Source of the DNA: a virus
Direction: 5' to 3' (one strand)
Virus genome (UHGV): UHGV-0095852
Length of the DNA: 28,110 nucleotides
Part shown: positions 1 through 28,110 of the stretch, in pieces
How positions within the stretch are numbered: the first letter of the stretch is position 1
Layout of the letters: every line of letters begins with the position of its first letter
Made by a program: the position numbers and the translations under genes
Notes under the pieces: generated by a model
What the model saw: the letters and a program-made list of their open reading frames with translations, nothing else
The model's database searches: none
What the model was told of the DNA's origin: nothing

Positions 1-142
1 GGCTTCTTAGGCCGCTACCATCATCAGATCATCGTTTGCATTTACTTTAATGGTCGGGTTCTAAACCGCCGCAAAGTCGCTAACCATGACGAAAACCCTA
101 AAAAAGCCCACCCGAAGATGGGCAAATACGCTACATCTCACA

Positions 143-221
143 CAAGAAAGAAGCCGACTGCCTGAGCTGGATTCACTTTCAAATGCCCGCAGAAAGGGAT
201 CACAAGTCGGCTTCTTTCTTG
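143..221. repeat. perfect 17-bp inverted repeat (CAAGAAAGAAGCCGACT / AGTCGGCTTCTTTCTTG) separated by 45 bp
   Basis: Read directly: 143-159 is the exact reverse complement of 205-221; lies in an ORF-poor region. Confidence 0.6.
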
Positions 222-706
222 ATGCGGCACTCTCTCCGCCCGTCACCGCTCTGTCTCGGTTGTCGCGTTTGCCACGCCAGCCGTAACGAGGTTTAAAGTC
301 TTTGCACGTTTCCATCACTCGACTGCCGTCTGTGGCTGTTCGTTGCAGCGGGGGTGCCTCCCCCTGGGGATATCCCCGGCCTTACCCCATTCTTTCAAGA
401 CACAATGCAAGGCCGCATCCGCATAGGTGCATTACCGCAACATTAAGGAGACTTAGGGCAAAAGGTAATCGCCACAAAAAAATCCCTATGCCTCCTTAAT
501 GTTGAGGATGTGCATTGATGATGATTCGATGCGGCGAGTCCCGTTACTCTCTGCCGGACCATCATCAATGAACATCTTAAAAAGACCTTCCGTGGCTCAA
601 CATGTCTTGTTGTTTACTCCGTAAAGTGCTCTCTCTGAAACCACTTTACGCACTAAACCTGCTGAACTTTGGCTTGCTCGGTGCCAAAGCGAGCCCCTGT
701 ATGCAT

Positions 707-727
707 GTAATTTTCTAACACTTTAAT
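707..727 (+). promoter_or_regulatory. operator-like motif, copy 1 (core TTTTCTAACA)
   Basis: Intergenic; shares the (A)TTTTCTAAC core with five other intergenic copies. Confidence 0.3.
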
Positions 728-859
728 TTGTTATTTGCTGGTGGGCGAACAACAACCAATAAGTGACTATCAAGCCCAGCAAGCGAAATGTGGCAACGCT
801 CCACCAGCAAGGAAAATTCTAAGTTAAGTTACTCTCACAATCAATATGTTCGTTTAATG

Positions 860-880
860 AAATTAGATTTCTAACATATT
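860..880 (+). promoter_or_regulatory. operator-like motif, copy 2 (AAATTAGATTTCTAACATATT)
   Basis: 20 of 21 identical to copy 3; abuts the stop codon of the 879-2099 gene. Confidence 0.4.
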
Positions 881-2099
881 ATTTCCCATAAAGATCTTCT
901 ACGCCCCCATTCTTCTTGTCCCATTCGTTAGCCCACACCCGGCAGGCATCAATAATTTCTTGACGACGGTCGCCCTGCATAAAGGGGATGCTTTCATGAA
1001 AACTACTTGGGATACAGGCCACGCTGAATACGGTATCAAACGCAGTCTGTTTGATAGCTTCCAACGTCTCTGGGCGCATTTTCAATTCATCGATCGGCGC
1101 ATCCTTAGAGTCCATAATCCGGCGATGCAGGCGCGGGAAATCAGTCTCCAGGTACGCCATAATTTTATCTGCCAGGCATTCGTCTATATCGGTATTCCAG
1201 TCCGTTTCGAAGCCGGGCAGGCGATAGTAAAGCGGCGTTCCCCATACTGATGGGATCACATCCATCGTCAGCAGGCGGTTGGTTCTAATTTGTTGATGGT
1301 AATTAGCCGTCAACAGAGCTTCACCACGCTGACCAGTCTCCGCAACCAGACCATGCGGGTACTCATGGATATAGGCAATAGCATCCACCCCGTCATACAT
1401 GAGCGGGAATGTCTCTGGCCTTTGTCCCATACCACAAGCGCGGTTCAGATCATGACCAAGCTGTGAGCACTCTCGTTTCAGCGTTTCAATAATGTTCTGC
1501 GCTGCTGCTAACTTTTTACGCAGTGTGACGCCTTCGCCTTGATACTTAATGCATTGCTGATTCAGCTCTGTTAAACGCTCTTTTAGTTCCCGACGCTCTC
1601 TTTTCAGCGCACGGTTATCCTTCTCCGCAACATCCAGTCGTTTTGACAGACTGGCTGGATAGTCTTTTTTGTAACGACTCAAATCGGCTTCTGCGGATTT
1701 GCGCAGTGTGTTTGCCTGTTCAAGACGCGCTTCCAGATTGCCGATCTCACTACGCATATTCGCGGCAAATTGATTAACAGCATTGCCAAGACTTTCAACT
1801 GTCGCTGATACGCCTGTGACTTGTGAAAAACGGATCAAGCCATCATTAACGGCTTGTTGATATTCCTCAAACTGATCCACCAGCTTGTTGTAATCAACCG
1901 TCCCTTCCTCAAGTAGCTGGTTGATCTCCGCGACCAGGTTATCAGTAGTGGCAATGACGCTCTCATGTAGCCGTCTGGACAGGTCATCCCCCGGATTCCG
2001 CTTTTGAATAAGGGCGATCTGTGTCCGCAGCGTTTCAATCGCGGCTGAGATGATTTCCAGATTAGAAGTATCAGTTTGTTGACTCATTGCAGTTCCCAT
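879..2099 (-). CDS. hypothetical protein, 406 aa; N-terminal about 230 aa coiled-coil-like (heptad-rich, E/K/R/L/Q rich), uncharacterised C-terminal domain
   Basis: Long uninterrupted ORF; own regulatory motif upstream and bidirectional terminator further upstream; no family recognised by eye. Confidence 0.6.
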   Translation of the reverse strand: MGTAMSQQTDTSNLEIISAAIETLRTQIALIQKRNPGDDLSRRLHESVIATTDNLVAEINQLLEEGTVDYNKLVDQFEEYQQAVNDGLIRFSQVTGVSATVESLGNAVNQFAANMRSEIGNLEARLEQANTLRKSAEADLSRYKKDYPASLSKRLDVAEKDNRALKRERRELKERLTELNQQCIKYQGEGVTLRKKLAAAQNIIETLKRECSQLGHDLNRACGMGQRPETFPLMYDGVDAIAYIHEYPHGLVAETGQRGEALLTANYHQQIRTNRLLTMDVIPSVWGTPLYYRLPGFETDWNTDIDECLADKIMAYLETDFPRLHRRIMDSKDAPIDELKMRPETLEAIKQTAFDTVFSVACIPSSFHESIPFMQGDRRQEIIDACRVWANEWDKKNGGVEDLYGK

Positions 2100-2112
2100 T
2101 GTTTTTTTTGCA

Positions 2113-2133
2113 AAATTAGTTTTCTAACATATT
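2113..2133 (+). promoter_or_regulatory. operator-like motif, copy 3 (AAATTAGTTTTCTAACATATT)
   Basis: Sits 14-34 bp upstream of the start codon of the 879-2099 gene; contains TTAG-N4-CTAA dyad. Confidence 0.4.
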
Positions 2134-2171
2134 TTATTAGTATGAGGACAAGAGCGAAAGATGTGATAAAC

Positions 2172-2198
2172 AAAAAACCCGCTAATCGGCGGGTTTTT
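2172..2198 (-). terminator. rho-independent terminator (bidirectional), stem ACCCGC/GCGGGT, 6-nt loop, A-run and T-run flanks
   Basis: Hairpin 2177-2194 with T tract on the minus-strand reading; separates the small-ORF operon from the 406-aa gene. Confidence 0.6.
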
Positions 2199-2204
2199 GA
2201 GCGG

Positions 2205-2519
2205 TTATTGTGTCATTGCCTGGTAGATAAAATACACGATGCATACCGGTACGATAGCCCATTGCAGCAATGAAAGCAGCCTCATGGCTGTCATGGGAGT
2301 AACTCCGTCTACGTATTCCTTCTCTGACATTTTCCCTAACCAACTAACCGACAAAAGGGTCGAGTTCTCCCCCATTTCCAGCTCCCTGAGGGCTTCCCGG
2401 ATTAAAGGCGCTGTTACCACCTTGCGGGCAGTGTTGAGCGTAATGCTCCGCGTCCTCCCGGCGTCATCGGCAAACGCCAGGTTCACATGATATTTTTTGC
2501 TCAATGTACAAACTCCCAA
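2205..2519 (-). CDS. small hypothetical protein with hydrophobic C-terminal segment; true start may be internal (Met49 has an AGGGAG RBS)
   Basis: ORF begins at TTG; C-terminal LLSLLQWAIVPVCIVYFIY looks transmembrane; preferred over the antisense plus-strand ORF because the terminator is oriented for minus-strand transcripts. Confidence 0.3.
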   Translation of the reverse strand: MGVCTLSKKYHVNLAFADDAGRTRSITLNTARKVVTAPLIREALRELEMGENSTLLSVSWLGKMSEKEYVDGVTPMTAMRLLSLLQWAIVPVCIVYFIYQAMTQ

Positions 2520-2701
2520 TCATCAGCGCCTGTACTTTCCGGGGTAATGTGAACCTTATCACCAGTGACAATATTCCGAGCCTCTATTGTTCCATTGTTG
2601 TGTTTCAACAACTCAACACACAATGGTTGCTGCCAGGAACGACGGCGAGCAACAACGTTAGCACCAGCAGGGATAAGTTCAGCCACGTTAAGTAAACGCA
2701 A
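2501..2701 (-). CDS. small hypothetical protein, 66 aa
   Basis: TTG start preceded by GGAG at about 9 nt; lies directly downstream of the nuclease gene. Confidence 0.3.
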   Translation of the reverse strand: MRLLNVAELIPAGANVVARRRSWQQPLCVELLKHNNGTIEARNIVTGDKVHITPESTGADDWEFVH

Positions 2702-2715
2702 AACGATTTCTCCGT

Positions 2716-3207
2716 TTAATCAAGACAAACATATTCCGTGATAGCTTTTATGGCTTCAGCGGCACTGCGCGCCTCAAAGCAGTAGTAACCTGCTTCGGTG
2801 AGGCGAGTCATCCAGACGAGTTGTTCGGGAGTCAGGCGATTTCTCCCATGTTTCATCTCAATGCGCATTCCGTGGTATCCCCCACAAGCAAGGTCTATAG
2901 AAAGATCGGGATATCCCTTCTTTTGGCCCTCTGCCACCATTTTTATTGCCGTCCTTATGCCTCGCAGACCGCCGTTTGGAGTGGCGTGTGTATGCTCATA
3001 CACATAGCGCATATTGCGATACAACCAATCCAGGACGCGTACCTGCTCGTAATGCTCATGGTTCCTTTTGATTAGATCTGGGTTTTTCTCCAGTTCTCTG
3101 AGAGCTGCGGCATGTGGGGATGTTTCAGAATATTCACTGCGACGCCTTCTTTTTCTCGCTATTTTTCTAACACACCCATTGATAGTAAATAAGCGAAATA
3201 ATAACAA
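2716..3207 (-). CDS. VRR-NUC-like (PD-(D/E)xK) nuclease; start uncertain, probably downstream of 3207
   Basis: GYPDLSIDL ... IEMK motif pattern typical of VRR-NUC; operator-like motif copy 4 lies inside the N-terminal extension, so the real start is probably later. Confidence 0.55.
   Translation of the reverse strand: MLLFRLFTINGCVRKIARKRRRRSEYSETSPHAAALRELEKNPDLIKRNHEHYEQVRVLDWLYRNMRYVYEHTHATPNGGLRGIRTAIKMVAEGQKKGYPDLSIDLACGGYHGMRIEMKHGRNRLTPEQLVWMTRLTEAGYYCFEARSAAEAIKAITEYVCLD
3158..3175 (+). promoter_or_regulatory. operator-like motif, copy 4 (TATTTTTCTAACAC)
   Basis: Same core as copies 1-3; positioned in the presumptive 5' region of the nuclease gene. Confidence 0.3.
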
Positions 3208-3346
3208 CTGCGTTAGATTTGTAAAACAAGAGAGATACTACTCAAGGCTGGGCTATATGCAACAGGTCGGATTTGCTTTTAGAGTAAAAAGTGACCTTAA
3301 TCAACAAGGAGGGTAAATCGCATGGCATTTACCCAACTTGTTATTT

Positions 3347-3607
3347 TTAAAGGTTTATTTTATCCGGTTCGGATATTTCTGTGATTGTCTTGTCGATTGC
3401 GATCAACCACCCTTCATAGGTTAAATCATCAACAAGCTCTACCAGTTTGTCTTCTGTATGAGGGAAGTATACCCAGCTCCAGCTCGCTGGGTTTTCTGCT
3501 TTTCGCAGCGTAAAAACCTTCTTGTAACGGTGAAACTCAAGGACATACCCCTTCGATATGGAATATTCCTTTAGGTCTTCGACCGTAAACCTACGATTCT
3601 TTCGCAT
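3347..3607 (-). CDS. hypothetical protein, 86 aa
   Basis: ATG start 2 nt after the stop of the upstream gene; GGGG run 8 nt upstream. Confidence 0.5.
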   Translation of the reverse strand: MRKNRRFTVEDLKEYSISKGYVLEFHRYKKVFTLRKAENPASWSWVYFPHTEDKLVELVDDLTYEGWLIAIDKTITEISEPDKINL

Positions 3608-3609
3608 GG

Positions 3610-4044
3610 CTACCCCATGATTCGATATTTCTCTATTGACTCGTCGTAACTTGTGTACACGTATGGCTCTGTATCATCAGCATAAGGTGCGACTTCCAGA
3701 GCATGAACGGGATTGTATACCGCGTCATTTTCCAGGCGATCGCTCGAATACAGATGCCCAGCCAAAACCGTAAGCGCCGGGCGACTCATTTTGTAGATCT
3801 CTGCCACATCACTATCTACAACTTGTCCAAATGATATGTCGCCGCGCTCCAGCAATATCGTTTTGAGCGCGGGCCACCACGGACCATAAAGGTGATAAAG
3901 CTGTGGATTTTTCTTCAGTCTTTCTACCATGCCATCAAGATAAACTGTCAGGTATTCTTCTTCACTCCTGCCATTGAGTGCCTGCGGCAAGATTTCCTCA
4001 AGGTAGGATTCCGTCGGTTTTACAGTGTCAATTAGTGTCGTCAT
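3610..4044 (-). CDS. hypothetical protein, 144 aa, immediately downstream of the DarB-like gene
   Basis: ORF with ATG start; position corresponds to the gene co-transcribed with darB in P1 (ulx) by recollection of synteny only. Confidence 0.5.
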   Translation of the reverse strand: MTTLIDTVKPTESYLEEILPQALNGRSEEEYLTVYLDGMVERLKKNPQLYHLYGPWWPALKTILLERGDISFGQVVDSDVAEIYKMSRPALTVLAGHLYSSDRLENDAVYNPVHALEVAPYADDTEPYVYTSYDESIEKYRIMG

Positions 4045-4051
4045 TCAAATT

Positions 4052-4069
4052 CGGCCCCGGTTGGGGCCG
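4052..4069 (-). terminator. GC-rich stem-loop (CGGCCCC-GGTT-GGGGCCG) just after the darB-like stop; weak U-tract
   Basis: Perfect 7-bp stem read directly; follows stop codon at 4081. Confidence 0.35.
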
Positions 4070-4080
4070 CTCCTTATCTG

Positions 4081-7000
4081 TTAGGCCGCATCGGCGATTA
4101 TTTTACGCAGTTCATCTACCGAGTAACGAGTAGATACCATCCACGCCGGACGGTCAAAGTTCACATCAGCAACCGGGTTTGCTTCAAAATTCCAGAAACG
4201 CCCGCCAATCTTCTTAATCGCGTCTTTGGCGTTCCGTATTGTCGAGGAACCTGGCTGGTCGGCAATGAGATAAACCGCGCCAACGTCTTCGCTGACGCTC
4301 CACCAGCGCCCGCGAACACGCGCCTTAGCGCGAATCGGCTTATCATTAACCACAATGATATAGTCATCATTCGCCGCTTCATCAGCTCTGGCTTCAGCCA
4401 CTGCCGCCTGCTCTTCTCTTTTGCTTTCAGCCTGCTCAAGCCTTTCCGCGATCTCTGATTCAGTGGCCCCGCCGTTTTTCAGCGATACATAGTCCTGCCA
4501 CGTTGCCGATTTGAGCGCATCCGGCAACTCATTCACATAGTCGCCGTCTTTCAACTCACGGGCGCGACGGGTGGCCATTTCTACCAGGCGATTAACAGAA
4601 ACAGCATCAGCAAAATCGTCCTTACTAATGTGTTTTTCATCAAATGCATTGATGACAGCCCCCACCTTAATCCACTGCGCTGCTGGCGAATCCAGAGGAT
4701 TATCGGCCTGAACAATGGCTAATTTCGCTCCATCGACACCATTATTAGCCAGCTGCTCCAATGCCGACCAGCCATCGGCATCGCTGAGTGATTTATATTG
4801 CTCAAACAATGCATCGCGCCAGGCCACCAGCGCAGCTCGTGTTTTCTCAATTTTCGCCGTAATTTTCGCGGCCTTCACCTGATTAAACATCCGTTCAATG
4901 TCATCAGTGTTGCTAAAGGCTTTCATCCTGCCCTGGAATAAACGGTATGCCACCACGGTCTTCCAGAAAGATTCCAGCCCTTCTCCGGACGGTTTACGGA
5001 ACAGGCTAAGAATATCTTCAGAAGTAACTTTATTAAGTGAGCGACCGGACAAACCACGCCCTGCCATCCAGTTTTCAAACTCCTGGGAAACATCATCCAT
5101 CGTGGCCTGTGACCCCCATGCCTGCATTCCCTGGATGTAATCATATCCATACAATGCCTGGAGGAATCCCTCGCCGTCCACGACATTCAGCGGGTTATCA
5201 CTGGCTTGTATTTTTGCCACTTCACGCTTCAGCGCCTCGTCGTTGCCATCAGGATATATCCATCGCTCAGGTGCTATATCCGATGCTCGCCCGATTTTTT
5301 GGCCTATCACGCCATCATAGGTCGATGACAGCGCGATCTGACCATCATCTGTGCGATAAGCCCAGTATTTAATAGCTGAACCACCGCCCCATACTCTACC
5401 AGGCTTCCCGGCAGTGACATTCATTACCCCATTGCGAATAGCATCATAGAACTGATCGCGCGTAAGTGTTGTTGATAGCTGGTGGCATTGAACACCACGT
5501 GCAGCTGTTTCACGCGATTCTGCAACTCCCTCTTCAAAGGTTACCGATTCAATTATCAGGTTAAAGGGCAAAAATAATGCCGTCCCCGGAGAACGAGAGT
5601 AACGACTAGCCACATCCAGCCAGGATATGCGGCACGTACACCCGCCCCTTTCCGCATCAATGGCGGTAACACGAACAATTGCTGTCGTATTGTGATTCTC
5701 ATCGATGATCGCGCGATAATGGCTGCCCTTGTGCAACAAGATATTTTTCTCAGTGCGTACATACTCCTGTGGGTTCTGCAATACATCGGCATCAAGCTCC
5801 AGAACCCCGGCTTTAATCGCACGTTCCAGATCACCACGAGAACGTTTCATAACGGTGTCAGCGTCTTTAGCTCTGGTGATCGCAAAGCGTAGCTCCCGCA
5901 CACGTTTTCTGTAGTCTCGCAACTGTTCCAGAACATATTTCTGCCCGTTCCTGTTCGTCCCCGCTTTAATCAGGTCGTCAAGATTGCGCTGGTAATGCTC
6001 TACCTGCTCCATCGCGCTTTTCAGTTCTGTCTCCATCATGCCGATATCTTTCCCGGCAGCATTCGCCGCTTTCAGGTAGTTATCGAGAGCATTATTGGCT
6101 TCGCGTAGGGCTTTCAGTTTCAGACGTTCTTCACGCTCTTGCGCCTGACGACTCATGATTGCACGGCGTTCTTCCGGATTTGCCGCCAGCATAATGGCGC
6201 GTTCATCTGCGTCATCCGCATCACCATTGGCGATCTCTGACATGTCTGAGGTCATCACCATATTGATCCAGTCCTTCTTACGTTTCAGCGTATCCAGACG
6301 GAAGTCATCAAATGTGCCTTTGCCACAATAGTAGTGAACATTGACCTTTTCTTGTGGTGAGCCTACCCGAGCGCCGCGCCCATTACGTTGGTCGATACTG
6401 GCAGGAGTCCAGGGTAGTGTCAGATGGTGGATATCGGTTGTACCGATGTGCAAGTTAATACCTACTTCAGCCTTCTTGTTACAGATTATGATGCGCGTGC
6501 GACCTTCGTTATAGTCGGCGGCAATACCTTCCATGCCCTCAAGGCCAGCATCATTTTTAGCTGAGAGATAATCCTCATATTGGGCAAGTTTGCTGTAGTA
6601 GGTTTCCCATGCACCTTCTTTGTATTCACCGTTTTTATTTGGCGTAGGTTCAGTCGGCTTATTCACCTTCTTCAGCTTGACGCCGCCAGCCTGGCTAACT
6701 GTCGTCGCATTGATAATGCCTATCTCCTGCTCCGGCATTTGCAGTGCACTGGCAATAATACGGCGCAGCTTCTGGTGCTGGGCTTTTTCATCAATGAAGA
6801 CGATTTGTTTACCGTTCTTCAGACCTTCACGAAGGTTTTCGATCAGCGCGGCATACTTCGGCGGGATGGGGTGTGATACCTGCTGCATATCAATACCGGC
6901 AGCCGCAATGGCCTTCAGTATTTCAGCTTCCAGTTCAATGCCAGCACGTATTTCAACATGCGACGGATGTTCGCTAAAGGTGGTCTTCACTACCTTGCTG

Positions 7001-10000
7001 GTACGCGTACTGACCAGCCCACCAGCGCCATCTTCTTCGGCCTCGTCTGCATCATCTGCCACTTTACCGCCAGCTACTTTTGGCAGGGCATCAGCAATAG
7101 CTTTTACCTTGTCTGCAAGCTCAACGGGGAACTGGAATGTAATCGCACTGGCATACAGATCAGGATCTATAGCAACCTTATCCATGTCGCGGATGATGGA
7201 GAAGATGAAATCATCCGGTTTTTCGTTTGTGATATGCCCGTTTTCATCGACCGTCAGCGCATCTTTACTACTTAACTCCTGTGCACGCTTACGAAGTTCT
7301 TCGTAAATGGCCTCTTGCTCTCCTGTCATCGGGATCTGCAAGGTATTCTCGACAATATCAGGGATTTTTACCGTCGCCCCGACGTCCGCAGCAGTCTTCA
7401 GAGTAGTCCAGCGATGGAAAATACCACGCAGACCATCCAGGTTCTGGAAGCCCACCAGTCCCTGCTTCTCTTCCACCTCACCGGAAATTTTCTGAACCTG
7501 AACTGTGGCTGTTTTACCGAACACGCGAACGAAATCATCCGGCGTAACAATACCCATGCGCATCCACTCTTCCTGCGGAATGACAGTAGACAGCATGTTG
7601 AAAGCATCAATCGGGCTGTTCACCAGCGGTGTTGCCGTCAGCATAACCACACCACGCCCGTTGTTGCGTTTCATCATGTACGCAGCTTTTACAGCCATGT
7701 CGCGGGCCATTTTGGATACTGCCGGGTTAGGCAAATATGCCAGTTGCCCCGCTTCGCGCCCGGCGCTAAAGGAGTTGCGGTAGTTATGTCCTTCGTCGGC
7801 AATTACGCTATCGAAGTTCATATCCTCAAAGTACGGGATATTCTGCTTCTTCGTTGTACCGGTATTTGCGGCCTGGTCCTTAATCTTGTTCTTCTTCTGC
7901 GCGTCACGGTGTTTGCCAGATGCCAGGTCAAGACGCCCCATTTCCACAGCATTAAAGACCGCTTGCTGTGAGTTTTCCTCAATGGTTTCTTCTCGTAGCG
8001 GGATAGACGCGAATTGCTCTTTTGTCATGATGACCGTTCGCCAATTTGACGACGGGATCATGTTCATGCGCTGAACGATAACGGCGCTGGCGGACTCTTT
8101 CACAACATTTCGGGTAAGAGGCTGCCCGTTACTGTCGAGGCGTGGTTCGCCATTTTCATCAAGCACCGGCGCGGTCAGAATATTTCCGCTGTCATCACGA
8201 ACTTCATCCAGACCGATAAACATCATATTGGCGAAGGCATCAGCACTGTAGAAGCTCTGTGCCTCGTGATACCAGTTCTGATAAACCGCCTTCGGAACAA
8301 CAATACACGTGCGTTTAGTGCGACCTGTTTCGAAGTTATACGCCTCAAGCGCAAGCGCGGTCGTGGTTTTACCCAGCCCGGTACCAAATCCCATGATGCC
8401 GCGCCCATCTTCTGACAAGCGCCGAACTTCTTCATTCTGATAAGTCAGAGGAATGCGCTTCCCACTAATCCCCTCCAGGCCAAGCGGTGCGTCAGAATGC
8501 GTAAACGGGATGAAGCCATTAAATGCGTCGTTATAGTCGCGGGCTATCTGATCAGCCTGCGGGTGAGTGCGTAACCAGTCGTTGAAGCTAATTTCCAGTT
8601 GAGCAATCTTATCCAGGTACTCGTTAGCGTTCTGCCCACGCGGTTTAATGCCGTTCAGGTAGTTTTCTAACTGGTTCAGGAAGCCGTCTTTATTGTTGGC
8701 CTTCTTGAACTCATTCCCGTTTTTGCCGTTTACGGTTCGTAGTTGATAGCCAGTAAATACCCCGTCCTTACCTTCGTAATCGTCCGGAGATACCAGAATG
8801 CCGTCCTCAACCTTAAGGTCGGGTTCTGTATACTTAAACTCGTCATAGCCCTGCTCTGCCAGGAACTCTTTTATCAAGCGGCGATCCAGCCAGCGGGCGT
8901 TCAGATTAACGGTGACTTTATTTAGTGGCGTGAAAATGCGTTTCTCTTCGATTTTCGCCAACTGACGCTCAAAGTTCGCTTTCTGCTCACCTGTTGACGC
9001 ATCACGCCAGCCCACCAGCAATGCTGTTTTGGTTGCAATATCGCCGCTGGTGGCGCGGTCCATCGGCAGCAGGCAGCCATACCCATCAATAGCGATATCA
9101 TCAAATTTCGCCAGGTATTCCAGAGCAGCATCGTCGTCTCCTGGCAGTTCGCCAGCAAACGCCTCACGAAAATCGTCCAGTGTGATTGGATTAAGTGCCA
9201 CGTCACTGAAAAGGTGGGTTACAACTTGTTCCGGGCGTGTAAAGTCAATACCGGCAGCACCATCCGTTACATCAAGTCGTCCAGCAAGGAGGTCAGAAGC
9301 AGAGCCGTCCTGTTTCACGTTGCCAGTGAAAGTCATCCAGTTTTTAGCGCCAGCTTCAGCAATCCCATTCAGCTTAATCGCGTGCGGCGGACCATACTTC
9401 GCAATTTCGGCTTCCGCCAGGCGCGCGGCATCAGCAAGTTCATCATCAACATTTTCCCCCAGATTACGCTTATCAAGCGCCTTGTTGATCAACTGCCCTA
9501 TCAGTGCGCCGCGCATAACGCGTTCTCTGTCTTTTTCTCTCTGCTTGCCAGCAAAGCGAATCATTGCCGCTACTTCATCACTGATAACCGACGGATAGTC
9601 GGACGCGATCGCCGATATCTGGTCCCATGACAACGCCAGAATGCCATTTGTTGACTGAAACGCGATCTGCAGATCACCAAACGTCGTAACACCATATCGA
9701 TTTACATCAAGAGCGGAGGATTTGGTTGTCGCGTCCTTGACCCATTTCAGGCCATCAAACTCATGCCAGATGCCGCCTACAAGGCGTTTATCGCCCACTT
9801 TCGCGCCCTGCCATGCCTGAGTAGTTACGCCAAGCAAATCCCAATTAATGCGGCTTTCAAAGCGGCGCGATAGAGCGGTTTTCATCGACTCATTGGATAC
9901 ACGACCGTCCTTTTTCACCACCAGGGTATTGCGGAAGCTGGTACGCTCCATATCGCCGTAAACAAATCGCTTCCCTTCGGTTGTAAACCATTTCCCTTTG

Positions 10001-10920
10001 AGGAAGGTATCCCAAAGGACGTTTGCCGACTTGAGCGTTGCATCATCCGTGTCGGGGATCATCTCCAGGAAGGTTTCCGGGTGTTTACGCAATACCCATA
10101 CGTCCACCACTGTATCTGTACCGGATTCGCTGAACGTACCAGAAGGCATACGATGTGCGCCCAAAAATTCCGCTTTACGGCTGACTTTATCGCGCAATTT
10201 TTTGTATTTCGTACCATCGGTCATGCCATTCGGCACCACCAATACAATTAGTCCACCAGGCTTAACCTTGTCGATCGTGCGCAGCACAAAGTAATTGCCA
10301 ACGTTCTTCTCGTTTGCATATGCCGGATCAAGCCCGGCAACGCCGGAACGCCCTTCACCAAACGGTACGTTACCAACAGCGTGGTCATACATTGCGTCTT
10401 TCGCCGCCAGCGCCTCAAACGCCCCGATATTCACATCGTCTTCCGGGTGCAAAAGCTGGTTTATTCGACCGGAAATCGGAGATAGTTCGGCGCTGGTCAT
10501 TATCATGCCCTGCCGTTTTGTCTCCTGGAAAATACCTGTGCCCGCTGATGGTTCCAGTACGTGCCCGCCATCAATACCGTAGTCAGCAAACAGATCCCAT
10601 ATACCTTCAGCCATAAACTGTGGTGTGTAGTATTCGTATTGGCTGCCCTCACCATCTGTCAGGCCGCCTTCACCGGTATACCCGGCAAGAATCTGACGTT
10701 GTTCGTCAGTTAATTTCGCCCCATCGAAGCCGGGCGGAAGGGAATTAAGAAGCTCTACTGCGGCGTTGTTTGCTGCCCGCCGTGTTTTTTGAATGCTGAC
10801 ACCATCGACTTTCTTAACGCCAAAGGTCGCAACAGCACGTAATTTATGCAACCGACTAACAATTTCAATCAGTTCGCCTAAGCTGGAGGCTTCACTGATT
10901 GAATGAAGTAGTTTATCCAA
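4081..10920 (-). CDS. darB: DarB-like antirestriction protein: N-terminal N6-adenine methyltransferase domain fused to SF2 helicase
   Basis: 2279-aa ORF; MTase motif I LEPSAGTGIF and motif IV GNVPFG; Walker A GFGTGLGKTT; DEGH box VIADEGH; helicase motif VI QRNGRGARVG; GAGGGGG RBS. Confidence 0.9.
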   Translation of the reverse strand: MDKLLHSISEASSLGELIEIVSRLHKLRAVATFGVKKVDGVSIQKTRRAANNAAVELLNSLPPGFDGAKLTDEQRQILAGYTGEGGLTDGEGSQYEYYTPQFMAEGIWDLFADYGIDGGHVLEPSAGTGIFQETKRQGMIMTSAELSPISGRINQLLHPEDDVNIGAFEALAAKDAMYDHAVGNVPFGEGRSGVAGLDPAYANEKNVGNYFVLRTIDKVKPGGLIVLVVPNGMTDGTKYKKLRDKVSRKAEFLGAHRMPSGTFSESGTDTVVDVWVLRKHPETFLEMIPDTDDATLKSANVLWDTFLKGKWFTTEGKRFVYGDMERTSFRNTLVVKKDGRVSNESMKTALSRRFESRINWDLLGVTTQAWQGAKVGDKRLVGGIWHEFDGLKWVKDATTKSSALDVNRYGVTTFGDLQIAFQSTNGILALSWDQISAIASDYPSVISDEVAAMIRFAGKQREKDRERVMRGALIGQLINKALDKRNLGENVDDELADAARLAEAEIAKYGPPHAIKLNGIAEAGAKNWMTFTGNVKQDGSASDLLAGRLDVTDGAAGIDFTRPEQVVTHLFSDVALNPITLDDFREAFAGELPGDDDAALEYLAKFDDIAIDGYGCLLPMDRATSGDIATKTALLVGWRDASTGEQKANFERQLAKIEEKRIFTPLNKVTVNLNARWLDRRLIKEFLAEQGYDEFKYTEPDLKVEDGILVSPDDYEGKDGVFTGYQLRTVNGKNGNEFKKANNKDGFLNQLENYLNGIKPRGQNANEYLDKIAQLEISFNDWLRTHPQADQIARDYNDAFNGFIPFTHSDAPLGLEGISGKRIPLTYQNEEVRRLSEDGRGIMGFGTGLGKTTTALALEAYNFETGRTKRTCIVVPKAVYQNWYHEAQSFYSADAFANMMFIGLDEVRDDSGNILTAPVLDENGEPRLDSNGQPLTRNVVKESASAVIVQRMNMIPSSNWRTVIMTKEQFASIPLREETIEENSQQAVFNAVEMGRLDLASGKHRDAQKKNKIKDQAANTGTTKKQNIPYFEDMNFDSVIADEGHNYRNSFSAGREAGQLAYLPNPAVSKMARDMAVKAAYMMKRNNGRGVVMLTATPLVNSPIDAFNMLSTVIPQEEWMRMGIVTPDDFVRVFGKTATVQVQKISGEVEEKQGLVGFQNLDGLRGIFHRWTTLKTAADVGATVKIPDIVENTLQIPMTGEQEAIYEELRKRAQELSSKDALTVDENGHITNEKPDDFIFSIIRDMDKVAIDPDLYASAITFQFPVELADKVKAIADALPKVAGGKVADDADEAEEDGAGGLVSTRTSKVVKTTFSEHPSHVEIRAGIELEAEILKAIAAAGIDMQQVSHPIPPKYAALIENLREGLKNGKQIVFIDEKAQHQKLRRIIASALQMPEQEIGIINATTVSQAGGVKLKKVNKPTEPTPNKNGEYKEGAWETYYSKLAQYEDYLSAKNDAGLEGMEGIAADYNEGRTRIIICNKKAEVGINLHIGTTDIHHLTLPWTPASIDQRNGRGARVGSPQEKVNVHYYCGKGTFDDFRLDTLKRKKDWINMVMTSDMSEIANGDADDADERAIMLAANPEERRAIMSRQAQEREERLKLKALREANNALDNYLKAANAAGKDIGMMETELKSAMEQVEHYQRNLDDLIKAGTNRNGQKYVLEQLRDYRKRVRELRFAITRAKDADTVMKRSRGDLERAIKAGVLELDADVLQNPQEYVRTEKNILLHKGSHYRAIIDENHNTTAIVRVTAIDAERGGCTCRISWLDVASRYSRSPGTALFLPFNLIIESVTFEEGVAESRETAARGVQCHQLSTTLTRDQFYDAIRNGVMNVTAGKPGRVWGGGSAIKYWAYRTDDGQIALSSTYDGVIGQKIGRASDIAPERWIYPDGNDEALKREVAKIQASDNPLNVVDGEGFLQALYGYDYIQGMQAWGSQATMDDVSQEFENWMAGRGLSGRSLNKVTSEDILSLFRKPSGEGLESFWKTVVAYRLFQGRMKAFSNTDDIERMFNQVKAAKITAKIEKTRAALVAWRDALFEQYKSLSDADGWSALEQLANNGVDGAKLAIVQADNPLDSPAAQWIKVGAVINAFDEKHISKDDFADAVSVNRLVEMATRRARELKDGDYVNELPDALKSATWQDYVSLKNGGATESEIAERLEQAESKREEQAAVAEARADEAANDDYIIVVNDKPIRAKARVRGRWWSVSEDVGAVYLIADQPGSSTIRNAKDAIKKIGGRFWNFEANPVADVNFDRPAWMVSTRYSVDELRKIIADAA

Positions 10921-10928
10921 AGGATTAC

Positions 10929-10973
10929 CCCCTCTAAACCGTAAAAAATCCGCTATGCGGTACGGTTGAGAGG
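10929..10973 (-). promoter_or_regulatory. inverted repeat (CCCTCTAAACCGTA / TACGGTTGAGAGGG) overlapping the darB-like ribosome binding site
   Basis: 14-bp arms with one mismatch and 17-nt loop; the arm proximal to the ATG contains the Shine-Dalgarno purines. Confidence 0.3.
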
Positions 10974-11070
10974 GTATGGAGAATGTTATTTTCAGGGGGA
11001 CGATACTACCGTCAAAATCACATACTCCCCATAGTTTGCCTACTTATTAACCCATGACCGGGAGAAAAAT

Positions 11071-11556
11071 ATGGCAAACATTGAACCTCGCTGGCTAATT
11101 GAAGCCCGTAAGCACATTGGCCTGACTGAAATAAAAGGCGCTAAACACAACCCTGAAATCGTTCAGTTCTGGCGCGACATCAAGCGCGGCGGAATTAAAG
11201 ACGATGAAACGCCGTGGTGCGCAGCATTTGTCGGTGCAATGCTGGAACGTGTAGGCATCCGCTCAACAAGATTTGAGTCGGCAAAATCCTATCTGGATTG
11301 GGGCGAGAAATTAGATACACCGGCATACGGATGTATCGTTGTATTTACCCGCGTAGGCGGTGGGCACGTAGGCTTCGTTGTCGGACGCCGCGCCAATGGC
11401 GATCTGCTTGTCCTGGGTGGGAACCAGGGGGATGCGGTTAATATTCGCGCATTCCCAACATCAAGAGTGTCTGGCTATCGCTGGCCTGCTGGCGAACCAC
11501 GCAATACCGCTCTGTTACCAGTCGGAGACGCAGCAACCTCAACTAATGAGGCATGA
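11071..11556 (+). CDS. putative cell-wall peptidase, NlpC/P60 or CHAP-like papain fold
   Basis: Conserved Cys (ETPWCAAFV) and His (GGGHVGFVV) in the spacing typical of this fold; GGGAG RBS 7 nt before ATG. Confidence 0.65.
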   Translation: MANIEPRWLIEARKHIGLTEIKGAKHNPEIVQFWRDIKRGGIKDDETPWCAAFVGAMLERVGIRSTRFESAKSYLDWGEKLDTPAYGCIVVFTRVGGGHVGFVVGRRANGDLLVLGGNQGDAVNIRAFPTSRVSGYRWPAGEPRNTALLPVGDAATSTNEA

Positions 11557-11580
11557 AAAAAGCCCCGGCCAGGCCGGGGC
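11555..11580 (-). terminator. rho-independent terminator for the minus-strand antirepressor operon, shared with the convergent peptidase gene
   Basis: Stem GCCCCGG/CCGGGGC followed by T6 on the minus-strand reading. Confidence 0.6.
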
Positions 11581-11588
11581 ATCACGCA

Positions 11589-11789
11589 TCAAGTCACGAT
11601 CCAATCATTACCGACTATATCAGCCGTCGATAAATAAACTTCCCGGATCTGGAGTCCATTAATACAAAACCATCCGGTAGTAGAGTAATTATCAGGCCAG
11701 GCCCATACACCAACACTCCATGCTTTACGGCGGCACACTTCAGCCTGTTCTTCCCTGATTTTTTTTACCGCCTGCATGATGTCCATCAT
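11589..11789 (-). CDS. small hypothetical protein, 66 aa, translationally coupled to the upstream Rha-like gene
   Basis: Start overlaps the Rha-like stop; GGAGG RBS inside the 3' end of the upstream gene. Confidence 0.45.
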   Translation of the reverse strand: MMDIMQAVKKIREEQAEVCRRKAWSVGVWAWPDNYSTTGWFCINGLQIREVYLSTADIVGNDWIVT

Positions 11790-12493
11790 TCACCTCCCCA
11801 ACCGATCACCTGGAATTGCCCCATTTTGGGGTGATACCAGCGTTTTCCTCGGTGTTCAGCCTCCGACATCATCCGGTTAAAAGCATTCATGAAGGGAGAT
11901 AAGGCCACGATGGAACGACGCGACAATACCCCCTCTGGAGTTAAAAACTCATGTGTATCGGTGGGAATCCGGTAAGCGTTAACCAGGTTGCGACATTTGG
12001 CTTCAGTCAGGCCACATTTCGCCGCCAGCTGTCGGTAGCCAATGTAGCCTTCCGGAATATTGCCTTTCTTGATTTGCTCGACGGTTTCAGCGACCTGGCT
12101 AACCTTTGACTCAACAGCATGAAGCCGCTTTTGCTGCTGAACTGCATTTGCAGCCATTGCGGCGATCATCTCTATTTCGGTCAACGGCTGGCGTACTTGT
12201 TCTTCCAGTTCGCGCCAGCGGTCCACCAGCCGGGCGGTGAATTCGGGAGAGAGCTGCGCGACGACGATAATGCTATCGCGCTTGCCTTGCTCGCCTTCGA
12301 AGACGTAAGCCTCAACACTACGCCGTAGTCCTAAGTTATTGATTTTTTCGAAAACCTCAATTTGAGGACGAGCAATAACGCCACCTTTGGCTAATGTCTC
12401 AATAGTGCGTTTCACATTGTCATGACGTTTTCCCACCAGCTCCGCGATCTCAATGCTGGTCATTGATGGCTTTTCGAGAATGCAGATATCCAT
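11786..12493 (-). CDS. Rha-family phage regulatory protein (antirepressor-like)
   Basis: N-terminal MTSIEIAELVGKRHDNVKRTIETL matches the characteristic Rha N-terminal motif; GGAGG RBS 7 nt before ATG. Confidence 0.75.
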   Translation of the reverse strand: MDICILEKPSMTSIEIAELVGKRHDNVKRTIETLAKGGVIARPQIEVFEKINNLGLRRSVEAYVFEGEQGKRDSIIVVAQLSPEFTARLVDRWRELEEQVRQPLTEIEMIAAMAANAVQQQKRLHAVESKVSQVAETVEQIKKGNIPEGYIGYRQLAAKCGLTEAKCRNLVNAYRIPTDTHEFLTPEGVLSRRSIVALSPFMNAFNRMMSEAEHRGKRWYHPKMGQFQVIGWGGE

Positions 12494-12717
12494 CAGTGAG
12501 CCTCCGCAATGCCGGGATTGGTAATATTGCGATACCAGGGATTGGTGTTTGGTTGTGGGGAAGTAGAGAAACGACCAGTGAGAACGCCATACTGATCAGG
12601 GATCAGAGAACGGGCTTCTTTTTCAGTTGCGGCAATTGCGAAGTGATCGCAGTGTTTTTGCAGGGAGTGAAAACGCCAGATGAATTCTGGACGTGAGCAA
12701 GGATTGGCATTAACCAT
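12493..12717 (-). CDS. small protein, 74 aa, overlapping the start of the antirepressor gene (icd-like position)
   Basis: ATG start with GAGG 8 nt upstream; stop overlaps the Rha-like ATG. Confidence 0.45.
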   Translation of the reverse strand: MVNANPCSRPEFIWRFHSLQKHCDHFAIAATEKEARSLIPDQYGVLTGRFSTSPQPNTNPWYRNITNPGIAEAH

Positions 12718-13046
12718 AGTTACGGCCTCACTAACAGGTTTAACAACCTGCTACCCGCTGTCAAACAGGTGGCAGGACGTGACAGGGTTGACAGACTGGC
12801 GTTAGTGAAACCAGCAGGCCTAAGCCTCCCCATCACGCCCCACCATAATTCGGGCGTAACGCGGTTTACGGACACAAAAATACCGCAATATCGGAAATCT
12901 GCGGTTGTCCGCACTAACATTCAGGCTGTCAAACCTGGTCGCAGAATTTGCTACGACGGCATGAATATAAGCCTGAAAACATGGAAGATCAACTAAAAAT
13001 TTCAGCAATGGATGACTTCAGTCGATGATGCAGATCATACATTCCG

Positions 13047-13080
13047 ATTTAGAAACAGCAAATTAATTTTCTAATACAAA
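13047..13080 (+). promoter_or_regulatory. operator-like motif, copy 5, composite dyad (ATTTAGAAA ... TTTTCTAAT)
   Basis: Two inverted half-sites 12 bp apart, upstream of the immunity-like operon. Confidence 0.4.
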
Positions 13081-13130
13081 TCATCGAGAGAACATTTTCC
13101 GATCATTGGGATGTTTTGTAGACACACAGG

Positions 13131-14093
13131 TCATCCCCTAAATCCCGCAGGGATTGACCAATCCTCCCGGTCAAATTCAGACCGATAGCCACGCTGTTTC
13201 ATCAGGTCAAAGGCTTCACCAATGGTTGCACACCCCTGGGAGCCAGAATAATCCATTGAGAAATCCAGGGCACTGGATTGTTTAGGCTTATTCACTGCGG
13301 TAGCGGCACTACGTATCCATGCAAATTTTTTTGCCAGCTTTTCAGCGGTACGATACAGAGCCTGCCGTTTTGCGTGCCCCTCGTCTGAACGACGCTTTGC
13401 AGCTCTCGCTTTTGCCGCCGCCAGGCAGTGGTTGGTATGTTCTTCCCTGATTACTGGTTTTTTATCCAGTAATCCATTATCCGCTTGGGAACTATCTGCT
13501 GGTGAAGCCTTTGGCTGAACCGCGCATGATCTTTCTCTTCTTTTGGCTATAGAGTGACTCTTATTTTCTATTGGCTGTTCATTTTGAACATGGGGGGACT
13601 TGTTCAATTTGAACAGGGGGTTCCCAGTTTCAAAAAAATACCGAACCTTTGAAATCAACTGCTTAACCAGTTTTGTGGCGTTCGCAAATTTGATGCCCTG
13701 CTTACCCCCTATCTCCATTGCTACATGAATGAAGTGGAGAAATTGTGTTGTAAACCGGTATACGTTACACACCTGAGCATTGTTATTCGCTACCTGATGT
13801 TGCTTAACAAGCATTCCGCACTTCGTCGCTTCAGCAAATGCCCGGCGCACAGTAGAAATACTGCGTCCTGTAATCTCGGACATATCAGCATATGAGCGAC
13901 GGATCATGTATTCATCGGTAGCTCCTGCCAGGTTGGCGAACTCGGCAATAATGGCGCTATGTGAAGGGGAAAGAAAACCGCTATGACGAGCAAAAAAACT
14001 CAACTGATGACCTTTGATTTTTTTGTGGTATTCAGTGTTGTTTTTATACTCAGAAGTGTTGAAAGTTACTGAAACTGAATTTAAAATACTCAT
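13131..14093 (-). CDS. hypothetical HTH protein, 320 aa; possible RepL-like lytic replication protein with internal origin-like repeats
   Basis: HTH-like segment ISTVRRAFAEATKCGMLV; dense direct and inverted repeats inside the coding sequence at 13509-13656. Confidence 0.55.
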   Translation of the reverse strand: MSILNSVSVTFNTSEYKNNTEYHKKIKGHQLSFFARHSGFLSPSHSAIIAEFANLAGATDEYMIRRSYADMSEITGRSISTVRRAFAEATKCGMLVKQHQVANNNAQVCNVYRFTTQFLHFIHVAMEIGGKQGIKFANATKLVKQLISKVRYFFETGNPLFKLNKSPHVQNEQPIENKSHSIAKRRERSCAVQPKASPADSSQADNGLLDKKPVIREEHTNHCLAAAKARAAKRRSDEGHAKRQALYRTAEKLAKKFAWIRSAATAVNKPKQSSALDFSMDYSGSQGCATIGEAFDLMKQRGYRSEFDREDWSIPAGFRG

Positions 14094-14150
14094 CAGATAG
14101 TACCGTGAAAAATCTATCTACCGTATAAATCTATGTCCGGAGATTTATAC

Positions 14151-14189
14151 ACCCAAAAGCCGCTTCTCAGCGGCTTTTGCTTTTTTCGG
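14151..14189. terminator. rho-independent terminator, stem GCCGCT/AGCGGC, with TTTTGCTTTTTT on the plus side and TTTT on the minus side
   Basis: Hairpin 14159-14174 read directly; lies between the protease-like gene and the 320-aa gene. Confidence 0.5.
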
Positions 14190-14261
14190 CAGTCGCTACC
14201 GGAGCAGTGACCGCGATCCTACTCGATCACATCGGACAGGATCAACAGTGTATATAAATAC

Positions 14262-14283
14262 ACTATGTTAGAAATTTAACTTC
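14262..14283 (-). promoter_or_regulatory. operator-like motif, copy 6 (minus-strand reading GAAGTTAAATTTCTAACATAGT), overlapping palindrome AGTGTAT-ATAA-ATACACT
   Basis: Same TTTCTAACA core in the opposite orientation; intergenic. Confidence 0.35.
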
Positions 14284-14292
14284 ATGCAGCGG

Positions 14293-15291
14293 TTATGCCC
14301 GTCGCGAAACGAAGAGTAATGGGGTAGTATTTTTGCTATCCTTCGGCGATAACTCCGGCTCTTTCTTGCCTGATATCGGCAAGCCATAAGTCGCATTTGC
14401 CCCCAGAGATTCAAGCATCGCAGCCACTATGCGAGCATCATCTTCAGACTGCATACGGCAGAGCGCCCGACGCTGTTCTGCGCTGATAAAAACAGGCATT
14501 TCCTGGATAGCGTCACGCAAAATCCGACGGCATTGCTTTGCATTTTCCCCCTGGCTTTCCATCATCGCTGTTTGAGCGCGCAGCTTATCTCGAAGCTGTA
14601 TGTTTTCCACTTCAAGGAGCATCAATTCTGATTCCAGGGCTTCACGATGTGCAGATTCGAGCATGGCTTGCTGATTTTTCATTGCTGAAAAGTGGTGAAC
14701 CAGATCCGTAGCAGCGTTATCGGTAAAACCTTGTTCGATAAGTGCTGCATGAATAGCCGCATCGCGCTCTTCTGCTGATTCAAGCATCAGGCTTTTCTTG
14801 TCGAGGCTGATATAGTTAGGCACAGTTACGTAATCAAAGCCGTGGAAAGACTTTACCAGGGATACCGATGAATCTGGACCAGATGTAGCCCACGACCAAC
14901 CACCAGCACCAGAATTAATCATGCCCTGAACAATACGCCCGGTGTCTGTATCCAGTATTTCCTGCGTATGGGTAACAATGCCGTTGTCGTCAATCGAAAT
15001 GTCGATAGTCCTGTTGGATGGCACGTTCTCCAATACAACAGGCTTCCCATCTACCATCACAACAGAGACTTCCGGCAAGTTCAGGCTTTTCGTTTTGTTA
15101 TAGTGCATCGCCCGGCGACCATGACCGTAATAACCATACATCTCACCCAGCGCGATACGCTCTTTTGTTTCTGGCGAGTTGAATGTGTCTCGTACCGACT
15201 GAATGACGTAATTTCGGTTGTTCTGCGGTGTGTGTTTGCGGATTTTCTCTACCAGGGAGAAGCGATCCGTAACAGTATTCAGTGATTGCAT
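14293..15291 (-). CDS. putative prohead protease or scaffold protein (Pro-like)
   Basis: Placed directly after the portal-like gene; His- and Ser-containing N-terminal half and coiled-coil C-terminal half; assignment by context. Confidence 0.5.
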   Translation of the reverse strand: MQSLNTVTDRFSLVEKIRKHTPQNNRNYVIQSVRDTFNSPETKERIALGEMYGYYGHGRRAMHYNKTKSLNLPEVSVVMVDGKPVVLENVPSNRTIDISIDDNGIVTHTQEILDTDTGRIVQGMINSGAGGWSWATSGPDSSVSLVKSFHGFDYVTVPNYISLDKKSLMLESAEERDAAIHAALIEQGFTDNAATDLVHHFSAMKNQQAMLESAHREALESELMLLEVENIQLRDKLRAQTAMMESQGENAKQCRRILRDAIQEMPVFISAEQRRALCRMQSEDDARIVAAMLESLGANATYGLPISGKKEPELSPKDSKNTTPLLFVSRRA

Positions 15292-15304
15292 TATTTCCCT
15301 CCGG

Positions 15305-16987
15305 TTAATTGCTCATCACAAATTTTGCAAAGTTTATTAACTGTTCTGTCGTCCAGTTTTCCGGATCGTCACCGGACGACAACGGCGCGGATTCGTACAT
15401 ACCATGCTCGTTGTTTTGCTCTGATTCATTCGCCTTAAACTCTTTGATCATGGTGTTGAGAGTGTCATCGTCGATGTGCAACTGCTCGGTGAACAGATAA
15501 CGCATAAACGCGTCACTACCAGCCAGTTTCGGGTTGTTCTGGATCTGGTCCATAATTTGGGAGATGACAGCGACAAAGTTGGCGCGTGCATCCAGTTCCC
15601 GGTTTTCCTCTTCCTGGATAGCAGTGTTCATTGAGTTGAATTGCACGTCATAAGGACGGTTTTTTTCGGTGTAAACCTTCCCGTATTTATAAGCGAGGTG
15701 AATATCATGAAGCCGATAAATAGTTCGCTGGGCGGCCTGTCTGATCCAGTTCGCACGTAATGCGGCCTGGATAGCTGTTTGCTGCCAACCGCCTTCCCCA
15801 AGTCCACCACTCATCTGATCAGCCCAGCCAAGCATTGTTGCGTCAATGCCTAGGCTTGCAGCAAGCTGCCGGAGGTGAAACATAACGTCTTCGATACCAC
15901 TGATATCTGCGGGTATGGATTGCGTATCAATGGTGATGCCGTTCTTCCCATCGCCCATGACCGGGATCAGATGGTTAAGCACGGTCGGGATGGCGTTGGC
16001 ATTTATTGATCGCTGCGCCAGCATGTCACTGTGGCGCTTTAATGCCTGACTGACGCCTCGCGTATAGTTCGCGGCATTGACAGGATCGAGCGTATTAGTC
16101 GTCAGGGCGATAAGCCTGTCAATTTTTGCAGCGTTATTACGCGTAGATTTCAGCGCGGCAAGGGCAGCACATAGATTCAGGAATGGTTCGTAACTGTATT
16201 CCAGAAAAGACGTGCCATAGTTCTGTGTTTCAGTGAGCGGTTTGTCTTTCTGATCGCTCAACAGGGAATATCCCTTCGCCCCATAAGTCACGGGCATTAA
16301 TTTATGCTGCGGTGTCCAGTATGGGTTTTTCATCGCAACCAGGTTCCACGGTTCTGTGATCACCCGGCGCATACTTTCAGAATCCAGGATGTAATCACCC
16401 CCAAAGCCAACAAACTGGCTCCCCCGATAGAACTCCTGGATGAAGTGAGGCAATGTGTAATAACTCGACTCGATGCCCGTAATCCCTTTCCCCTGCTCGG
16501 CATAGGGACGAACATACGACACACCAAAAATAGCCATAATCATGGCCCATGACGGCAGGCCATCATTAATCATTGCCCCTAAATCGGCTGTTAACTCTTC
16601 ACACCTTTTGACGGATTCAGTATCTGCCCCGTCTTTTGGCGCAAGCATAAACGCAAGCCCCGTTTTTTTTGACGGTGCCAGAGCGTGCGCAATGTGAATA
16701 TTTAAGGCTGTGGAGATGGTTGGGCTTTTCGCCATCGTTTCCAGGATGTTGTACTTTTGCAGGCGGTCGCCGGGCAGTTCTGCCGAAATTGATACTGTAT
16801 CTGCCGCGCTTGTCATGCCATCGCTATTGCCACCCAGTATCCCCGGACGTAAAGCGGACAGACCAGAACGCGCAACGACACTATGACCGCTCGTAAAAAC
16901 GACCGGATCGGCAGGCGTGACATCGCCACTGTTGAAGGCTTTCTTCAATGCCGACAGAAAGCCTTTGTTTTTGTCTTTCGTTGCCAT
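15305..16987 (-). CDS. putative portal protein (Prt-like)
   Basis: 560-aa ORF followed by the protease-like gene; assignment by size and gene order, no motif verified. Confidence 0.5.
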   Translation of the reverse strand: MATKDKNKGFLSALKKAFNSGDVTPADPVVFTSGHSVVARSGLSALRPGILGGNSDGMTSAADTVSISAELPGDRLQKYNILETMAKSPTISTALNIHIAHALAPSKKTGLAFMLAPKDGADTESVKRCEELTADLGAMINDGLPSWAMIMAIFGVSYVRPYAEQGKGITGIESSYYTLPHFIQEFYRGSQFVGFGGDYILDSESMRRVITEPWNLVAMKNPYWTPQHKLMPVTYGAKGYSLLSDQKDKPLTETQNYGTSFLEYSYEPFLNLCAALAALKSTRNNAAKIDRLIALTTNTLDPVNAANYTRGVSQALKRHSDMLAQRSINANAIPTVLNHLIPVMGDGKNGITIDTQSIPADISGIEDVMFHLRQLAASLGIDATMLGWADQMSGGLGEGGWQQTAIQAALRANWIRQAAQRTIYRLHDIHLAYKYGKVYTEKNRPYDVQFNSMNTAIQEEENRELDARANFVAVISQIMDQIQNNPKLAGSDAFMRYLFTEQLHIDDDTLNTMIKEFKANESEQNNEHGMYESAPLSSGDDPENWTTEQLINFAKFVMSN

Positions 16988-17106
16988 GAGTCACCGCGAA
17001 ATGTTTTCAGTTTGCGGCAGCATAATCAGTATGTGATTTTTGATGATGGATCTTTTCAACTAGAAATATTGGCTGGCCCCTCTCGTAACAAAGTGAGGAA
17101 TAAAAC

Positions 17107-17135
17107 TTGAATATGCACATTGTGCGTATTAAGAT
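17107..17135 (+). promoter_or_regulatory. candidate sigma-70 promoter, -35 TTGAAT and -10 TAAGAT with 17-bp spacer
   Basis: Read directly; located about 35 bp upstream of the GGAG RBS of the 17171 gene. Confidence 0.3.
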
Positions 17136-17170
17136 TGAAAAAGTTGACCACTTTGCTGCGGAGAAATCCC

Positions 17171-17473
17171 ATGAAAAGCTCTTTAATTAATTCCAAATTA
17201 CACCAACTTGCTATCAAAAATCGAGTTCCTGCATGGTCGGTTTACATGCATATCAGCCGCGCATGTCTGAGCAATGAAAACATTTACAATCTGCAAATTC
17301 TAGGCCGGGAAGGAAGGACTTTGTTTAGCGTTGCAGAGGATTCCTATAAGGCCTGGGATATGCTGGATGACGCGTTAAGCCAATACGCGCAAACAGAAGA
17401 ATGCCAAAAAGAATGGGCCAGGTACTGTGATGAAGGGATGCCATGCTGCGGTCTGTTCGGCGCAGCTCTGTGA
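17171..17473 (+). CDS. hypothetical Cys-rich protein, about 100 aa
   Basis: ATG at 17171 with GGAG 8 nt upstream (the ORF track start at 17120 is a TTG without RBS); seven Cys, four of them in the last 25 residues. Confidence 0.5.
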   Translation: MKSSLINSKLHQLAIKNRVPAWSVYMHISRACLSNENIYNLQILGREGRTLFSVAEDSYKAWDMLDDALSQYAQTEECQKEWARYCDEGMPCCGLFGAAL

Positions 17474-17485
17474 ATCGATTCAACG

Positions 17486-17749
17486 ATGATATACTTCGTT
17501 GCGAATCACAGCATTGGCAAAGGGCATAATGTGAAACAACTCCCACCAAACACCCCGGAAACTATAATTGAAATCCGCCAGCGAATGGGGCTAACGCAAA
17601 CGGAGTTGGCCCACAAAATGGGGTATCAACTCCGGGCTTGGCAATTCAAAGAAGATAGAAATAAACCGAGACGCCTTATGGCTGGTGAATTTGAGTACCT
17701 GTTATTGCTTGCTGGAGAGCATCCTGAATTTATTCTTACACCACGCTAA
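17486..17749 (+). CDS. XRE-family helix-turn-helix DNA-binding protein; likely start at GTG 17531
   Basis: HTH signature IRQRMGLTQTELAHKMGY; AAGGG RBS 6 nt before the GTG at 17531. Confidence 0.6.
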   Translation: MIYFVANHSIGKGHNVKQLPPNTPETIIEIRQRMGLTQTELAHKMGYQLRAWQFKEDRNKPRRLMAGEFEYLLLLAGEHPEFILTPR

Positions 17750-17771
17750 AAAAACCCGCCTGACGGCGGGA
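17749..17771 (-). terminator. rho-independent terminator of the darA-type operon (stem CCCGCC/GGCGGG, then T7)
   Basis: Hairpin 17756-17771 with seven T on the minus-strand reading. Confidence 0.65.
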
Positions 17772-17783
17772 TTATCAATCATA

Positions 17784-18077
17784 TCAATTCACATCAATGT
17801 CTTGATATGATTCGCCAGTATCGTCTTCGTCGTCAGGATCTCCTTCCACCTCTGGCCACTCAACCTCCCAGCCAACAGTTTCCAGGCTCCGCAGAACAAA
17901 CACCCCATCGGCATGAATGGTATTCACGATCCCCATTGCGGAATTTGTGTTGATAAAGCGTATATCTTGCGCAATATTTTCTTCCGAAATATCGCCTTCA
18001 AATATACGCAATGTGCCGTCATCAGAGCATTCAACAATCCCTCTAATCCCAGCGGGACTCACAATGCTATACTTCAT
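17784..18077 (-). CDS. hypothetical acidic protein, 97 aa, last gene of the operon
   Basis: ATG with AAGGAG RBS at 7 nt; highly acidic C-terminus. Confidence 0.55.
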   Translation of the reverse strand: MKYSIVSPAGIRGIVECSDDGTLRIFEGDISEENIAQDIRFINTNSAMGIVNTIHADGVFVLRSLETVGWEVEWPEVEGDPDDEDDTGESYQDIDVN

Positions 18078-21000
18078 TTTGCAACTCCTTCATACATCCC
18101 AAGAAAAATTCCAGCACGCCGTCATTGTTTAATACAGAGTTAGTCGCCTGCTCCGGATCGGCATACATCTGCAAGGCCATAGAAAAAATCTCAGTCGCCC
18201 TGCAATTGCTTAATGCAGGTGGCTTTGATATAAATCTGCCGCTGACAGAACTTACCGTATTTTCCATATAAATTTTAGACATATATCCATGACTTAGGTC
18301 GGTTCGCACCAAATACTCAGCACTGCCACGGCTACCAATATTATGATAAGAAACTTTACCGTTAGTTTTTGATTTAATGAAGGCTTTGGCCCTCTCCAAT
18401 AGATGGGGATTTGAATGTTCTATATGGTGACCTATTTCATGCCATAATACACGCTCGTGATCACTATTAGCATCAATTGTTATATTCCCATTTCGACTTG
18501 CAAAAGCACGAACATTGTTCTCGTGGTTAATATTTTTTAATGTAGATAAAGTCCCTCCTGAAATAATATAGGCTTTTTCAATCGTCTCGCGAATACTGTA
18601 TGCTTTACGGGAGAAAGTTTCATTATCGTGACCACTTAACTGCTCTGCTTCATCAGAAATAGCAATCCCACGACTCCATTCCTTAGACTGGTCATGTGAC
18701 ACATTTGACGATTCAAGAATCATGTCAAATGCGGCTCTGACTTTTTTATGTACTACATTTTCAAGCGCATTAGGATAGGCTTTTTGTCCACGTGTTAATG
18801 AAGCTATTTCATATAGTTCTGCTTGCAAGTCTTCCGGTATGTCCAGATTAAAAACAAGCATTTTTTTCAGATCATATCCAATCCCATGATCATTCTGGTG
18901 CAAAACCTCAGCAAGGTAGTCAGTGAGTTTTTCCTTATTTGACCTAACGTTATTGATTTGTTCTATAGTAAAGTCAACACGCTCCTTGATTCCGTAATAT
19001 GAGGAATGCTCTGCTAATTCCACTATCTCCTTAAGCCTGACAAGTGTCTCAATATACGCATCAGCGATCTCCTCTGCCGTTAGTTCAGAGCTAACTCCGA
19101 CACTGGCTGTTATTTTCCTACCAGCCGCCATAATATCGTCGATATTATGCAAGCTCTTTTTGAATAACTTCAAAGTATTTTGGATTATGCGCACCATCTC
19201 TTCTGCGCTTCCAGCTTTATTCATTTCCTTTCTAAATCTTAAAGCTGTTTTCTCTGCAATAGACGCTGGAGATTTTAAATAGTTACCTAACCAAACAAGA
19301 CAACCATTGCGCAATTCATCAATGCTAAAGTCATCAGGAATATGTTTTGCTGCATTATGTAAAACACGTATAAATTGTTCAGCGGGCACGCCTTCTTCTG
19401 ATATGTTGCAAAACGTTTCAATATCACAATCAATATTTCTTTCATCTGCGAGCGAAGGAGCTTCATCTCCTTTTTCAATCGCGTCACGCAGTGCGTTAGC
19501 ATAAAAATTGCTGCGTTGATAAGACAATAACATCGTTGTTAACACAGCGTCGCTGTATCCATAACGTTTAGCCCACTCCTTAATCTCATTAACGGTGACA
19601 TTGCGAATATAAAAACCAAGTTCCAAAAATACATTGCGCTTTATTTTTTTTGCGGACTCCTTAATTTTTTCTGACACCTTCACGATTCGGATCAAGTCCT
19701 CCACGCTGGTCGCATCAGCAATTAGCTTTGAAATGTATGGTTCGACATCTCCTGAAACCGATTCAAACATGGCGAAATTAAGCCCTTTACCTTCGCCATA
19801 CTCAGCCTCAATTTCATCAGAAACGGCAGATAAAATGCTACGCAGATCGACATCTCCGCCGCCGAACATATCGCCTAACGCTTGTTGCTGGTGAATAAGT
19901 TCATCGTTAATTTTTTGCGCCAGTTTCTTGAAAGCTGCCCCCATTCGCTTAGCGCTTCGGTTGTTGGCAACAATAAACAGAGCAAGCGCTTCTGCTTCCG
20001 GAGTGCTATCTCCAAACAATCCACGCTGTGCGATCACCTCTTCTACTGCCTGACCGTTATCTTTTGCTTCACGAACAAGGTTAATTGCTTCCTGTAGCGC
20101 GGCAATAGCCTGTTTATCCAGACTATTCAATTGCTCTATACCGTCTACCAGTCCGGTTACCGTGTCATGGTGAACATCACCTGAAAGCGACTGCATTTGC
20201 GCAAAATCGCTGGCTGCCGTATTTAATGCGGTAAGGATGTTACGCATTTCCGGATCTGGCTCTTCCGCCACCAGCCGAACAAGCCTTTCATCCTTGTACG
20301 CTTTGGCAAAAATTGCATTCTGGATGCGGTCGATAAGTTGTTTCGTTGGACGCCCATCGGCAGTAAGCAAACCTGCCGTCGCCGTATCACCTATTTCGCG
20401 CAAAAACGCACGAATAAACGCATCATTGGACCGCGCCAGTAGATTTCCATCATCTGAAGGATTAAATAGCGCCATGACGCTCTCAGTGAGAAATTGCGCA
20501 TCCGCATACGCTTTTTCACTTGCAGCCATCTCTTGCAGATCGCTGATGTTTGAATCGCGGGCAAATTGTGCGCGGTCTACATCTGTGAGTCTTTCTCGCA
20601 CCAGTACGGGCATAGACATTTGTGAAATGTCGTCAGGATTCAGACCAAACTCTTTTGCATGATCGATCAGGTACTGGCGATATTCATCCGCCTGCCCTTG
20701 CTCATAGGCACGCCAGATACCCATGCTCCTTCCGTTGCCGGATTCAACAACGTTGTCCGGACCAACTATCGGCGCTCCGTGGCTGCTCATGCCGGAATCC
20801 GTTAATTGTGCCGGGCGTAAATTGGAGGCAATACGGTTAACCTGGAGTTTGCTGGATAGCCGTGTACGGTCACGTGGCTGGAGTTCTTCCGGGAAGGCCG
20901 GATTAATCGTACCGTCAAGGTTGTTCGAAATGATCAGACTGCTGGCATCAACGACCTTAAAAGCCGTCTTTACCTCTGCCCCTTTACTGGTGACTACGTA

Positions 21001-21108
21001 ACTACTGCGCCCCTGGCGTGTTTCTCGCCTCTCTAATGAAGAAACCAGCTCAATAACACTGTTAATGTCTGCTGCTTCGGATAGCGCGGAAGTAACTGAC
21101 TTGTTCAA
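18067..21108 (-). CDS. DdrB-like large internal head protein (by synteny) with a C-terminal HExxH motif
   Basis: 1013-aa ORF, TTG start with AAGGGGAG RBS; HEIGH encoded at 18427-18441. Confidence 0.75.
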   Translation of the reverse strand: MNKSVTSALSEAADINSVIELVSSLERRETRQGRSSYVVTSKGAEVKTAFKVVDASSLIISNNLDGTINPAFPEELQPRDRTRLSSKLQVNRIASNLRPAQLTDSGMSSHGAPIVGPDNVVESGNGRSMGIWRAYEQGQADEYRQYLIDHAKEFGLNPDDISQMSMPVLVRERLTDVDRAQFARDSNISDLQEMAASEKAYADAQFLTESVMALFNPSDDGNLLARSNDAFIRAFLREIGDTATAGLLTADGRPTKQLIDRIQNAIFAKAYKDERLVRLVAEEPDPEMRNILTALNTAASDFAQMQSLSGDVHHDTVTGLVDGIEQLNSLDKQAIAALQEAINLVREAKDNGQAVEEVIAQRGLFGDSTPEAEALALFIVANNRSAKRMGAAFKKLAQKINDELIHQQQALGDMFGGGDVDLRSILSAVSDEIEAEYGEGKGLNFAMFESVSGDVEPYISKLIADATSVEDLIRIVKVSEKIKESAKKIKRNVFLELGFYIRNVTVNEIKEWAKRYGYSDAVLTTMLLSYQRSNFYANALRDAIEKGDEAPSLADERNIDCDIETFCNISEEGVPAEQFIRVLHNAAKHIPDDFSIDELRNGCLVWLGNYLKSPASIAEKTALRFRKEMNKAGSAEEMVRIIQNTLKLFKKSLHNIDDIMAAGRKITASVGVSSELTAEEIADAYIETLVRLKEIVELAEHSSYYGIKERVDFTIEQINNVRSNKEKLTDYLAEVLHQNDHGIGYDLKKMLVFNLDIPEDLQAELYEIASLTRGQKAYPNALENVVHKKVRAAFDMILESSNVSHDQSKEWSRGIAISDEAEQLSGHDNETFSRKAYSIRETIEKAYIISGGTLSTLKNINHENNVRAFASRNGNITIDANSDHERVLWHEIGHHIEHSNPHLLERAKAFIKSKTNGKVSYHNIGSRGSAEYLVRTDLSHGYMSKIYMENTVSSVSGRFISKPPALSNCRATEIFSMALQMYADPEQATNSVLNNDGVLEFFLGCMKELQNEV

Positions 21109-21177
21109 AATACACTCCCCTTACATAGAAAGCAGGAAGTGTAAAAAGTGTGTGATTTATGGACTTACAGGAAAGTG

Positions 21178-21199
21178 AAAGGGGCATTTCAGCCCCTTT
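21178..21199 (-). terminator. stem-loop (AAAGGGGC / GCCCCTTT) between the DdrA-like and DdrB-like genes, possible attenuator
   Basis: 8-bp stem read directly, followed by a U-rich stretch on the minus-strand reading. Confidence 0.3.
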
Positions 21200-21201
21200 G
21201 A

Positions 21202-21570
21202 TTAGCCTGCATAACCGTTGGCTTTCACCCAGCTTATGGTCTGCTCTTTAGCCTGTTCCAACGTAAGGAACTCGCCTACATAGTTTGAGATCCCACGTAG
21301 CGCATCAATAAATTCCATTTGCGTGGACTTTGTGAATGCACCTCCAAGGAAGTCTGTCACTATCTTAGGAATGTCACCTGCAACAGTATCTGGCTGCGCC
21401 TGCGGATCCGATACTGATTGGGCCGCAGCCCCAAGCCCCAGTTTTAGCATCACATCAACAATCTGCTTACCAATGGCGACGCGTTGTAATACTGGCGCGG
21501 TTTTCTGCGCCTGCATTAAATCTGATAGCTCTTTACCCAATTTCAGACGGTCTAAAACAGAGATAGTCAT
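21202..21570 (-). CDS. DdrA-like small protein (by synteny), 122 aa
   Basis: Start overlaps the stop of the DarA-like gene (TAATG). Confidence 0.55.
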   Translation of the reverse strand: MTISVLDRLKLGKELSDLMQAQKTAPVLQRVAIGKQIVDVMLKLGLGAAAQSVSDPQAQPDTVAGDIPKIVTDFLGGAFTKSTQMEFIDALRGISNYVGEFLTLEQAKEQTISWVKANGYAG

Positions 21571-23507
21571 TAAGCACCTCCCTGCTGAATTTCAGCCAGA
21601 ATGTTGATCAGGTAGTCAACTGCTGCGCCAACCGTTGATTCGTTCTCGTCGTATCGACCAGCACTGATAAGAGCGTTTGCAGCTTCCTGCACATGGTCAA
21701 GTTCGGCACTGATTACCGTCAGATCGCGAGATGTAAACTGCACCGGGACGGATTTAAGGTACTCCAACGCTTTATCTGCTTCCTGATCAGCTTCAGTTGC
21801 CGCTTCTTCAGCGTCTTCCGGCGTTGGCTGTTGCTCTGGTGCTGTTTGTGGGTGTGATTCTGGCTCAACTACAGGTGCTAATTCAGGCTCTGGCGTTACT
21901 TCGTTTGAATGATTTTGAAGGGCGTTATATACGTCCATAATGAAAAGGTTCTCCCCATCACCAAGTGGATACGCCACGTTTGGAAACGCTTTGCGGAAAA
22001 GAATTTTCACTTGCGCCTTGAATGTTTTCAGGTCACTGCCAAACAGGTCTACATAGCCATCAATATGTTTCGACATGCTGGACACAACCAATTGGCCTGC
22101 AAAATCTTTCAGCTCATCTTCATCAGGAAGATAGAGCAACTCGTACTGGCTGACTTCTTCATCTGTCAGTTTACGGTCATACGTAATGATACCGTGACGA
22201 GCATATTCGTAATACTGATCAGCCTGGTCAGGACGATCAAGCACGGCTTTATTTCCATCCGGCACAGCACCAACACCAGCCGGGCGAGATTGAAGTGCAT
22301 AGTGGTATTTACCTACATCCTGGCTCTCTGGTTGTGATACTGGGTTCGTCTCGGGGTCTGTCTGTGGTGGTTCGGGGTCTTCCTGCTGGCCTGGTAACAC
22401 ATCAACTTTATATTTATCTGCGTTATGCTCTCGGTAGGCTTTAAGTAATTTGGTTGCAGCATCTGCCAAACTGCCTCCTTTGACAGCACTGGCATCAATA
22501 CTGAATTTACCTTCAGGTGCTACTATCGTAACGAAATTGTCACTGCCGGACGTGACATAATTAACTTCAGCGCCATTATCCAGCACTGTTTTTCCGTCAA
22601 TGGCAAGATTATGTTTTACATGTCGCAGCTGGTCGCTAAACGCTCGTTCTTTCGTTTTTTCACCTTTAGCAGACAACAATTTATCGCGTTTTGCTTGTAA
22701 TTCCTCGTTGATGGCTTTCTGGGCATCAAGTTTTTTTTGCATCTCCGTAAGAGCAGCACGCTTTTCAGTCAGCCCACGTTGCGCAACTTCCACCTGATCA
22801 ATCATTATTGACCGTTCTTCTGCCAGTTTATCTGCTTCATTGAGATAACTCTCAATATCTGCCTTCATTTTGTCCTGGCGCTCTTTTGCTTTCTTAAATT
22901 TTTCGCTGTTACGCTCAATCAAATTAGATAGCGCCTGGCATACCTGGCTTAAAGAAACATCTCTCCCACCAATCGGGGCGACAACGTGAGTTACGTTACG
23001 CTTATTAAGTAAAAACTGAAATGCAACAAGCTCGTCGTTACTCTTTATTTTTGCCCCGTCAGCTGTTGGAGAGTGGAAAATTATGCTTGTACTCTGCCCG
23101 TCAGTAAGCGGTATCTGCGCGGTCAAAACAGGGATATTAGCTACCCGACGTACACGACCGATAATCGCACCACCAATACAATTACGTCCATTTTCATCGG
23201 TCCCAGCTTCATCAGTCCCTGCCATAATATTCGTACCATTCAGGCCACGATTCAGCGCACGGACGAAAGCTCGCATTGTTTGAGCTAACCGAATTCTGGT
23301 TGTAGTTATGGACTCAAACATAGCTTCGTCAGACACAACCAGAATTTCATTGCCCATATAGGCAAGCTCAATATCTTCTAAGGTCGCCGCCTCAAAAATC
23401 AGGTCATCTTCGCTTAATTCTTCTGAAGACCAGCGACTTGGCATATAGCCGGGGATCGTATCAGCAAAAGTAGACTGAATATTAATTCGTAAAGGATTGT
23501 TAATCAT
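21570..23507 (-). CDS. darA: DarA-like internal head / antirestriction protein
   Basis: About 645 aa with a central coiled coil; start reassigned to ATG 23507 (GGAGG 6 nt upstream, overlaps upstream stop); size and position match the P1 darA operon as recalled. Confidence 0.75.
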   Translation of the reverse strand: MINNPLRINIQSTFADTIPGYMPSRWSSEELSEDDLIFEAATLEDIELAYMGNEILVVSDEAMFESITTTRIRLAQTMRAFVRALNRGLNGTNIMAGTDEAGTDENGRNCIGGAIIGRVRRVANIPVLTAQIPLTDGQSTSIIFHSPTADGAKIKSNDELVAFQFLLNKRNVTHVVAPIGGRDVSLSQVCQALSNLIERNSEKFKKAKERQDKMKADIESYLNEADKLAEERSIMIDQVEVAQRGLTEKRAALTEMQKKLDAQKAINEELQAKRDKLLSAKGEKTKERAFSDQLRHVKHNLAIDGKTVLDNGAEVNYVTSGSDNFVTIVAPEGKFSIDASAVKGGSLADAATKLLKAYREHNADKYKVDVLPGQQEDPEPPQTDPETNPVSQPESQDVGKYHYALQSRPAGVGAVPDGNKAVLDRPDQADQYYEYARHGIITYDRKLTDEEVSQYELLYLPDEDELKDFAGQLVVSSMSKHIDGYVDLFGSDLKTFKAQVKILFRKAFPNVAYPLGDGENLFIMDVYNALQNHSNEVTPEPELAPVVEPESHPQTAPEQQPTPEDAEEAATEADQEADKALEYLKSVPVQFTSRDLTVISAELDHVQEAANALISAGRYDENESTVGAAVDYLINILAEIQQGGA

Positions 23508-24120
23508 GCTCATCCTCCAGGCGCGCGATTTCTTCTTTAAGAGCACGTGTCTTAGCTACTTCCTGAGACAAGGCAGCTTTAACATTACCCGTATCTTGCA
23601 TTACTTTGTCTGACTTGCTCTGGAGTTTAGACAGTTTGTCGTTAGCATTAGCGATATCTTCACGGAGTGCATCACGTGATTCTTTCGCTTCAGCTAATTT
23701 CTGAGCGTTAGATTTAACTCCCTGCCGCTTCTTATTTCCGTCATCAATATTTTTTGCTGCACGAGCAAGTTTTCGAGCTAATGACTTCTGGAAAGAAGTT
23801 GCTCCACGATTAAATAAAGCCGCAAGAGATTGCCCCAAAGCCGACATTGTTTTTACTGGCTTGAACGGTACTGTTTTACCATTCAGTTTGATCCCAGATA
23901 TATCACCGGTATCGTTAACCTGAACTTCCATTGTCTGTTCATCAATACCAATAAGGGTAAACGTGCGCGTCATGATCCCATCTTTCTTCCTGCCATTACT
24001 TGCAGGGATCACCCTCGCTATCTTGTAACCACCTTTGCTGATTTCTTTGACGAGTTTTGACAGCCCCTTTTCGTTTAACTCATCATAATTAAGAAGAACA
24101 TAATTATTCTTATTTGACAT
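23500..24120 (-). CDS. Hdf-like protein (by synteny, upstream of the DarA-like gene)
   Basis: Start reassigned to ATG 24120 (AAGGAG at 6 nt); coiled-coil C-terminal half. Confidence 0.55.
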   Translation of the reverse strand: MSNKNNYVLLNYDELNEKGLSKLVKEISKGGYKIARVIPASNGRKKDGIMTRTFTLIGIDEQTMEVQVNDTGDISGIKLNGKTVPFKPVKTMSALGQSLAALFNRGATSFQKSLARKLARAAKNIDDGNKKRQGVKSNAQKLAEAKESRDALREDIANANDKLSKLQSKSDKVMQDTGNVKAALSQEVAKTRALKEEIARLEDEHD

Positions 24121-24556
24121 CCCAGTCTCCTTCACGCTTTTCGATCGTAAACTGGCGCTCTATGCAGTCATTGATAGGGAAAATGCGATAAAGCGGATTC
24201 AGTCGACAGTTACCGTTAGTCAATGTGACTTTCAGATCCCACTTCGTTGGTTCAAGATATTTCGTATCGATGAGCAAATACTCTTCTCTCTCACCGCGTT
24301 TTGAGGCGTCAACTGGTCGCGTTTTCCCTGAAATAACCACAGATGGATTTTTCAGGTCTTGCAACCAATATTCGATTTGAGCATTGCTGACCCAGCTTCG
24401 CTTAACACGTAGCGAAACAGGAAATGCTATAGCGGATTCTTTCACTACAGCGTCACCAATACTCAAAATCTCAACACTCTTGCGACGAAAAATGAAACGG
24501 TCAATGATGGCAACAAATGCCATGATAAAAATGAAATAATTTCCAAAGTTACCCAT
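24110..24556 (-). CDS. LydB-like protein (by synteny), N-terminal transmembrane segment
   Basis: Hydrophobic N-terminus YFIFIMAFVAII; overlaps the upstream gene stop. Confidence 0.5.
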   Translation of the reverse strand: MGNFGNYFIFIMAFVAIIDRFIFRRKSVEILSIGDAVVKESAIAFPVSLRVKRSWVSNAQIEYWLQDLKNPSVVISGKTRPVDASKRGEREEYLLIDTKYLEPTKWDLKVTLTNGNCRLNPLYRIFPINDCIERQFTIEKREGDWDVK

Positions 24557-24882
24557 TATTTCTCTCCACCTTTTCCCCCATTCGCTATTACGCTTAAGAG
24601 ATTCAAGACGTTACTAGCTCTGGACTTCAAGCCCTGTAAAATTTCACTACCGTTGTTACTGGCAATCAGAACAACGCAGAAAATGATACCTTCAGGCCAT
24701 TCTTGGCTAACCGCCACCCCATACCCCGCAAGCCCGGCTGTTACCGCAGTAAACAATTCACTCGCAAGATTGAGCAGGGACGCAGAAATGCGCCCGTCTC
24801 TAACTCCGAGAAGGAATACGCCGGTTCCACTTAGTAGGGATGTTATGACTACTACAGCCAGATTTTCATAATCTGCAAACAT
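24556..24882 (-). CDS. holin-like small membrane protein (LydA-like, by synteny)
   Basis: 108 aa with several hydrophobic stretches; GGAGG RBS. Confidence 0.5.
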   Translation of the reverse strand: MFADYENLAVVVITSLLSGTGVFLLGVRDGRISASLLNLASELFTAVTAGLAGYGVAVSQEWPEGIIFCVVLIASNNGSEILQGLKSRASNVLNLLSVIANGGKGGEK

Positions 24883-24985
24883 ACCCCTCCAGAAATAACA
24901 TCTAATGCGCCACTAACTTAGTCAGTTTGTTATTTCCTTACAGGACATCTTCTAGAATCGTATCCTTAGCATACAAGGGAGACAT

Positions 24986-25270
24986 ATGCTTATTGGATAC
25001 ATTCGCATTTCAACAAATGACCAAAACACCGCTTTGCAACGCCCCCCTTGAAAGCGCAGGATGTGAGCTAATTTTTGAGGGCAAAGCGAGTGGCAAAAAG
25101 GCTGAACGCCAAGGGTTAAAAAAGGTTCTGCGTATGTTTTCCAGAGATGAAGCCTTGGTCGTATAGCAGTTAGAGCGGCTTGAGGGCAATTTAGTTGTGC
25201 TGCTGTAATCGCTGCGTGCCAGATGAATAAACCTTCTGAATCCCACTAATTCTATCGACATCTGTACACC
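24986..25270 (+). pseudogene. degenerate serine invertase (Hin/Gin/Cin family) remnant
   Basis: Starts MLIGYIRISTNDQNTALQR then shifts frame at a C-run; a second frame continues with CELIFEGK ... VV; W codon replaced by TAG at 25164-25166; later SIDICTPMQR matches SIDTSTPMGR of the intact invertase. Confidence 0.6.
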
Positions 25271-25418
25271 AATGCAGCGCTCACGATGCAATTAAGATCA
25301 ACATTACAGGGATGGTTTTCATTAGTGGTCGGTCCGACACAAGATGCATCGAATTGATGCGCCGCGCGATAAGTGTATCTATTCCCTCGAGATAAACTAC
25401 ATCGACGCGGCATTTGTA

Positions 25419-25991
25419 TTACAACTCAGTTTGAGTTTGGCGCTTCTCTACAGGGTGATAACGATAAATCGTCGATACACCGATATCGTAAATAATTGCC
25501 AACTGTTTCCTGCTGTAGCCATTTTCGATCAACCTCGCTATTTGCTCATGTTGTTCTTTTGTCAACTTCGGGCGACGTCCGCCAATGCGTCCCTGTTCGC
25601 GTGCAGCTGCCAGTCCAGCCAGGGTTCTCTCAACAATTAATTCACGTTCCATTTCTGCTAAAGCCCCCATGACGTGAAAAAAGAAACGCCCCATGGGTGT
25701 TGAGGTGTCAATGCTGTCTGTCAGACTACGGAAATTAACACCTTTTTCCCGCAGCTCCTCAATAAGCGTGATCAGGTGTTTCATACTTCTGCCAAGCCTG
25801 TCCAGCTTCCAGACAACCAGCGTATCTCCTTCTGATAACGTTCTGAGCAGCTTTTTCAATCCTGGTCTGGCTGACTTTGTTCCGCTGATTTTATCTTCAA
25901 AAATTAGTTCACATCCTGCGCAGTTCAGTGCATTTCTTTGTAAATCTGTGTTTTGGTCATTTGTTGACACACGAATGTAGCCAATTTGCAT
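25419..25991 (-). CDS. serine DNA invertase, Hin/Gin/Cin/Pin/Min family
   Basis: MQIGYIRVSTNDQNTDLQRNAL resolvase N-terminal domain with catalytic Ser, C-terminal HTH; start set at ATG 25991 (GAGG 9 nt upstream) rather than 26000. Confidence 0.92.
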   Translation of the reverse strand: MQIGYIRVSTNDQNTDLQRNALNCAGCELIFEDKISGTKSARPGLKKLLRTLSEGDTLVVWKLDRLGRSMKHLITLIEELREKGVNFRSLTDSIDTSTPMGRFFFHVMGALAEMERELIVERTLAGLAAAREQGRIGGRRPKLTKEQHEQIARLIENGYSRKQLAIIYDIGVSTIYRYHPVEKRQTQTEL

Positions 25992-26045
25992 GAAAAACAT
26001 CCTCTTTGTTTAGTTAAAAATACATAGTTGGTATAGGTAGGGATT

Positions 26046-26071
26046 AAGACTAAAACGTTGGTTTGGGGGAA
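26046..26071 (+). other. 26-bp recombination crossover-type site 1 (minus-strand reading TTCCCCCAAACC AA CGTTTTAGTCTT)
   Basis: Half-site ending in AAACC, 2-bp core, degenerate right half; 55 bp from the invertase start. Confidence 0.55.
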
Positions 26072-26491
26072 GGCTCGGCGCTGCCCGTTGGTGTGCCTGT
26101 TCCGTGGCCCTCAGCCACGCCGCCAACGGGGTGGCTGAAATGTAACGGAGCAGCATTTTCTTCTGAAAAGTACCCAAATCTGGCAAAGGTTTACCCCACT
26201 AATAAATTGCCGGATTTACGGGGAGAATTTATTCGCGGTTGGGATGATGGGCGCGGGATTGATGCGGGACGTACCCTGCTTTCAGGGCAGGATGGTACAA
26301 GTTTTTCTCATTACGGAGGTAATTTCGACATTGGGTCTGGTCATTCAATCAATAACTATGACCAAATTGTTTCTAACCAACCAGGATTTTCCCGTTTTTC
26401 ATTTGCAGGGCCTTCACGAGGTGATGGGGTTAATTATGTAACCATTCGTCCTCGTAACATTGCGTTTAATTATATCGTAAGGGCGGCATGA
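26063..26491 (+). CDS. tail fibre C-terminal variable cassette 1 (promoterless gene segment)
   Basis: Conserved start GEGSALPVGVPVPWPSATPPTGWLKCNG, unique middle, conserved end RPRNIAFNYIVRAA; no ATG or RBS of its own. Confidence 0.7.
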   Translation: MGEGSALPVGVPVPWPSATPPTGWLKCNGAAFSSEKYPNLAKVYPTNKLPDLRGEFIRGWDDGRGIDAGRTLLSGQDGTSFSHYGGNFDIGSGHSINNYDQIVSNQPGFSRFSFAGPSRGDGVNYVTIRPRNIAFNYIVRAA

Positions 26492-26510
26492 AAACGTTGG
26501 TTTAGGGGAA
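26485..26510 (+). other. 26-bp recombination crossover-type site 2 (minus-strand reading TTCCCCTAAACC AA CGTTTTCATGCC)
   Basis: Same structure as site 1, at the junction between cassette 1 and cassette 2. Confidence 0.55.
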
Positions 26511-26930
26511 GGCTCTGCATTGCCCGTTGGTGTACCTGTTCCGTGGCCCTCAGCCACACCGCCAACGGGGTGGCTGAAATGTAACGGAGCAGCATTTTCT
26601 TCTGAAAAATACCCAAATCTGGCAAAGGTTTACCCCACTAATAAATTGCCGGATCTACGGGGCGAATTTATTCGAGGTTGGGATGATGGACGAGGTGTGG
26701 ACAATGGGCGAGCATTATTAAGCAGCCAAGAGGCTACAAACTTTTCTCAGCGTGCCGGAAATATAGGCGATGGTGCGGGGCACGCAATTAATTTTCATGA
26801 TGGCATCGTCGGAAATCAGCCAGGATTTTCACGATTTAATTTCACCAGTAACTCTGTAGGTGATGGTATAAATTTTGTTGCTGTCAGGCCGCGAAATATC
26901 GCATTTAATTACATCGTAAGGGCGGCATAA
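26499..26930 (+). CDS. tail fibre C-terminal variable cassette 2 (promoterless gene segment)
   Basis: Frame open from the crossover site (GRHENVGLGEGSALPVG ...); same conserved ends as cassette 1, different central part. Confidence 0.7.
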   Translation, partial: GLGEGSALPVGVPVPWPSATPPTGWLKCNGAAFSSEKYPNLAKVYPTNKLPDLRGEFIRGWDDGRGVDNGRALLSSQEATNFSQRAGNIGDGAGHAINFHDGIVGNQPGFSRFNFTSNSVGDGINFVAVRPRNIAFNYIVRAA

Positions 26931-26949
26931 AAACGTTGGTTTAGGAGAA
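26924..26949 (+). other. 26-bp recombination crossover-type site 3 (minus-strand reading TTCTCCTAAACC AA CGTTTTTATGCC)
   Basis: Same structure as sites 1 and 2, at the junction between cassette 2 and cassette 3. Confidence 0.55.
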
Positions 26950-27399
26950 GGCTCGGCGCTGCCCGTTGGTGTACCTGTTCCATGGCCCTCAGCCACACCT
27001 CCAACGGGGTGGCTGAAATGCAATGGTGCAGCATTTTCTTCTGAAAAGTACCCAAATCTGGCAAAGGTTTATCCCACCAATAAATTACCGGATTTACGCG
27101 GTGAGTTTATCCGTGGTTGGGATGATGGGCGAGGTGTGGATGCGGGAAGGGTCATCTTAAGCATACAGGGGTGGTTAACAGGAAGTCATTATCATAATAT
27201 TCGGTCATGGGACGCGTGGGATAACACGGTATTGGTGCCAAATGACAGAGGGGGGGATAGTCTGTTGTCGACAGATAACGCCGTCCAAGAAGGAGCGATT
27301 AATGGTAAATTTACCAGTCAATACAGAACGGAGTTATCTGGGGGGAATGAAACCCGCCCACGTAACATTGCCTTCAATTATATTGTGAGAGCAGCATAA
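26938..27399 (+). CDS. tail fibre C-terminal variable cassette 3 (promoterless gene segment), followed by a tail fibre assembly gene
   Basis: Frame open from site 3 through the stop at 27399; the ORF track shows only the part after the first GTG (27136). Confidence 0.7.
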   Translation, partial: GLGEGSALPVGVPVPWPSATPPTGWLKCNGAAFSSEKYPNLAKVYPTNKLPDLRGEFIRGWDDGRGVDAGRVILSIQGWLTGSHYHNIRSWDAWDNTVLVPNDRGGDSLLSTDNAVQEGAINGKFTSQYRTELSGGNETRPRNIAFNYIVRAA

Positions 27400-28010
27400 T
27401 GGATAATGCGATATTAAATAGCGAACTTATAGCCATACAGGCAGGAAACATTATCGTTTATAACTATGATGGTGGTAATCGGGAATATATTTCTGCATCA
27501 ACTGAATATCTTGCTGTTGGCGTTGGTATTCCGGCAAATTCTTGTTTGGATGCTCCAGGCTCACATAAAGCAGGTTATGCGATTCTCCGTTCAGAGGATT
27601 TAAGTTCATGGGAGTATGTGCCAGATCATCGTGGCGAAACTGTCTATAGCATTGACACTGGGAATCCCGAAGAAATCACGGTGTTGGGTGACTATCCGGA
27701 AAATACAACCACTATCGCCCCGCTAACACCATACGACAAATGGGATGGAGAGAAATGGGTGGTTGATACTGAGGCTCAACATAGTGCAGCTGTAGATGCA
27801 GCAGAAACAAAACGTCAGTCATTGATTGATACTGCGATGGATTCCATTAGTCTGATTCAGTTGAAATTACGGGCTGGACGGAAGTTGACGCAGGCAGAAA
27901 CCACGCAGCTTAACTCCGTGCTAGATTATATAGACGAGCTGAACGCGATGGATTTAACCACGGCACCAGATCTCAACTGGCCTGAAAAACAACTTTCTAC
28001 AGCCAGTTGA
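27399..28010 (+). CDS. tail fibre assembly protein (chaperone)
   Basis: Start overlaps the cassette 3 stop (TAATG); C-terminal TTAPDLNWPEK matches the conserved tail fibre assembly C-terminal motif. Confidence 0.8.
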   Translation: MDNAILNSELIAIQAGNIIVYNYDGGNREYISASTEYLAVGVGIPANSCLDAPGSHKAGYAILRSEDLSSWEYVPDHRGETVYSIDTGNPEEITVLGDYPENTTTIAPLTPYDKWDGEKWVVDTEAQHSAAVDAAETKRQSLIDTAMDSISLIQLKLRAGRKLTQAETTQLNSVLDYIDELNAMDLTTAPDLNWPEKQLSTAS

Positions 28011-28015
28011 TATAA

Positions 28016-28110
28016 TTAATCCGCCCTCACAATATAATTAAATGCAATATTACGAGGGCGGGTTTCTAAGCCAGCAGTACCTAAATTAGCTACGGACTGT
28101 TTATATGTTT
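28016..28110 (-). CDS. 3' end of a tail fibre gene or cassette (partial, 5' end beyond the window)
   Basis: Minus-strand frame open to the window edge and ending GLETRPRNIAFNYIVRAD-stop, the same C-terminal signature as cassettes 1-3. Confidence 0.6.
   Translation of the reverse strand, partial: TYKQSVANLGTAGLETRPRNIAFNYIVRAD
28021..28063. terminator. palindrome CCGCCCTC ... GAGGGCGG between the convergent assembly gene and minus-strand fibre segment; possible bidirectional terminator
   Basis: 8-bp perfect arms read directly; followed by GTTTCT on the plus side. Confidence 0.35.

What the first reader, a model, noticed from the sequence alone, without database searches (positions are those of the whole stretch)
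1..878. About 880 bp without a credible ORF but with several long inverted repeats
Seen in sequence: a perfect 17-bp inverted repeat (143-159 / 205-221, 45-bp spacer, both arms preceded by CACAAG), a 9-bp one (620-628 / 642-650), ATTAAGGAG / CTCCTTAAT (about 445-503) and GGGGG-TGCCT-CCCCC (351-365). The ORF-track ORFs here are low-complexity and lack ribosome binding sites. Inference: this is a structured non-coding element (sRNA, protein-binding sites or a recombination or replication site), not coding sequence. I looked for loxP and P1 parS boxes and did not find them.
Basis: partly seen in the sequence, partly recalled or inferred. Interest (0 to 1): 0.4.

Follow-up and report, generated by a model that had tools for sequence, protein, structure and literature searches.

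The report
Repressor-controlled structured leader of tRNA operon
This 880-bp stretch of a P1/D6-like phage-plasmid most likely holds no gene, except perhaps one 31-codon reading frame: it looks like the control region and long, heavily folded RNA leader of the phage's early tRNA operon, and it carries a ~110-nt RNA module, not annotated in any resource searched, that also sits at the start of the early-left operon of many lambda-like prophages.

Summary
The inverted repeats are real, within 1 bp of the stated coordinates. The region folds far better than shuffles (z about -7.5). No ORF matches a protein family, and indels break most frames.

The window is a D6-like (P1-related) phage-plasmid. 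Bases 1-878 lie between the pmgS stop and a tRNA/tci cluster just outside the window. Everything reads on the minus strand. In order:
- two copies of a candidate D6-type C1 operator (876-860, 720-704), flanking
- a conserved sigma70-like promoter (844-816);
- a pair of inverted Chi sites;
- covarying hairpins, one of which sequesters a perfect Shine-Dalgarno ahead of a possible 31-aa ORF;
- a ~110-nt conserved module (349-224);
- a 25-bp covarying hairpin (221-143);
- an intrinsic terminator (123-100) shared with the P1 'dicF-like' ban leader.

The conserved module has no Rfam match and is unannotated in RefSeq E. coli. In 46 of 57 other loci it lies just downstream of a CI-like repressor gene, on the same strand. 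It is not a put RNA.

Best reading: a repressor-controlled promoter plus a modular structured leader that governs transcription into the tRNA genes. The antitermination, sRNA and small-toxin roles are untested.

The parts
860..876 (-). Candidate D6-type C1 repressor operator O1 (TGTTAGAAATCTAATTT), directly after the pmgS stop codon (881-879)
   Evidence: The 9-mer TGTTAGAAA occurs 5 times in the window against 0.31 expected, and no shuffle of 100 reached 5. The D6 genome has 12 copies against about 1 expected. They lie next to c1, ref, hrdC-dmt, icd-ant and cre, which per my recollection of the P1 genome paper are operons carrying C1 operators in P1. The core is invariant in 22 relatives. The P1 operator consensus is absent. 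Binding is inferred, not shown.
816..844 (-). Sigma70-like promoter: -35 TTGATT (844-839), 17-nt spacer, -10 TAGAAT (821-816); predicted start near 809
   Evidence: This is the only promoter-like hit in 1-2300. Both hexamers are invariant or nearly so in 22 sequences as little as 73% identical to the window, while the spacer varies at fixed length. No transcript data exist.
735..810 (.). Perfect 10-bp inverted repeat TTGCTGGTGG / CCACCAGCAA, equal to two inverted Chi octamers (737-744 on +, 808-801 on -), 56 bp apart. On the RNA it would form a hairpin at the 5' end.
   Evidence: I6. Chi count is 13 in the window against 0.85 expected, and 53 in D6 against 2.8 expected. Eight of the nine pairs are invariant in 22 relatives (one relative breaks three pairs) while the interior varies. 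With no covariation, a DNA role (Chi) and an RNA stem cannot be told apart.
704..720 (-). Candidate operator O2 (TGTTAGAAAATTACATG), 156 bp (about 15 helical turns) from O1, downstream of the predicted start
   Evidence: (direct repeat D1).
612..658 (-). Hairpin I3 (core CGTAAAGTG 650-642 / CACTTTACG 628-620)
   Evidence: Pairs are kept, and a G-C to G.U change in 8 sequences is tolerated only on the minus-strand RNA.
502..581 (-). Hairpin I2 (about 22 pairs), just upstream of the Shine-Dalgarno
   Evidence: There are five pairs with one-sided wobble changes (G.U/A-U, U-A/U.G, C-G/U.G, G.U/G-C). All stay paired on the minus strand and would be A.C mismatches on the plus strand.
442..500 (-). 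Hairpin I1: ATTAAGGAGGCATAGGG (500-484) pairs with CCCTAAGTCTCCTTAAT (458-442) and sequesters the Shine-Dalgarno AAGGAGG (497-491)
   Evidence: RNAalifold on 22 sequences finds three pairs with changes on both sides (C-G/U-A, A-U/G-C, G-C/A-U) plus a U.G/C-G/U-A pair. AAGGAGG is invariant.
382..477 (-). Candidate small ORF, TTG start, 31 aa: MWRLPFALSLLNVAVMHLCGCGLALCLERMG
   Evidence: The frame and a start codon 7-15 nt after the Shine-Dalgarno are kept in five lineages with different hydrophobic N-termini. Three of the 4 shared polymorphisms are synonymous third positions, but n is too small. The frame is broken or extended in L077, L075, L041 and the L076 group. No family matches. Status is open.
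350..377 (-). Two G+C hairpins, GGGGAUAUCCCC (377-366) and GGGGGAGGCACCCCC (364-350), with no U tract
   Evidence: Present in all D6-like relatives.
224..349 (-). Conserved leader module: hairpin H3 (349-335), core with the invariant GCUGGCGUGGCAnACGCGACA (P4 hairpin GCGU-GGCAN-ACGC), P5 hairpin (variable stem, GAnAG loop) and P6 (239-224)
   Evidence: The covariance model hits 346-238 at 109.6 bits. The module is found in D6-like plasmids, a Pantoea plasmid, phages Kp4865-1 and mEp390, Phytobacter and Mixta genomes, 67 IMG/VR contigs and metagenome contigs. Of its cells 98% are paired, but covariation is seen in P5 only. It is absent from relatives L005 and L077. It has no Rfam match and no annotation in RefSeq E. 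coli.
143..221 (-). Long hairpin: a 17-bp perfect stem plus 3+5 further pairs, extended to about 22 bp by CAUC/GAUG in the MFE fold
   Evidence: Of 25 pairs, 98.7% of cells are paired. Six pairs changed on both sides (G-C/C-G/A-U and others). All one-sided changes are C-G to U.G on the minus strand. Slid controls reach 48% paired at most.
100..123 (-). Intrinsic terminator GCCCAUCUUCGGGUGGGC + U6
   Evidence: It lies in the 126-bp segment that is 96.9% identical to P1 and forms the 3' end of P1's annotated 'dicF-like region'. It is conserved in all D6-like relatives.
1..99 (-). Start of the P1-conserved leader that runs a further ~360 nt to tRNA-Arg/Asn, Thr, Ser and Met genes outside the window
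   Evidence: The tRNAs are on the minus strand in D6, in the identical plasmid and in relatives.

Best explanation
Bases 1-878 are the control region and about 700-nt untranslated leader of the early tRNA/tci operon of a D6-like phage-plasmid. This is the counterpart of the P1 ban-operon control region, and it reads on the minus strand.

Shown or directly visible:
- The region lies between the pmgS stop and a minus-strand tRNA array.
- Its last 126 bp are the P1 ban-leader segment with an intrinsic terminator.
- It is a mosaic of modules that come and go among relatives.
- Several hairpins are maintained by compensatory and wobble changes that fit only a minus-strand RNA.

Inferred:
- Transcription starts near 809 from the conserved TTGATT-17-TAGAAT promoter.
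- In the lysogen the promoter is shut by the phage C1-type repressor bound at two operator-like 17-mers 156 bp apart on either side of it, perhaps by looping.
- After derepression, RNA polymerase transcribes a chain of structured modules before it meets the terminator at 123-100. These modules are the SD-sequestering hairpin with a possible 31-aa ORF, the conserved 349-224 module and the 25-bp hairpin.
- The leader modules then decide how much transcription or stable RNA reaches the tRNA genes. My preferred mechanism is that the conserved module helps polymerase read through the terminator, and the long hairpin serves as a processing or stability element.
For: Context:
- D6 is 93.9% identical over 1-900, and P1 is 96.9% identical over 1-126, in P1's 'dicF-like region' downstream of Pban/Oban.
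- The tRNAs are on the minus strand.
- A plasmid 100% identical over 1-900 has no listed CDS here (PLSDB's gene table is incomplete).

Promoter: the hexamers are conserved and the spacer varies in 22 relatives.

Operator motif:
- 5 copies against 0.31 expected in the window, and 12 against about 1 in D6.
- The D6 copies lie next to c1, ref, hrdC-dmt and icd-ant.

Structure:
- z = -7.5.
- I1 has 3 compensatory pairs.
- I2 and I3 have many wobble-only changes.
- The long hairpin has 6 compensatory pairs and C-G to U.G changes on the minus strand only.

Terminator.

Module 349-224:
- In 11 contexts examined it points the same way as the downstream genes, and in 7 of them it is followed within 150-520 nt by an intrinsic terminator lying ahead of the gene taken to be next.
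- In 46 of 57 non-D6 loci it lies 315-1786 nt downstream of a CI-like repressor gene on the same strand, and in 0 loci on the opposite strand.
- In phage mEp390 it lies about 290 nt downstream of a TTGACA/TACATT promoter that follows cI.

So it is a recurrent component of repressor-controlled early operon leaders.
Against: - No transcript, start-site or binding data exist.
- The promoter scan finds fewer hits than shuffles (1 against 3.1), so the promoter rests on conservation alone.
- The operators do not overlap the promoter as P1 operators do. Their assignment to C1 is by genomic distribution only. Copies also precede pmgS and gene 23, which in P1 are late genes.
- The plus strand folds as well by z-score.
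- In the conserved module, helices P1-P4 never covary. A G to U change in L023 and mEp390 breaks the proposed P2.
- Four of 11 contexts lack a canonical terminator downstream.
- Relatives L005 and L077 do without the module.
- If the 31-aa ORF is translated, part of the 'leader' is an mRNA.
Confidence: 0.6

Rival explanations
1. One or more trans-acting small RNAs. The RNA ending at the 123-100 terminator, or a piece cut from the leader by RNase III/E as DicF is cut from the dicB operon transcript, acts by base pairing on host mRNAs. On this view the invariant 21-nt GCUGGCGUGGCAnACGCGACA is a seed.
For: - P1 annotators called the homologous leader 'dicF-like'.
- The terminator hairpin plus U6 is a typical sRNA 3' end.
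- The body upstream of the shared terminator is swapped among relatives: the P1 dicF-like segment in L005/L077, the conserved module in the window, and both in L004.
- Near-invariance of primary sequence, rather than covariation, in the core fits a seed.
- DicF also lies in an operon downstream of a CI-like repressor gene (own knowledge of the Qin prophage).
Against: - There is no Rfam DicF hit or any other sRNA hit, here or in P1.
- No promoter is seen within about 300 nt upstream of the terminator.
- In lambdoid contexts the first terminator is up to 520 nt downstream of the core, and the conserved leader is over 400 nt long, which is large for an sRNA.
- No target was tested.
Confidence: 0.2
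2. A small toxic or membrane peptide gene under tight translational control, organised like a type I toxin. The 31-aa hydrophobic ORF (477-382) is the payload, and hairpins I1 and I2 keep its Shine-Dalgarno closed.
For: - A perfect, invariant AAGGAGG is sequestered in a hairpin with 3 compensatory pairs. Two of the compensated changes are synonymous in the ORF.
- A start codon 7-15 nt after the Shine-Dalgarno and a hydrophobic N-terminus are kept in five lineages despite sequence turnover.
- Three of 4 shared polymorphisms are synonymous.
Against: - The frame is broken in L077 and L075, has no start in L041 (where the loop is inverted), and runs on past the stop in the L076 group.
- There is no antisense promoter or terminator on the plus strand.
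- No family matches.
- The statistics rest on 4 sites.
- The same nucleotides are also constrained by RNA pairing.
Confidence: 0.15
3. The repeats act at the DNA level: recombination hot spots (Chi pair), cruciforms, or binding sites for replication, partition or packaging proteins. On this view they do not act as RNA.
For: - The 10-bp repeat at 735-744 / 801-810 is two inverted Chi sites that are invariant in relatives.
- Module boundaries here are recombination junctions.
- Watson-Crick compensatory changes are strand-neutral, and the plus strand folds equally well by z-score.
Against: - There are no iterons or repeated protein-site arrays other than the two operator-like motifs.
- D6 rox, repA, repL, stbAB and pac functions map elsewhere.
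- Many tolerated changes are G.U wobbles on the minus strand. These would be A.C mismatches in a cruciform or a plus-strand RNA.
- The minimum free energy is 20 kcal/mol lower on the minus strand.
Confidence: 0.07
4. Mostly non-functional spacer: recombination scars between modules picked up from P1-like and lambdoid phages.
For: The mosaic make-up and presence/absence polymorphism of whole modules. An inversion of the I1 loop in L041.
Against: - Hairpins are kept by compensatory change.
- The core is conserved across Escherichia, Klebsiella, Pantoea, Phytobacter and Mixta elements whose flanks and repressors differ, the repressors down to 28% identity.
- The fold z-score is -7.5.
Confidence: 0.05

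Closest known systems
P1 ban-operon control region (Pban, bivalent C1 operator Oban/Op72, 'dicF-like' leader, trnA-trnT-tciABC-trnI-ban)
   Same: It occupies the same place upstream of the tRNA/tci cluster. It shares 126 bp at 96.9% identity, including the terminator hairpin at the 3' end of the dicF-like region. It shows the same logic of a repressor-controlled early promoter followed by a long untranslated leader.
   Different: The P1 operator sequence is absent, and a different 17-mer is present that flanks the promoter rather than overlapping it. The leader is about 700 nt instead of about 190. The P1 dicF-like body is replaced by other modules. pmgS, not dmt, lies upstream.
DicF sRNA (Rfam RF00039) of the Qin prophage dicB operon
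   Same: It is an RNA embedded in a repressor-controlled early operon downstream of a CI-like repressor gene. Its 3' end is at an intrinsic terminator. A long dsRNA hairpin could be an RNase III site.
   Different: There is no covariance-model match at E<=1 here, or at E<=5 in P1. Complementarity to ftsZ was not examined.
put antiterminator RNAs of HK022 and HK639
   Same: It is a cis element in the sense strand, a few hundred nt or less downstream of an early promoter. It lies upstream of terminators, in phages that show no N gene at the usual place. It is built of stem-loops with invariant unpaired bases.
   Different: There is no sequence or model similarity. The model R1 finds nothing in HK022 24-34 kb or in HK639, including its annotated putL-like RNA. 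Local alignment scores are within the shuffle range. Only one copy per genome was seen. Activity is untested.
Lambda-type nut sites (boxA + boxB)
   Same: It sits at the head of the early-left operon. It has a small invariant hairpin with a 5-nt loop (GCGU-GGCAN-ACGC), preceded by a hypervariable linker and a conserved single-stranded run (CUCGUUA).
   Different: No boxA consensus is present. No N-like gene was found downstream, where the genes are RdgC, DUF2303, gp49/66 or tRNAs. The resemblance is by eye only.
Type I toxin-antitoxin loci (hok/sok-like organisation)
   Same: It has a short hydrophobic ORF, a strong Shine-Dalgarno locked in a conserved hairpin, and a long structured 5' UTR.
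   Different: No antisense RNA signals and no family match. The ORF is not intact in all relatives.

Membership tests
P1-type ban operon control region | Lies immediately upstream of the phage tRNA/tci cluster, on the same strand | tested here: met
   tRNA-Arg/Asn, Thr, Ser and Met, plus tciA and tciB, lie to the left of the window on the minus strand in D6, in the identical plasmid and in relatives.
P1-type ban operon control region | Sequence homology to the P1 ban leader | tested here: met
   Window 1-126 is 96.9% identical to P1 68855-68982, overlapping the annotated dicF-like region. Homology stops at 126.
P1-type ban operon control region | P1 C1 operator (ATTGCTCTAATAAATTT) overlapping the promoter | tested here: not met
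   No match with up to 3 mismatches anywhere in the window. A different over-represented 17-mer flanks the promoter instead.
P1-type ban operon control region | Repression by the phage C1 repressor | not testable with these tools
   Needs binding or reporter assays.
DicF sRNA (RF00039) | Match to the Rfam covariance model | tested here: not met
   No DicF hit at E<=1 in window 1-3000, nor at E<=5 in the P1 dicF-like region.
DicF sRNA (RF00039) | Base pairing with the ftsZ translation start region | not tested
   The host target sequence was not examined.
put antiterminator RNA (HK022/HK639) | Sense-strand element downstream of an early promoter and upstream of terminators | tested here: met
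put antiterminator RNA (HK022/HK639) | Sequence/structure similarity to putL/putR (for example GAACGGCGCG...UAAACCAUGCGUCGG) | tested here: not met
   The R1 model gives no hit in HK022 (24-34 kb) or HK639 (whole genome). Smith-Waterman scores are not above shuffles, with 57-187 of 500 shuffles at least as high.
put antiterminator RNA (HK022/HK639) | Protein-independent terminator read-through through the RNA polymerase beta' zinc-binding domain | not testable with these tools
   Needs in vitro transcription or rpoC mutants.
Lambda-type nut site | boxA consensus (GCUCUUUAACAA-like) | tested here: not met
   Matches with up to 3 mismatches in the 14.9-kb locus are at chance level, 17 against 13.3 expected. 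None lies in the leader.
Lambda-type nut site | boxB hairpin bound by an N protein encoded in the operon | tested here: inconclusive
   An invariant 4-bp/5-nt-loop hairpin exists. No N-like ORF was recognised downstream.
Type I toxin-antitoxin | Short hydrophobic ORF with a sequestered Shine-Dalgarno | tested here: met
   The 31-aa ORF, with AAGGAGG inside hairpin I1 that has 3 compensatory pairs.
Type I toxin-antitoxin | Antisense or divergent antitoxin sRNA | tested here: inconclusive
   No plus-strand promoter-like or terminator-like site in 1-878 by consensus scan. Weak promoters would be missed.
Type I toxin-antitoxin | Membership of a known toxin family | tested here: not met
   No Pfam or PHROGs hit, and only a sub-threshold NCBIfam hit (11.9 bits against a cut-off of 50, to an unrelated RiPP peptide).
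Any Rfam 15 family | Covariance-model match at or near the gathering score | tested here: not met
   The best hits in 1-878 are STnc240 at 25.3 bits (gathering score 55) and tmRNA_permuted at 22.8 (gathering score 47). There are no hits at E<=0.5 in the lambdoid versions.
Chi recombination hot spot | Exact octamer GCTGGTGG | tested here: met
   Found at 737-744 (+) and 808-801 (-). The window holds 13 copies against 0.85 expected.

The most novel reading that the evidence does not exclude
The conserved ~110-nt module (349-224), with the invariant core GCUGGCGUGGCAnACGCGACA and GAnAG-loop hairpins, is a new class of cis-acting RNA unrelated in sequence to put. It lets RNA polymerase read through terminators in repressor-controlled early operons. 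It would be shared by the early-left operons of many N-less lambda-like prophages of Enterobacterales and, by module exchange, by the tRNA operon of D6-like phage-plasmids.
Probability: 0.22. Interest if true: 0.8.

Novelty: new variant of a known kind. Interest (0 to 1): 0.5.

Why it matters
P1-like and D6-like phage-plasmids are common in E. coli, Salmonella and Shigella: 588 plasmid records match part of this region and 107 carry most of it. How their early tRNA operons are controlled is, as far as I could find, undescribed.

The analysis yields three testable things.
1. A candidate operator sequence for the D6-type C1 repressor, which would define the D6 immunity regulon.
2. A promoter and leader whose modules are swapped among relatives. 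This is a natural experiment in leader evolution.
3. A conserved RNA module with no Rfam match and no annotation in the records examined, recurring just downstream of heteroimmune CI-type repressor genes in lambda-like prophages that show no N gene there. If that module is an antiterminator or a processed regulatory RNA, it would explain how a sizeable group of lambdoid prophages express their early-left genes. It would also add a second RNA-only solution beside put.

Tried and rejected
- **Known RNA families.** Rfam scans of the window, the identical plasmid, the P1 region and the lambdoid versions gave only sub-threshold hits: STnc240, STnc230, tmRNA-like, MicA and miRNA models. No tRNA or tmRNA lies in the window.
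- **Coding sequence.** No ORF has a Pfam, PHROGs or NCBIfam family. The short frame MMQT.K.VKTR* inside the conserved module differs by non-synonymous changes and a 1-nt indel. The 80/113-aa ORFs over the lambdoid leader show 5 synonymous against 11 non-synonymous differences (by eye).
- **P1 C1 operator.** Absent.
- **rrn/lambda boxA.** Absent.
- **put RNA.** A shared 9-mer (CUUUAAACC, CCAUAGACG) looked suggestive by eye, but alignment scores are within the shuffle range and the model finds nothing in HK022 or HK639.
- **Mobile-element explanation for presence or absence of the module.** Only short, imperfect direct repeats lie at the junction. This is undecided.
- **CsrA-type GGA loops.** Not consistently present in the GA-rich loops.
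- **Literature.** The P1 genome paper and the D6 genome paper are not held. A sequence-string search of papers found nothing relevant.
Full report
**What the window is.** Bases 1-900 are 93.9% identical to phage D6 and 100% identical to an E. coli plasmid (NZ_CP122510). In all, 588 plasmid records match part of the region, and 107 carry at least 80% of it. The window therefore comes from a D6-like, P1-related phage-plasmid.

In D6, and in the identical plasmid, nothing is listed between the pmgS-like gene and a tRNA cluster (the plasmid's gene table is incomplete). The pmgS-like gene is at window 879-2099 on the minus strand. The tRNA cluster lies just left of the window. ARAGORN places these tRNAs (Arg or Asn, Thr, Ser, Met) on the minus strand in every relative, followed by tciA and tciB. 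The finding is therefore the intergenic region upstream of a minus-strand tRNA/tci operon.

Bases 1-126 are 96.9% identical to P1 68855-68982. That segment overlaps what the P1 record calls the 'dicF-like region'. In P1 this region lies between the C1-controlled promoter Pban/Oban and the tRNA genes of the ban operon. Beyond base 126 the similarity to P1 ends.

**The observation.** Two more exist: 502-528 / 555-581 and a perfect 10-mer at 735-744 / 801-810.

Folding 100-810 gives -271.7 kcal/mol on the minus strand (z = -7.5) and -252.1 on the plus strand (z = -7.9). No shuffle did as well.

None of the ORFs of 30 aa or more matches Pfam, PHROGs or NCBIfam. Relatives carry indels and whole-segment replacements that break the longer frames.

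**A mosaic of modules.** I aligned seven, and then 22, D6-like sequences that are as little as 73% identical to the window. The alignments show blocks that are present or absent as units:
- The P1-like leader and terminator (1-126) are in all relatives.
- A P1-type dicF-like segment is inserted after 142 in some (L004, L076, L005, L077).
- The long hairpin (143-221) is in all.
- The segment 222-341 is missing from L005 and L077.
- The rest (342-878) is in all.

**Promoter and operator-like motifs.** The only sigma70-like site in 1-2300 is on the minus strand: TTGATT (844-839), 17 nt, TAGAAT (821-816). On its own this is not significant. However, in 22 relatives both hexamers are invariant or nearly so, while the spacer between them varies at constant length. 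That is the pattern expected of a real promoter.

The 28-nt direct repeat found by the repeat finder turns out to be two copies of TGTTAGAAA plus an A/T-rich tail, at 876-860 and 720-704.
- This 9-mer occurs 5 times in the window against 0.31 expected.
- It occurs 12 times in the D6 genome against about 1 expected.
- In D6 the copies sit next to c1, ref, hrdC-dmt, icd-ant and cre.
- The P1 record marks C1 operators at dmt and ban; from my recollection of the P1 genome paper, the c1, ref and icd-ant regions also carry them.
- The P1 operator consensus itself is absent.

I therefore read the motif as the D6-type C1 operator. This is an inference from distribution, not from binding data. Copies upstream of pmgS and gene 23 do not fit the P1 pattern neatly. 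The two copies here flank the promoter at a spacing of 156 bp, about 15 helical turns.

**Chi sites.** The perfect 10-bp inverted repeat just downstream of the predicted start is two inverted Chi octamers. Chi is strongly enriched in this element: 13 copies against 0.85 expected in the window, and 53 against 2.8 in D6. Both copies are identical in 21 of the 22 relatives. Their conservation may therefore reflect Chi function rather than an RNA stem.

**Structured RNA on the minus strand.** RNAalifold on the 22 sequences predicts a chain of hairpins.

It encloses an invariant AAGGAGG.

Hairpins I2 and I3 vary almost only by G.U/A-U/G-C exchanges. These stay paired on the minus-strand RNA but would be A.C mismatches on the other strand.

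The 143-221 hairpin was tested on nine distinct sequences:
- It has 25 pairs, and 98.7% of cells are paired.
- Six pairs have changes on both sides; at one position G-C, A-U and C-G all occur.
- All one-sided changes are C-G to U.G on the minus strand.
- Slid controls reach 48% paired at most.

Together with the lower free energy of the minus strand, this supports a minus-strand transcript. It argues against DNA cruciforms or a plus-strand RNA.

**A possible small ORF.** Thirteen nt after AAGGAGG, a TTG opens a 31-codon frame (477-382) for a hydrophobic peptide.
- For: five lineages keep this frame and a start codon 7-15 nt from the Shine-Dalgarno, although the N-terminal codons differ. Three of four shared polymorphisms in the conserved part are synonymous third positions.
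- Against: the frame is broken, extended or left without a start in four other lineages. The sample is tiny. The same bases are also held by RNA pairing.

I leave this open, at roughly one chance in three that it is translated.

**The conserved module (349-224).** Distant searches showed that about 110 nt here recur in otherwise unrelated DNA:
- a Pantoea plasmid and Klebsiella phage Kp4865-1;
- 67 IMG/VR contigs;
- Phytobacter and Mixta genomes;
- metagenome contigs;
- phage mEp390.

In complete E. coli genomes it is present in 101 of 5426, with no feature annotated under the match in the 40 records listed. No Rfam family matches the D6 version or the lambdoid versions.

The core GCUGGCGUGGCAnACGCGACA was required almost whole by the three search patterns, so its invariance across all copies is partly circular; phage mEp390, found by BLAST, lacks it. 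Within it lies a 4-bp hairpin with a GGCAN loop. Downstream hairpin P5 changes its stem freely (ACCG/CGGU, CACG/CGUG, GCCG/CGGC, UUAG/CUAA) but keeps a GAnAG loop.

A structure with four helices is 98% paired, but only P5 covaries. One proposed helix (P2) is supported by variant L120 and contradicted by L023 and mEp390. The fold of the core is therefore only partly established. G.U pairs again favour the minus strand of the window.

A 1-nt indel and non-synonymous differences rule out a conserved peptide.

**Where that module lives elsewhere.**
- In all 11 contexts inspected it points the same way as the genes downstream. Those genes differ: tRNAs and tciAB, a gp49/66-family protein, RdgC, DUF2303 and others.
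- In 7 of the 11 an intrinsic terminator follows within 150-520 nt, lying ahead of the gene taken to be next.
- Of 57 loci that are not D6-like, 46 have an HTH + peptidase-S24 (CI-like) repressor gene 315-1786 nt upstream on the same strand, and none has one on the opposite strand. Most of the rest lack enough upstream sequence.
- These repressors are as little as 28% identical to one another. Cro-like and CII-like genes lie on the other side in the three loci inspected and in mEp390.
- In phage mEp390 a TTGACA/TACATT promoter follows cI, and the module begins about 290 nt downstream of it.

The module is thus a recurrent part of the leader of the early-left operon of heteroimmune lambda-like prophages. 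No N-like gene was recognised there. A variant keeps only the 3' half, still downstream of cI.

**Comparison with put.** This position is that of nutL or putL, so I compared the module with the RNA antiterminators of HK022 and HK639.
- The covariance model finds nothing in the HK022 immunity region or anywhere in HK639, whose record annotates a putL-like RNA.
- Local alignments to putL and putR are no better than shuffles.
- No boxA is present.

The module is therefore not a put or nut family member. Whether it works like one is untested.

**Most likely mechanism.** A C1-type repressor holds the 844-816 promoter off in the lysogen. On derepression a leader of about 700 nt is made. Its modules control translation of the small ORF if that ORF is real, control stability and processing, and control passage through the 123-100 terminator into the tRNA genes.

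The steps that are shown are the genomic position, the homology to the P1 ban leader, the conservation pattern of the promoter, the motif enrichment, and the covariation and strand bias of the hairpins. The steps that are inferred are repressor binding, the start site, and any antitermination, sRNA or toxin activity.

**Verdict.** But it is a composite regulatory leader, not a single element or a replication or recombination site.

Most of it is a new variant of a known kind of region. The conserved module is the part that could be new in kind.

Noticed in passing
window 737-744(+), 801-808(-), and 11 more sites (1877, 4300, 4824, 5478, 7019, 9012, 9046, 12223, 12433, 14900, 20268): Chi octamers (GCTGGTGG) are about 15-fold over-represented: 13 against 0.85 expected in the window, and 53 against 2.8 in the D6 genome. 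Ten of the 13 are on the minus strand.
   Followed up: partly
window 2113-2129(-), 3164-3172(-), 14266-14274(+): Further copies of the operator-like motif TGTTAGAAA. One lies 17 nt upstream of the pmgS start codon, one near the start of the pmgM-like/VRR-NUC ORF, and one between the repL-like and pro-like ORFs. If this is the C1 operator, some morphogenetic genes would be under direct repressor control, unlike in P1.
   Followed up: partly
L001 (D6 MF356679) 4934-5639; record 7145-7850: The D6 GenBank record lists tRNA-Ser, Thr and Asn on the plus strand. ARAGORN finds them, plus an unannotated tRNA-Met(CAT) at L001 3873-3948, on the minus strand, co-directional with tciA/B. This is probably a strand error in the record.
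   Followed up: partly
L003 (NZ_CP122510) 6563-6639 versus L001 5564-5639: The first tRNA of the array is tRNA-Arg(TCT) in the plasmid identical to the window. It is tRNA-Asn(GTT) in D6, L004 and L005. A tRNA gene has been swapped at a fixed position.
   Followed up: no
L003 5850-5970(-), outside the window: An Rfam STnc100 sRNA match exactly at the gathering score (47 bits, E = 2.4e-8) lies between tRNA-Ser and tRNA-Met of the array.
   Followed up: no
L003 about 6480-5980(-), outside the window: A repeated spacer motif (CTTACCGTTGTGA..GAATGCA) follows each tRNA gene of the array. Similar CCCTTACCTGTT motifs occur in P1. It may be a processing signal.
   Followed up: no
L041 about 820-890 (equivalent to window 438-507): In one IMG/VR relative, the segment between the arms of hairpin I1 is inverted. 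This removes the Shine-Dalgarno and the start of the small ORF. It is an example of inversion across an inverted repeat.
   Followed up: partly
window 7-112(-); P1 L002 4007-4111(-): There are weak, sub-threshold hits to permuted, alpha and beta tmRNA models (E = 0.06 here, 0.01 in P1) in the leader segment shared with P1. This may reflect a tRNA-like fragment. ARAGORN finds no gene.
   Followed up: no
window 2173-2198(-): A strong intrinsic terminator (AAAAACCCGCCGATTAGCGGGTTTTT + T-rich tail) lies between the pmgR-like gene and pmgS, just upstream of the operator-like motif. It overlaps weak STnc230 and rnk-leader Rfam hits.
   Followed up: no
L007 (Klebsiella phage Kp4865-1) 1600-3030: In this unverified record, the whole lambdoid-type leader plus a gp49/66-family gene, with its own terminators, sits on the opposite strand between the terminase and portal genes. 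This looks like a moron or an assembly artefact.
   Followed up: partly

What the first reader, a model, noticed from the sequence alone, without database searches (positions are those of the whole stretch)
707..14283. Recurrent intergenic operator-like motif (ATTTTCTAACA core) at six module boundaries
Seen in sequence: copies at 707-727, 860-880, 2113-2133, 3158-3175, 13047-13080 (composite dyad) and 14262-14283 (opposite orientation); copies 2 and 3 agree at 20 of 21 positions and contain TTAG-N4-CTAA. All are intergenic or in presumptive 5' regions. Established knowledge: P1 C1 repressor acts through many dispersed asymmetric 17-bp operators (consensus recalled as ATTGCTCTAATAAATTT). Inference: the motif here matches that consensus at roughly 10-12 of 17 positions, so these may be operators of a C1-family repressor with altered specificity, or alternatively late-promoter activator boxes. 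A related sequence (TTTCTAG) sits upstream of the portal-like gene (17057-17072) and of the holin-like gene (24948-24958).
Basis: partly seen in the sequence, partly recalled or inferred. Interest (0 to 1): 0.5.

Follow-up and report, generated by a model that had tools for sequence, protein, structure and literature searches.

The report
Operators for a C1-type prophage repressor
A 19-base DNA word repeated at the heads of six gene blocks in this P1-like plasmid-prophage is very probably the docking site of the phage's own master repressor: the counterpart of the classic C1 operators of phage P1, but with a different sequence, which is a tidy result rather than a surprising one.

Summary
The six copies exist and are far more frequent than chance. 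They belong to a 19-nt asymmetric motif, AAaTTArTTTTCTAACAyA. The motif has 17 strong copies in the whole parent element, a D6-like P1-family phage-plasmid that is 99.9% identical to pMTY1586.

Outside the window the motif lies just upstream of the c1-like repressor gene, lpa, ref and rdgC/hrdC. Inside the window it lies upstream of the tRNA/ban-like operon (copies 1 and 2), pmgS (3), pmgM (4), the c4-icd immunity operon (5) and repL (6). Phage P1 carries annotated C1 operators at all of these positions.

The element encodes a distant C1 homologue (20% identity, same PHROG and Pfam family). It has no P1-type operators, and P1 has none of this type.

At two loci the DNA downstream is more than 90% identical to P1, yet the operator-bearing control region has been replaced. 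The core is invariant in relatives down to 69% identity.

The late-promoter alternative is rejected, because late genes carry a different box (AAATCACA-N7-TAnnnT). The two extra "TTTCTAG" sites are not related to the motif.

Verdict: operators of a heteroimmune C1-family repressor, a new member of a known kind. Binding has not been tested, and I could not read the phage D6 genome paper to check for prior description.

The parts
704..722 (+). Copy 1. Operator-like site CATGTAATTTTCTAACACT, about 90 nt downstream of the conserved minus-strand promoter of the tRNA/ban-like unit.
   Evidence: PWM score 21.6 bits, leave-one-out 15.7. The core and its 3' flank CTTTAATTTGTTA are invariant in relatives down to 69% identity and in L016.
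860..878 (+). Copy 2. Operator-like site AAATTAGATTTCTAACATA. It abuts the pmgS stop codon and lies 16 nt upstream of the -35 of the minus-strand promoter.
   Evidence: PWM score 28.5 bits. The core is invariant in six relatives. pEC361 has a second, inverted copy next to it that abuts the -35.
816..844 (-). Sigma-70-like promoter TTGATT-17-TAGAAT, bracketed by copies 2 and 1. It is the presumed start of a unit of about 700 nt that ends at the terminator at 123-106 and leads towards the tRNA genes.
   Evidence: Promoter scan. Both hexamers are conserved in all relatives, and L016 has TTGATT-17-TACAAT. DNA from window 126 onward is 92.5% identical to P1 68855-69841, the ban-operon leader with trnA and trnT. 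The tRNAs lie on this strand just outside the window.
2113..2131 (+). Copy 3. Operator-like site AAATTAGTTTTCTAACATA, between the pmgR terminator (2198-2173, minus strand) and the pmgS start (2099 or 2090).
   Evidence: PWM score 30.4 bits. A 33-nt block (2113-2144) is invariant while both flanks diverge. It is the only conserved block in the pmgS upstream gap.
3156..3174 (+). Copy 4. A weaker site TCGCTATTTTTCTAACACA at the 5' end of the pmgM-like gene, about 25 nt downstream of a predicted minus-strand promoter (3225-3198).
   Evidence: PWM score 17.0 bits, leave-one-out 7.1. TTTCTAACAC is invariant in six relatives while the neighbouring codons vary. Promoter scan.
13060..13078 (+). Copy 5. 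Operator-like site AAATTAATTTTCTAATACA upstream of the c4-icd-antirepressor (immI) operon and 53 nt downstream of the repL stop codon.
   Evidence: PWM score 28.3 bits. The D6 equivalent scores 31.0. It lies about 90 nt upstream of the Rfam c4-a1b1 element, much as P1 Oc4 lies about 100 nt upstream of a1.
13047..13055 (-). Degenerate inverted core TTTCTAAAT, the 'dyad' partner of copy 5.
   Evidence: It aligns column for column with P1 Oc4 but has no positive PWM score in register. It is at best a very weak second site.
14264..14282 (-). Copy 6. Operator-like site AAGTTAAATTTCTAACATA, 171 nt upstream of repL and pointing the same way as repL.
   Evidence: PWM score 27.0 bits. D6 has AAATTAAATTGCTAACATA at the same place, 22.9 bits. 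It is the counterpart of P1 OrepL/Op53.
12765..12970 (-). C4 antisense RNA (12765-12850) and its a1/b1 targets (12918-12970). This is the immI unit that copy 5 would control.
   Evidence: Rfam RF01695 at 68.2 bits and RF03163 at 54.4 bits, both above the gathering scores. The region is near-identical to P1 from the P51b -35 onward.
13131..14093 (-). repL-like lytic replication gene, flanked by copies 6 and 5.
   Evidence: 29% identity to P1 RepL, E = 1e-28. Annotated as lytic replication protein in D6 and pMTY1586.
879..2099 (-). pmgS-like gene (putative scaffold), downstream of copy 3.
   Evidence: Full-length match to P1 PmgS, 20% identity, E = 6e-14. D6 annotation.
2716..3207 (-). pmgM-like VRR-NUC gene. 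Copy 4 lies in its 5' end.
   Evidence: 57% identity to P1 PmgM over 136 residues, E = 9e-48, starting at residue 28 of this ORF.

Best explanation
The motif is the operator of the element's own C1-family repressor. That repressor is a 345-residue protein encoded 6.4-7.4 kb beyond the left end of the window.

In the plasmid-prophage state the repressor binds each asymmetric 19-bp site, AAaTTArTTTTCTAACAyA. That the sites are asymmetric is shown. That the protein binds as a monomer, as P1 C1 does, is inferred.

Binding would keep these units silent:
- repL lytic replication (copy 6);
- the c4-icd-antirepressor operon (copy 5);
- pmgS (copy 3);
- the pmgM-pmgR operon (copy 4);
- the leader and tRNA operon that corresponds to the P1 ban operon (copies 1 and 2, which bracket a conserved promoter).

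Outside the window the same sites sit at lpa, c1 itself, ref, rdgC/hrdC and other genes. When the repressor is lost or inactivated these units are expressed. Lpa then switches on the late genes through a different promoter box.

The specificity differs from P1. The two share the core TCTAAyA but differ on either side of it, so the element should be heteroimmune to P1.

Shown here: the sites, their statistics, their conservation, their positions and the presence of the homologous repressor gene. Inferred: that this protein binds them, and that binding represses.
For: 1. Regulon match. In the parent plasmid and in D6, strong sites lie as follows:
- 12 nt upstream of the c1-like start codon;
- 77 nt upstream of lpa;
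- between ref and the divergent early operon;
- directly upstream of rdgC/hrdC;
- between ppp and pdcB.
P1 has annotated C1 operators at c1/coi, lpa, ref, dmt (the uhr-hrdC-dmt operon), ppp, pmgR, gene 26/pmgL, ban, c4 and repL.

2. Each window copy has a P1 operator at the matching place in the gene order. Copy 5 matches Oc4, copy 6 matches OrepL, copy 3 matches OpmgRa/b, copy 4 matches O26, and copies 1 and 2 match Obanab. Gene homologies are confirmed.

3. Control-region replacement. At immI the window is near-identical to P1 from the P51b -35 onward, and 88-98% identical to many P1-type plasmids over query positions 1-278. Upstream of that point, P1 and an IncY P1-like plasmid carry AATGCTCTAATAAATTT, while the window and D6 carry this motif. 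In the ban leader, 92.5% identity to P1 begins only downstream of copies 1 and 2.

4. Cognate protein. The c1-like protein is 20% identical to P1 C1 (E = 6e-8). Both match phrog_1678 over their full length. Its homologues carry Pfam PF27008, Phage_P7_repressor_C1.

5. Mutual exclusivity. The P1-operator PWM gives at most 12.9 bits anywhere in the element or in D6, against 19.6-28.3 for the annotated P1 operators. The D6-type PWM gives at most 10.6 bits in the second half of P1.

6. Architecture like P1. There are about 17-19 dispersed asymmetric sites per 91-93 kb. They include two overlapping inverted pairs, at ppp|pdcB and at rdgC, conserved in both genomes. P1 C1 is reported to bind 22 dispersed operators and to control RepL and Lpa (PMC8546580).

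7. Footprints. The core is invariant in relatives at 93, 89, 81, 72 and 69% identity while the flanks diverge. The exact 9-mer occurs 4-5 times per 3 kb against 0.02-0.06 expected.

8. A relative whose C1 is only 53% identical keeps sites at c1, lpa, pmgS, pmgM and the tRNA leader. Their 5' half is changed, and the pmgS site is inverted. This points to a DNA-level, orientation-independent protein site whose sequence drifts along with the repressor.
Against: - There are no binding or expression data.
- The repressor gene is not in the window.
- Its repressor role rests on 20% identity to P1 C1, on family membership and on the word 'repressor' in database names.
- The sites do not overlap a recognisable -35 or -10 in a consistent way. 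Copy 2 is upstream of the -35, copy 1 is about 90 nt downstream of the start, and copy 4 is about 20-35 nt downstream of a predicted start and inside the longest ORF.
- Five of the six window copies read antiparallel to the operon they would control. Most sites elsewhere in the element point the same way as the downstream gene. I have no explanation for this.
- The spacing between copies 1 and 2 in relatives (125-163 nt) is not helically phased, so a simple loop model is not supported.
- Copy 4 is weak, and so to a lesser degree is copy 1.
Confidence: 0.85

Rival explanations
1. The sites are late-promoter boxes recognised by the Lpa activator with host RNA polymerase.
For: Copies 2, 3 and 6 are followed by TAnnnT hexamers (TATTAT, TATTTT, TAGTGT). 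Some copies contain the short dyad TTAG-N4-CTAA, loosely like the 9-bp dyad of P1 late promoters.
Against: P1 late promoters carry ACAAGTGACTT-N4-TAnnnT. Late operons of this lineage (prt, ddrB, R, pmgB, capsid gene 23, gene 7, mat, orf16) carry AAATCACA-N7-yAnnnT about 40-60 nt upstream of the start codon. Window examples are at 11015, 17039 and 21158. The motif instead sits at c1, lpa itself, ref, repL and immI, which are early or immunity genes. The TAnnnT hexamers of copies 2 and 3 point away from the adjacent genes. The dyad is absent in most copies and in the L016 lineage.
Confidence: 0.03
2. The sites bind a regulator other than the C1 homologue. Candidates are the small XRE/Hxr-like protein of the element or a host nucleoid protein.
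For: Nothing here ties the sites physically to the C1-like protein. The element encodes other helix-turn-helix proteins, for example an XRE-family gene at about window 17587-17751. The motif is AT-rich.
Against: The distribution copies the P1 C1 regulon site by site, including a site 12 nt from the c1-like start codon, which would give autoregulation. The core resembles the P1 C1 operator core. The 5' half changes in a lineage whose C1 is 53% identical. The motif does not fit the IHF consensus. It has about 25 bits of information, far more than nucleoid-protein sites have.
Confidence: 0.08
3. The motif is a shared promoter element or an RNA-level signal of early transcripts, not a repressor site.
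For: Outside the window most sites point the same way as the downstream gene and lie 12-80 nt from its start. TTTCTA could serve as a weak -35, as TTGCTC does within P1 operators.
Against: Five window copies are antiparallel to their operons. The pmgS site is inverted in L016. Overlapping inverted pairs occur. No consistent partner hexamer lies at a fixed distance. The element encodes no RNA polymerase or sigma factor that would need a 19-nt promoter. An RNA signal would be strand-specific.
Confidence: 0.03
4. The copies are chance recurrences of an AT-rich word in AT-rich intergenic DNA.
For: The 8-mer core alone is expected about 7 times in 93 kb on both strands (my estimate from base composition). 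Intergenic DNA is AT-rich.
Against: 17 sites of at least 14 bits against 0.55 simulated. Conserved flanks outside the searched core. It is the top intergenic 8-mer, p = 1.4e-10. The core is invariant in diverged relatives.
Confidence: 0.01

Closest known systems
C1 operators of phages P1 and P7 (Op sites, consensus ATTGCTCTAATAAATTT)
   Same: Both are asymmetric sites of 17-19 bp, present in about 17-22 copies dispersed over a plasmid-prophage of about 90 kb. Both sit at c1, lpa, repL, c4/immI, ref, hrdC/dmt, ban/tRNA, pmgR-S and pmgL-M. Both include overlapping inverted pairs. They share the core TCTAAyA. The repressors belong to the same protein family.
   Different: The sequences outside the core differ. 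P1 has ATTGC 5' of the core and this motif has AAATTAGTT. The base after CTAA is T in P1 and C here. Neither PWM finds the other's sites. The repressor is 345 residues rather than 283 and only 20% identical. The inverted pairs are head-to-head with a 4-bp overlap, whereas P1 Obanab is tail-to-tail with a 6-bp overlap. P1 operators often supply the -35 (TTGCTC) of the promoter they control, and no such regular overlap is evident here. No Lxc or Coi homologue was looked for.
P1 Obanab/Pban control of the ban operon (dicF-like region, trnA, trnT, tciABC, ban)
   Same: Copies 1 and 2 plus the promoter at 844-816 precede a leader and tRNA genes whose DNA is 92.5% identical to P1 68855-69841.
   Different: The two sites bracket the promoter 156 nt apart instead of overlapping it. 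The first roughly 680 nt of the leader (window 809-126) has no counterpart in P1. No ban gene was seen in the stretch examined.
P1 late promoters (Lpa-dependent, -22 box AAGTGACTT plus a -10)
   Same: Both are short conserved boxes in intergenic DNA of the same phage family. Some copies have a small dyad followed by a TAnnnT hexamer.
   Different: The sequence, the gene class and the orientation logic all differ. The lineage has its own late box, AAATCACA-N7-yAnnnT.
Lambdoid CI/Cro operators
   Same: Both are repressor binding sites that define the immunity specificity of a temperate phage.
   Different: Lambdoid operators are dyad-symmetric, clustered at two control regions and bound by dimers. 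These sites are asymmetric and scattered over the whole genome. This comparison rests on established knowledge and was not tested here.

Membership tests
P1-type C1 repressor/operator system | Asymmetric operator of about 17 bp without overall dyad symmetry | tested here: met
   The information profile covers 19 nt. The right half (TTCTAACA) is far more conserved than the left. TTAG-N4-CTAA is present in only 6 of 15 sites and is absent in L016.
P1-type C1 repressor/operator system | Many copies dispersed over the genome rather than one or two control regions | tested here: met
   17 sites of at least 14 bits in the parent element and 18-19 of at least 12 bits in D6, spread over the whole circle. 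P1 has 17 of at least 12 bits in its second half alone, and 22 are reported in total (PMC8546580).
P1-type C1 repressor/operator system | Sites at the promoters of c1, lpa, repL, c4/immI, ref, dmt/hrdC, ban and pmg genes | tested here: met
   Site-by-site correspondence with the P1 annotation.
P1-type C1 repressor/operator system | A C1-family repressor is encoded by the same element | tested here: met
   phrog_1678 matched over the full length by both proteins. Pfam PF27008 Phage_P7_repressor_C1 on the homologues. BLASTP gives 20% identity, E = 6e-8. NCBIfam phage_rep_C1 gives only 23 bits against a cut-off of 500, so the protein is not an equivalog.
P1-type C1 repressor/operator system | Operators match the P1/P7 consensus ATTGCTCTAATAAATTT (same immunity specificity) | tested here: not met
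   The best P1-PWM score in the element is 12.9 bits, against 19.6-28.3 for the annotated P1 operators. Only the core TCTAAyA is shared. This is therefore a different specificity within the family, not P1 or P7 immunity.
P1-type C1 repressor/operator system | The repressor binds the sites and represses the adjacent promoters | not testable with these tools
   This needs EMSA or footprinting, ChIP, or reporter assays.
P1-type late promoters (Lpa-dependent) | A 9-bp box AAGTnACTT centred near -22, a 4-nt spacer, then a TAnnnT -10 | tested here: not met
   Alignment of six annotated P1 late promoters. The motif shares no such box.
P1-type late promoters (Lpa-dependent) | Located upstream of late (morphogenesis and lysis) operons | tested here: not met
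   Late operons carry AAATCACA-N7-yAnnnT instead. The motif sits at early and immunity genes, including lpa itself.

The most novel reading that the evidence does not exclude
The C1 family uses a modular recognition code, and operator-bearing control regions are exchanged as cassettes.

The code would be an invariant core (TCTAAyA) shared by P1-type and D6-type operators, plus a lineage-specific 5' half: ATTGC in P1, AAATTAG in D6 and this element, AATCTAT in a relative whose C1 is 53% identical. That 5' half would co-vary with the repressor.

The cassette exchange would explain the junctions seen at immI and at the ban/tRNA leader, where the regulated genes stay more than 90% identical between heteroimmune phage-plasmids while the control region is replaced.

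If so, these natural swaps give a ready-made map for working out how a monomeric repressor with no solved structure reads DNA, and for predicting immunity groups of P1-like phage-plasmids from sequence.
Probability: 0.45. Interest if true: 0.45.

Novelty: new member of a known kind. Interest (0 to 1): 0.3.

Why it matters
D6-like phage-plasmids are common in E. coli, Salmonella and Shigella. More than 100 complete plasmids in PLSDB carry this region.

Knowing the operator sequence lets the C1-controlled regulon and the immunity group be read directly from sequence. It also explains why these elements can coexist with P1-type plasmids. It marks the early transcription units (repL, immI, lpa, the tRNA leader, pmgS, pmgM), which current annotations leave blank.

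The two junctions where P1-identical genes are joined to a different operator region are a clean natural example of a repressor and its operators moving together.

None of this overturns what is known about P1 regulation.

Tried and rejected
- **Late-promoter reading.** I extracted the six annotated P1 late promoters and derived the lineage's own late box. Both differ from the motif.
- **A plus-strand small RNA from copy 3 to the hairpin at 2173-2198.** The plus-strand T-run is lost in two relatives while the minus-strand T-run is invariant. The hairpin is therefore the pmgR terminator, not the end of a plus-strand RNA.
- **DNA looping between copies 1 and 2, judged by helical phasing.** The spacings are 156, 156, 156, 150, 163, 161 and 125 nt, which are not phased.
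- **The 'dyad partner' of copy 5 as a second operator.** It has no positive PWM score in register.
- **The TTTCTAG sequences at 17057 and 24948.** Their PWM scores are negative.
- **Known RNA families in window 1-900.** Nothing reached a gathering score.
- **Assigning a sigma-70 promoter to every copy.** Only three convincing minus-strand candidates were found, at 844-816, 3225-3198 and 12992-12964. None overlaps a copy in the regular way that P1 operators overlap their promoters.
- **Reading the D6 genome paper** (Gilcrease and Casjens 2018, PMC5800970) and the P1 genome paper (PMC523184). Neither is held here, so I cannot say whether the D6 operators have already been listed in print. The D6 GenBank record carries no operator features.
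- **Full-text search for the motif sequence.** It returned nothing relevant.

Full report
**What the window is.** Region 600-3400 is 88.9% identical to Escherichia phage D6, a P1-like plasmid prophage. Window 1-17200 is 99.9% identical to E. coli plasmid pMTY1586_untypable1 (NZ_CP135715, 93.1 kb). I treat that plasmid as the parent element. Window position x corresponds to record position 25458 - x, on the opposite strand.

The window genes on the minus strand are, in order: pmgS-like, pmgR-like, pmgM-like, ulx, darB, the immI genes (icd and a Roi/Rha-type antirepressor), repL, pro and prt. The dar and lysis genes and part of the tail-fibre segment follow. Homology to P1 proteins was checked for PmgS, RepL and PmgM.

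**The observation.** All six copies are present at the stated places. The 10-mer with up to one mismatch occurs 8 times against 2.26 expected, and no shuffle out of 100 reaches 8.

Aligning all copies in the window and the rest of the parent plasmid shows a 19-nt motif, AAaTTArTTTTCTAACAyA. Columns outside the word used to find the copies are themselves strongly conserved.

A position weight matrix gives 17 sites of at least 14 bits in the element, against 0.55 in Markov-2 simulations. Leave-one-out scores are 18 bits or more for 13 of the 15 seed sites.

An unbiased test in D6 ranks TTCTAACA first among all 8-mers for intergenic enrichment. Eleven of its 12 copies lie in the 10.2% of the genome that is intergenic, p = 1.4e-10.

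Copies 2, 3, 5 and 6 are strong (27-30 bits). Copy 1 is intermediate. Copy 4 keeps the core but not the 5' half.

The two extra TTTCTAG sequences and the dyad partner of copy 5 do not score as matches.

**Conservation.** In plasmids 93, 89, 81, 72 and 69% identical over this region, the core of copies 1-4 is invariant while the flanking DNA diverges. The exact 9-mer occurs 4-5 times in each 3-kb fragment against 0.02-0.06 expected. D6 has all six copies. Its repL copy reads TTGCTAACA.

**Where else the motif lies.** In the parent plasmid and in D6, strong sites lie:
- 12 nt upstream of the start codon of the c1-like gene;
- 77 nt upstream of lpa;
- between ref and the divergent early operon, and just after ref;
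- directly upstream of rdgC/hrdC, as an overlapping inverted pair;
- between ppp and pdcB, as another inverted pair;
- after the cre-like gene;
- between the capsid gene and orf52.

The P1 GenBank record annotates C1 operators at ref, mat, ssb, c4, repL, rlf, dmt (the uhr-hrdC-dmt operon), ban (a divalent operator), gene 26/pmgL, ppp, pmgR (two), pmgT and lpa. Three further strong P1-PWM sites lie upstream of P1 c1.

Every window copy therefore has a P1 operator at the matching place in the gene order:

| Window copy | P1 operator |
|---|---|
| 5 | Oc4 (Op51) |
| 6 | OrepL (Op53) |
| 3 | OpmgRa/b |
| 4 | O26, upstream of pmgL-pmgM |
| 1 and 2 | Obanab |

**Two natural swaps.**

- **immI.** Rfam finds the C4 antisense RNA and its a1/b1 targets at 12765-12970 on the minus strand. 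From the -35 of the P51b-type promoter onward, the window is near-identical to P1 and to an IncY P1-like plasmid. Upstream of that point, P1 and the IncY plasmid carry AATGCTCTAATAAATTT (Oc4), while the window and D6 carry copy 5.

- **ban/tRNA leader.** Copies 2 and 1 bracket a minus-strand promoter, TTGATT-17-TAGAAT (844-816). Both hexamers are conserved in every relative, including one with a much diverged repressor. Downstream lie a minus-strand terminator (123-106) and, just outside the window, four tRNA genes on the same strand. From window 126 onward this DNA is 92.5% identical to P1 68855-69841, the ban-operon leader with trnA and trnT.

In both cases the regulated genes are shared with P1, but the operator-bearing control region matches the resident repressor type.

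**The repressor.** The element encodes a 345-residue protein at record positions 31847-32884. It is 90% identical to the D6 protein annotated 'prophage repressor, similar to P1 C1'. It is 20% identical to P1 C1 over 239 residues (E = 6e-8). Both proteins match phrog_1678 end to end. Its homologues carry Pfam PF27008, Phage_P7_repressor_C1. NCBIfam's C1 equivalog model gives only 23 bits against a cut-off of 500. It is a distant family member, not an orthologue with the same specificity.

**Specificity.** The best register between the two matrices aligns TCTAAyA. The consensus sequences agree at 9 of 14 overlapping positions. Copy 3 agrees with the P1 consensus at 12 of 17 positions by eye.

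The sets are nevertheless exclusive. The P1 matrix finds nothing above 12.9 bits in the element or in D6. The D6-type matrix finds nothing above 10.6 bits in the second half of P1.

**A more distant relative.** One contig (L016) has a C1 only 53% identical to the resident one. It keeps sites at c1, lpa, the tRNA leader (two sites), pmgS and pmgM. They have the same core, TTTTTCTAACA, but a different 5' half: AATCTAT instead of AAATTAG. The pmgS site is inverted relative to the window.

A site that keeps its place but flips strand is what one expects of a protein-binding site on DNA. It is not what one expects of a promoter element or an RNA signal.

**The late-promoter alternative.** Six annotated P1 late promoters align as ACAAGTGACTT-N4-TAnnnT. 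In D6 the second most intergenic-enriched word is TGTGATTT. Read in the direction of the genes it gives AAATCACA-N7-yAnnnT, 40-60 nt upstream of prt, ddrB, R, pmgB, the capsid gene, gene 7, mat and orf16. The window has three such boxes, upstream of the orf16-like gene, the portal gene and ddrB. The motif under study is therefore not the late box.

**How it most likely works.** By analogy with P1, C1 binds 22 dispersed operators and holds RepL and Lpa off (PMC8546580). The resident repressor would likewise occupy these sites in the prophage and block the early units listed above.

Shown here: the sites, their positions and the presence of the homologous protein. Inferred: binding and repression.

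The details of occlusion are not clear. Copy 3 is the only conserved block in the pmgS upstream gap. It may overlap a start site downstream of an invariant TAAAAT on the minus strand, but the -35 is poor. Copy 4 lies about 25 nt downstream of a predicted promoter. Copies 2 and 1 flank their promoter rather than overlap it. In pEC361 an extra inverted copy abuts the -35.

Five of the six window copies are antiparallel to the unit they would control. Most sites elsewhere point the same way as the downstream gene. I have no explanation for this. The inverted pmgS site in L016 suggests that orientation is not critical.

**Comparison and novelty.** Functionally and architecturally this is the P1 C1-operator system. 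It fails only the test of matching the P1 and P7 operator sequence, so it is a heteroimmune member of the same kind.

The D6 GenBank record has no operator features. A full-text search found nothing relevant. I could not read the D6 genome paper, so prior description cannot be excluded.

A P1 specialist would not be surprised. The useful additions are the operator consensus, the regulon map and the two swap junctions.

Noticed in passing
window 11015-11035 (+), 17019-17039 (-), 21138-21158 (-); D6 (L001/L003) sites: A lineage-specific late-promoter-like box, AAATCACA-N7-yAnnnT, lies 40-60 nt upstream of late genes: the orf16-like hydrolase, portal and ddrB in the window, and also R, pmgB, capsid, gene 7 and mat in D6. 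TGTGATTT is the third-ranked intergenic-enriched 8-mer in D6, the second distinct motif after the operator core, with 12 of 17 copies intergenic. It differs from the P1 box AAGTGACTT-N4-TAnnnT.
   Followed up: partly
window 24900-24919 (-): Upstream of the lydA holin gene the sequence is AAGTTAGTG-N5-TTAGAT. This resembles the P1-type late box (P1 LPdar is AAGTTACTT-N4-TACCAT) rather than the AAATCACA box used elsewhere in the element. The lysis module may have been acquired from a P1-type phage.
   Followed up: no
window 100-812 (-): There is an unannotated unit of about 700 nt between the conserved promoter (844-816) and a minus-strand terminator (123-106 plus T6). It has several long hairpins and no convincing ORF. 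The fold z-score is -2.8 for 560-812. No Rfam family reaches its threshold. It occupies the place of the P1 ban leader and dicF-like region. It may be a repressor-controlled non-coding RNA or a tRNA-operon leader.
   Followed up: partly
window 744-808: An inverted repeat, GCTGGTGGG ... CCCACCAGC, is invariant in six relatives while its roughly 45-nt interior varies. It lies just downstream of the predicted start of the 844-816 promoter. It is absent from the more distant relative L016.
   Followed up: partly
L001 (phage D6 MF356679) 7145-7850: The D6 GenBank record lists its three tRNA genes on the plus strand. ARAGORN places all three on the minus strand, the same strand as pmgS. This agrees with the parent plasmid, where four tRNAs (Arg-tct, Thr, Ser, Met-cat) follow the window on its minus strand. 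It is probably a strand error in the record.
   Followed up: yes
window 14059-14188 (+): A good plus-strand promoter, TTGAAA-17-TAAAAT (10 of 12 positions), lies inside the first codons of repL and points upstream. It is followed about 70 nt later by a strong terminator (14154-14179 plus a T-run). This would give a roughly 90-nt RNA antisense to the repL leader, like the P1 PaskilA (P53as) antisense transcript.
   Followed up: no
window 3259-3318 (+): A 19-codon plus-strand ORF (MQQVGFAFRVKSDLNQQGG) with a Shine-Dalgarno-like sequence lies between copy 4 and the orf13 terminator hairpin. Its length and ATGCAAC start are kept in six relatives, but many changes are non-synonymous. The conserved feature may be DNA or RNA rather than a peptide.
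   Followed up: no
window 3026-3207 (-): The start of the pmgM-like gene is uncertain. RefSeq starts it at 3026, which cuts off residues that align with P1 PmgM. D6 starts it at the equivalent of 3207 (TTG). A predicted promoter -10 (3203-3198) lies downstream of that TTG. Copy 4 falls in this disputed 5' stretch.
   Followed up: partly
window 12978-12995 and about 126: These are mosaic junctions with P1-type phage-plasmids. The c4/icd segment (12700-12977) is 88-98% identical to many IncY and P1-like plasmids. The leader and tRNA segment from 126 leftwards is 92.5% identical to P1. In both cases the neighbouring control regions are unrelated to P1.
   Followed up: yes
window 26000-28110: The tail-fibre end of the window is arranged differently from the otherwise 99.9% identical plasmid pMTY1586. 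There are multiple partial matches of 82-96% identity in both orientations, consistent with an invertible or shuffled tail-fibre segment next to the cin-like gene.
   Followed up: no
L016 (Logan SRR32291423 contig) 8418-19101: A D6-like relative whose C1 is 53% identical keeps the operator core TTTTTCTAACA but has AATCTAT in place of AAATTAG in the 5' half. Window copies 1 and 4, the weak ones, resemble this variant (CTATTTTTCTAACAC).
   Followed up: partly
window 3210-3228 (+): A degenerate motif copy, GCGTTAGATTTGTAAAACA (9.9 bits here, 12.1 in D6), overlaps the -35 of the predicted pmgM promoter, 36 nt from copy 4. It may be a weak auxiliary site.
   Followed up: no

Follow-up and report, generated by a model that had tools for sequence, protein, structure and literature searches.

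A D6-type pmgS gene and candidate C1-type repressor operators in a P1-family phage-plasmid

Introduction

In phage P1, the pmgS gene (P1_gp093; named ShtB in P7; PHROG 1660) lies in the 78–84 kb region of the genome, where it is contiguous with pmgR under a single promoter, is preceded by the annotated C1 operators OpmgRa and OpmgRb, and is followed by the pap gene. A comparison of 77 P1-like phage-plasmids lists it with their 21 most conserved genes (PMC9603915). A P1 mutant deleted for pmgS exists and is one of a set of knockouts in which neither plaque formation nor antirestriction was impaired (PMC9024508), and CRISPRi likewise classes the gene as non-essential (PMC10695390). Nine head proteins are assigned in the P1 virion proteome paper; PmgS is absent from the virion proteins discussed there and from the main text.

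The operators of the P1 repressor C1 are asymmetric elements of about 17–20 bp that are dispersed over the genome, lie between genes, occur in single and inverted two-copy forms, and overlap or flank promoters. The sites annotated in the P1 record include those at c1/coi, lpa, ban, and pmgR-pmgS. We take the P1 operator consensus to be ATTGCTCTAATAAATTT. One C1-controlled promoter, Pban, with its operator Oban, heads a unit made up of a dicF-like region, tRNAs, tciABC, and ban.

A third comparison concerns the (HhH)2 domains of the RNA polymerase alpha-CTD, the N-termini of RAD51, RAD51C, and XRCC3, and NusA AR2, in which Gly-hydrophobic-Gly hairpins contact the DNA phosphate.

Here, we compare these systems with a locus that had been flagged from its sequence as a possible repressor-controlled cargo or defense gene bracketed by two copies of an operator-like motif (hereafter, the original prediction). 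The window analyzed is the whole 28,110-nt stretch of the UHGV virus genome UHGV-0095852.

Results and Discussion

The flagged gene is a D6-type pmgS

Megablast of the window returned phage D6 (90%) and an E. coli plasmid (100%), and, as judged by its sequence, the window is a D6-like P1-family phage-plasmid or plasmid prophage. The genes at the center of the analysis are:

879–2087, minus strand: pmgS orthologue, 402 aa from the ATG at 2087 (mechanical ORF 879–2099, 406 aa from the ATG at 2099)
2205–2519, minus strand: pmgR-like gene, so annotated in D6; the last gene before the terminator at 2173–2198

The 406-aa ORF of the original prediction is present; its true start is probably the ATG at 2087, because the homologues are 402 aa long, NCBI begins the equivalent CDS at the second ATG, and the first ATG falls within the likely ribosome-binding site. 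The protein matches the PHROG 1660 profile almost from end to end (E 9.3e-141; residues 5–405 on profile positions 1–404 of 405) and gives a full-length collinear alignment with P1 PmgS (BLASTP E 6e-14, residues 15–399), with which it also shares its length and a three-part architecture. The residues invariant between the two proteins include a DDL motif, a C-terminal Trp, and NGG; however, their identity is only 20%. P1 pmgS was not recovered by tblastn from the window protein, and the link to P1 needed PHROG, pairwise BLASTP, and profile searches. The two elements are further alike in the pmgR homologue that adjoins pmgS and in the repressor operator, a candidate one in the window, that stands ahead of the gene. 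The 879–2087 ORF is thus almost certainly the orthologue of P1 pmgS.

The pmgR-like ORF resembles P1 PmgR (BLASTP E 1e-6) and adjoins pmgS in the window, in D6, and in distant relatives. Relatives with as little as 45% protein identity (the group at 45–52%) retain the gene order darB-ulx-...-pmgM-like-...-pmgR-like-pmgS; pmgS is present and in the same place in all relatives examined, and at least 105 D6-like plasmids carry it. The GC content of the ORF is 49%, against 47% for the window. Comparison of the locus across P1-like genomes, which the original prediction had called for, reveals a syntenic core gene and not patchy cargo.

The arrangement differs from that of P1 in several respects. 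The pmgS block adjoins darB/ulx in the window, whereas in P1 it occupies the distant region named above; the pmgR-like gene ends the darB unit and is followed by a terminator, a separate promoter and operator, and then pmgS, in place of the shared P1 promoter; and the pap gene that follows pmgS in P1 does not follow it in the window. The record of P1 gives the order darB-ulx-lxc-mod-res, so the original prediction was right to place mod-res distal to darB in that phage; however, the corresponding position in the window is filled by homologues of P1 pmgM, pmgR, and pmgS, which are sited elsewhere in P1. The ORF at the lxc position (3347–3607) is without similarity to P1 Lxc, and the absence of an Lxc co-repressor homologue at this position agrees with the literature (PMC6799933). 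In sum, the flagged ORF represents pmgS in its D6-type form: a conserved, dispensable core phage gene and not imported defense cargo.

Domain architecture and possible function of PmgS

The protein can be divided into three parts:

Residues 9–217: N-terminal part, four long helices, helical/coiled-coil
Residues ~225–330: middle domain, mixed beta/alpha, fold without assignment
Residues ~331–396: C-terminal domain, (HhH)2, alpha-CTD-like

The four long helices bear out the long coiled-coil N-terminal half that had been described from the sequence, and the C-terminal domain, formerly considered unassignable, can now be given a family by profile comparison. Searches of the protein against Pfam, PADLOC, NCBIfam, and, as a single sequence, PDB gave sub-threshold coiled-coil matches only; those from PADLOC were confined to JetC/LmuB arms (all in residues 8–220; the best had E 4.8e-5 and 19 bits). 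Foldseek returned no match at E < 0.001 for the full model against PDB or for the C-terminal model against viral structures. The profile of the PmgS family, compared with PDB sequences, matched alpha-CTD (1.1e-6) and RAD51 (1.4e-6); PF03118 and PF14520 each match 7 of 27 family members, and neither matches the window protein alone in Pfam. The domain has a five-helix fold with two helix-hairpin-helix motifs, and the PmgS C-terminus is classed with the (HhH)2 domains of the RNA polymerase alpha-CTD/RAD51-N type.

PmgS differs from the described (HhH)2 proteins in the long coiled coil and unassigned middle domain attached to it, and, in the window and in P1, in the degeneration of the glycine-rich hairpins. 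The canonical Gly-hydrophobic-Gly hairpins are kept in distant homologues, which have KG(I/L/F)G, whereas they are lost in the window protein, which has IPFMQGD, and in P1 PmgS, whose clade lacks glycine at this place. As a consequence, DNA binding may be weaker, or protein binding may have taken over from it.

At 50% identity, the PmgS family falls into about 150 clusters; its members occur not only in P1/D6 phage-plasmids but also in unrelated temperate phages of Vibrio, Aeromonas, and Pseudomonas. We sampled the neighborhoods of distant homologues locus by locus and found a DNA methyltransferase gene directly downstream, ExoVIII-RecT with Dam, RecT-Gp157, RecT-YqaJ, and VRR-NUC with a C5-methyltransferase; a conserved small partner protein encoded downstream of the PmgS-like genes was not found in three phages. 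A PmgS protein with an N-terminal C5-methyltransferase fragment (P0014) is a single record, which we did not take as evidence.

The (HhH)2 domain, combined with these RecT, exonuclease, and methyltransferase neighbors, suggests an early accessory of DNA transactions rather than a head or scaffold protein. We tentatively propose that PmgS may be an early, non-essential DNA-transaction accessory factor, whose (HhH)2 domain would attach it to DNA or to a DNA-bound partner, so that it works beside the recombination, nuclease, or methylation functions of the phage, and whose coiled-coil half would probably serve in oligomerization. Still more tentatively, the family as a whole could consist of uncharacterized early proteins that join a coiled coil to an (HhH)2 domain and either work with RecT/exonuclease or methyltransferase modules, for instance by tethering or bridging DNA in recombination-dependent replication, or act as alpha-CTD decoys. 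If true, such a role would explain the strict conservation of pmgS in P1-like elements despite its dispensability for plaques in the laboratory, and the database label "head morphogenesis/scaffolding" would be wrong. The proposal offers a testable hypothesis for one of the long-standing P1 genes of unknown function.

The decoy reading, taken by itself, appears unlikely. It supposes that PmgS, made multivalent by the coiled coil, acts on host transcription through a C-terminus that competes against alpha-CTD for UP-element DNA, activators, or NusA. However, RAD51-N, XRCC3-N, and other (HhH)2 domains match the PmgS C-terminus nearly as well as alpha-CTD does, the neighbors of the distant homologues are recombination and methylation genes and not those of transcription factors, and the P1 clade is without an R265-like residue.

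A morphogenetic role is less probable still. It is suggested by the names in circulation, namely "putative prohead scaffolding protein" (a head scaffold in GenBank D6), "PmgS-like head morphogenesis", and, for a sheath-related factor in P7, "ShtB, sheath contraction", and by the fact that scaffolding proteins are often helical or coiled-coil, so that the N-terminal half could be read as a scaffold. For P1 this role is largely refuted by the viability and normal plaques of the deletion mutant, and PmgS is missing from the nine head proteins of the virion proteome. Moreover, pmgS lies behind a candidate repressor operator and not among late operons, does not adjoin gene 23, and is separated by about 12 kb from the prt/pro-like genes, while its distant homologues reside in early recombination and methylation regions of unrelated temperate phages and its C-terminus is (HhH)2. 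Homology to a structural or housekeeping phage protein had been named as an outcome that would overturn the cargo reading; the homology found is clear and is to a conserved core phage gene, but the "morphogenetic" label of that gene is unproven, and the context evidence contradicts the propagated annotation as a head morphogenesis or scaffold protein.

Predicted promoter, terminator, and candidate operator of pmgS

Two signals precede pmgS:

2131–2158, minus strand: predicted pmgS promoter; −35 TTCGCT (2158–2153), 16-nt spacer, −10 TAAAAT (2136–2131)
2173–2198, both directions: intrinsic terminator separating pmgS from the pmgR-like gene; it closes the darB-to-pmgR unit on the minus strand

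The bidirectional terminator noted in the original prediction is a hairpin whose 10-bp stem includes 5 G-C pairs and is flanked by an A-run and, at the opposite end, a T-run; it has a folding energy of −14.2 kcal/mol (z = −3.8 relative to shuffled sequence); a differing hairpin takes the same place in the relatives at 45–52% protein identity. A consensus promoter scan missed the pmgS promoter because its −35 box is weak. In the alignment, neither the −10 position nor the TTAGAAA that comes after it varies, and the relatives at 45–52% identity carry TTTACA/TTTACT-N16-TATAAT at the aligned place.

The motif that had been seen on both sides of the ORF, AATTAG(A/T)TTTCTAACATATT, occurs in the window as follows, together with a second promoter that it accompanies:

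2114–2133, plus strand: motif copy 1, AATTAGTTTTCTAACATATT; overlaps the predicted transcription start and the final three bases of the pmgS −10 box
861–880, plus strand: motif copy 2, AATTAGATTTCTAACATATT; overlaps the pmgS stop codon (879–881), 16 nt upstream of the −35 box of the next leftward promoter
816–844, minus strand: sigma-70-type promoter of the next leftward unit, TTGATT-N17-TAGAAT; −35 at 844–839, −10 at 821–816
705–722, plus strand: third, weaker copy, GTAATTTTCTAACACT (core TTTCTAACA, 712–720); begins 156 bp from copy 2, across the 844–816 promoter
3159–3174, plus strand: copy with 2 mismatches inside the 5′ end of the mechanically called pmgM-like (VRR-NUC) ORF
13063–13078, plus strand: copy with 2 mismatches, in the interval from repL to the c4 antisense RNA/icd/ant module
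14264–14279, minus strand: exact core between the pro-like and repL-like genes, just upstream of repL

Copies 1 and 2 have the same orientation and are identical at 19 of 20 positions, and the repeat between them extends weakly to 34 nt (79% identity). A search of the window with 3 mismatches allowed gave three matches, where 0.01 are expected by chance. The pair was thus correctly recognized, but the copies at 705–722, 3159–3174, 13063–13078, and 14264–14279 had been missed; in all, the window holds 5–6 copies, against 0.24–0.31 expected. The 3159–3174 copy, conserved in D6 and two plasmids, is just downstream of a strong promoter-like site (3225–3198, minus strand, 10 of 12 matches, with TG). 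The 13063–13078 copy has an equivalent in D6; the C4 RNA and its targets lie at 12765–12970 in the window.

D6 contains 14 copies with at most 2 mismatches, where about 0.7 would be expected. Of these, 13 lie between genes, and the copies are found upstream of c1, lpa, repL, c4/icd/ant, ref, hrdC-dmt, pdcB, and pmgS. The c1-like gene of D6 and that of the window-identical plasmid each have, 15 nt upstream, a 16-mer identical to copy 1, and in this plasmid the motif also precedes lpa. The motif is absent before pacA, the sit-like tape-measure gene, genes 22/23, S, and the lydA-darA and prt-pro blocks. Its operator-like character, as first proposed, is upheld by these dispersed, intergenic, promoter-associated copies.

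The motif is most likely an operator of the D6-type C1 master repressor, a candidate assignment made because of its position and its resemblance to the P1 operators. Like the latter, it is asymmetric, of similar length, and distributed between genes around promoters, both singly and as inverted pairs, and it shares with them the TCTAA core and the sites before c1, lpa, pmgS, and a ban-type unit that are among those in the P1 annotation. In a manual alignment, 10–12 of 17 positions are common to the motif and the P1 ATTGCTCTAAT... operator, and the two differ at the other 5–7. The C1-like protein of the window-identical plasmid is related to P1 C1 (E 8e-8), but it is larger (345 aa vs. 283 aa) and only 20% identical; the divergence of the motif and the larger protein would fit a different immunity specificity. 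The comparison yields a working operator consensus of the D6 immunity type, A(A/T)TTA(G/A)NTTTCTAACA(T/C)A, and a map of candidate targets in the window, namely pmgS, the leftward non-coding/tRNA unit, repL, c4/ant, and possibly the pmgM-to-pmgR genes.

It is very unlikely that the motif is instead the recognition box of the late-promoter activator Lpa and pmgS a late gene. The motif does contain a short inverted repeat (TTAGA..TCTAA), and a conserved inverted repeat of 9 bp is a feature of the late promoters of P1 (PMC10695390). However, the motif stands before c1, lpa itself, repL, c4/ant, and ref and before none of the major late operons, the annotated −22 regions of two P1 late promoters look unrelated to it, and it resembles the C1 operator of P1.

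Proposed regulation of pmgS

The explanation that we favor, with some reservation, is that of pmgS in a D6-like P1-family plasmid prophage with operators of a C1-type master repressor. In the lysogen, the C1-like repressor would bind at 2114–2133, covering the −10/start region and keeping pmgS off; upon inactivation of C1, pmgS would be transcribed as an early gene. The terminator at 2173–2198 would insulate it from the upstream darB-to-pmgR unit, while its own transcript would probably read through into the next unit, because no terminator follows the gene: a terminator scan found none between the pmgS stop codon and the 844–816 promoter. The view of pmgS as a single-gene module thus holds in that it has its own operator-overlapped promoter behind a terminator, but not in that it is bracketed, since the downstream motif copy probably belongs with the 844–816 promoter.

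An independently regulated single-gene cargo module with a defense or exclusion function is the least credible reading: the gene's own promoter and operator, the upstream terminator, a position relative to darB that is that of mod-res in P1, and a dispensability for plaques like that of accessory genes speak for it, but it is opposed by the conservation, synteny, and ordinary GC content described above, by PADLOC matches that amount to coiled-coil noise with no real defense-family match, by the unchanged antirestriction of the P1 deletion, by the missing downstream terminator, and by the expectation that, under the prophage repressor, the gene would not be expressed in the lysogen, the reverse of how a prophage defense gene behaves. 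What had been a lead to a bracketed defense cassette is thereby replaced by a conserved core gene and what are most likely ordinary repressor operators of a known phage-plasmid family.

The leftward unit downstream of pmgS

The downstream motif copy probably serves the 844–816 promoter. Both hexamers of this promoter are invariant in the alignment, and it is kept in relatives; those at 45–52% identity have TGTTAGAAAA directly after the stop codon, followed by TTGATT-N17-TACAAT. Copy 2 is kept in D6 and two other D6-like plasmids, and in pEC361_3 it forms one half of an inverted two-copy site, the other half of which covers the −35 box; the 705–722 copy is kept in D6 at 8918–8926. The copies at 861–880 and 705–722 would thus constitute the operator set of the 844–816 promoter rather than a cassette boundary.

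From this promoter, an untranslated stretch of about 690–700 nt leads into a P1-conserved segment at 126–1, which begins with one further signal:

106–126, minus strand: intrinsic-terminator-like hairpin, GCCCATCTTCGGGTGGGC followed by T6, at the start of the P1-conserved segment

This hairpin is the first terminator that transcripts from pmgS or from the 844–816 promoter encounter. A DicF covariance model found no match in window positions 1–900, and a tmRNA-like match was far below threshold. Positions 1–126 correspond, in reverse orientation, to P1 68855–68982 and are 95–97% identical to P1-like phages; the P1 segment is downstream of Oban/Pban and overlaps the annotated "dicF-like region". 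In D6, tRNA-Asn, tRNA-Thr, and tciA/B follow in the same orientation, the tRNAs being on the minus strand.

The unit is like the Pban/Oban unit of P1 in having an operator-controlled promoter, here a candidate one, followed by a non-coding stretch with a near-identical distal part (window 126–1). The two differ in the distance from the promoter to the conserved segment, which is about 690 nt in the window vs. about 160 nt in P1, and in the placement of the operators, which flank the promoter in the window (upstream of the −35 box and about 90 nt past the predicted start), whereas in P1 they overlap Pban. By its position and the common downstream sequence, the 844–816 promoter is probably the counterpart of the C1-controlled Pban unit of P1.

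Genomic context of the pmgS gene

Positions 1-3300 of the window align with 8212-11502 of Escherichia phage D6 at 90% identity (megablast), and positions 1-2300 are 100% identical to NZ_CP122510.1, a plasmid of an E. coli isolate from pig; at least 105 plasmids contain at least 80% of the latter stretch. On the strength of these sequence matches, we assign the element to the D6-like members of the P1 family of plasmid prophages. Gene names for the region were taken from the D6 record:

4081-10920, minus strand: darB-like gene
between the darB-like and pmgR-like genes, minus strand: ulx-like gene, orf13, pmgM-like gene (VRR-NUC) and orf11
2205-2519, minus strand: pmgR-like gene
879-2099, minus strand: pmgS-like gene

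The last of these is the 406-aa ORF reported in the original prediction. Its product is collinear with P1 PmgS at 20% identity, and the invariant residues shared by the two proteins include an N-terminal-proximal DDL and a C-terminal W...NGG; the ORF is almost certainly a pmgS orthologue. The darB-to-pmgS gene order is maintained in relatives whose PmgS proteins are merely 45-52% identical. Gene, phage family and kind of regulation have all been known before. The P1 mod-res genes do lie beyond darB-ulx-lxc, as stated originally in favor of a defence function; in the window, however, this position is occupied by homologues of P1 pmgM, pmgR and pmgS, which P1 itself carries at 78-84 kb. An 86-aa ORF (3347-3607, minus strand) is located directly 3' of ulx, where P1 carries the co-repressor gene lxc (82 aa); similarity of its product to P1 Lxc was not detectable, and an Lxc gene was likewise not found in D6-like plasmids in a published study (PMC6799933).

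Predicted C1 operators

The two same-strand motif copies noted originally are present at 861-880 and 2114-2133 (plus strand) and are 19/20 identical. A search with up to three mismatches returned three matches in the window against 0.01 expected; the looser pattern TTANNTTTCTAACATA with up to two mismatches gave five copies against 0.24 expected, and the 9-mer core TTTCTAACA adds one further copy at 712-720. With the same looser pattern D6 contains 14 copies, 13 of them intergenic.

Locations of motif copies in D6
upstream: c1 (at 15 nt), lpa, repL, the hrdC-dmt genes, pdcB, a simB-like gene, orf52
between two loci: repL and c4/icd/ant
on both sides: ref, pmgS
downstream: cre

In NZ_CP122510.1, an exact copy precedes by 15 nt the gene for a 345-aa C1-like protein related to P1 C1 (E 8e-8), and another is found ahead of lpa. 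The C1 operators annotated in the P1 record include those at c1/coi, lpa, ban, ppp, gene 26, pmgT and pmgR, the last being annotated as controlling expression of both pmgR and pmgS. None of the copies mapped in the window and D6 lies ahead of a major late operon, and the annotated -22 regions of two P1 late promoters look unrelated to the motif. In our own alignment, P1 C1 operator sequences share 10-12 of 17 positions with the motif, including the TCTAA core. Based on these locations, the P1 annotation, the lack of late-operon copies and the resemblance to the P1 operator, the motif is very likely the operator of a D6-type C1 repressor, and the earlier term "operator-like" was apt.

Two further loci carry operator-like copies. 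A strong promoter-like site on the minus strand (TTTACA-N16-TATTAT with TG, 10/12 matches) and a subsequent operator-like copy (3159-3174) together span 3159-3225 and fall within the 5' end of the pmgM-like ORF, whose called start is TTG 3207. Either this start is wrong, or a repressor-controlled promoter would lie internally among the pmgM-to-pmgR genes; in P1, C1 operators occur immediately upstream of pmgL-pmgM and immediately downstream of pmgM. The C4 antisense RNA (12765-12850) and the a1/b1 target (12918-12970) both score above the Rfam threshold, with repL directly upstream. Since operator copies flank repL (14264-14279 and 13063-13078), the lytic replication and antirepressor modules would thus form consecutive repressor-controlled units, whose order differs from that in P1.

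The predicted pmgS promoter

Our alignment of pmgS upstream regions covered the window, D6, two more D6-like plasmids and two distant relatives. The first ATG sits within a purine-rich ribosome-binding stretch, homologues are 402 aa long, and the NCBI CDS for the equivalent gene begins at the second ATG; on these grounds the pmgS start is probably at 2087. The hairpin at 2173-2198, described originally as a bidirectional terminator, is a good two-way intrinsic terminator by terminator scan and folding, and the relatives with 45-52% identical PmgS have a hairpin of different sequence at the same position. The position of the -10 hexamer is invariant (TAAAAT at 2136-2131 in the window, TATAAT in the distant relatives) and is directly followed by TTAGAAA, the motif core as read on the pmgS strand. 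The -35 box of the window is weak (TTCGCT, 2158-2153); in the distant relatives it is good (TTTACA/TTTACT) and 16 nt from the -10, and a second, inverted motif half lies across the promoter spacer. Because the motif at 2133-2114 covers the -10 end and the predicted start site, its placement over the predicted pmgS promoter is a standard occlusion arrangement. A 17-nt inverted repeat (1162-1178/2217-2233; ATTTTATCTGCCAGGCA/TGCCTGGTAGATAAAAT; 16/17 complementary) has its arms 1 kb apart, one within pmgS and the other within the 3' end of the pmgR-like gene, and may be due to chance.

The downstream operator-like copy and the next transcription unit

Of the single-gene module bracketed by two operators, as proposed originally, the upstream part stands, namely a predicted operator-overlapped promoter behind a terminator, whereas the downstream copy appears to serve the next promoter. 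This copy overlaps the pmgS stop codon, and 16 nt separate it from the -35 of a leftward promoter further downstream, identified by promoter scan (TTGATT-N17-TAGAAT, 844-816); both promoter hexamers are invariant across D6-like plasmids. Distant relatives have the same layout, with TGTTAGAAAA directly past the stop codon, then TTGATT-N17-TACAAT; in pEC361_3, the site is an inverted pair with the second half over the -35, resembling the two-part operator Oban of P1. A third motif copy (705-722), oriented like the 861-880 copy and conserved in D6, is located on the opposite side of the promoter, 156 bp from the 861-880 copy (start to start). This spacing of about 15 helical turns would, speculatively, suit looping between bound repressors; C1-mediated looping occurs in P1. 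Together with the inverted pair of pEC361_3, the operators around 816-844 suggest repression via looping or cooperative binding.

The unit starting from this promoter contains about 700 nt of non-coding DNA and then segment 126-1, which matches, at 95-97% identity and in reverse orientation, P1 68855-68982, a region downstream of P1 Oban/Pban that overlaps the annotated "dicF-like region". Given the conserved promoter beside it and the Pban-like downstream sequence, the downstream copy is best read as the operator of the next unit, a predicted counterpart of the P1 Pban unit, and not as the far boundary of a cassette. Since the terminator scan found no terminator between pmgS and the 844-816 promoter, pmgS transcripts probably read through into this unit.

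In D6, the genes that follow the segment are those for tRNA-Asn and tRNA-Thr, a tRNA-Ser-like one, and tciA/B. According to both ARAGORN and Rfam, the D6 tRNAs are on the minus strand, in the same direction as pmgS and tciA/B, whereas the RefSeq record NC_050154.1 has them on the plus strand (7145-7850, three genes); ARAGORN also calls a fourth gene, tRNA-Met (CAT) at 6084-6159 (minus strand), not seen in the feature table of the record. Rfam gives a weak match to "permuted tmRNA" (22.8-24.1 bits versus a threshold of 47, E ~0.02) that covers 7-112 of the window and 8218-8391 of D6 (both minus strand), where ARAGORN calls no tmRNA. Its 3' part, GCAAACGAUGAUCUGAUGAUGGUAGCGGCCUAA, translates to ANDDLMMVAA-stop, resembling the E. 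coli tmRNA tag ANDENYALAA, which may be chance; the stretch falls within the segment that is 95-97% identical among P1-like phages and several hundred plasmids.

Domain architecture and possible function of PmgS

Searching 1.84 billion representative proteins with a profile identified 153 clusters (E <=0.001), most of which are 350-470 aa long and align over their full length. Both sequence searches and AlphaFold give a helical/coiled-coil N-terminal half, as predicted originally; the AlphaFold models comprise four long helices across residues 9-217, a middle domain rich in beta structure that also has helices (about 225-330) and a compact helical C-terminal domain (pLDDT 73 at full length; pLDDT 80 and pTM 0.76 for the C-terminal 191 residues). 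The C-terminal region had been left without a family. Structure prediction revealed an (HhH)2 domain of the alpha-CTD/RAD51-N-like type at its end; for the middle domain, no match was convincing.

Structural matches of the C-terminal domain (score)
RNA polymerase alpha-CTD (1z3e_B): 8.1, 63 residues at 1.9 A
RAD51C N-terminal domain: 6.9
XRCC3: 6.7
NusA AR2: 5.0

Foldseek gave the same local matches. Independent sequence comparisons point the same way. Among PDB sequences, the family profile matched alpha-CTD with E 1.1e-6 and the RAD51 N-terminal domain with E 1.4e-6; of 27 diverse members, seven gave a match to Pfam RNA_pol_A_CTD and seven to HHH_5. The hairpins are of textbook form in distant members (..KGIGxxTA..) and degenerate in the D6 and P1 clades.

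By gene content, every distant locus sampled belongs to an early DNA-metabolism region rather than to a head or tail module. In the two Vibrio phages, douglas 12A4 and 1F273_PE002, the start of a DNA methyltransferase gene is within ~0-2 bases of the PmgS-like stop codon, with DnaC-like, Ant, Ref-like and YfdP/Q-like genes nearby. The order is ExoVIII, RecT, integrase, small ORF, PmgS-like, small ORF, Dam in Aeromonas phage phiARM81mr, and RecT, Gp157, PmgS-like in Pseudomonas phage 15b. In two IMG/VR contigs, the gene just upstream encodes an exonuclease with a YqaJ domain, and in one of these (L028) RecT comes before it; a third contig has VRR-NUC, C5-methyltransferase, PmgS-like.

We tentatively propose that PmgS participates in DNA transactions. 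In the lysogen, a C1-type repressor would sit on the operator over the predicted pmgS promoter and on those around the next promoter (844-816); upon induction both promoters would fire early. PmgS would oligomerise via its helical half, and its (HhH)2 domain may engage DNA or a DNA-bound partner in recombination, replication or modification of phage DNA. An alpha-CTD decoy or other transcription role is an unlikely reading of the same domain. A morphogenetic protein, as implied by three of the four family labels across D6 GenBank/RefSeq, P7 and PHROG 1660 (prohead scaffolding, head morphogenesis, sheath contraction (ShtB), DivIVA domain-containing), is less likely still, because of the early DNA-metabolism neighbourhoods, a P1 knockout without plaque defect (PMC9024508) and the view that P1 scaffolding resides in the N-terminus of the capsid protein. 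No evidence backing any of the four labels was found, and those for head morphogenesis, scaffold and sheath seem to have been carried over unverified from early annotation. The cargo or defence gene of the original prediction is highly improbable and should be dropped, because this pmgS orthologue keeps its gene order in divergent relatives, has ordinary GC (49% versus 47% for the window), gave nothing but coiled-coil noise in a PADLOC scan and, if shut by the prophage repressor, would be unable to protect the lysogen. In addition, pmgS belongs to the 21 most conserved genes of 77 P1-group phage-plasmids (PMC9603915), its P1 deletion is one of a set of knockouts without plaque defect or antirestriction change (PMC9024508), and the P1 gene scored non-essential by CRISPRi (PMC10695390).

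So far as the searchable literature shows, neither the (HhH)2 assignment nor the recombination/methylation neighbourhoods of PmgS have been described; they make an old "putative morphogenetic" gene a testable DNA-associated candidate, of moderate interest to specialists only. In one E. coli record (P0014, 480 aa), the first ~80 residues of a P1-type PmgS match the N-terminus of C5 cytosine DNA methyltransferase (PF00145, E 9e-11); this fusion could be a rearrangement or an assembly/annotation artefact, and is curious beside the methyltransferase neighbours of distant PmgS-like genes.

Follow-up and report, generated by a model that had tools for sequence, protein, structure and literature searches.

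Gene content and conservation of the block

The window (the whole 28,110-nucleotide stretch of the virus genome UHGV-0095852) contains five minus-strand ORFs between darB and the 406-aa pmgS homologue, at the coordinates given in the initial annotation:

3610–4044, minus strand: ulx homologue, 144 aa, ATG start (phrog_1629, E 5e-59)
3347–3607, minus strand: 86-aa gene at the lxc position, ATG start (dN/dS 0.10–0.17)
2716–3207, minus strand: PmgM-type VRR-NUC nuclease (PF08774), maximal ORF of 163 aa, TTG start
2501–2701, minus strand: 66-aa gene (orf66), TTG start with a GGAG Shine-Dalgarno sequence (phrog_7206, E 8e-41)
2205–2504, minus strand: PmgR homologue, 99 aa from TTG 2504, or a 104-aa ORF from the first TTG at 2519 (2205–2519)

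TTG thus serves as the start codon in three of the five genes. Each of the five proteins matches a PHROG family (E about 1e-41 to 1e-59), and all five genes are under purifying selection, with dN/dS values of 0.03–0.37 (Nei–Gojobori, five to seven relatives). Judging by these sequence data, all five are real genes; the small ORFs, whose conservation the initial annotation had left to be checked, are conserved in relatives. The sequence pSa1423-90k (L012) was excluded from all analyses because its sequence is full of indels.

By its nucleotide sequence, the window is an E. coli plasmid prophage of the phage-D6-like type (P1 family), with 100% identity to E. coli plasmids and 91.5% identity to phage D6. 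The plasmid pSOI121-1 (NZ_AP035758.1) matches the query at 100%, and NZ_CP122510.1 is identical to it except for the query's first 3 bases. Matches were found in 99 of 5,426 complete E. coli genomes (~2%) and were plasmid-borne only. The closest systems are the D6-like phage-plasmids known from E. coli, Salmonella and Shigella. The five genes, their order and spacing, the terminator and the motifs described below are all shared with orf10–orf14 of phage D6 (GenBank MF356679 / NC_050154), from which the window differs only in alleles, through mosaic recombination. In the D6 record, the counterparts of the Lxc-like gene (orf13) and of orf66 (orf11) are listed as hypothetical, and the operator is unmarked.

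The same five-gene content and order were found in D6 and in about 110 of the 118 matching plasmids, and of the 99 E. coli genomes with a match, 97 keep 80% or more of the block together at a single site. The order darB–ulx–lxc-like–pmgM–small gene–pmgR–pmgS recurs in three distant loci (L035–L037), and the proteins of distant elements with the same five genes share 45–59% identity with those of the window. In phage P1, pmgM and pmgR/pmgS form one group and darB–ulx–lxc another, 68 kb apart, whereas in the window they are contiguous. Furthermore, P1 carries pmgN-O-P-ppp-pmgQ between pmgM and pmgR, where the window has orf66, and the window has no pmgL. Unlike in P1, pmgR and pmgS are separated here by a terminator. 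The comparison of gene orders indicates that, between P1 and the D6 type, P1 is the rearranged genome. Protein identity to P1 is 48% for Ulx, 57% for PmgM, 31% for PmgR and 20% for PmgS.

The search of the five proteins against NCBIfam profiles gave no match, and PADLOC run on the block returned a single weak, sub-threshold match, on Ulx. No tRNA or Rfam family was found in scans of the island. The block is an ordinary one, and its genes have largely been annotated before.

Homology and probable functions of the five proteins

The 144-aa protein shares 48% identity with P1 Ulx across 138 of its 144 residues (E 4e-45), and its gene (dN/dS 0.06–0.14) lies directly downstream of darB, with 36 nt between the darB stop and the ulx start. 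D6 orf14 carries the annotation 'similar to P1 ulx'. Ulx of P1 is a protein of the virion head and aids the incorporation of DarB (PMC9024508, PMC10695390). The initial annotation had suggested, from synteny, that the two genes beside darB occupy the ulx and lxc positions. This holds for ulx by homology; for the second gene the position is correct and the homology is suggestive only.

The 86-aa protein and P1 Lxc (Bof; 82 aa) are both encoded directly after ulx. BLAST against P1 Lxc and PmgL gave no match, so that no pairwise similarity to Lxc is detected in this way. The family profile of the 86-aa protein recovers only 16 cluster representatives from 1.8 billion proteins; three of them were looked up, and all three are encoded directly after darB–ulx. 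A darB–ulx–X cassette with a small gene after ulx is thus present in the window, in P1 and in three distant family members. Using hhalign, the wide family profile aligned with P1 Lxc at P=7.8e-5 over 65 columns, versus P 0.17 for the close-family profile. With an HMM built from the wide profile, the score of Lxc was reached by 2 of 20,000 shuffled sequences. An HMM of distant members gave 65.5 bits for the 86-aa protein and a modest 19.3 bits for P1 Lxc, which none of 20,000 shuffles reached, and the HMM alignment to P1 Lxc is full-length and collinear. A family search with P1 Lxc itself returned near-identical or frameshifted copies only. The AlphaFold model of the 86-aa protein (pLDDT 76) had no match among PDB folds. 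Homology to PmgL was considered and rejected (0.1 and -0.8 bits only). Remote homology and the conserved darB–ulx–X order together suggest a new assignment of the 86-aa protein as a very divergent member of the Lxc/Bof family. P1 Lxc is a co-repressor, or modulator, of the C1 repressor; by analogy with P1, the 86-aa protein may help C1 to hold its operators.

The product of the third gene is, on profile and structural matches, a VRR-NUC protein of the PmgM subfamily. The Pfam profile VRR_NUC (PF08774), to which the initial annotation had pointed, matches residues 45–149 with 26.1 bits (E 9.3e-6), above the gathering cut-off of 23.8. The GYPDL ... IEMK motif noticed earlier is present at residues 98–102 and 116–119 of the 163-aa ORF. 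The catalytic residues D101, E117 and K119, together with the glutamine of TPEQ129, align with the motifs of PDB 4qbl (E 1.2e-13) and are invariant in P1, D6-like and distant homologues. P1 PmgM is 57% identical over 136 aa and longer by about 30–45 aa, the first ~10–25 and the last ~20 residues being missing here. The stand-alone VRR-NUC protein 4qbl shares the domain, the GYPD...IExK...Q signature and the single-domain size with the window protein, which has an additional arginine-rich N-terminal segment, KIARKRRRR. Three stand-alone VRR-NUC proteins have been characterised, and they are dimeric Holliday-junction resolvases (PMC4103454); PmgM is the name of a subfamily of VRR-NUC proteins (PMC9635880). 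By analogy, a dimer of the nuclease would most likely cut Holliday junctions or branched DNA, and through junction cleavage replicated or recombined phage DNA would become packageable. In P1, pmgM was scored as non-essential (PMC10695390). Two frameshifted nuclease alleles found in nature (L019 and L022) fit a dispensable gene and weaken the claim that the nuclease is important.

The gene orf66 (dN/dS 0.15–0.37) encodes a small beta-barrel protein, possibly with a minimal DUF2829/Tad2-like domain, which is a weak lead. Genes in the same slot of L035 and L037 carry PF11195 (30.7 and 19.8 bits), and the best BFVD fold match of orf66 is a DUF2829 protein, at a weak E of 8.5e-3 and TM of 0.37. By eye, orf66 has the RRxxW and A-x-DWE features of the Tad2/DUF2829 (PF11195) anti-Thoeris sponges (bioRxiv 10.1101/2023.05.01.538930). 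However, the Pfam search of orf66 with PF11195 included gave no match at E up to 10, hhalign against its PF11195-bearing neighbours was not significant, and PDB searches by sequence and fold returned nothing significant and no Tad2; membership in this family is therefore not established.

The last gene encodes a homologue of P1 PmgR (31% identical over 64 aa, with E 4e-5 against a database of 12 proteins), with a WLGKM(S/T)E motif common to both proteins. The match to phrog_9115 (E 3e-54) covers residues 6–104 of the 104-aa ORF. The Shine-Dalgarno energy is -6.8 kcal/mol for TTG 2504 versus -2.9 for TTG 2519, and the TTG 2504 start overlaps the stop codon of orf66 (TTGA). D6 orf10 is annotated as pmgR-like, and the window gene has its place directly upstream of pmgS. 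The window homologue has a C-terminal hydrophobic helix (Kyte–Doolittle 19-residue maximum of 2.05 at residues 76–94), an added membrane tail that P1 PmgR lacks; its hydrophobicity is common to all lineages. In P1, PmgR functions in completing heads or joining heads to tails (PMC9024508, PMC10695390).

The initial annotation had described the region as variable and accessory, which would make it a moron-like island inserted among core genes. What varies are the alleles. L011 combines the ulx and pmgR alleles of the window with the alleles of L007 for the three central genes, dS within a single genome pair spans 0 to more than 1 across the block, the C-terminal tail of pmgR is strongly divergent among lineages, and homologues outside the group are absent for two of the small genes. 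Against an island stand the constant gene content and order in D6, the plasmids and the E. coli genomes given above, its retention in the distant L035–L037, the P1 counterparts of four of the five genes and the essentiality of pmgR in P1 (PMC9024508). This view of the region is very unlikely to be correct; the sequence comparisons indicate a conserved block whose allele variation arises through recombination. It could also be supposed that the nuclease and the 66-aa protein are a toxin–immunity or defence/counter-defence pair with no part in DNA maturation. VRR-Nuc domains do serve as T6SS toxins, with immunity genes alongside (PMC9635880), the two genes are neighbours here and were swapped jointly with the 86-aa gene in L011, and the block adjoins the Dar anti-restriction genes. 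However, the PmgM subfamily is set apart from the toxin clade and tied to DNA-metabolism neighbourhoods (PMC9635880), the nuclease has no secretion or PAAR domain, and PADLOC gives no hit for either protein. Moreover, of 29 pmg/upf knockouts in P1, 24 were without a phenotype in plaquing or anti-restriction (PMC9024508), and both the non-essentiality of P1 pmgM (PMC10695390) and the natural frameshifted alleles speak against the pair. We consider it extremely improbable, and DNA maturation is the role preferred for the nuclease.

Regulatory signals and the start of the nuclease gene

The following signals were located in and around the block:

4052–4075, minus strand: darB–ulx junction with the Shine-Dalgarno sequence AAGGAG (4075–4070), a 7-bp GC hairpin (4069–4052), then 7 nt and the ulx ATG
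3303–3342, minus strand: long hairpin 3′ of the 86-aa gene (-18 kcal/mol, z -5.7)
3235–3262, minus strand: candidate sigma-70 promoter P2, TTGCAT – 16 nt – TAGTAT, read from the alignment and absent from the scan output
3198–3225, minus strand: candidate sigma-70 promoter P1, TTTACA – 16 nt – TGtTATTAT (extended -10), with 10/12 hexamer matches and the TG extension
3164–3172, minus strand: TGTTAGAAA, the putative core of a D6-type C1 operator, invariant here in 75%-identical relatives
3159–3179, minus strand: six-codon uORF, ATG GGT GTG TTA GAA AAA TAG, from reading of the sequence
2171–2198, minus strand: intrinsic terminator after nuclease–orf66–pmgR, a 10-bp stem followed by TTTTTTG (-14 kcal/mol), in all relatives
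2115–2141, minus strand: second operator copy, ACTAATAAAATATGTTAGAAAACTAAT, ahead of the pmgS homologue (879–2087/2099), invariant in 75%-identical relatives

The fold of the darB–ulx junction has an energy of -17.7 kcal/mol (z -3.7). The layout of Shine-Dalgarno sequence, hairpin and ATG ahead of ulx is common to the window and P1, and it recurs with other stems in L006 (GGCCTC/GAGGCC) and P1 (CGCCCGG/CCGGGCG). It is possible that it represents a 'split' ribosome-binding site. In the long hairpin, the changes among relatives in the inner stem GGGTAAAT/ATTTACCC are all wobble-compatible, and a T-run follows the hairpin in L006. This hairpin is probably a partial terminator or an RNA-processing site that ends the darB–ulx–lxc unit. 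The hexamers of promoter P2 are kept in all four lineages and its spacer sequence is variable; at promoter P1, the -10 of which overlaps the annotated TTG 3207, the TTGTTATTA block is kept across lineages. The terminator that the initial annotation placed at the end of the gene set is a strong one (2198–2171). A box resembling the P1 late promoter (AAATGACTA-N4-TANNNT) was no more frequent than expected by chance, and therefore no late promoter can be assigned.

The operator-like motif seen earlier inside the annotated N-terminus of the nuclease is real: TGTTAGAAA lies at 3172–3164. The window holds 5 copies of this 9-mer versus 0.27 expected, and phage D6 holds 12 versus 0.64 expected, all of them intergenic, at c1, ref (two copies), hrdC, icd/immI, pmgM, pmgS, ppp/pdcB and cre. 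The C1-controlled set of P1 reportedly includes c1, ref, hrdC and immI. In the P1 record, C1 operators are found at pmgL/pmgM, ppp, pmgR/pmgS and pmgT, so that P1 and the window are alike in having C1-type operators ahead of pmgM and pmgS, while the operator sequence differs. The P1 operator consensus ATTGCTCTAATAAATTT has no match in the window even when up to 3 mismatches are allowed; aligned with the P1 operator, the D6 motif reaches 10/17 at best, with a common TnTTAGA core. Since the P1 consensus is absent, the assignment relies on the distribution of the motif and on this partial resemblance, from which TGTTAGAAA is most likely the D6-type C1 operator.

The motif could instead be the shared extended -10 (TGnTAGAAA) of a promoter class, or the site of another regulator. 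It fits TGnTAnAAn and lies 19–33 nt upstream of the c1 and pmgS start codons, which is a promoter-like spacing. However, 12 exact repeats of a 9-mer that has a non-consensus G and ends in A are to be expected of a protein-binding site more than of -10 boxes; the motif adjoins early or lysogeny genes (c1, ref, hrdC, immI) and not most structural operons, one window copy, flanked by two minus-strand genes, is on the other strand, and the core shared with the P1 operator also counts against this explanation, which we regard as unlikely. The operator and -10 readings are compatible with each other because P1 operators overlap promoters.

The starts that the initial annotation called ambiguous are indeed so for the nuclease, the gene being 492, 495, 474, 297 or 225 nt long in public annotations of near-identical sequences. 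Coding is secure from about 3162 onward (148 aa). The 98-aa and 74-aa versions were rejected: they drop helix alpha-1 (EHYEQ, with E51, H52 and Q55 invariant) and ignore the purifying selection upstream of their starts. None of the candidate starts has a good ribosome-binding site. The TAG of the uORF overlaps an in-frame ATA codon (3162–3160) of the nuclease frame. The A-run at this place occurs in three alleles (A5, n=17; A4, n=3; A6, n=2 sequences), and the downstream 148 codons are identical across full-length copies of all three.

The annotated start at TTG 3207, giving 163 aa, is doubtful because the motif and a strong promoter-like site lie inside the N-terminus, with the A4/A5/A6 length polymorphism just after the motif. 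If it were used, the motif would be coding (C-V-R-K) and the transcripts would come from promoter P2 or from darB read-through. In the A5 allele no canonical in-frame start other than TTG 3207 precedes the conserved core, and this TTG was chosen by PGAP and by the D6 authors. In addition, the distance from operator to core is constant in all lineages, with no indels, the ORF begins upstream of the motif in L006 and L013, and promoter P2 would place TTG 3207 on the mRNA. Against it, TTG 3207 has no Shine-Dalgarno sequence (+1.5 kcal/mol) and falls within promoter P1's strong extended -10. In both L007 and L011 the equivalent TTG is followed downstream by an in-frame TGA, and at the exact position of the window's ATA–GCG these two carry a TTG–ATG pair. 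Alleles A4 and A6 break the frame from TTG 3207 while leaving the 148 codons unchanged, and the first 25 codons have dN/dS values of 0.08–0.6, highest against divergent lineages, versus 0.03–0.07 for the core. We give TTG 3207 a chance somewhat short of even; the sequence features place the start probably near the operator (about 3162–3179).

A more speculative version of a start near the operator, which we consider quite improbable, holds that the A5 allele has no usable canonical start and that the nuclease is made at a low level via the uORF overlapping the C1 operator. Translation could proceed by termination–reinitiation at the overlapping ATA (ATAG), or by a -1 slip of tRNA-Lys on A-AAA-A beside the TAG stop; such a slip would yield MGVLEKIARK..., exactly the protein for which the A6 allele codes directly. 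In that case the A4/A5/A6 tract would be an evolutionary or phase-like dial on the output of a potentially harmful nuclease.

Organization of the block and its meaning

Based on the above results, we suggest, with a probability of about 80%, that a D6-type P1-family phage-plasmid has in this region a conserved structural and regulatory block, organized in two transcription units. The first unit would be the tail of the darB anti-restriction operon, with ulx followed by the 86-aa Lxc/Bof-family gene, and would end at the long hairpin. The second would comprise the nuclease, the 66-aa protein and the PmgR homologue, with one or more sigma-70-type promoters of its own and the TGTTAGAAA operator. 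Given its candidate promoters and putative C1 operator, it is predicted to be silent in the plasmid prophage and to be switched on upon C1 inactivation. It would end at the strong intrinsic terminator, beyond which the additional operator copy would govern pmgS.

The block itself has little wider importance, being a regular component of a phage family that has been sequenced and annotated. For its annotation, it should be noted that the pipelines give five lengths for one nuclease gene, and that the called 5′ ends are probably wrong because a promoter and a repressor site lie inside the called ORF. The 'hypothetical' 86-aa gene can be proposed as a D6-type Lxc/Bof co-repressor. Its linkage to darB–ulx is kept well outside P1, and one may ask why a repressor modulator accompanies an anti-restriction cassette. 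D6-like phage-plasmids are vehicles of resistance genes, and the 9-bp motif offers a ready map of their likely C1 regulon.

The five-gene block and its source

Five minus-strand ORFs were found within 2205-4044, with sizes agreeing with the initial annotation: a ulx homologue (144 aa), orf86, a nuclease gene, orf66 and a pmgR homologue. All five proteins matched a PHROG family (E 1e-41 to 1e-59), and all five genes were under purifying selection in comparison with relatives of 75-97% identity (Nei-Gojobori dN/dS 0.03-0.37). Thus, all five ORFs are real genes. The terminator said to close the set was also located.

Features bounding the block and marking the immunity region
879-2099: PmgS homologue (406-aa gene), assigned by homology to PmgS, one flank of the block
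2198-2171, minus strand: strong intrinsic terminator closing the five-gene set
4081-10920: DarB-like gene (2,279 aa), other flank of the block
12765-12850 and 12918-12970, minus strand: C4 antisense RNA (68 bits) and a1/b1 target sites (54 bits), Rfam

The region showed 91.5% nucleotide identity to Escherichia phage D6 and was 100% identical to pSOI121-1, a ~90-kb E. coli plasmid; NZ_CP122510.1 was identical from query base 4 on. Matches were found in 118 plasmid records (E. coli, Salmonella, Shigella), of which 110 covered 80% or more of the length, and 99 of 5,426 complete E. coli genomes carried the region, in every case on a plasmid. The wider window contains the C4 antisense RNA, a D6/P1 hallmark, and the Rfam hits mark the P1-type immI immunity region. 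Based on the D6 identity, the plasmid matches and the D6/P1 hallmarks, we assign the window to the D6-like members of the P1 family of phage-plasmids.

Repeats were observed elsewhere in the window. A 54-nt inverted repeat (24986-25039/25938-25991) resembles the 5′ termini of a pair of invertase genes, and 25980-28066 holds three 300-nt direct repeats with a spacing of 439 nt, plus more inverted repeats. Together, these repeats probably represent an invertible tail-fibre segment of the Cin type that offers several alternative cassettes.

The darB-ulx-X cassette and gene order

The 144-aa protein was 48% identical to P1 Ulx, a head protein that helps DarB incorporation (PMC9024508, PMC10695390). 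Direct comparison of the 86-aa protein with P1 Lxc and PmgL gave no match, and a word-indexed search returned D6-like copies only. Profile searching, run exhaustively over 1.8 billion representative proteins, identified 16 members of the family. The three distant members looked up all lie directly after a DarB-like gene (2,280-2,300 aa) and a Ulx homologue (144-149 aa, 49-59% identical to that of the window), so darB-ulx-X is a conserved cassette; in P1, position X is lxc. The wide family profile matched P1 Lxc with P = 7.8e-5 over 65 collinear columns. An HMM built from the 12 distant members only gave orf86 a score of 65.5 bits; P1 Lxc reached 19.3 bits, above all 20,000 shuffles (maximum 16.4), while the PmgL control gave -0.8 bits. 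We propose, with a probability of roughly 0.85, membership of the 86-aa protein in the Lxc/Bof family. Its counterpart in the D6 record is labelled hypothetical.

At the darB-ulx junction (4052-4075, minus strand), a stable GC hairpin separates an upstream Shine-Dalgarno from the ATG; the same layout occurs in P1 (L003:1637-1669) and in a relative (L006:3906-3930). Since the layout is kept with differing stem sequences (compensatory changes), it points to a ribosome-binding site that is structured and possibly 'split', or else to a signal for RNA processing.

The protein of the last gene was 31% identical to P1 PmgR over 64 aa and shares with it the WLGKM(S/T)E motif, identifying it by sequence as a PmgR homologue. 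Unlike P1 PmgR, the D6-type protein has an added C-terminal helix (window 2205-2300), which stays hydrophobic in every lineage though its sequence is completely different between lineages, and is probably membrane-spanning. TTG 2504 (99 aa) is the best pmgR start because of its Shine-Dalgarno (-6.8 kcal/mol) and its overlap with the orf66 stop codon. For the pmgS homologue, ATG 2087 (SD GGGAA, -4.2 kcal/mol) is a more likely start than ATG 2099, which has no SD (window 2082-2099); PGAP's 402-aa call agrees with ATG 2087.

The order darB-ulx-lxc-like-pmgM-small gene-pmgR-pmgS recurs in distant P1-like loci (L035-L037), whereas in P1 the two halves of the block are 68 kb apart, with five extra genes between pmgM and pmgR. 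The proposed ulx and lxc positions beside the DarB-like gene were borne out, but the description of a variable accessory island was wrong: alleles vary, not gene content. In NZ_AP027678.1 (L011), ulx and pmgR are almost identical to those of the window (dS 0-0.01), whereas the orf86-nuclease-orf66 segment is a different allele (dS 1.1-1.3), a clear mosaic that reflects recombination between lineages and not gene gain or loss. The mosaic breakpoints lie near gene boundaries.

Homology search found only D6-like homologues of orf66, with no Pfam hit; its model is a small beta-barrel (pLDDT 80). In two distant loci (L035:5428-5991, 30.7 bits; L037:5809-6051, 19.8 bits), the gene at the corresponding position between pmgM and pmgR carries a Tad2-like/DUF2829 domain (PF11195), so in distant P1-like elements this position may regularly be filled by an anti-Thoeris-type protein. 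The best BFVD fold match of orf66 was a DUF2829 protein at a weak E of 8.5e-3 (TM 0.37); hhalign and a PDB fold search were negative. This relationship is a lead, not an assignment.

The nuclease, its start and the operator-like motif

The VRR-NUC nuclease read from GYPDL (residues 98-102) and IEMK (116-119) held on profile search: the protein scored 26.1 bits against Pfam VRR_NUC (cut-off 23.8) and E 1.2e-13 against the solved structure 4qbl, and D101, E117, K119 and Q129 are invariant. It is 57% identical to P1 PmgM, after which a subfamily of VRR-NUC is named (PMC9635880). VRR-NUC proteins of the stand-alone type act as dimers that resolve Holliday junctions (PMC4103454), and pmgM is not needed in P1 (PMC10695390). 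In two IMG/VR contigs the frame, counted from ATA 3162, breaks after codon 85 (L019) or codon 122 (L022, also cut off by the end of its locus); these look like natural frameshifted alleles, which would fit a dispensable gene.

Features of the nuclease 5′ region
3262-3235, minus strand: second conserved hexamer pair TTGCAT-16-TAGTAT, variable spacer sequence
3225-3198, minus strand: strong promoter-like site TTTACA-16-TGtTATTAT; its -10 overlaps the annotated nuclease start TTG 3207
3172-3164, minus strand: operator-like motif TGTTAGAAA, within the annotated nuclease N-terminus

The motif reported inside this N-terminus is real, with five copies in the window against 0.27 expected. Phage D6 has 12 copies (0.64 expected), none of them within another gene; they lie immediately upstream of c1, twice beside ref, and at hrdC, icd/immI, pmgS, ppp/pdcB and cre. 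According to the P1 genome paper, the genes flanked in D6 are reportedly the set controlled by P1 C1. In the P1 record, C1 operators precede pmgL-pmgM and pmgR-pmgS. The P1 C1 operator consensus was not found in the window, but a TnTTAGA core is common to both motifs. The motif is most probably the D6-type C1 operator and might at the same time serve as an extended -10 element. Of three further copies in the window, two closely follow the pmgS homologue and have no obvious ORF after them (712-720 and 868-876, minus strand), and one lies between the protease (pro) homologue and a repL-like gene (14266-14274, plus strand).

The ambiguous and non-ATG starts noted in the initial annotation are reflected in TTG 2504 of pmgR and in five differing public lengths for the nuclease gene. 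The 98-aa and 74-aa versions are wrong, because they would delete the conserved first helix. A start at the annotated TTG 3207 is possible, if doubtful. It is the sole canonical in-frame start in the window's A5 allele (A4, A5 and A6 differ in the A-run just after the motif), and the nuclease ORFs of two relatives (L006, L013) begin upstream of the motif. However, TTG 3207 lacks a Shine-Dalgarno, in two other relatives (L007, L011) an in-frame TGA lies downstream of the corresponding codon and TTG-ATG stands at the exact position of the window's ATA-GCG, and the first 25 codons are weakly constrained against divergent lineages (dN/dS up to 0.6). Furthermore, the A-run varies (A5 in 17 sequences, A4 in three, A6 in two), yet the 148 codons from ATA 3162 are identical in every full-length copy of these alleles. 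ATG 3179 is in frame with the nuclease in A6; in A5 it opens an upstream ORF of six codons, with a TAG stop that overlaps the ATA codon, and A4 has no canonical nuclease start left. By a narrow margin, we tentatively favour initiation at the operator or close to it, and the annotated start is likely mis-called.

The block is an ordinary part of D6-like phage-plasmids, previously sequenced and mostly annotated, to which this analysis adds three incremental results: the proposed placement of the 86-aa protein in the Lxc family, a map of the operator copies and a probable error in the called start of the nuclease.

Follow-up and report, generated by a model that had tools for sequence, protein, structure and literature searches.

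The DarB protein of phage P1 is present at about 40 copies per virion, bears an N-terminal capsid-targeting sequence and is incorporated stepwise, and darB mutants are sensitive to EcoB and EcoK restriction (PMC9024508; PMC12810830; PMC12707154). Residues 1-30 are enough for capsid targeting, and residues 6-10 have been implicated (PMC9024508). P1 protects strictly in cis and against no more than subsets of type I systems (and BREX), and this led to a physical-shielding hypothesis (PMC12707154). A methylase-translocase model has also been put forward (PMC5512222), and the mechanism has been described as "not defined" even for P1 (PMC11109961). Plasmid-borne P1 darB alleviates EcoKI restriction via Chi and an EcoKI site in its DNA, independently of the protein, and its stop-codon and catalytic mutants still do so, for which reason assays with cloned darB are confounded (PMC11109961).

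A second described member is gp15 of phage D6 (ASR76325.1), labeled in GenBank "defense against restriction; similar to P1 gene darB". The same pair of enzymatic domains is found in the polyvalent methyltransferase-SNF2 "dyad" proteins that phages and conjugative elements encode (Iyer et al. 2017, PMC5512222), among them a DarB-like protein of 3764 aa in Serratia phage Parlo, and type ISP and type I restriction-modification enzymes (LlaBIII; EcoKI HsdM plus HsdR) also bring together an SF2 translocase and a gamma-class N6-adenine methyltransferase, as in DarB. We have analyzed a stretch of 28,110 nucleotides of a viral genome (UHGV-0095852), here called the window, that contains a gene of this kind.

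The darB gene and its neighborhood

The genes of the window considered here, with hdf and darA given from their RefSeq starts (the mechanical ORFs extend to 24135 and 23546, respectively), are the following.

3610-4044, minus strand: ulx orthologue, 144 aa, 48% identity to P1 Ulx, 36 nt downstream of darB
4081-10920, minus strand: darB orthologue, 2279 aa, TTG start, stop codon at 4081-4083
10988-11015, minus strand: candidate sigma-70-type promoter for darB, TTGACG-16-GAAAAT, from a consensus scan only
18067-21108, minus strand: full-length ddrB orthologue, 1013 aa, 44% identity end-to-end to P1 DdrB; Pfam ddrB-ParB 1e-41
21202-21570, minus strand: ddrA orthologue, 34% identity to P1 DdrA; PHROG DdrA-like 8e-48
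21570-23507, minus strand: darA orthologue, 39% identity to P1 DarA; Pfam DarA_N and DarA_C
23500-24120, minus strand: hdf orthologue, 40% identity to P1 Hdf; PHROG Hdf-like 2e-76; Pfam DarA_N

A first-pass annotation had described one unbroken ORF of 6.8 kb, giving no strand, and this is what we find on the minus strand, with 2279 sense codons followed by a stop. At a GC content of about 50% a stop-free run of that length has by our own arithmetic a chance of (61/64)^2279, or about e^-109, and cannot be attributed to chance. The TTG initiation codon, used also by the D6 orthologue, is preceded at 7 nt by a well-matching ribosome-binding site, GAGGGGG. The frame is under purifying selection, with a dN/dS of about 0.1 and substitutions against D6 distributed 83/46/361 over codon positions 1/2/3. 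The antisense ORFs inside the gene had been set aside as artefacts, and their number and length are indeed those of 200 synonymous-codon shuffles: 13 antisense stop-free stretches reach 100 aa or more, where 10.9 ± 1.8 are expected, and the longest has 234 aa against 246 ± 49. Besides, stops in D6 interrupt three of the seven listed.

The annotation had also proposed orthology with P1 DarB, and full-length alignment, synteny and the label of the D6 gene all agree. The pairwise alignment it had suggested runs from residues 1-2279 against 1-2255 of P1 DarB with 40% identity (BLASTP, 1523 bits, E = 0), and even the extreme C-termini are co-linear. The lack of significant similarity to DarB that the annotation had named as grounds for rejecting the orthology is thereby clearly contradicted. 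Synteny supports the orthology, because ulx lies directly downstream in the same orientation, as in P1, and hdf, darA, ddrA and ddrB (34-44% identity to the P1 proteins) follow the P1 order and adjoin lydA-lydB. The six-gene Dar set is thus common to the window and P1. The ulx product matches the PHROG "Ulx-like anti-restriction" (5e-59), the darB-ulx pair is also present in a distant P1-like contig, and the phage has homologues of the portal and protease, head genes of P1 type. An 86-aa ORF downstream of ulx (3347-3607) was considered as an Lxc homologue and rejected on comparison.

Among the closest relatives, D6 gp15 is of equal length and 95% identical (92.9% at the nucleotide level), and in D6 and the D6-like plasmids the same gene appears with the same length, TTG start and neighbors, although ddrB is truncated in D6 and full-length here. 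Identical or nearly identical genes, named "SNF2-related protein", are found on D6-like plasmids of E. coli, Salmonella and Shigella, and the E. coli plasmid NZ_CP135715.1 (RefSeq) carries darB with 100% nucleotide identity. Over the whole window, identity is 99.9% with a non-mobilizable E. coli plasmid of 93 kb and 93-97% with phage D6. Among 5426 complete E. coli genomes, 93 carry at least 80% of darB at 81-100% nucleotide identity, nearly always on a phage-plasmid. We put at roughly 0.9 the probability that the ORF is the darB gene, orthologous to that of P1, of a D6-like E. coli plasmid prophage in the P1 family. The identification is already known from the annotation of D6 and is correct but ordinary.

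The upstream side differs from P1. In P1, darB and the portal-protease genes are divergently oriented, but in the window the two are separated by a TIGR02594 hydrolase-like gene and by the ImmI (c4-icd-antirepressor) region. The sigma-70-type promoter is a prediction, as is PdarB of P1. A window-wide search found no late promoter of P1 type upstream of darB; the pattern AAGTKAYT-N5-TANNNT, derived from LPpro, LPlyz and LPdar, gave two matches in the window with one mismatch allowed, against 1.7 by chance.

Domain architecture and conserved catalytic centers

The five motifs on which the first-pass annotation had relied were each located in the protein, and the domains were delimited as follows.

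10831-10920, minus strand: N-terminal 30 residues, equivalent by position only to the P1 DarB capsid-targeting sequence
10636-10803, minus strand: LPD36-like helical region with the GxGU motif GYTGEGGL (about aa 80-87; motif defined in PMC5512222)
10021-10635, minus strand: gamma-class N6-adenine DNA methyltransferase domain, aa 96-300 (Pfam, Foldseek and profile matches)
10528-10557, minus strand: LEPSAGTGIF, aa 122-131
10360-10371, minus strand: NVPF, aa 184-187
8476-10020, minus strand: middle region, aa 301-815, conserved within the DarB family (comparison with P1 DarB)
6241-8475, minus strand: SWI2/SNF2-type SF2 ATPase, aa 816-1560 (Pfam and PDB profile matches)
8362-8379, minus strand: Walker A GLGKTT, aa 848-853
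7786-7797, minus strand: DEGH, aa 1042-1045
6367-6390, minus strand: QRNGRGAR, aa 1511-1518
4084-6240, minus strand: C-terminal third, aa 1561-2279 (AF2 model and comparison with P1 DarB)
5401-5940, minus strand: mosaic (recombinant) patch, aa 1661-1840 (dS comparison)

The succession of LPD36, gamma-class adenine methyltransferase and SWI2/SNF2 ATPase is the published DarB architecture (PMC5512222), and DarB of P1/P7 (2255 aa) has in common with the window protein this order and the motifs GNVPFG, GTGLGKTT, DEGH and QRNGRGAR. The methyltransferase contains the TP motif YYTP (97-100), motif I EPSAGTG and motif IV NVPF. When the N-terminal 827 aa were scanned alone, Pfam N6_Mtase scored 22.2 bits against a cut-off of 20.4, and there is a profile match to EcoKI HsdM. 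With the model of the N-terminal part, Foldseek recovered type I HsdM, TaqI, BseCI and BsaXI, with E values down to 4e-9, and its core also resembles type ISP LlaBIII, DrdV and BrxX. The middle region, 28-46% identical to P1 DarB per 100 aa, had no match in a Pfam scan; its pLDDT is about 80, and the PDB matches are confined to the 200-350 residues of the methyltransferase core. In the ATPase, Pfam detected SNF2-rel_dom (1.2e-13) and Helicase_C (4e-5), the PDB profile matches were SNF2 remodellers, LTATP accompanies the three motifs listed above to give motifs I, II, III and VI, and a large insert separates the lobes.

We compared 23 DarB-sized representatives, distant relatives drawn from different 50%-identity clusters. 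Y81, G83 and G85 of the LPD36-like region are unchanged in all of them, T99-P100, E123-P124-S125, N184 and P186 of the methyltransferase are invariant, and the helicase motif residues nearly so. Within the protein, constraint is strongest in the SNF2 lobes (dN/dS 0.01-0.03); in the methyltransferase dN/dS does not exceed 0.05. As a discovery this gene matters little. What it does provide is a second natural DarB allele, 40% identical to that of P1, and the residues invariant across both lineages and 21 further clusters (both catalytic centers, the TP motif and the LPD36 glycine motif) point to mutagenesis targets for the DarB mechanism.

The polyvalent dyads carry LPD36, the EcoKI/TaqI-like methyltransferase and the ATPase in the same order and, like the window DarB, are encoded by invasive elements and presumably introduced together with the DNA; however, those giants bear extra effector domains, whereas here there are only the dyad and the middle and C-terminal regions peculiar to DarB, seen in no proteins other than DarB-sized ones of 2000-2480 aa. 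Compared with the type ISP and type I enzymes, no nuclease (Pfam scans) or recognizable target-recognition domain was found, the methyltransferase precedes the ATPase, and the context is one of virion and antirestriction genes and not a restriction-modification operon.

The diverged termini

Both ends of the protein have diverged from P1. Only 7 of the 30 N-terminal residues are identical to the P1 capsid-targeting sequence, and residues 6-10, MGVFR in P1, are HSISE here. Going by its position, this segment would target the protein to the capsid, and the signal may be co-evolving with the D6-type DarA/Hdf scaffold. The C-terminal third diverges rapidly and is 18-28% identical to P1 DarB. In the AF2 model (pLDDT 81) it forms a long coiled coil, a small beta-barrel, helical bundles and a small alpha/beta end domain. 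It had no Pfam match, no structure of PDB or BFVD was matched in Foldseek at E <= 0.001, and a word-indexed search with the C-terminal 749 aa returned near-identical fragments only; in an exhaustive search of representatives its homologues were found only within DarB-sized proteins. There is also a weak likeness to small barrels (Tudor/BAH/KOW) and to coiled coils (tape-measure), to which we attach no weight. The divergence at the N-terminus and in the C-terminal third likely marks packaging and specificity determinants peculiar to each lineage.

Within this third, comparison with four D6-type alleles revealed a patch of 540 nt where dS rises to about 1.0, against 0.06-0.37 elsewhere in darB. 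Its dN/dS of 0.16 at such a dS leads us to reject positive selection as the cause and indicates recombination, and the greater divergence of the patch from D6 points to mosaicism of the alleles. In the model it coincides with the small Tudor/KOW-like beta-barrel. That aa ~1660-2140 constitute an exchangeable specificity module, choosing which restriction or defence systems each allele neutralises, seems to us improbable; if true, the host systems countered by DarB of the D6 type would not be those countered by the P1 type.

Proposed mode of action

By orthology, DarB of the D6 lineage would be packaged, co-injected and active in antirestriction. It would be produced late in infection, would enter the procapsid later than Hdf, DarA, DdrA and DdrB through its N-terminal targeting segment with the help of Ulx, and would be ejected with the DNA into the next host, where it would shield, strictly in cis, the co-packaged DNA from restriction of the EcoKI/EcoBI type (type IA). 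The SNF2 ATPase would carry the protein along the entering duplex, and the fused EcoKI/TaqI-like N6-adenine methyltransferase would then engage or methylate adenines, so that type I complexes could not start or complete translocation-dependent cleavage. For this combination of translocation and adenine engagement or methylation we can offer tentative confidence, with the odds somewhat against it. The whole explanation is weakened by the N-terminus (7/30 against P1), by the missing late promoter of P1 type and by the C-terminal third at 18-28% identity. Iida et al. in 1987 reportedly found Dar protection confined to subsets of type I systems, which argues against a simple non-specific adenine methylation.

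The same orthologue could instead act as an ATP-driven translocase or roadblock, occluding the DNA or stripping or stalling type I complexes, the methyltransferase fold serving only for SAM-dependent DNA binding or base flipping and conferring no protective methylation. The cis-only, subset-limited protection seen in P1 (PMC12707154) and the strong constraint on the SNF2 lobes speak for it, but catalytic residues of the methyltransferase invariant in 23 relatives, with so low a dN/dS, are hard to explain if catalysis is dispensable, and we hold this alternative to be rather unlikely.

It is very improbable that the antirestriction linked to darB comes mainly from its DNA, with Chi sites producing RecBCD/ClpXP-dependent restriction alleviation and the protein mattering little. 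The P1 mutants that still alleviate EcoKI restriction (PMC11109961) and the abundance of Chi, with 11 sites in P1 darB, 6 in the window gene and 13 in the whole window against about 0.9 expected by our own arithmetic, are in its favor. However, the conserved frame of 2279 codons and the invariant catalytic residues reveal selection on the protein, P1 DarB is carried in the virion and acts in cis on whatever DNA is packaged, and the window darB has no EcoKI site.

Very improbable, too, is a plasmid defence enzyme protecting the host (restriction-modification, type ISP, DISARM or a BREX-like methyltransferase-helicase) and not carried in the virion: the likeness of the methyltransferase core to LlaBIII, DrdV and BrxX and the local matches to DISARM DrmD, DpdE, ZorD, BrxHII and type II methyltransferase models (PADLOC, NCBIfam) are in its favor but cover only generic SNF2 or methyltransferase motifs and lie far under the family cut-offs (DrmD 43.7 bits against 610), whereas co-linearity with DarB extends from one end of the protein to the other, Pfam scans found no nuclease domain in it, and its gene stands beside ulx, among Dar, virion and immunity genes and not cognate defence partners.

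The darB reading frame

Our analysis confirms that darB, described in the first-pass annotation as one uninterrupted methyltransferase-helicase gene, is a single stop-free ORF of 2279 sense codons (4081-10920, minus strand). It starts at a TTG, with GAGGGGG 7 nt upstream, and the orthologue in the related phage D6 uses the same TTG start. All five motifs quoted for the protein were found:

aa 122-131, darB: LEPSAGTGIF
aa 184-187, darB: NVPF
aa 848-853, darB: GLGKTT
aa 1042-1045, darB: DEGH
aa 1511-1518, darB: QRNGRGAR

Third codon positions take 361 of the 490 substitutions that separate darB from its D6 counterpart, and overall dN/dS is 0.08-0.11 (Nei-Gojobori, against five D6-type alleles). 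The frame is a genuine coding sequence. The antisense ORFs are a by-product of it, as had been proposed in calling them artefacts: the antisense strand holds 13 stop-free stretches of at least 100 aa (longest 234 aa), matching the 10.9 ± 1.8 (longest 246 ± 49) obtained from shuffled darB (n = 200, protein and codon usage held constant), and D6 interrupts three of the seven ORFs listed.

Orthology to P1 DarB and the Dar gene set

The proposed orthology to P1 DarB is supported by both alignment and synteny. Residues 1-2255 of P1 DarB aligned with residues 1-2279 of the window protein at 40% identity (BLASTP, 1523 bits). Per 100 residues, identity was 51-55% in the N-terminal and methyltransferase part, lay at 47-68% across the SNF2 lobes and dropped to 18-28% beyond residue 1600; the final 140 residues are nonetheless co-linear and both proteins end together. 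As in P1, ulx lies directly downstream, a pair retained also in a more distant P1-like contig, and the remaining homologues follow lydA-lydB in P1 order:

3610-4044: Ulx homologue, directly downstream of darB, 48% identity to P1 Ulx
18067-24120: hdf, darA, ddrA and ddrB homologues, 34-44% identity

Since the Dar system of P1 consists of six genes (PMC12810830, PMC9024508), the window therefore carries the full set. Its DdrB is full-length (18067-21108, minus strand, 1013 aa), 44% identical to P1 DdrB end to end, and contains the ddrB-ParB domain, whereas D6 ddrB is annotated at 455 aa plus two small ORFs. A 2.7-kb segment of low GC (0.39-0.44) without counterpart in D6, at 17040-19762, completes the window's ddrB. 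The PLSDB gene table of a 99.9%-identical plasmid lists no CDS across this segment.

Sequence comparison identifies the window as a piece of a D6-like plasmid prophage of the P1 family. Across 24 kb it shares 99.9% identity with the Escherichia coli plasmid NZ_CP135715.1 (93 kb, non-mobilizable), coverage of the window reaches at least 80% in another 96 plasmid records, and D6 matches it at 93-97% identity, one replaced segment excepted. Among 5426 complete E. coli genomes, 93 contain at least 80% of darB, nearly always plasmid-borne. The darB of D6-like elements is already known: GenBank labels D6 gene 15 as 'defense against restriction; similar to P1 gene darB', and RefSeq labels are 'SNF2-related protein' or 'DEAD/DEAH box helicase family protein'.

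Enzymatic centres and proposed mode of action

Pfam detected SNF2-rel_dom (1.2e-13), ResIII and Helicase_C in DarB, with N6_Mtase at threshold. The AlphaFold model of residues 1-820 (pLDDT 82) resembles gamma-class N6-adenine DNA methyltransferases (Foldseek, best E 4e-9), namely type I HsdM including that of EcoKI, TaqI, BseCI, BsaXI and the type ISP enzyme LlaBIII, the matches spanning only the methyltransferase core of about 200-350 residues. Among PDB entries, a family profile likewise matches EcoKI HsdM and SNF2 remodellers. This is the architecture LPD36, EcoKI/TaqI-like methyltransferase and SWI2/SNF2 dyad, of which DarB has been described as the archetype (PMC5512222). We have aligned 23 DarB-sized proteins, each from a different 50%-identity cluster: T99 and P100 (TP motif), E123, P124, S125, G129 and F131 (motif I), G183, N184 and P186 (motif IV) and the LPD36 glycines are invariant, and the helicase motifs nearly so.

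In P1, DarB joins the head after all the other Dar proteins, reaching about 40 copies per virion, and is believed to enter the cell along with the DNA; P1 mutants in darB, ulx or ddrB are sensitive to EcoB and EcoK, and protection acts only in cis (PMC9024508, PMC12810830, PMC12707154). By orthology we assign the same probable role to the window's DarB. Residues 1-30 of P1 DarB suffice for capsid targeting (PMC9024508); only 7 of these 30 positions are identical here.

The mechanism of P1 DarB has been called 'not defined' (PMC11109961). Under a published proposal of ATP-driven translocation on the injected duplex with coupled adenine methylation (PMC5512222), DarB would move by ATP along the entering duplex, and this movement would be coupled to methylation of adenines at its methyltransferase site. 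We tentatively favour a mechanism using that site (probability about 0.35) because its catalytic residues are invariant. A translocase-only model follows close behind, with a probability only slightly lower. With dN/dS of 0.01-0.03 in the ATPase lobes and at most 0.05 in the methyltransferase, both enzymatic centres are under selection. Physical shielding or stalling has also been proposed for P1 DarB (PMC12707154). A host-defence reading was rejected, since DISARM DrmD, Zorya ZorD, Dpd and BREX models matched generic motifs only, far below their cut-offs.

Relief of EcoKI restriction by cloned P1 darB DNA does not depend on the protein and is mediated by Chi sites (PMC11109961). The 28 kb window has 13 Chi sites (GCTGGTGG) against about 0.9 expected, 10 of them on the minus strand and 6 within darB. 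Type I sites number 3 (EcoKI), 4 (EcoBI) and 0 (EcoAI), with about 3.4 expected, and are therefore not avoided.

The C-terminal third and the surroundings of darB

Residues 1531-2279 had no Pfam match. When 1.84 billion representatives were scanned exhaustively with HMMER, matches were confined to 81 clusters, nearly all DarB-sized proteins (2000-2480 aa) or fragments thereof, with wide conservation limited to the first ~200 residues of the query. The model of this third (pLDDT 81) has a long coiled coil together with a small beta-barrel and helical bundles, and includes a small end domain of alpha/beta type; Foldseek searches of PDB and BFVD gave no match at E <= 0.001. Against four D6-type alleles, dS reaches about 1.0 at aa 1661-1840 (5401-5940), compared with 0.06-0.37 elsewhere in darB. 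As dN/dS is 0.16 at such dS, positive selection is ruled out and the patch is attributed to recombination; this divergence suggests that a more distant allele was the source. The patch overlaps the modelled beta-barrel. This fast-evolving, recombining third may, with low probability, set the range of restriction systems defeated by DarB.

Upstream of darB we found no P1-type late promoter but only a sigma-70-like candidate at 10988-11015, which resembles PdarB of P1, likewise a predicted promoter. Neighbouring features are:

2716-3207, minus strand: VRR-NUC nuclease-domain ORF, two genes downstream of ulx
11071-11556, plus strand: TIGR02594-family gene, peptidoglycan-hydrolase-like, tail-lysozyme PHROG, diverging from darB
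12765-12850 and 12918-12970, minus strand: C4 antisense RNA (RF01695, 68 bits) and a1/b1 targets (RF03163)

The C4 RNA and its targets precede icd and a Rha/Roi-type antirepressor (11786-12493), so that the ImmI region separates darB from repL-pro-prt, whereas P1 has its portal-protease genes diverging straight from darB. The TIGR02594-family gene is followed by a strong hairpin, rich in GC and bearing a T-run (GCCCCGGCCTGGCCGGGGC-T6, 11562-11580), which would insulate darB from the upstream ImmI operon. The D6 counterpart of the VRR-NUC ORF is annotated as pmgM-like, 'putative morphogenetic function'. In the distant P1-like contig, which encodes a 2289-aa DarB homologue, two small genes with weak Tad2-like (PF11195) matches (contig positions 3899-4156 and 14668-15186) flank darB-ulx and a Mrr_cat gene lies nearby, a gene content that hints at a possible anti-defence cluster around darB there.

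Follow-up and report, generated by a model that had tools for sequence, protein, structure and literature searches.

In the immI region of phage P22, expression of the antirepressor is limited by sar, an antisense RNA that comes from the transcription unit of ant itself, and in phage P4 the CI RNA, which is cut from a leader, limits the lytic genes and pairs with repeated targets located both upstream and downstream of CI. The mechanism of the immI operon of phage P1 has been described elsewhere (PMC8198154, PMC8546580, PMC8201110), and the P1 C4 RNA is a processed, trans-acting RNA of 77 bases (PMC8546580 and its reference Citron and Schuster 1992). An ImmI-related region with c4, icd and an antirepressor has been reported in a D6-like plasmid (PMC6799933), and the record of phage D6 already annotates icd and an "anti-repressor". 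Here we analysed a stretch of 28,110 nucleotides of viral DNA (UHGV virus genome UHGV-0095852; hereafter the window), in which an earlier note, made from the letters of the DNA, had described an operator-like dyad, a leader with repeats and a small ORF overlapping a Rha-family gene, and had proposed a module analogous to P1 immI. The immI C4 antisense-RNA system is already known and that call is a correct rediscovery of it: a textbook RNA-based immunity circuit could be recovered by reading the sequence alone, with little that is new otherwise.

Results

With high confidence the region is an immI operon, carried by a phage-plasmid that is D6-like and related to P1, and its features are collected in the table. 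The window is 99.9% identical to the Escherichia coli plasmid NZ_CP135715.1 and about 96% identical to phage D6, while 372 bp of it match the c4-icd region of P1 at 93% identity in a nucleotide comparison. The order repL-c4-icd-Rha-orf66 recurs in 110 PLSDB plasmids (at a coverage of at least 80%), in phage D6 and in 17 IMG/VR loci. An Rfam scan of the window reported two families, both in the leader: the C4 antisense RNA (RF01695; 12850..12765 on the minus strand, full-length model, 68.2 bits for a gathering score of 45) and the c4-a1b1 leader element (RF03163; 12970..12918 on the minus strand, 54.4 bits for a gathering score of 46.7, E 2.4e-11). With E values of about 1e-11 these matches are beyond chance; C4 and c4-a1b1 were the only families reported, and the scan found no second c4 copy in the window. 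A truncated icd-like pseudogene is present elsewhere in the related plasmid, with no P1-type c4 before it. The segment 12844..12768 is identical to the annotated 77-nt P1 C4 RNA at 76 of 77 bases, and the C4 segment is predicted to fold with a minimum free energy of -42.2 kcal/mol (z = -4.5), with b' placed in a loop. The c4-like RNA, which had been suggested as a possibility, is a true member of the C4 family.

The 74-aa ORF that follows the leader shares 61% identity with P1 Icd (E 8e-27) and matches NF033153, phage_ICD_like, with 40 bits (cut-off 25), and the repeats of the leader correspond to a1, a' and a2 of the P1 annotation. Because of the C4 family membership, the Icd identity and the a1/a'/a2 repeats, the relation of this module to P1 immI is, judged from sequence, one of homology and not of analogy alone; the kinship with immI proposed in the earlier note holds, and the word analogous understated it. 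In the P1 and P7 records c4 is annotated as a separate misc_RNA. In the RefSeq record of the near-identical plasmid and in the D6 record, icd and the Rha-like gene are annotated while the c4 RNA is not, so that a leader of 413 bp looks "empty"; this is an annotation gap.

Table. Features of the immI operon in the window, listed in the direction of transcription.
Feature	Position	Strand	Basis
Operator-like 21-bp site GATTTGTATTAGAAAATTAAT; monovalent counterpart of P1 Op51/Oc4	13062..13082	-	motif recurrence
Putative upstream promoter, adjoining the operator: -35 TTGCTG (13061..13056), 16-nt spacer, -10 TATGAT (13039..13034)	13034..13061	-	read from sequence
Second promoter-like site, TTGATC-17-TATATT	12964..12992	-	promoter scan, P1 alignment, P1 annotation
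c4-a1b1 element: two hairpins, a1 in the loop of the second	12918..12970	-	RF03163
a1 target GTTTGACAG, complementary to a' of C4	12926..12934	-	sequence, P1 record, covariation
b1 target GTTAGTG, complementary to b' of C4; P1 specificity type	12912..12918	-	sequence, covariation
C4 antisense RNA; length of 77 nt taken from the homologous mature P1 RNA	12768..12844	-	Rfam, P1 identity, folding
b' CACTAAC, in the hairpin loop of C4	12807..12801	-	sequence, fold
a' CTGTCAACC, mostly in the single-stranded junction of C4	12794..12786	-	sequence, fold
a2 target GTTTGACAG, just 3' of C4	12758..12766	-	sequence, P1 record, covariation
b2 target GTTAGTG (12735..12729), which continues into the Shine-Dalgarno GAGG of icd (12729..12726)	12726..12735	-	sequence, covariation
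icd, 74-aa Icd-like host cell division inhibitor	12493..12717	-	P1 Icd match, NF033153, RefSeq of the near-identical plasmid
235-aa Rha/Roi-family gene at the P1 ant position	11786..12493	-	PF09669, phrog_63, D6 annotation
66-aa ORF, hypothetical in D6 and the plasmid	11589..11789	-	phrog_7385, E 2e-48
Intrinsic terminator-like hairpin, 8 G-C pairs, then TTTTTT	11562..11580	-	terminator scan, sequence

All three ORFs of the operon are joined by overlaps of stop and start codons. The TGA of icd and the ATG of the Rha-like gene share one base (TGATG at 12495..12491), exactly the kind of overlap that had been read from the sequence, and in the sequence ATGA the stop of the Rha-like gene and the start of the 66-aa ORF likewise overlap. 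The terminator announced behind the 66-aa ORF was also found, as a G+C-rich hairpin followed by a T-run (11580..11562) that lies between the immI operon and the convergent CHAP-domain gene.

The 235-aa protein belongs to the Rha family, since PF09669 (Phage_pRha) matches its residues 11-98 over positions 1-91 of a 91-position profile with 36.9 bits (cut-off 29.9); the stricter model TIGR02681 is not reached (18 bits vs 45.95). It also matches phrog_63, labelled 'anti-repressor Ant', and the annotation in D6 reads 'similar to HK97 Roi'. Homology of this protein to P1 Ant1 or KilA was rejected after four negative comparisons: BLASTP against P1 Ant1 and KilA was not significant, a PDB sequence search was negative, a permissive Pfam search found no PF03374 (ANT/KilAC) match in the 235-aa protein even at E values up to 5, whereas P1 Ant1 and KilA match it at 1e-30 or better, and hhalign of the two cargo families, Rha-type against Ant-type, returned a probability of 0.1%. 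The family assignment made in the earlier note stands, while the antirepressor role attached to it is based on position and label, and the protein lacks an ANT/KilAC domain. On its position and its database labels we regard the Rha-like protein as a putative antirepressor, and from its position we infer that it would antagonise a C1-type repressor. The gene behind icd shares no homology with P1 ant1/ant2, and this circuit may accordingly have an output other than that of P1.

The function of this gene could also be read differently. In a scenario that we consider unlikely, the c4-icd control is genuine but the Rha/Roi-like gene encodes a DNA-binding regulator or a lytic-growth factor originating from lambdoid phages, and the operon would gate another effector together with Icd, not a C1-type inactivator. 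The N-terminal Phage_pRha region is a winged-helix DNA-binding domain, the body of the gene shares 75.5% DNA identity with the 'Roi' gene of a lambdoid phage, and the protein has neither the ANT/KilAC domain nor similarity to P1 Ant1 and KilA. Besides, PMC3430580 implicates Rha and Roi proteins in lytic growth, the only role that it describes for Roi, and reports no antirepressor activity for them. However, the gene sits exactly at the ant position and overlaps icd translationally; the PHROG families that match it are labelled anti-repressor and the D6 annotators chose putative anti-repressor, although these are labels and not tests; and the cargo of natural c4-icd modules is either Ant-type (62) or Rha-type (20) and of no other family, a restriction that suggests that the two are functionally equivalent. 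We retain the Rha-like gene as encoding a putative antirepressor.

Upstream of the leader, a composite operator-like dyad had been proposed at 13047-13080. Its perfect inverted repeat extends over 7 nt only (TTAGAAA/TTTCTAA), and of its two arms only the promoter-distal one is part of a motif present at further sites in the phage. This motif was derived de novo, and a position weight matrix was made from 10 sites of the near-identical plasmid other than the one at 13062..13082, which it scores at 28.5 bits; the highest score in 10 mononucleotide shuffles of the window was 13.4 bits. About 16 sites with the operator motif were found in the plasmid, including sites upstream of the C1-like gene, ref and rdgC. 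The proximal arm (13047-13063) scores below 0 and has one weak look-alike in the window, and the bivalent operator was discarded: the operator motif holds for the distal arm, the composite does not, and the site is monovalent. The P1 C1 operator consensus ATTGCTCTAATAAATTT is absent from the window even when up to 3 mismatches are allowed, so that the operator assignment relies entirely on motif recurrence. The C1-like protein of the plasmid shares 89.6% identity with D6 c1 and a distant similarity with P1 C1 (E 6e-8). The site at 13082..13062 is probably the operator to which the phage's own 345-aa D6-type C1 repressor would bind. The upstream promoter, a putative positional counterpart of the C1-controlled P51a/P2c4 of P1, falls under the threshold of the promoter scanner (3/6 in the -35, weak vs the consensus), and the second promoter-like site aligns with P51b/P1c4 of P1 (TTGACC-17-TATAGT).

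The leader, about 330 bp from the operator to the icd ATG, had been noted to contain two direct copies of a repeat and a near-complementary element. Both are present: in plus-strand reading, CTGTCAAAC occurs exactly twice in the window (12758-12766 and 12926-12934) and GGTTGACAG once (12786-12794), the ranges first given being a few bases too wide. A second complementary set had been missed, namely GTTAGTG at 12918..12912 and 12735..12729 with CACTAAC at 12807..12801. The P1 record lists a1, b1, a2 and b2 with identical sequences and in identical order, and describes b2 as 'target site b2 ... repression of icd ant translation'. In the window, a2 and b2 are complementary to a' and b', and b2 lies at the icd ribosome binding site, with the ATG at 12717. 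These complementarities were followed across 51 unique natural c4 loci (30 distinct rows). For the c4:target pairs (a1:a' with b1:b', and b':b2 with a':a2), 420/420 cells are standard pairs, compared with 26-52% paired in slid controls, and compensatory changes on both sides are seen in 8/14 c4:target pairs among the 51 variants. D6 differs from the window in a concerted way in b1, b' and b2. The duplex energy of whole C4 against its target was discarded as a measure, as it implied an unrealistic unfolding of C4.

That the complementary elements act in cis only, as alternative leader folds of an attenuator-like kind without a stable trans RNA, is very improbable. All of them lie on a single transcript, the minimum free energy fold of the whole leader pairs the surroundings of a1/b1 with those of a2/b2, and pairing in cis and in trans is not separable by covariation alone; but the C4 segment is, at all bases except one, the RNA that the P1 and P7 records annotate separately, it has a very stable fold of its own, and in the literature P1 C4 is the processed trans-acting RNA introduced above (PMC8546580). 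The earlier note had invoked alternative pairings close to the ribosome binding site of the small ORF: the complementarity is there, whereas in P1, according to the literature, pairing works via a processed trans RNA and not via leader folds alone. Hardly credible at all is a leader that encodes a small protein, with the repeats as coding coincidences, a reading which we reject: two minus-strand ORFs, and only two, are present (66 aa at 12920..12720 and 62 aa at 13008..12820) and an early P1 GenBank entry listed c4 as a CDS, but neither ORF is conserved, in line with the first impression that the leader holds no convincing ORF, the ATG of the 66-aa ORF lies inside the hypervariable b1 element and is missing in D6 and gone in other specificity types, D6 carries frame-breaking +1 and -1 indels inside that ORF, and the leader has strong Rfam structural matches and variation confined to positions that co-vary as base pairs. 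We keep to a C4 antisense RNA with paired targets on either side.

Discussion

The operon would be transcribed from two tandem promoters, the upstream one adjoining the probable C1-family operator, to give a transcript that is predicted to carry, in this order, a1, b1, C4 (b', a'), a2, b2 with the icd ribosome binding site, icd, the Rha/Roi-family gene, the 66-aa ORF and the terminator. By homology with P1, the 77-nt C4 RNA would be excised from this transcript and would act in trans, pairing with a2 and b2 via its exposed b' loop and its a' junction. Such pairing would occlude the icd Shine-Dalgarno, so that icd would stay untranslated and the coupled downstream genes would not be expressed. 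In P1 the downstream effect involves loss of coupling and transcriptional polarity, and polarity may be expected here by extension from P1. In a lysogen the downstream effector would thus be kept off, while a failure of repression or of C4 control would lead to production of Icd, with a block of cell division, and of the Rha-like protein.

A minor new point concerns the specificity of the RNA. At all 22 sites between 12918 and 12730 where D6 and P1 differ, the window agrees with P1, and on either side of this stretch it resembles D6; as judged from these sites, a P1-type c4 specificity cassette of approximately 190 bp is embedded in a D6 backbone. Among c4 loci there are at least 6 b types and 2 a types, and 11/12 combinations are seen, each perfectly matched at three sites. 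We tentatively put forward, as a possibility we do not yet hold to be the probable one, that c4 is a combinatorial specificity code swapped as a cassette between heteroimmune phage-plasmid lineages, that the window is a natural recombinant (backbone, C1 and operator type of D6, exact C4 specificity of P1) capable of cross-silencing with P1, and that the Rha/Roi-type effector is a non-homologous replacement of Ant. With the C4 specificity of P1 in a D6-like phage, mutual silencing in trans is predicted: if this is true, the immI effectors of a resident P1 prophage would be silenced by the phage of the window and vice versa, although neither primary repressor can replace the other, and D6 itself would stand outside this mutual silencing with P1. 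The exchange of the c4 cassette and the two alternative icd cargoes extend known P1/P7 biology and involve no new mechanism; they could be of use in predicting which of the P1-like and D6-like phage-plasmids, through which resistance genes spread in Enterobacteriaceae, are cross-immune.

Compared with P1 immI, the window shares the order a1, b1, C4 (b', a'), a2, b2 with the Shine-Dalgarno and icd, the identical a and b specificity sequences within an almost unchanged C4, a homologous icd that overlaps the next gene, and two promoter-like sites in tandem, the upstream one with a single probable repressor site (Op51, P51a/P51b in P1). It differs in the gene after icd, which in P1 encodes Ant1/Ant2 with ANT/KilAC and here a Rha/Roi-family protein; in the sequence of its probable operator, unlike that of P1, with a repressor about 20% identical to P1 C1; in the position of repL, which lies upstream of immI here, whereas kilA-repL is downstream in P1; in the lack of flanking kilA or sim genes; and in the extra 66-aa ORF at the end of the operon. 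D6 (NC_050154, orf17-orf19) and prophages such as pYU39_89 have the same backbone of repL, leader, icd, Rha/Roi-like 'anti-repressor', 66-aa ORF and convergent CHAP-domain gene (annotated as peptidoglycan hydrolase). The identity of D6 to the window reaches 95.6% over 2.3 kb, but D6 has ACTTACG as b1/b2 and CGTAAGT as b'. Finally, P7 immI has a homologous c4-icd of equal architecture, with c4 annotated as an antisense RNA, and differs in its a (TTAGCAG) and b (GATTGTG) elements, each two bases off those of the window and P1; the differences between the P7 and P1 elements fit the reported basis of P1/P7 heteroimmunity (PMC6906374).

Origin of the window and layout of the operon

From 11400 to 13700 the window matches the 93.1-kb E. 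coli plasmid NZ_CP135715.1 at 100% identity and phage D6 at 95.6%. Over 1-25455 its identity to the plasmid is 99.94%; the tail-fibre end alone diverges. By this near-identity and the D6 likeness, the window belongs to a plasmid prophage that is D6-like and related to P1. PLSDB contains 579 plasmids with a match to some part of the query; 110 plasmids cover at least 80% of it. Window 25456-28110 departs from NZ_CP135715.1; several repeated tail-fibre segments match there at 83-98% identity in both orientations, an arrangement reminiscent of a shufflon or an invertible C-segment-like region.

All features that an earlier note had described are present on the minus strand: a 74-aa ORF with a one-base overlap between its stop and the ATG of a 235-aa ORF, a 66-aa ORF overlapping the latter by ATGA, and a strong terminator-like hairpin behind it. 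The leader of about 330 bp does lack a convincing ORF, as had been noted; its two minus-strand ORFs (62-66 aa) are unconserved, with one ATG inside a hypervariable element and frame-breaking indels in D6.

Features of the immI-like operon in the window
Feature	Position	Strand	Basis or remark
Operator-like site	13082..13062	-	immI copy of the 21-bp motif
Second promoter-like site	12992..12964	-	TTGATC-17-TATATT; aligns with P1 P51b
c4-a1b1 leader element	12970..12918	-	Rfam RF03163
a1	12934..12926	-	P1-type element
b1	12918..12912	-	P1-type element
C4 antisense RNA	12850..12765	-	Rfam RF01695, full-length
b'	12807..12801	-	inside C4
a'	12794..12786	-	inside C4
a2	12766..12758	-	P1-type element
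b2	12735..12729	-	P1-type element; continues into icd Shine-Dalgarno GAGG
icd (74-aa ORF)	12717..12493	-	NF033153 and P1 Icd similarity
235-aa Rha-type ORF	12493..11786	-	Phage_pRha domain
66-aa ORF	11789..11589	-	PHROG family of unknown function
Terminator-like hairpin	11580..11562	-	terminator scan

A CHAP-domain (TIGR02594) protein is encoded convergently at 11071-11556(+) and ends 6 bp from the hairpin, which may act bidirectionally; past the CHAP gene comes a 2279-aa ORF for a DarB-like methyltransferase/helicase (4081-10920(-)). On the other side, repL (13131-14093(-)) runs in the same orientation and stops upstream of the immI operator-like site, with about 50 bp between them; this interval (13083-13130) showed no terminator-like site, so transcripts of the lytic replicon may read through into immI. 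P1 has the opposite order, immI being followed by kilA-repL, and kilA and sim, both found in P1, are missing here.

C4 RNA and its target elements

The two Rfam families detected in the leader, both described in 2010 (PMC2864571), score 68.2 bits for C4 (gathering score 45) and 54.4 bits for c4-a1b1 (gathering score 46.7). The P1 c4-icd region matches window 12606-12977 at 93% identity, and the annotated 77-nt P1 c4 maps to 12844..12768, its single mismatch falling in the first hairpin's loop. In the predicted C4 fold (-42.2 kcal/mol, z = -4.5), CACUAAC occupies the loop of a hairpin, and CUGUCA a junction that stays single-stranded. The P1 record gives the C4 binding sites in the order a1 TTGACAG, b1 GTTAGTGC, C4, a2 TTGACAG and b2 GTTAGTGA, b2 being annotated with repression of icd/ant translation; sequence and order are identical in the window. 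The Rfam matches and the P1 similarity thus support the earlier immI-like reading with a c4-like RNA. Its repeat elements correspond to the a set: the direct repeat CTGTCAAAC (as read on the plus strand) has exactly two copies in the 28 kb, a1 and a2, and the near-complement GGTTGACAG has one, a'. The b set had been missed.

The c4 RNA is missing from the RefSeq record of NZ_CP135715.1 and from the D6 genome record, where the 413 bp between repL and icd (window 12718-13130) are unannotated, yet Rfam detects both families. This absence reflects incomplete annotation and is no new finding.

Covariation and specificity types

Scanning IMG/VR with the conserved C4 stem pattern gave 51 unique true c4 leaders, including P1, D6 and the window. 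In 51 of 51, b1 equals b2 with b' as their exact complement, and likewise a1 equals a2 with a' as theirs. In an alignment of natural c4 loci from this source, a1:a' and b1:b', and b':b2 and a':a2, form standard pairs in 420/420 cells; 8 of the 14 pairs change on both sides, with no G-U pairs, while sliding the partner by 1-3 columns lowered pairing to 26-52%.

Among IMG/VR loci L004-L123 there are two a types (TTGACAG, TTAGCAG) and six b types (GTTAGTG, GATTGTG, ACTTACG, ACGAATG, GTACATG, ACTTGTG), and 11 of their 12 combinations occur; a more distant relative has a seventh b type. P1 and the window share TTGACAG + GTTAGTG, while P7 has TTAGCAG + GATTGTG and D6 has TTGACAG + ACTTACG; heteroimmunity between P1 and P7 has been reported to stem from small nucleotide differences in immI (PMC6906374). 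Specificity is combinatorial, each type being perfectly matched at three sites, and the sample holds no mismatched intermediates; since the a elements alternate with the b elements, at least two separate exchanges are required to produce a new pairing of types. The D6-type b' could fully pair with an ACTTGTG target through two G-U pairs, a hint that cross-reactivity may run in one direction. On some P1-like viral contigs the C4 stem pattern matches at two or three places (L018/L056/L109 on IMGVR_UViG_2703718869_000013, L015/L081/L115 on IMGVR_UViG_651053023_000001, and L059/L068), and typed matches that share a contig differ (L056 ACTTGTG and L109 GTTAGTG on the first; L015 GTACATG and L081 ACTTACG on the second).

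A mosaic test, restricted to sites where D6 and P1 differ, gave the D6 state throughout 12988 to 12934 (13 of 13) and the P1 state throughout 12918 to 12730 (22 of 22), icd being D6-like again. A patch of about 190 bp (b1, C4, a2, b2) thus has P1 specificity within a D6 backbone; window 12730-12918 is a recombinant patch, and the specificity cassette appears to have been exchanged as a whole. Such a patch predicts immI-level cross-talk with P1 and none with D6.

Probable operator, predicted promoters and the repressor

Even with 3 mismatches allowed, the window contains no match to the P1 C1 operator consensus. When NZ_CP135715.1 was searched with k-mers taken from the immI control region, an asymmetric motif of 21 bp emerged (consensus AATTTGTGTTAGAAAATTAAT); it has about 16 copies, some of them ahead of ref, rdgC and the C1-like gene. 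The immI copy scores 28.5 bits with a PWM built without it, against a shuffle maximum of 13.4. The dyad noted earlier at 13047-13080 does contain a 7-nt perfect inverted repeat (TTAGAAA/TTTCTAA), but only one arm scores with the PWM, and it was rejected as a two-armed operator. The operator-like site adjoins a -35-like TTGCTG, with TATGAT 16 nt on, a layout comparable to P1, where Op51 overlaps the -35 of P51a. The 345-aa repressor of NZ_CP135715.1 is 89.6% identical to D6 c1 and has distant similarity to P1 C1 (20% identity, E 6e-8). We infer from these sequences that repressor would bind the 21-bp site and that both predicted promoters would be active.

Further motif copies in the window lie at 2115-2135(-) (28.8 bits), 862-882(-) (25.7 bits), 706-726(-) (15.4 bits) and 14260-14280(+) (11.4 bits). 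The first is directly upstream of a 402-aa hypothetical gene, two further copies fall in a stretch without annotated gene, and the weak last one lies between a head-processing gene and repL.

Proteins behind the leader

At 61% identity to P1 Icd, the 74-aa ORF is Icd by sequence. The 235-aa protein, whose Phage_pRha domain is N-terminal, matches PHROG families labelled anti-repressor, and D6 annotation calls it a putative anti-repressor similar to HK97 Roi. It lacks the ANT/KilAC domain that P1 Ant1 and KilA both match (E 1e-30 or better), nothing significant was obtained against these two proteins by BLASTP or profile-profile comparison, and no solved relative was found. Because of this, and because the literature covered here mentions for Roi only an implication in lytic growth (PMC3430580), the antirepressor role is putative and positional. 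Among 83 c4-icd loci where the downstream gene is readable, 62 carry a P1 Ant-type gene and 20 a Rha-type gene, the latter distributed across five specificity types; in the one unassigned locus, the ORF taken as following icd was itself Icd-like.

Outside the window, NZ_CP135715.1 has a second, truncated Icd-like pseudogene near ref (50752-50871), with an operator-like motif nearby (50125-50145) and no P1-type c4 sequence before it; a second c4/icd-related region has been mentioned for a D6-like plasmid (PMC6799933).

Proposed mechanism and relation to known systems

By homology with P1, the operon would be transcribed from the two predicted promoters. C4, as taken from P1 (PMC8198154, PMC8546580, PMC8201110), would be excised from the leader transcript and pair with a2 and b2, which would shut off icd translation and thereby the coupled genes behind it; C1 would additionally repress the upstream promoter. 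Sequence membership, complementarity, covariation and gene overlap are established here, and C4 processing, trans action and polarity would carry over from P1.

The system is already known and is no new kind: icd and the anti-repressor are already labelled in the D6 genome record, and c4, icd and antirepressor homologues have been placed in the ImmI-related region of a D6-like plasmid (PMC6799933). Ant1/Ant2, one of the defining features of P1, is not found in the window, and the system is therefore the known D6 variant and no copy of P1; judged by its sequence, it is a P1-type immI operon in D6-like form.

Follow-up and report, generated by a model that had tools for sequence, protein, structure and literature searches.

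Does the gene at 13131-14093 of this viral DNA encode a lytic replication initiator, and if so, does the gene also hold the origin at which that initiator acts? To our knowledge, where oriL lies and what its anatomy is have been standing questions since 1989. In the window, by which we mean the whole 28,110-nt stretch analysed, a sequence-only reading had proposed that a 320-aa HTH protein may be a RepL-type initiator with an internal origin, on the model of the P1 lytic replicon and its C1 operator. All the motifs listed in that reading are present, at or within 1-2 nt of where it had placed them. We think it likely that this segment serves a D6-like phage-plasmid as its lytic replicon, encoding a RepL-family initiator and having a lytic origin inside the initiator's own gene. 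Replication function is experimental in P1; for the D6-type element we infer it, together with RepL binding and repressor control.

Identity of the 320-aa protein

The open reading frame on which the proposal was built was confirmed on the minus strand:

13131-14093, minus strand: repL-type lytic replication initiator gene, 320 aa (ORF, BLASTP against P1 RepL, phrog_2418, D6 orf20 and AF2 model)

Its product is 97.8% identical to orf20 of D6, which is annotated as "lytic replication protein, similar to P1 repL", and the DNA of the gene is 100% identical to that of an E. coli plasmid. The RefSeq plasmid annotations agree with that of D6, the label 'lytic replication protein' being found on more than 100 RefSeq plasmids. 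The identity of the gene is already in public annotation (D6 orf20 and the RefSeq plasmids), and there is nothing new in it.

BLASTP aligned residues 28-320 of the protein with residues 20-281 of P1 RepL (29% identity, E 1e-28), through the C-terminal IPAGFRG, and the tblastn matches, in 23 phage records, were confined to annotated repL or lytic replication genes, including repL of P1, P7, SJ46 and RCS47. The two proteins have phrog_2418 in common (5e-130 for the window protein, 9e-157 for P1 RepL), as well as phrog_8046 and phrog_7057, and PF26868 (Phage_P1_RepL) is precomputed on the 99%-identical cluster representative P0001 and also on P0008 and P0011. Both the C-terminal (I/V)P.GFRG and the N-terminal HTH core (STVRRA), which are conserved in the family alignments, are present in the window protein. 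By these sequence comparisons, the window protein and P1 RepL are true homologues.

The two profile checks that the sequence-only reading had suggested gave no match: at E <= 1 in Pfam, the window protein matched neither PF05732 nor KilA-N, and no kilA or KilA-N gene was found upstream of repL. Neither profile is informative as a membership test, because P1 RepL itself lacks a match to PF05732; indeed, P1 RepL matched nothing in the Pfam copy searched. We take PF05732 to be an unrelated family of Firmicute plasmid proteins that has only the name 'RepL' in common with P1 RepL, and the likeness to the Firmicute plasmid protein is confined to that name and a replication role. The NCBIfam profile search found nothing.

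The AF2 model, which was built from 8 sequences and is of moderate quality (mean pLDDT 60), has an N-terminal winged helix at about residues 19-157, a disordered linker at residues 159-215 and a helical C-terminal part that ends in IPAGFRG. The sole Pfam match of the protein is HTH_36 (PF13730) at residues 41-93, which is sub-threshold (18 bits against a Pfam cutoff of 25, E 0.0026); the model has a winged helix at the same residues. The N-terminal domain is predicted to be a winged helix. Foldseek returned generic winged-helix matches (MarR, TFE and similar), none below E 1e-3, and the PDB sequence search only weak HTH matches and artefactual designed-repeat matches.

Might the gene then encode an ordinary HTH transcription regulator, or an anti-repressor of the immunity region, and not a replication initiator? 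The sub-threshold HTH_36 as only Pfam match, the generic regulators (MarR, TFE) among the fold matches and the adjoining c4-icd-ant would all fit such a role. We nevertheless consider it highly improbable, given that the homology to P1 RepL, a protein with an experimentally demonstrated function in replication (PMC9948254), extends over the full length, and given the PHROG and Pfam families held in common with it. Moreover, the N-terminal domain matches the N-terminal half of phrog_391, an 'O-like' initiator family (2e-7).

Dyads and an A-rich tract inside repL

Where in the gene, then, could a RepL-type initiator act? A symmetric cluster had been described in the middle of the coding region. 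It is real, and stronger than had been described: there are two 15-bp palindromes, both perfect and of the form TGTTCA-N3-TGAACA, and of the first of them the left arm had been overlooked. On the plus strand each palindrome is followed by a G-run, and the two together form a 20-nt direct repeat whose copies start 25 bp apart. The window holds no further exact copy of TGTTCA-N3-TGAACA, and in the 91-kb D6 genome the exact motif occurs at these two sites only, against 0.007 expected. The features of this part of the gene are as follows:

13601-13615, both strands: dyad 1, TGTTCA-AAT-TGAACA (TGTTCAATTTGAACA), gene nt 479-493; a C5 run (13616-13620) comes before it on the coding strand
13576-13590, both strands: dyad 2, TGTTCA-AAA-TGAACA (TGTTCATTTTGAACA), gene nt 504-518; a C6 run (13591-13596) comes before it on the coding strand
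About 13524-13575, minus strand: A/purine-rich tract on the coding strand, after the dyads (AT skew -0.56, repeats, positional homology to P1 AT2)
13628-13665, plus strand: A/T tract with inverted TTTCAAA/TTTGAAA and the IHF core consensus, immediately before the dyads when the gene is read 5' to 3'

The A-rich tract holds two 16-nt repeats, AGCCAAWAGAARAGAA (13533-13548 and 13561-13576; 81% identity), and ends in GAAAGATCATGC, with a GATC at 13528-13531. The three TTGGCT(A/G) repeats that had been listed were found on the plus strand at 13511, 13543 and 13571, two of them within the 16-nt direct repeat; as a 7-mer the motif is weak evidence, the window holding 14 copies where 8.1 would be expected. 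On the other side of the dyads, the TTTCAAA and TTTGAAA repeats are present at 13628-13655, and the IHF core consensus AATCAACTGCTTA at 13653-13665 is one of 3 in the window. No DnaA box was found within 1 mismatch in or near repL, and GC and AT skew on this short window gave an A-rich strand bias only, with no origin signature.

We compared this layout with that of the P1 lytic replicon. In P1, a synonymous AT2 mutation abolishes RepL-driven amplification in cis, and T5, the smallest fragment active in trans, begins with CCCCTCCCCCTGTCAGGATGACG and therefore contains dyad 2 and AT2, which together are the only P1 repL segment shown to act in cis (PMC9948254). These experiments assign function to AT2, the effects of dyad 2 and of AT2 not being separated (PMC9948254). 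Dyad 1 of the window is homologous to P1 TGTCAAAATGATA (repL nt 457-469), and dyad 2 to P1 TGTCAGGATGACG (nt 481-493), the one kept in T5. The mid-gene order is common to both: an IHF-like/AT site (in P1 the IHF/AT1 site; supplement of PMC9948254), a C-run and dyad, a second C-run and dyad, and an A-rich tract ending at GATC. Likewise, the RepL proteins are homologous, of the same length class and with the same C-terminal IPAGFRG, and the host elements are of one kind, P1-like phage-plasmids. The two differ in the dyad arms, which in the window are TGTTCA/TGAACA, perfect and 25 bp apart, whereas the P1 arms read TGTCA/TGAC(A) and are imperfect, at a distance of 24 bp. They differ also in the DnaA box, which is present in P1 but absent from the D6-type site.

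The homology to P1 RepL and the presence of the repeats at the position of P1 dyad 2 and AT2 support the proposal of a RepL-type initiator with an internal origin. Dyad 2, which adjoins the A-rich tract, is probably the primary or essential RepL binding site, and dyad 1 probably an auxiliary one; both are candidates. The A-rich tract, which corresponds in position to P1 AT2, is a candidate for the DNA-unwinding element. What is useful here comes from the comparison, which points to a specific candidate RepL binding site beside the P1-defined AT2 element, and narrows the candidate minimal origin to about 100 bp. It could also explain separate lytic replicons in related phage-plasmids.

Palindromes of this size are typical of repressor operators, which raises the question of whether the RepL-bound palindromes could instead be an intragenic autoregulatory operator or roadblock, the origin being the A-rich tract alone or some other segment, such as the intergenic repeats upstream. 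That the P1 experiments assign function to AT2, and not to the dyad by itself, would suit such an arrangement, as would the conserved inverted repeats of the upstream region. We regard it as unlikely. A dyad directly adjoins the A-rich tract in every lineage compared, dyad 2 is kept in the minimal P1 fragment that replicates in trans, and the dyad is not repeated in the vicinity of the promoter region; furthermore, the upstream repeats are limited to the lineage of D6 and its relative L025, and better fit a leader, an antisense RNA and a terminator.

Constraint on the DNA and the family-wide pattern

The dyads and the A-rich tract encode the linker at residues 159-215, which is predicted to be disordered. 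To what extent do the repeats reflect the protein, and to what extent the DNA? Because the dyads of the D6 lineage are 25 bp apart, the identical 15-mer is read in different frames, being translated as LFKLN in one copy and as VQNE in the other, and DNA constraint is therefore separable from protein constraint in the D6 type. Compared with L025 (65% aa identity), the arm bases are identical at 24/24 positions and the spacer bases at 3/6; nucleotide identity is 81.8% in gene nt 471-580 against 69.7% overall, and third-codon identity reaches 30/37 (81%) in that stretch against 49.8% gene-wide. Zero variable sites were found in nt 481-510 among 63 unique P1-lineage sequences, most flanking 30-nt bins having 7-10. 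Among 21 close D6-like variants the origin segment was not clearly less polymorphic than the N-terminal domain, so that polymorphism density is not informative there; the informative comparisons are those with the divergent L025 and within the P1 lineage.

The pattern extends to other lineages. A TCA-N3-TGA core is present at the dyad position in all 16 loci compared, each from a distinct lineage, and the next arm base covaries symmetrically across them (A/T in 7, G/C in 5, T/A in 2). The arm cells are complementary in 91.7% of cases, a value reached in 0/500 shuffles, for a small set of 16 related loci in which the three inner arm pairs are fixed by site anchoring. Taken with the L025 and P1-lineage comparisons, the internal repeats show signs of selection at the DNA level.

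In most lineages, however, the two dyad units lie in one frame and their translation gives a PPxQ(N/S)D motif that recurs. Protein-level constraint is therefore possible there, and the distant homologues all have a tandem 8-aa motif and a K-rich tail in this part of the protein. The repeats could on these grounds be a by-product of constraint on a tandem PPxQ(N/S)D linker and a lysine-rich stretch, with no function in cis. This seems to us decidedly unlikely, since the D6-lineage 15-mer yields unrelated peptides from its two frames, the encoded region is predicted to be disordered, and synonymous positions are unusually conserved (30/37, against 50% overall), the synonymous GAT/GAC choice in the right arm tracking the left-arm base. 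In P1, purely synonymous changes in AT2 abolish cis function (PMC9948254).

For the lytic-origin reading, we lean slightly towards a rule that would hold across the family: the linker DNA of every RepL gene would carry one or two TCA-N3-TGA dyads beside an A-rich unwinding tract, the dyads would be RepL dimer sites, and lineage specificity would be determined by their outer arm bases (TTCA, ATCA or GTCA), in co-evolution with the initiator. Copy-number amplifiers have already been made from P1 RepL, and for these the D6 type suggests orthogonal RepL/origin pairs; if the rule is true, such orthogonal initiator/origin pairs could be drawn from it, and RepL/oriL would be a non-homologous counterpart of lambda O/ori-lambda. 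As in lambda, the candidate origin lies within the initiator gene, in the linker-coding part between the N-terminal DNA-binding domain and the C-terminal domain, and, as in the lambda record, repeated dyad-symmetric initiator sites are directly followed on the coding strand by an A-rich tract. Lambda and P1-type lytic origins both need transcription through or near the origin. The sites themselves differ, lambda having four iterons of 18-19 bp and the window two 15-bp dyads, and the C-terminal part of RepL is unrelated to the P-binding domain of lambda O. Homology to lambda O and membership of the lambda O-type initiators (PF04492/phrog_277) were rejected (hhalign E 0.39 against lambda O; no match to PF04492); only phrog_391 is matched, by lambda O through its C-terminal half and by RepL through its N-terminal, non-lambda half.

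The upstream region and possible control of repL

How would expression of repL be controlled? The gene follows pro with a 199-bp spacer, and c4-icd-ant comes next, so that in the window repL lies between pro and c4-icd-ant and lacks the kilA that precedes it in P1 (c4-icd-ant-kilA-repL). Since kilA is dispensable for P1 replication, the kilA-repL operon is not a core feature (PMC9948254). Upstream of and at the start of the gene we found the following:

14263-14282, plus strand: D6-type C1-operator-like 20-mer CTATGTTAGAAATTTAACTT, found by PWM scan, between the pro stop codon and the hairpin
14248-14265, both strands: palindrome AGTGTAT-ATAA-ATACACT, overlapping the operator-like motif
14209-14243, both strands: imperfect inverted repeat with three GATC (Dam) sites, flanked by the hairpin and the operator-like motif
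14154-14189, plus strand: hairpin terminator with an 11-bp stem, followed by a strong T-run on the plus strand and only UUUU on the minus
14123-14150, both strands: inverted repeat GTATAAATCT-N8-AGATTTATAC in the repL leader, 10-nt arms, 100% complementary
14059-14087, plus strand: promoter-like TTGAAA-17-TAAAAT (10/12) in repL codons 3-12, directed away from the gene toward the terminator

For the C1 operator evoked from P1, the P1 consensus ATTGCTCTAATAAATTT has no match at up to 3 mismatches, and a different, D6-type operator-like sequence is present, the 20-mer listed above, which lies 170-190 nt upstream of repL, in the opposite orientation and before the terminator hairpin. The PWM scan of D6 gave 9 operator-like sites, including sites upstream of c1, c4, repL and ref, the genes that are under C1 control in P1, and the window has 4 occurrences of the 11-mer core of the 20-mer, where 0.39 would be expected. 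We also considered a P1 late promoter (LPsit) for the 20-mer, to which it bears no resemblance, and judged the C1-operator reading likelier. Like P1, the window carries a site resembling a repressor operator upstream of the gene, and a candidate antisense promoter close to where the transcription unit begins, although the operator sequences differ and, unlike P1, the window has a hairpin terminator between operator and gene. Three Dam sites are annotated in the kilA/repL regulatory region of the P1 record, as in the window.

The direct repeats, inverted repeat, terminator hairpin and AGTGTAT-ATAA-ATACACT palindrome listed in the sequence-only reading are all present, but the upstream repeats, which are common to the D6/L025 lineage only, look more regulatory (leader hairpins, antisense RNA, terminator) than origin-like. 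The palindrome, which is largely conserved among the D6-like variants and in the 65% lineage, is possibly a promoter or the site of a second regulator. The hairpin is conserved in L025 with a changed loop, and may end a plus-strand antisense RNA, terminate transcription bidirectionally after pro, or both. In the leader inverted repeat the arms are conserved among relatives and the loop is variable, and copies of AAATCTAT lie at 14111 and 14128. Both the TTGAAA and the TAAAAT hexamers are conserved in L025, with a fold z of -5.0 recorded for the antisense feature, and the start region of repL may be covered by an antisense transcript some 95 nt long (about 14094-14189). For repL itself, no sigma-70 promoter on the minus strand satisfied the scan, and the candidates picked by hand are weak.

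Together these features suggest how the replicon might work. On loss of the prophage repressor, repL would be transcribed, under the control of the D6-type C1 operator and possibly of an antisense RNA running from the promoter-like site at 14059-14087 to the 14154-14189 terminator. RepL, probably as a dimer, would bind the two palindromes at 13576-13590 and 13601-13615, in the DNA coding for its own disordered linker. The adjoining A-rich tract would then melt, possibly with the aid of IHF at 13653-13665 and of transcription passing through, and the host replisome would load on the melted tract.

A further operator-like site lies on the other side of the gene:

13060-13079, minus strand: second operator-like 20-mer TTGTATTAGAAAATTAATTT, between the repL stop codon and the c4 promoter region

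This site parallels Oc4/Op51 of P1 and belongs to the neighbouring immI module.

Identity of the repL gene

The repL ORF occupies 13131-14093 on the minus strand and encodes a protein of 320 aa. Compared with phage D6, a phage-plasmid whose counterpart gene, orf20, is annotated as "lytic replication protein; similar to P1 gene repL", the segment shows 97.4% identity; for the gene region 13131-14300, identity to E. coli plasmid NZ_CP135715.1 is 100%. The region is present in 111 plasmid records, "lytic replication protein" being the commonest name among the records listed. The sequence-only reading had proposed a RepL-type initiator with an internal origin; its finding is real and its interpretation correct, the gene is already so annotated, and what is gained over the existing annotation is a precise, testable origin model. 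RepL-type identity is established by direct BLASTP to P1 RepL (E 1e-28, 29% identity, from residue 28 through the common C-terminal IPAGFRG) and by phrog_2418, phrog_8046 and phrog_7057, matched by both proteins alike. The profiles suggested for recognizing the family did not help: PF05732 cannot decide membership because it matched neither the window protein nor P1 RepL, and KilA-N did not match the window protein. PF26868, named Phage_P1_RepL, is a precomputed match on close relatives of the window protein, and was not returned for that protein or P1 RepL in a Pfam-A scan; the Pfam library versions behind the scan and the precomputed tables appear to differ. The family is small, with 29 cluster representatives (E <= 0.001) among 1.8 billion proteins.

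Internal dyads and a proposed origin

All motifs named in the earlier reading were found in the sequence. The TTGGCT(A/G) series is present, and two of its three clustered copies fall in a 16-nt direct repeat (13533-13548, 13561-13576); alone, however, it is weak evidence, with 14 copies in the window versus 8.1 expected. What had been described as a symmetric cluster is stronger than that, consisting of two perfect palindromes:

13601-13615, 15 bp: dyad 1, TGTTCA-N3-TGAACA
13576-13590, 15 bp: dyad 2, TGTTCA-N3-TGAACA

With the plus-strand G-run beside each, they form a direct repeat of 20 nt whose period is 25 bp. The window holds no further exact copy of the palindrome, and neither does the 91-kb D6 genome, where the two sites compare with 0.007 expected.

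In P1, synonymous changes in AT2, a 43-bp A/T-rich stretch at repL nt about 495-540, abolished RepL-driven amplification in cis, whereas changes in the IHF/AT1 site or the DnaA boxes did not (PMC9948254). T5, a truncated non-coding P1 fragment, was functional in trans; according to the supplement its primer starts CCCCTCCCCCTGTCAGGATGACGTGGCAATAAAG (PMC9948254), and T5 therefore holds AT2 plus the second of two repeats ahead of it. The authors remarked on the C/G-rich sequence before AT2, without settling its role or where RepL binds (PMC9948254). On the coding strand, the elements run as follows:

P1 repL nt 442-450: DnaA box TTATCCACA, C-run next
P1 repL nt 457-469: first repeat TGTCAAAATGATA, C-run next
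P1 repL nt 481-493: second repeat TGTCAGGATGACG, AT2 next
P1 repL nt 496-539: AT2, ending AAAAAGATC
Window gene nt 479-493: dyad 1 TGTTCAAATTGAACA, C5 before, C6 then A after
Window gene nt 504-518: dyad 2 TGTTCAAAATGAACA
Window, to gene nt 570: tract after dyad 2, AGCCAATAGAAAATAAGAG...AGCCAAAAGAAGAGAAAGATCATGC

Given this aligned order, the palindrome cluster is the counterpart of the two P1 repeats, and the TTGGCT series belongs to the strand complementary to the putative AT2-equivalent tract. As in P1, there is an IHF core consensus (13653-13665) just upstream of the dyads. A DnaA box, which precedes the repeats in P1, was in contrast not found at the window repL site. The box TTATCCACA stands directly before dyad 1, as in P1, in Pantoea (L034, L035; perfect) and in locus L126 (near-perfect), and is missing from D6-like and Enterobacter types.

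The best-supported reading is a λ-O-like design, in which the N-terminal winged helix of the initiator would bind dyad-symmetric sites in the DNA coding for its own linker, and these sites would adjoin an A-rich unwinding element. RepL binding, melting and replisome recruitment are what we infer from this arrangement. Gene O likewise contains four iterons followed by an A-rich run (λ record), but RepL and O have no detectable relationship; the RepL N-terminal domain and λ O both match phrog_391, an "O-like" initiator family, the former in the N-terminal half of that family and the latter in the C-terminal half. Of the two dyads, dyad 2 is likely essential, because it is better conserved than dyad 1, it alone has a complete core in several lineages, and it is the copy retained in P1 T5.

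DNA versus protein constraint

Protein constraint on the linker peptide was a serious rival source of the internal repeats, since all distant homologues carry a tandem "PPxQ(N/S)D" peptide, then a K-rich stretch, at the repeat position. Five results nevertheless argue for constraint on the DNA. The D6-lineage palindromes are spaced 25 bp apart, not 24, so that one 15-mer is read in two frames, as LFKLN and VQNE. Against L025, an E. fergusonii-type relative (65% aa and 69.7% nt identity to the window gene), arm positions are identical at 24/24 and spacer positions at 3/6; gene nt 471-580 reach 81.8% identity, with 30/37 third-codon positions identical there versus 49.8% gene-wide. In close variants, too, changes within the palindromes are confined to a spacer, the remaining ones falling in the flanks. 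Among 63 unique P1-lineage sequences there are 0 variable sites in nt 481-510 and two in nt 451-480, while most neighbouring 30-nt bins have 7-10. Of 16 loci from distinct lineages (D6-like, E. fergusonii type, Enterobacter type, P1, two further P1-related types, Pantoea and a distant group), 16/16 have a TCA-N3-TGA core in the site adjoining the A-rich tract, and the pair of bases just outside this core shows symmetric covariation (A/T in 7, G/C in 5, T/A in 2, mismatched in 2). Complementary arm cells make up 91.7%, and the covariation score is 0.307 versus 0.112 shuffled, matched by 0/500 shuffles, for sequences that are related and with the three inner pairs set by the anchoring of sites. 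Finally, in an AlphaFold model (mean pLDDT 60), aa 19-157 form a confident winged-helix domain plus helices, but pLDDT is near 30 over residues 159-215, for which the dyads and A-rich tract code.

Enterobacter-type and distant lineages (L029 3001-3918, L031, L036-L042) carry GATC in each dyad arm (TGATCA-N3-TGATCA) in central repL, so their putative initiator sites would be Dam-methylated, unlike the D6 and P1 dyads.

Leader, operator-like motif and gene order

The upstream features of the earlier reading were also recovered, and lie beside further elements:

14059-14087, plus strand: promoter-like TTGAAA-17-TAAAAT (10/12) in the first codons of repL, facing the terminator
14123-14150: inverted repeat
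14154-14189: terminator hairpin, strong T-run on the plus strand
14209-14243: three GATC (Dam) sites between operator-like motif and hairpin, all within an imperfect inverted repeat (GATCCTACTCGAT / ATCGGACAGGATC)
14248-14265: palindrome
860-879, 2113-2132 and 13060-13079, minus strand, and 14263-14282, plus strand: operator-like asymmetric 20-mer WTRTGTTAGAAAWYTAAWTT

An antisense RNA of about 95 nt across the repL start, from the promoter-like site to the plus-strand terminator (14059-14190), is possible if somewhat doubtful, and would have its P1 parallel in the antisense promoter PaskilA. L025 keeps both promoter-like hexamers and the hairpin though its leader has otherwise diverged, with a 44-bp insertion between inverted repeat and start codon (L025 about 1900-2000), and the predicted RNA forms three hairpins (z = -5.0); however, the complementary strand folds equally well in principle, and the Enterobacter lineage has a bidirectional terminator only. 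Hairpin stems are kept in L025 and loop sequences differ; between variants, the arms of the inverted repeat are conserved and its loop variable, as in kissing-loop antisense RNAs.

The P1 operator consensus was not found, and the 20-mer is unlike it. The 20-mer has 4 copies in the window and 9 in D6 (196, 9066, 10315, 21260, 22464, 75977, 76630, 80722 and 89945), where copies directly precede c1, c4 and ref and others lie upstream of repL and pmgS. In P1, ref is under C1 control. So are c1, c4 and repL (P1 record), and because of these neighbours the 20-mer is a probable D6-type C1 operator. The repL copy faces away from repL, ahead of the terminator, and scanning gave no convincing repL promoter. 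Copies fall into two orientation classes, co-directional just ahead of a gene start and anti-directional just past the preceding gene's stop. The three GATC sites at 14209-14243 recall the kilA/repL regulatory region of P1, in which three Dam sites are annotated.

The genes here run prt, pro, repL, c4, icd, ant, compared with c4, icd, ant, kilA, repL in P1. Immediately downstream of repL, and like it on the minus strand, Rfam places:

12918-12970, minus strand: a1/b1 target element of C4 (54 bits)
12765-12850, minus strand: C4 antisense RNA (68 bits)

This puts the immI module (c4-icd-ant) after repL, unlike in P1, where the module comes before kilA-repL. Additional to this module, D6 carries a second icd-like and anti-repressor pair, orf83 and orf82 (MF356679.1 74022-75178; L130 36022-37178). 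The 89.9-kb viral contig IMGVR_UViG_3300025735_000294 encodes two divergent RepL paralogues (L126, L128) about 38 kb apart, one with the dyads TGTTCA/TGAACA and GGTCA/TGACC, the other with TGTCA and AGTCA/TGAC, a pattern suggestive of either a recombinant element or two distinct lytic origins.
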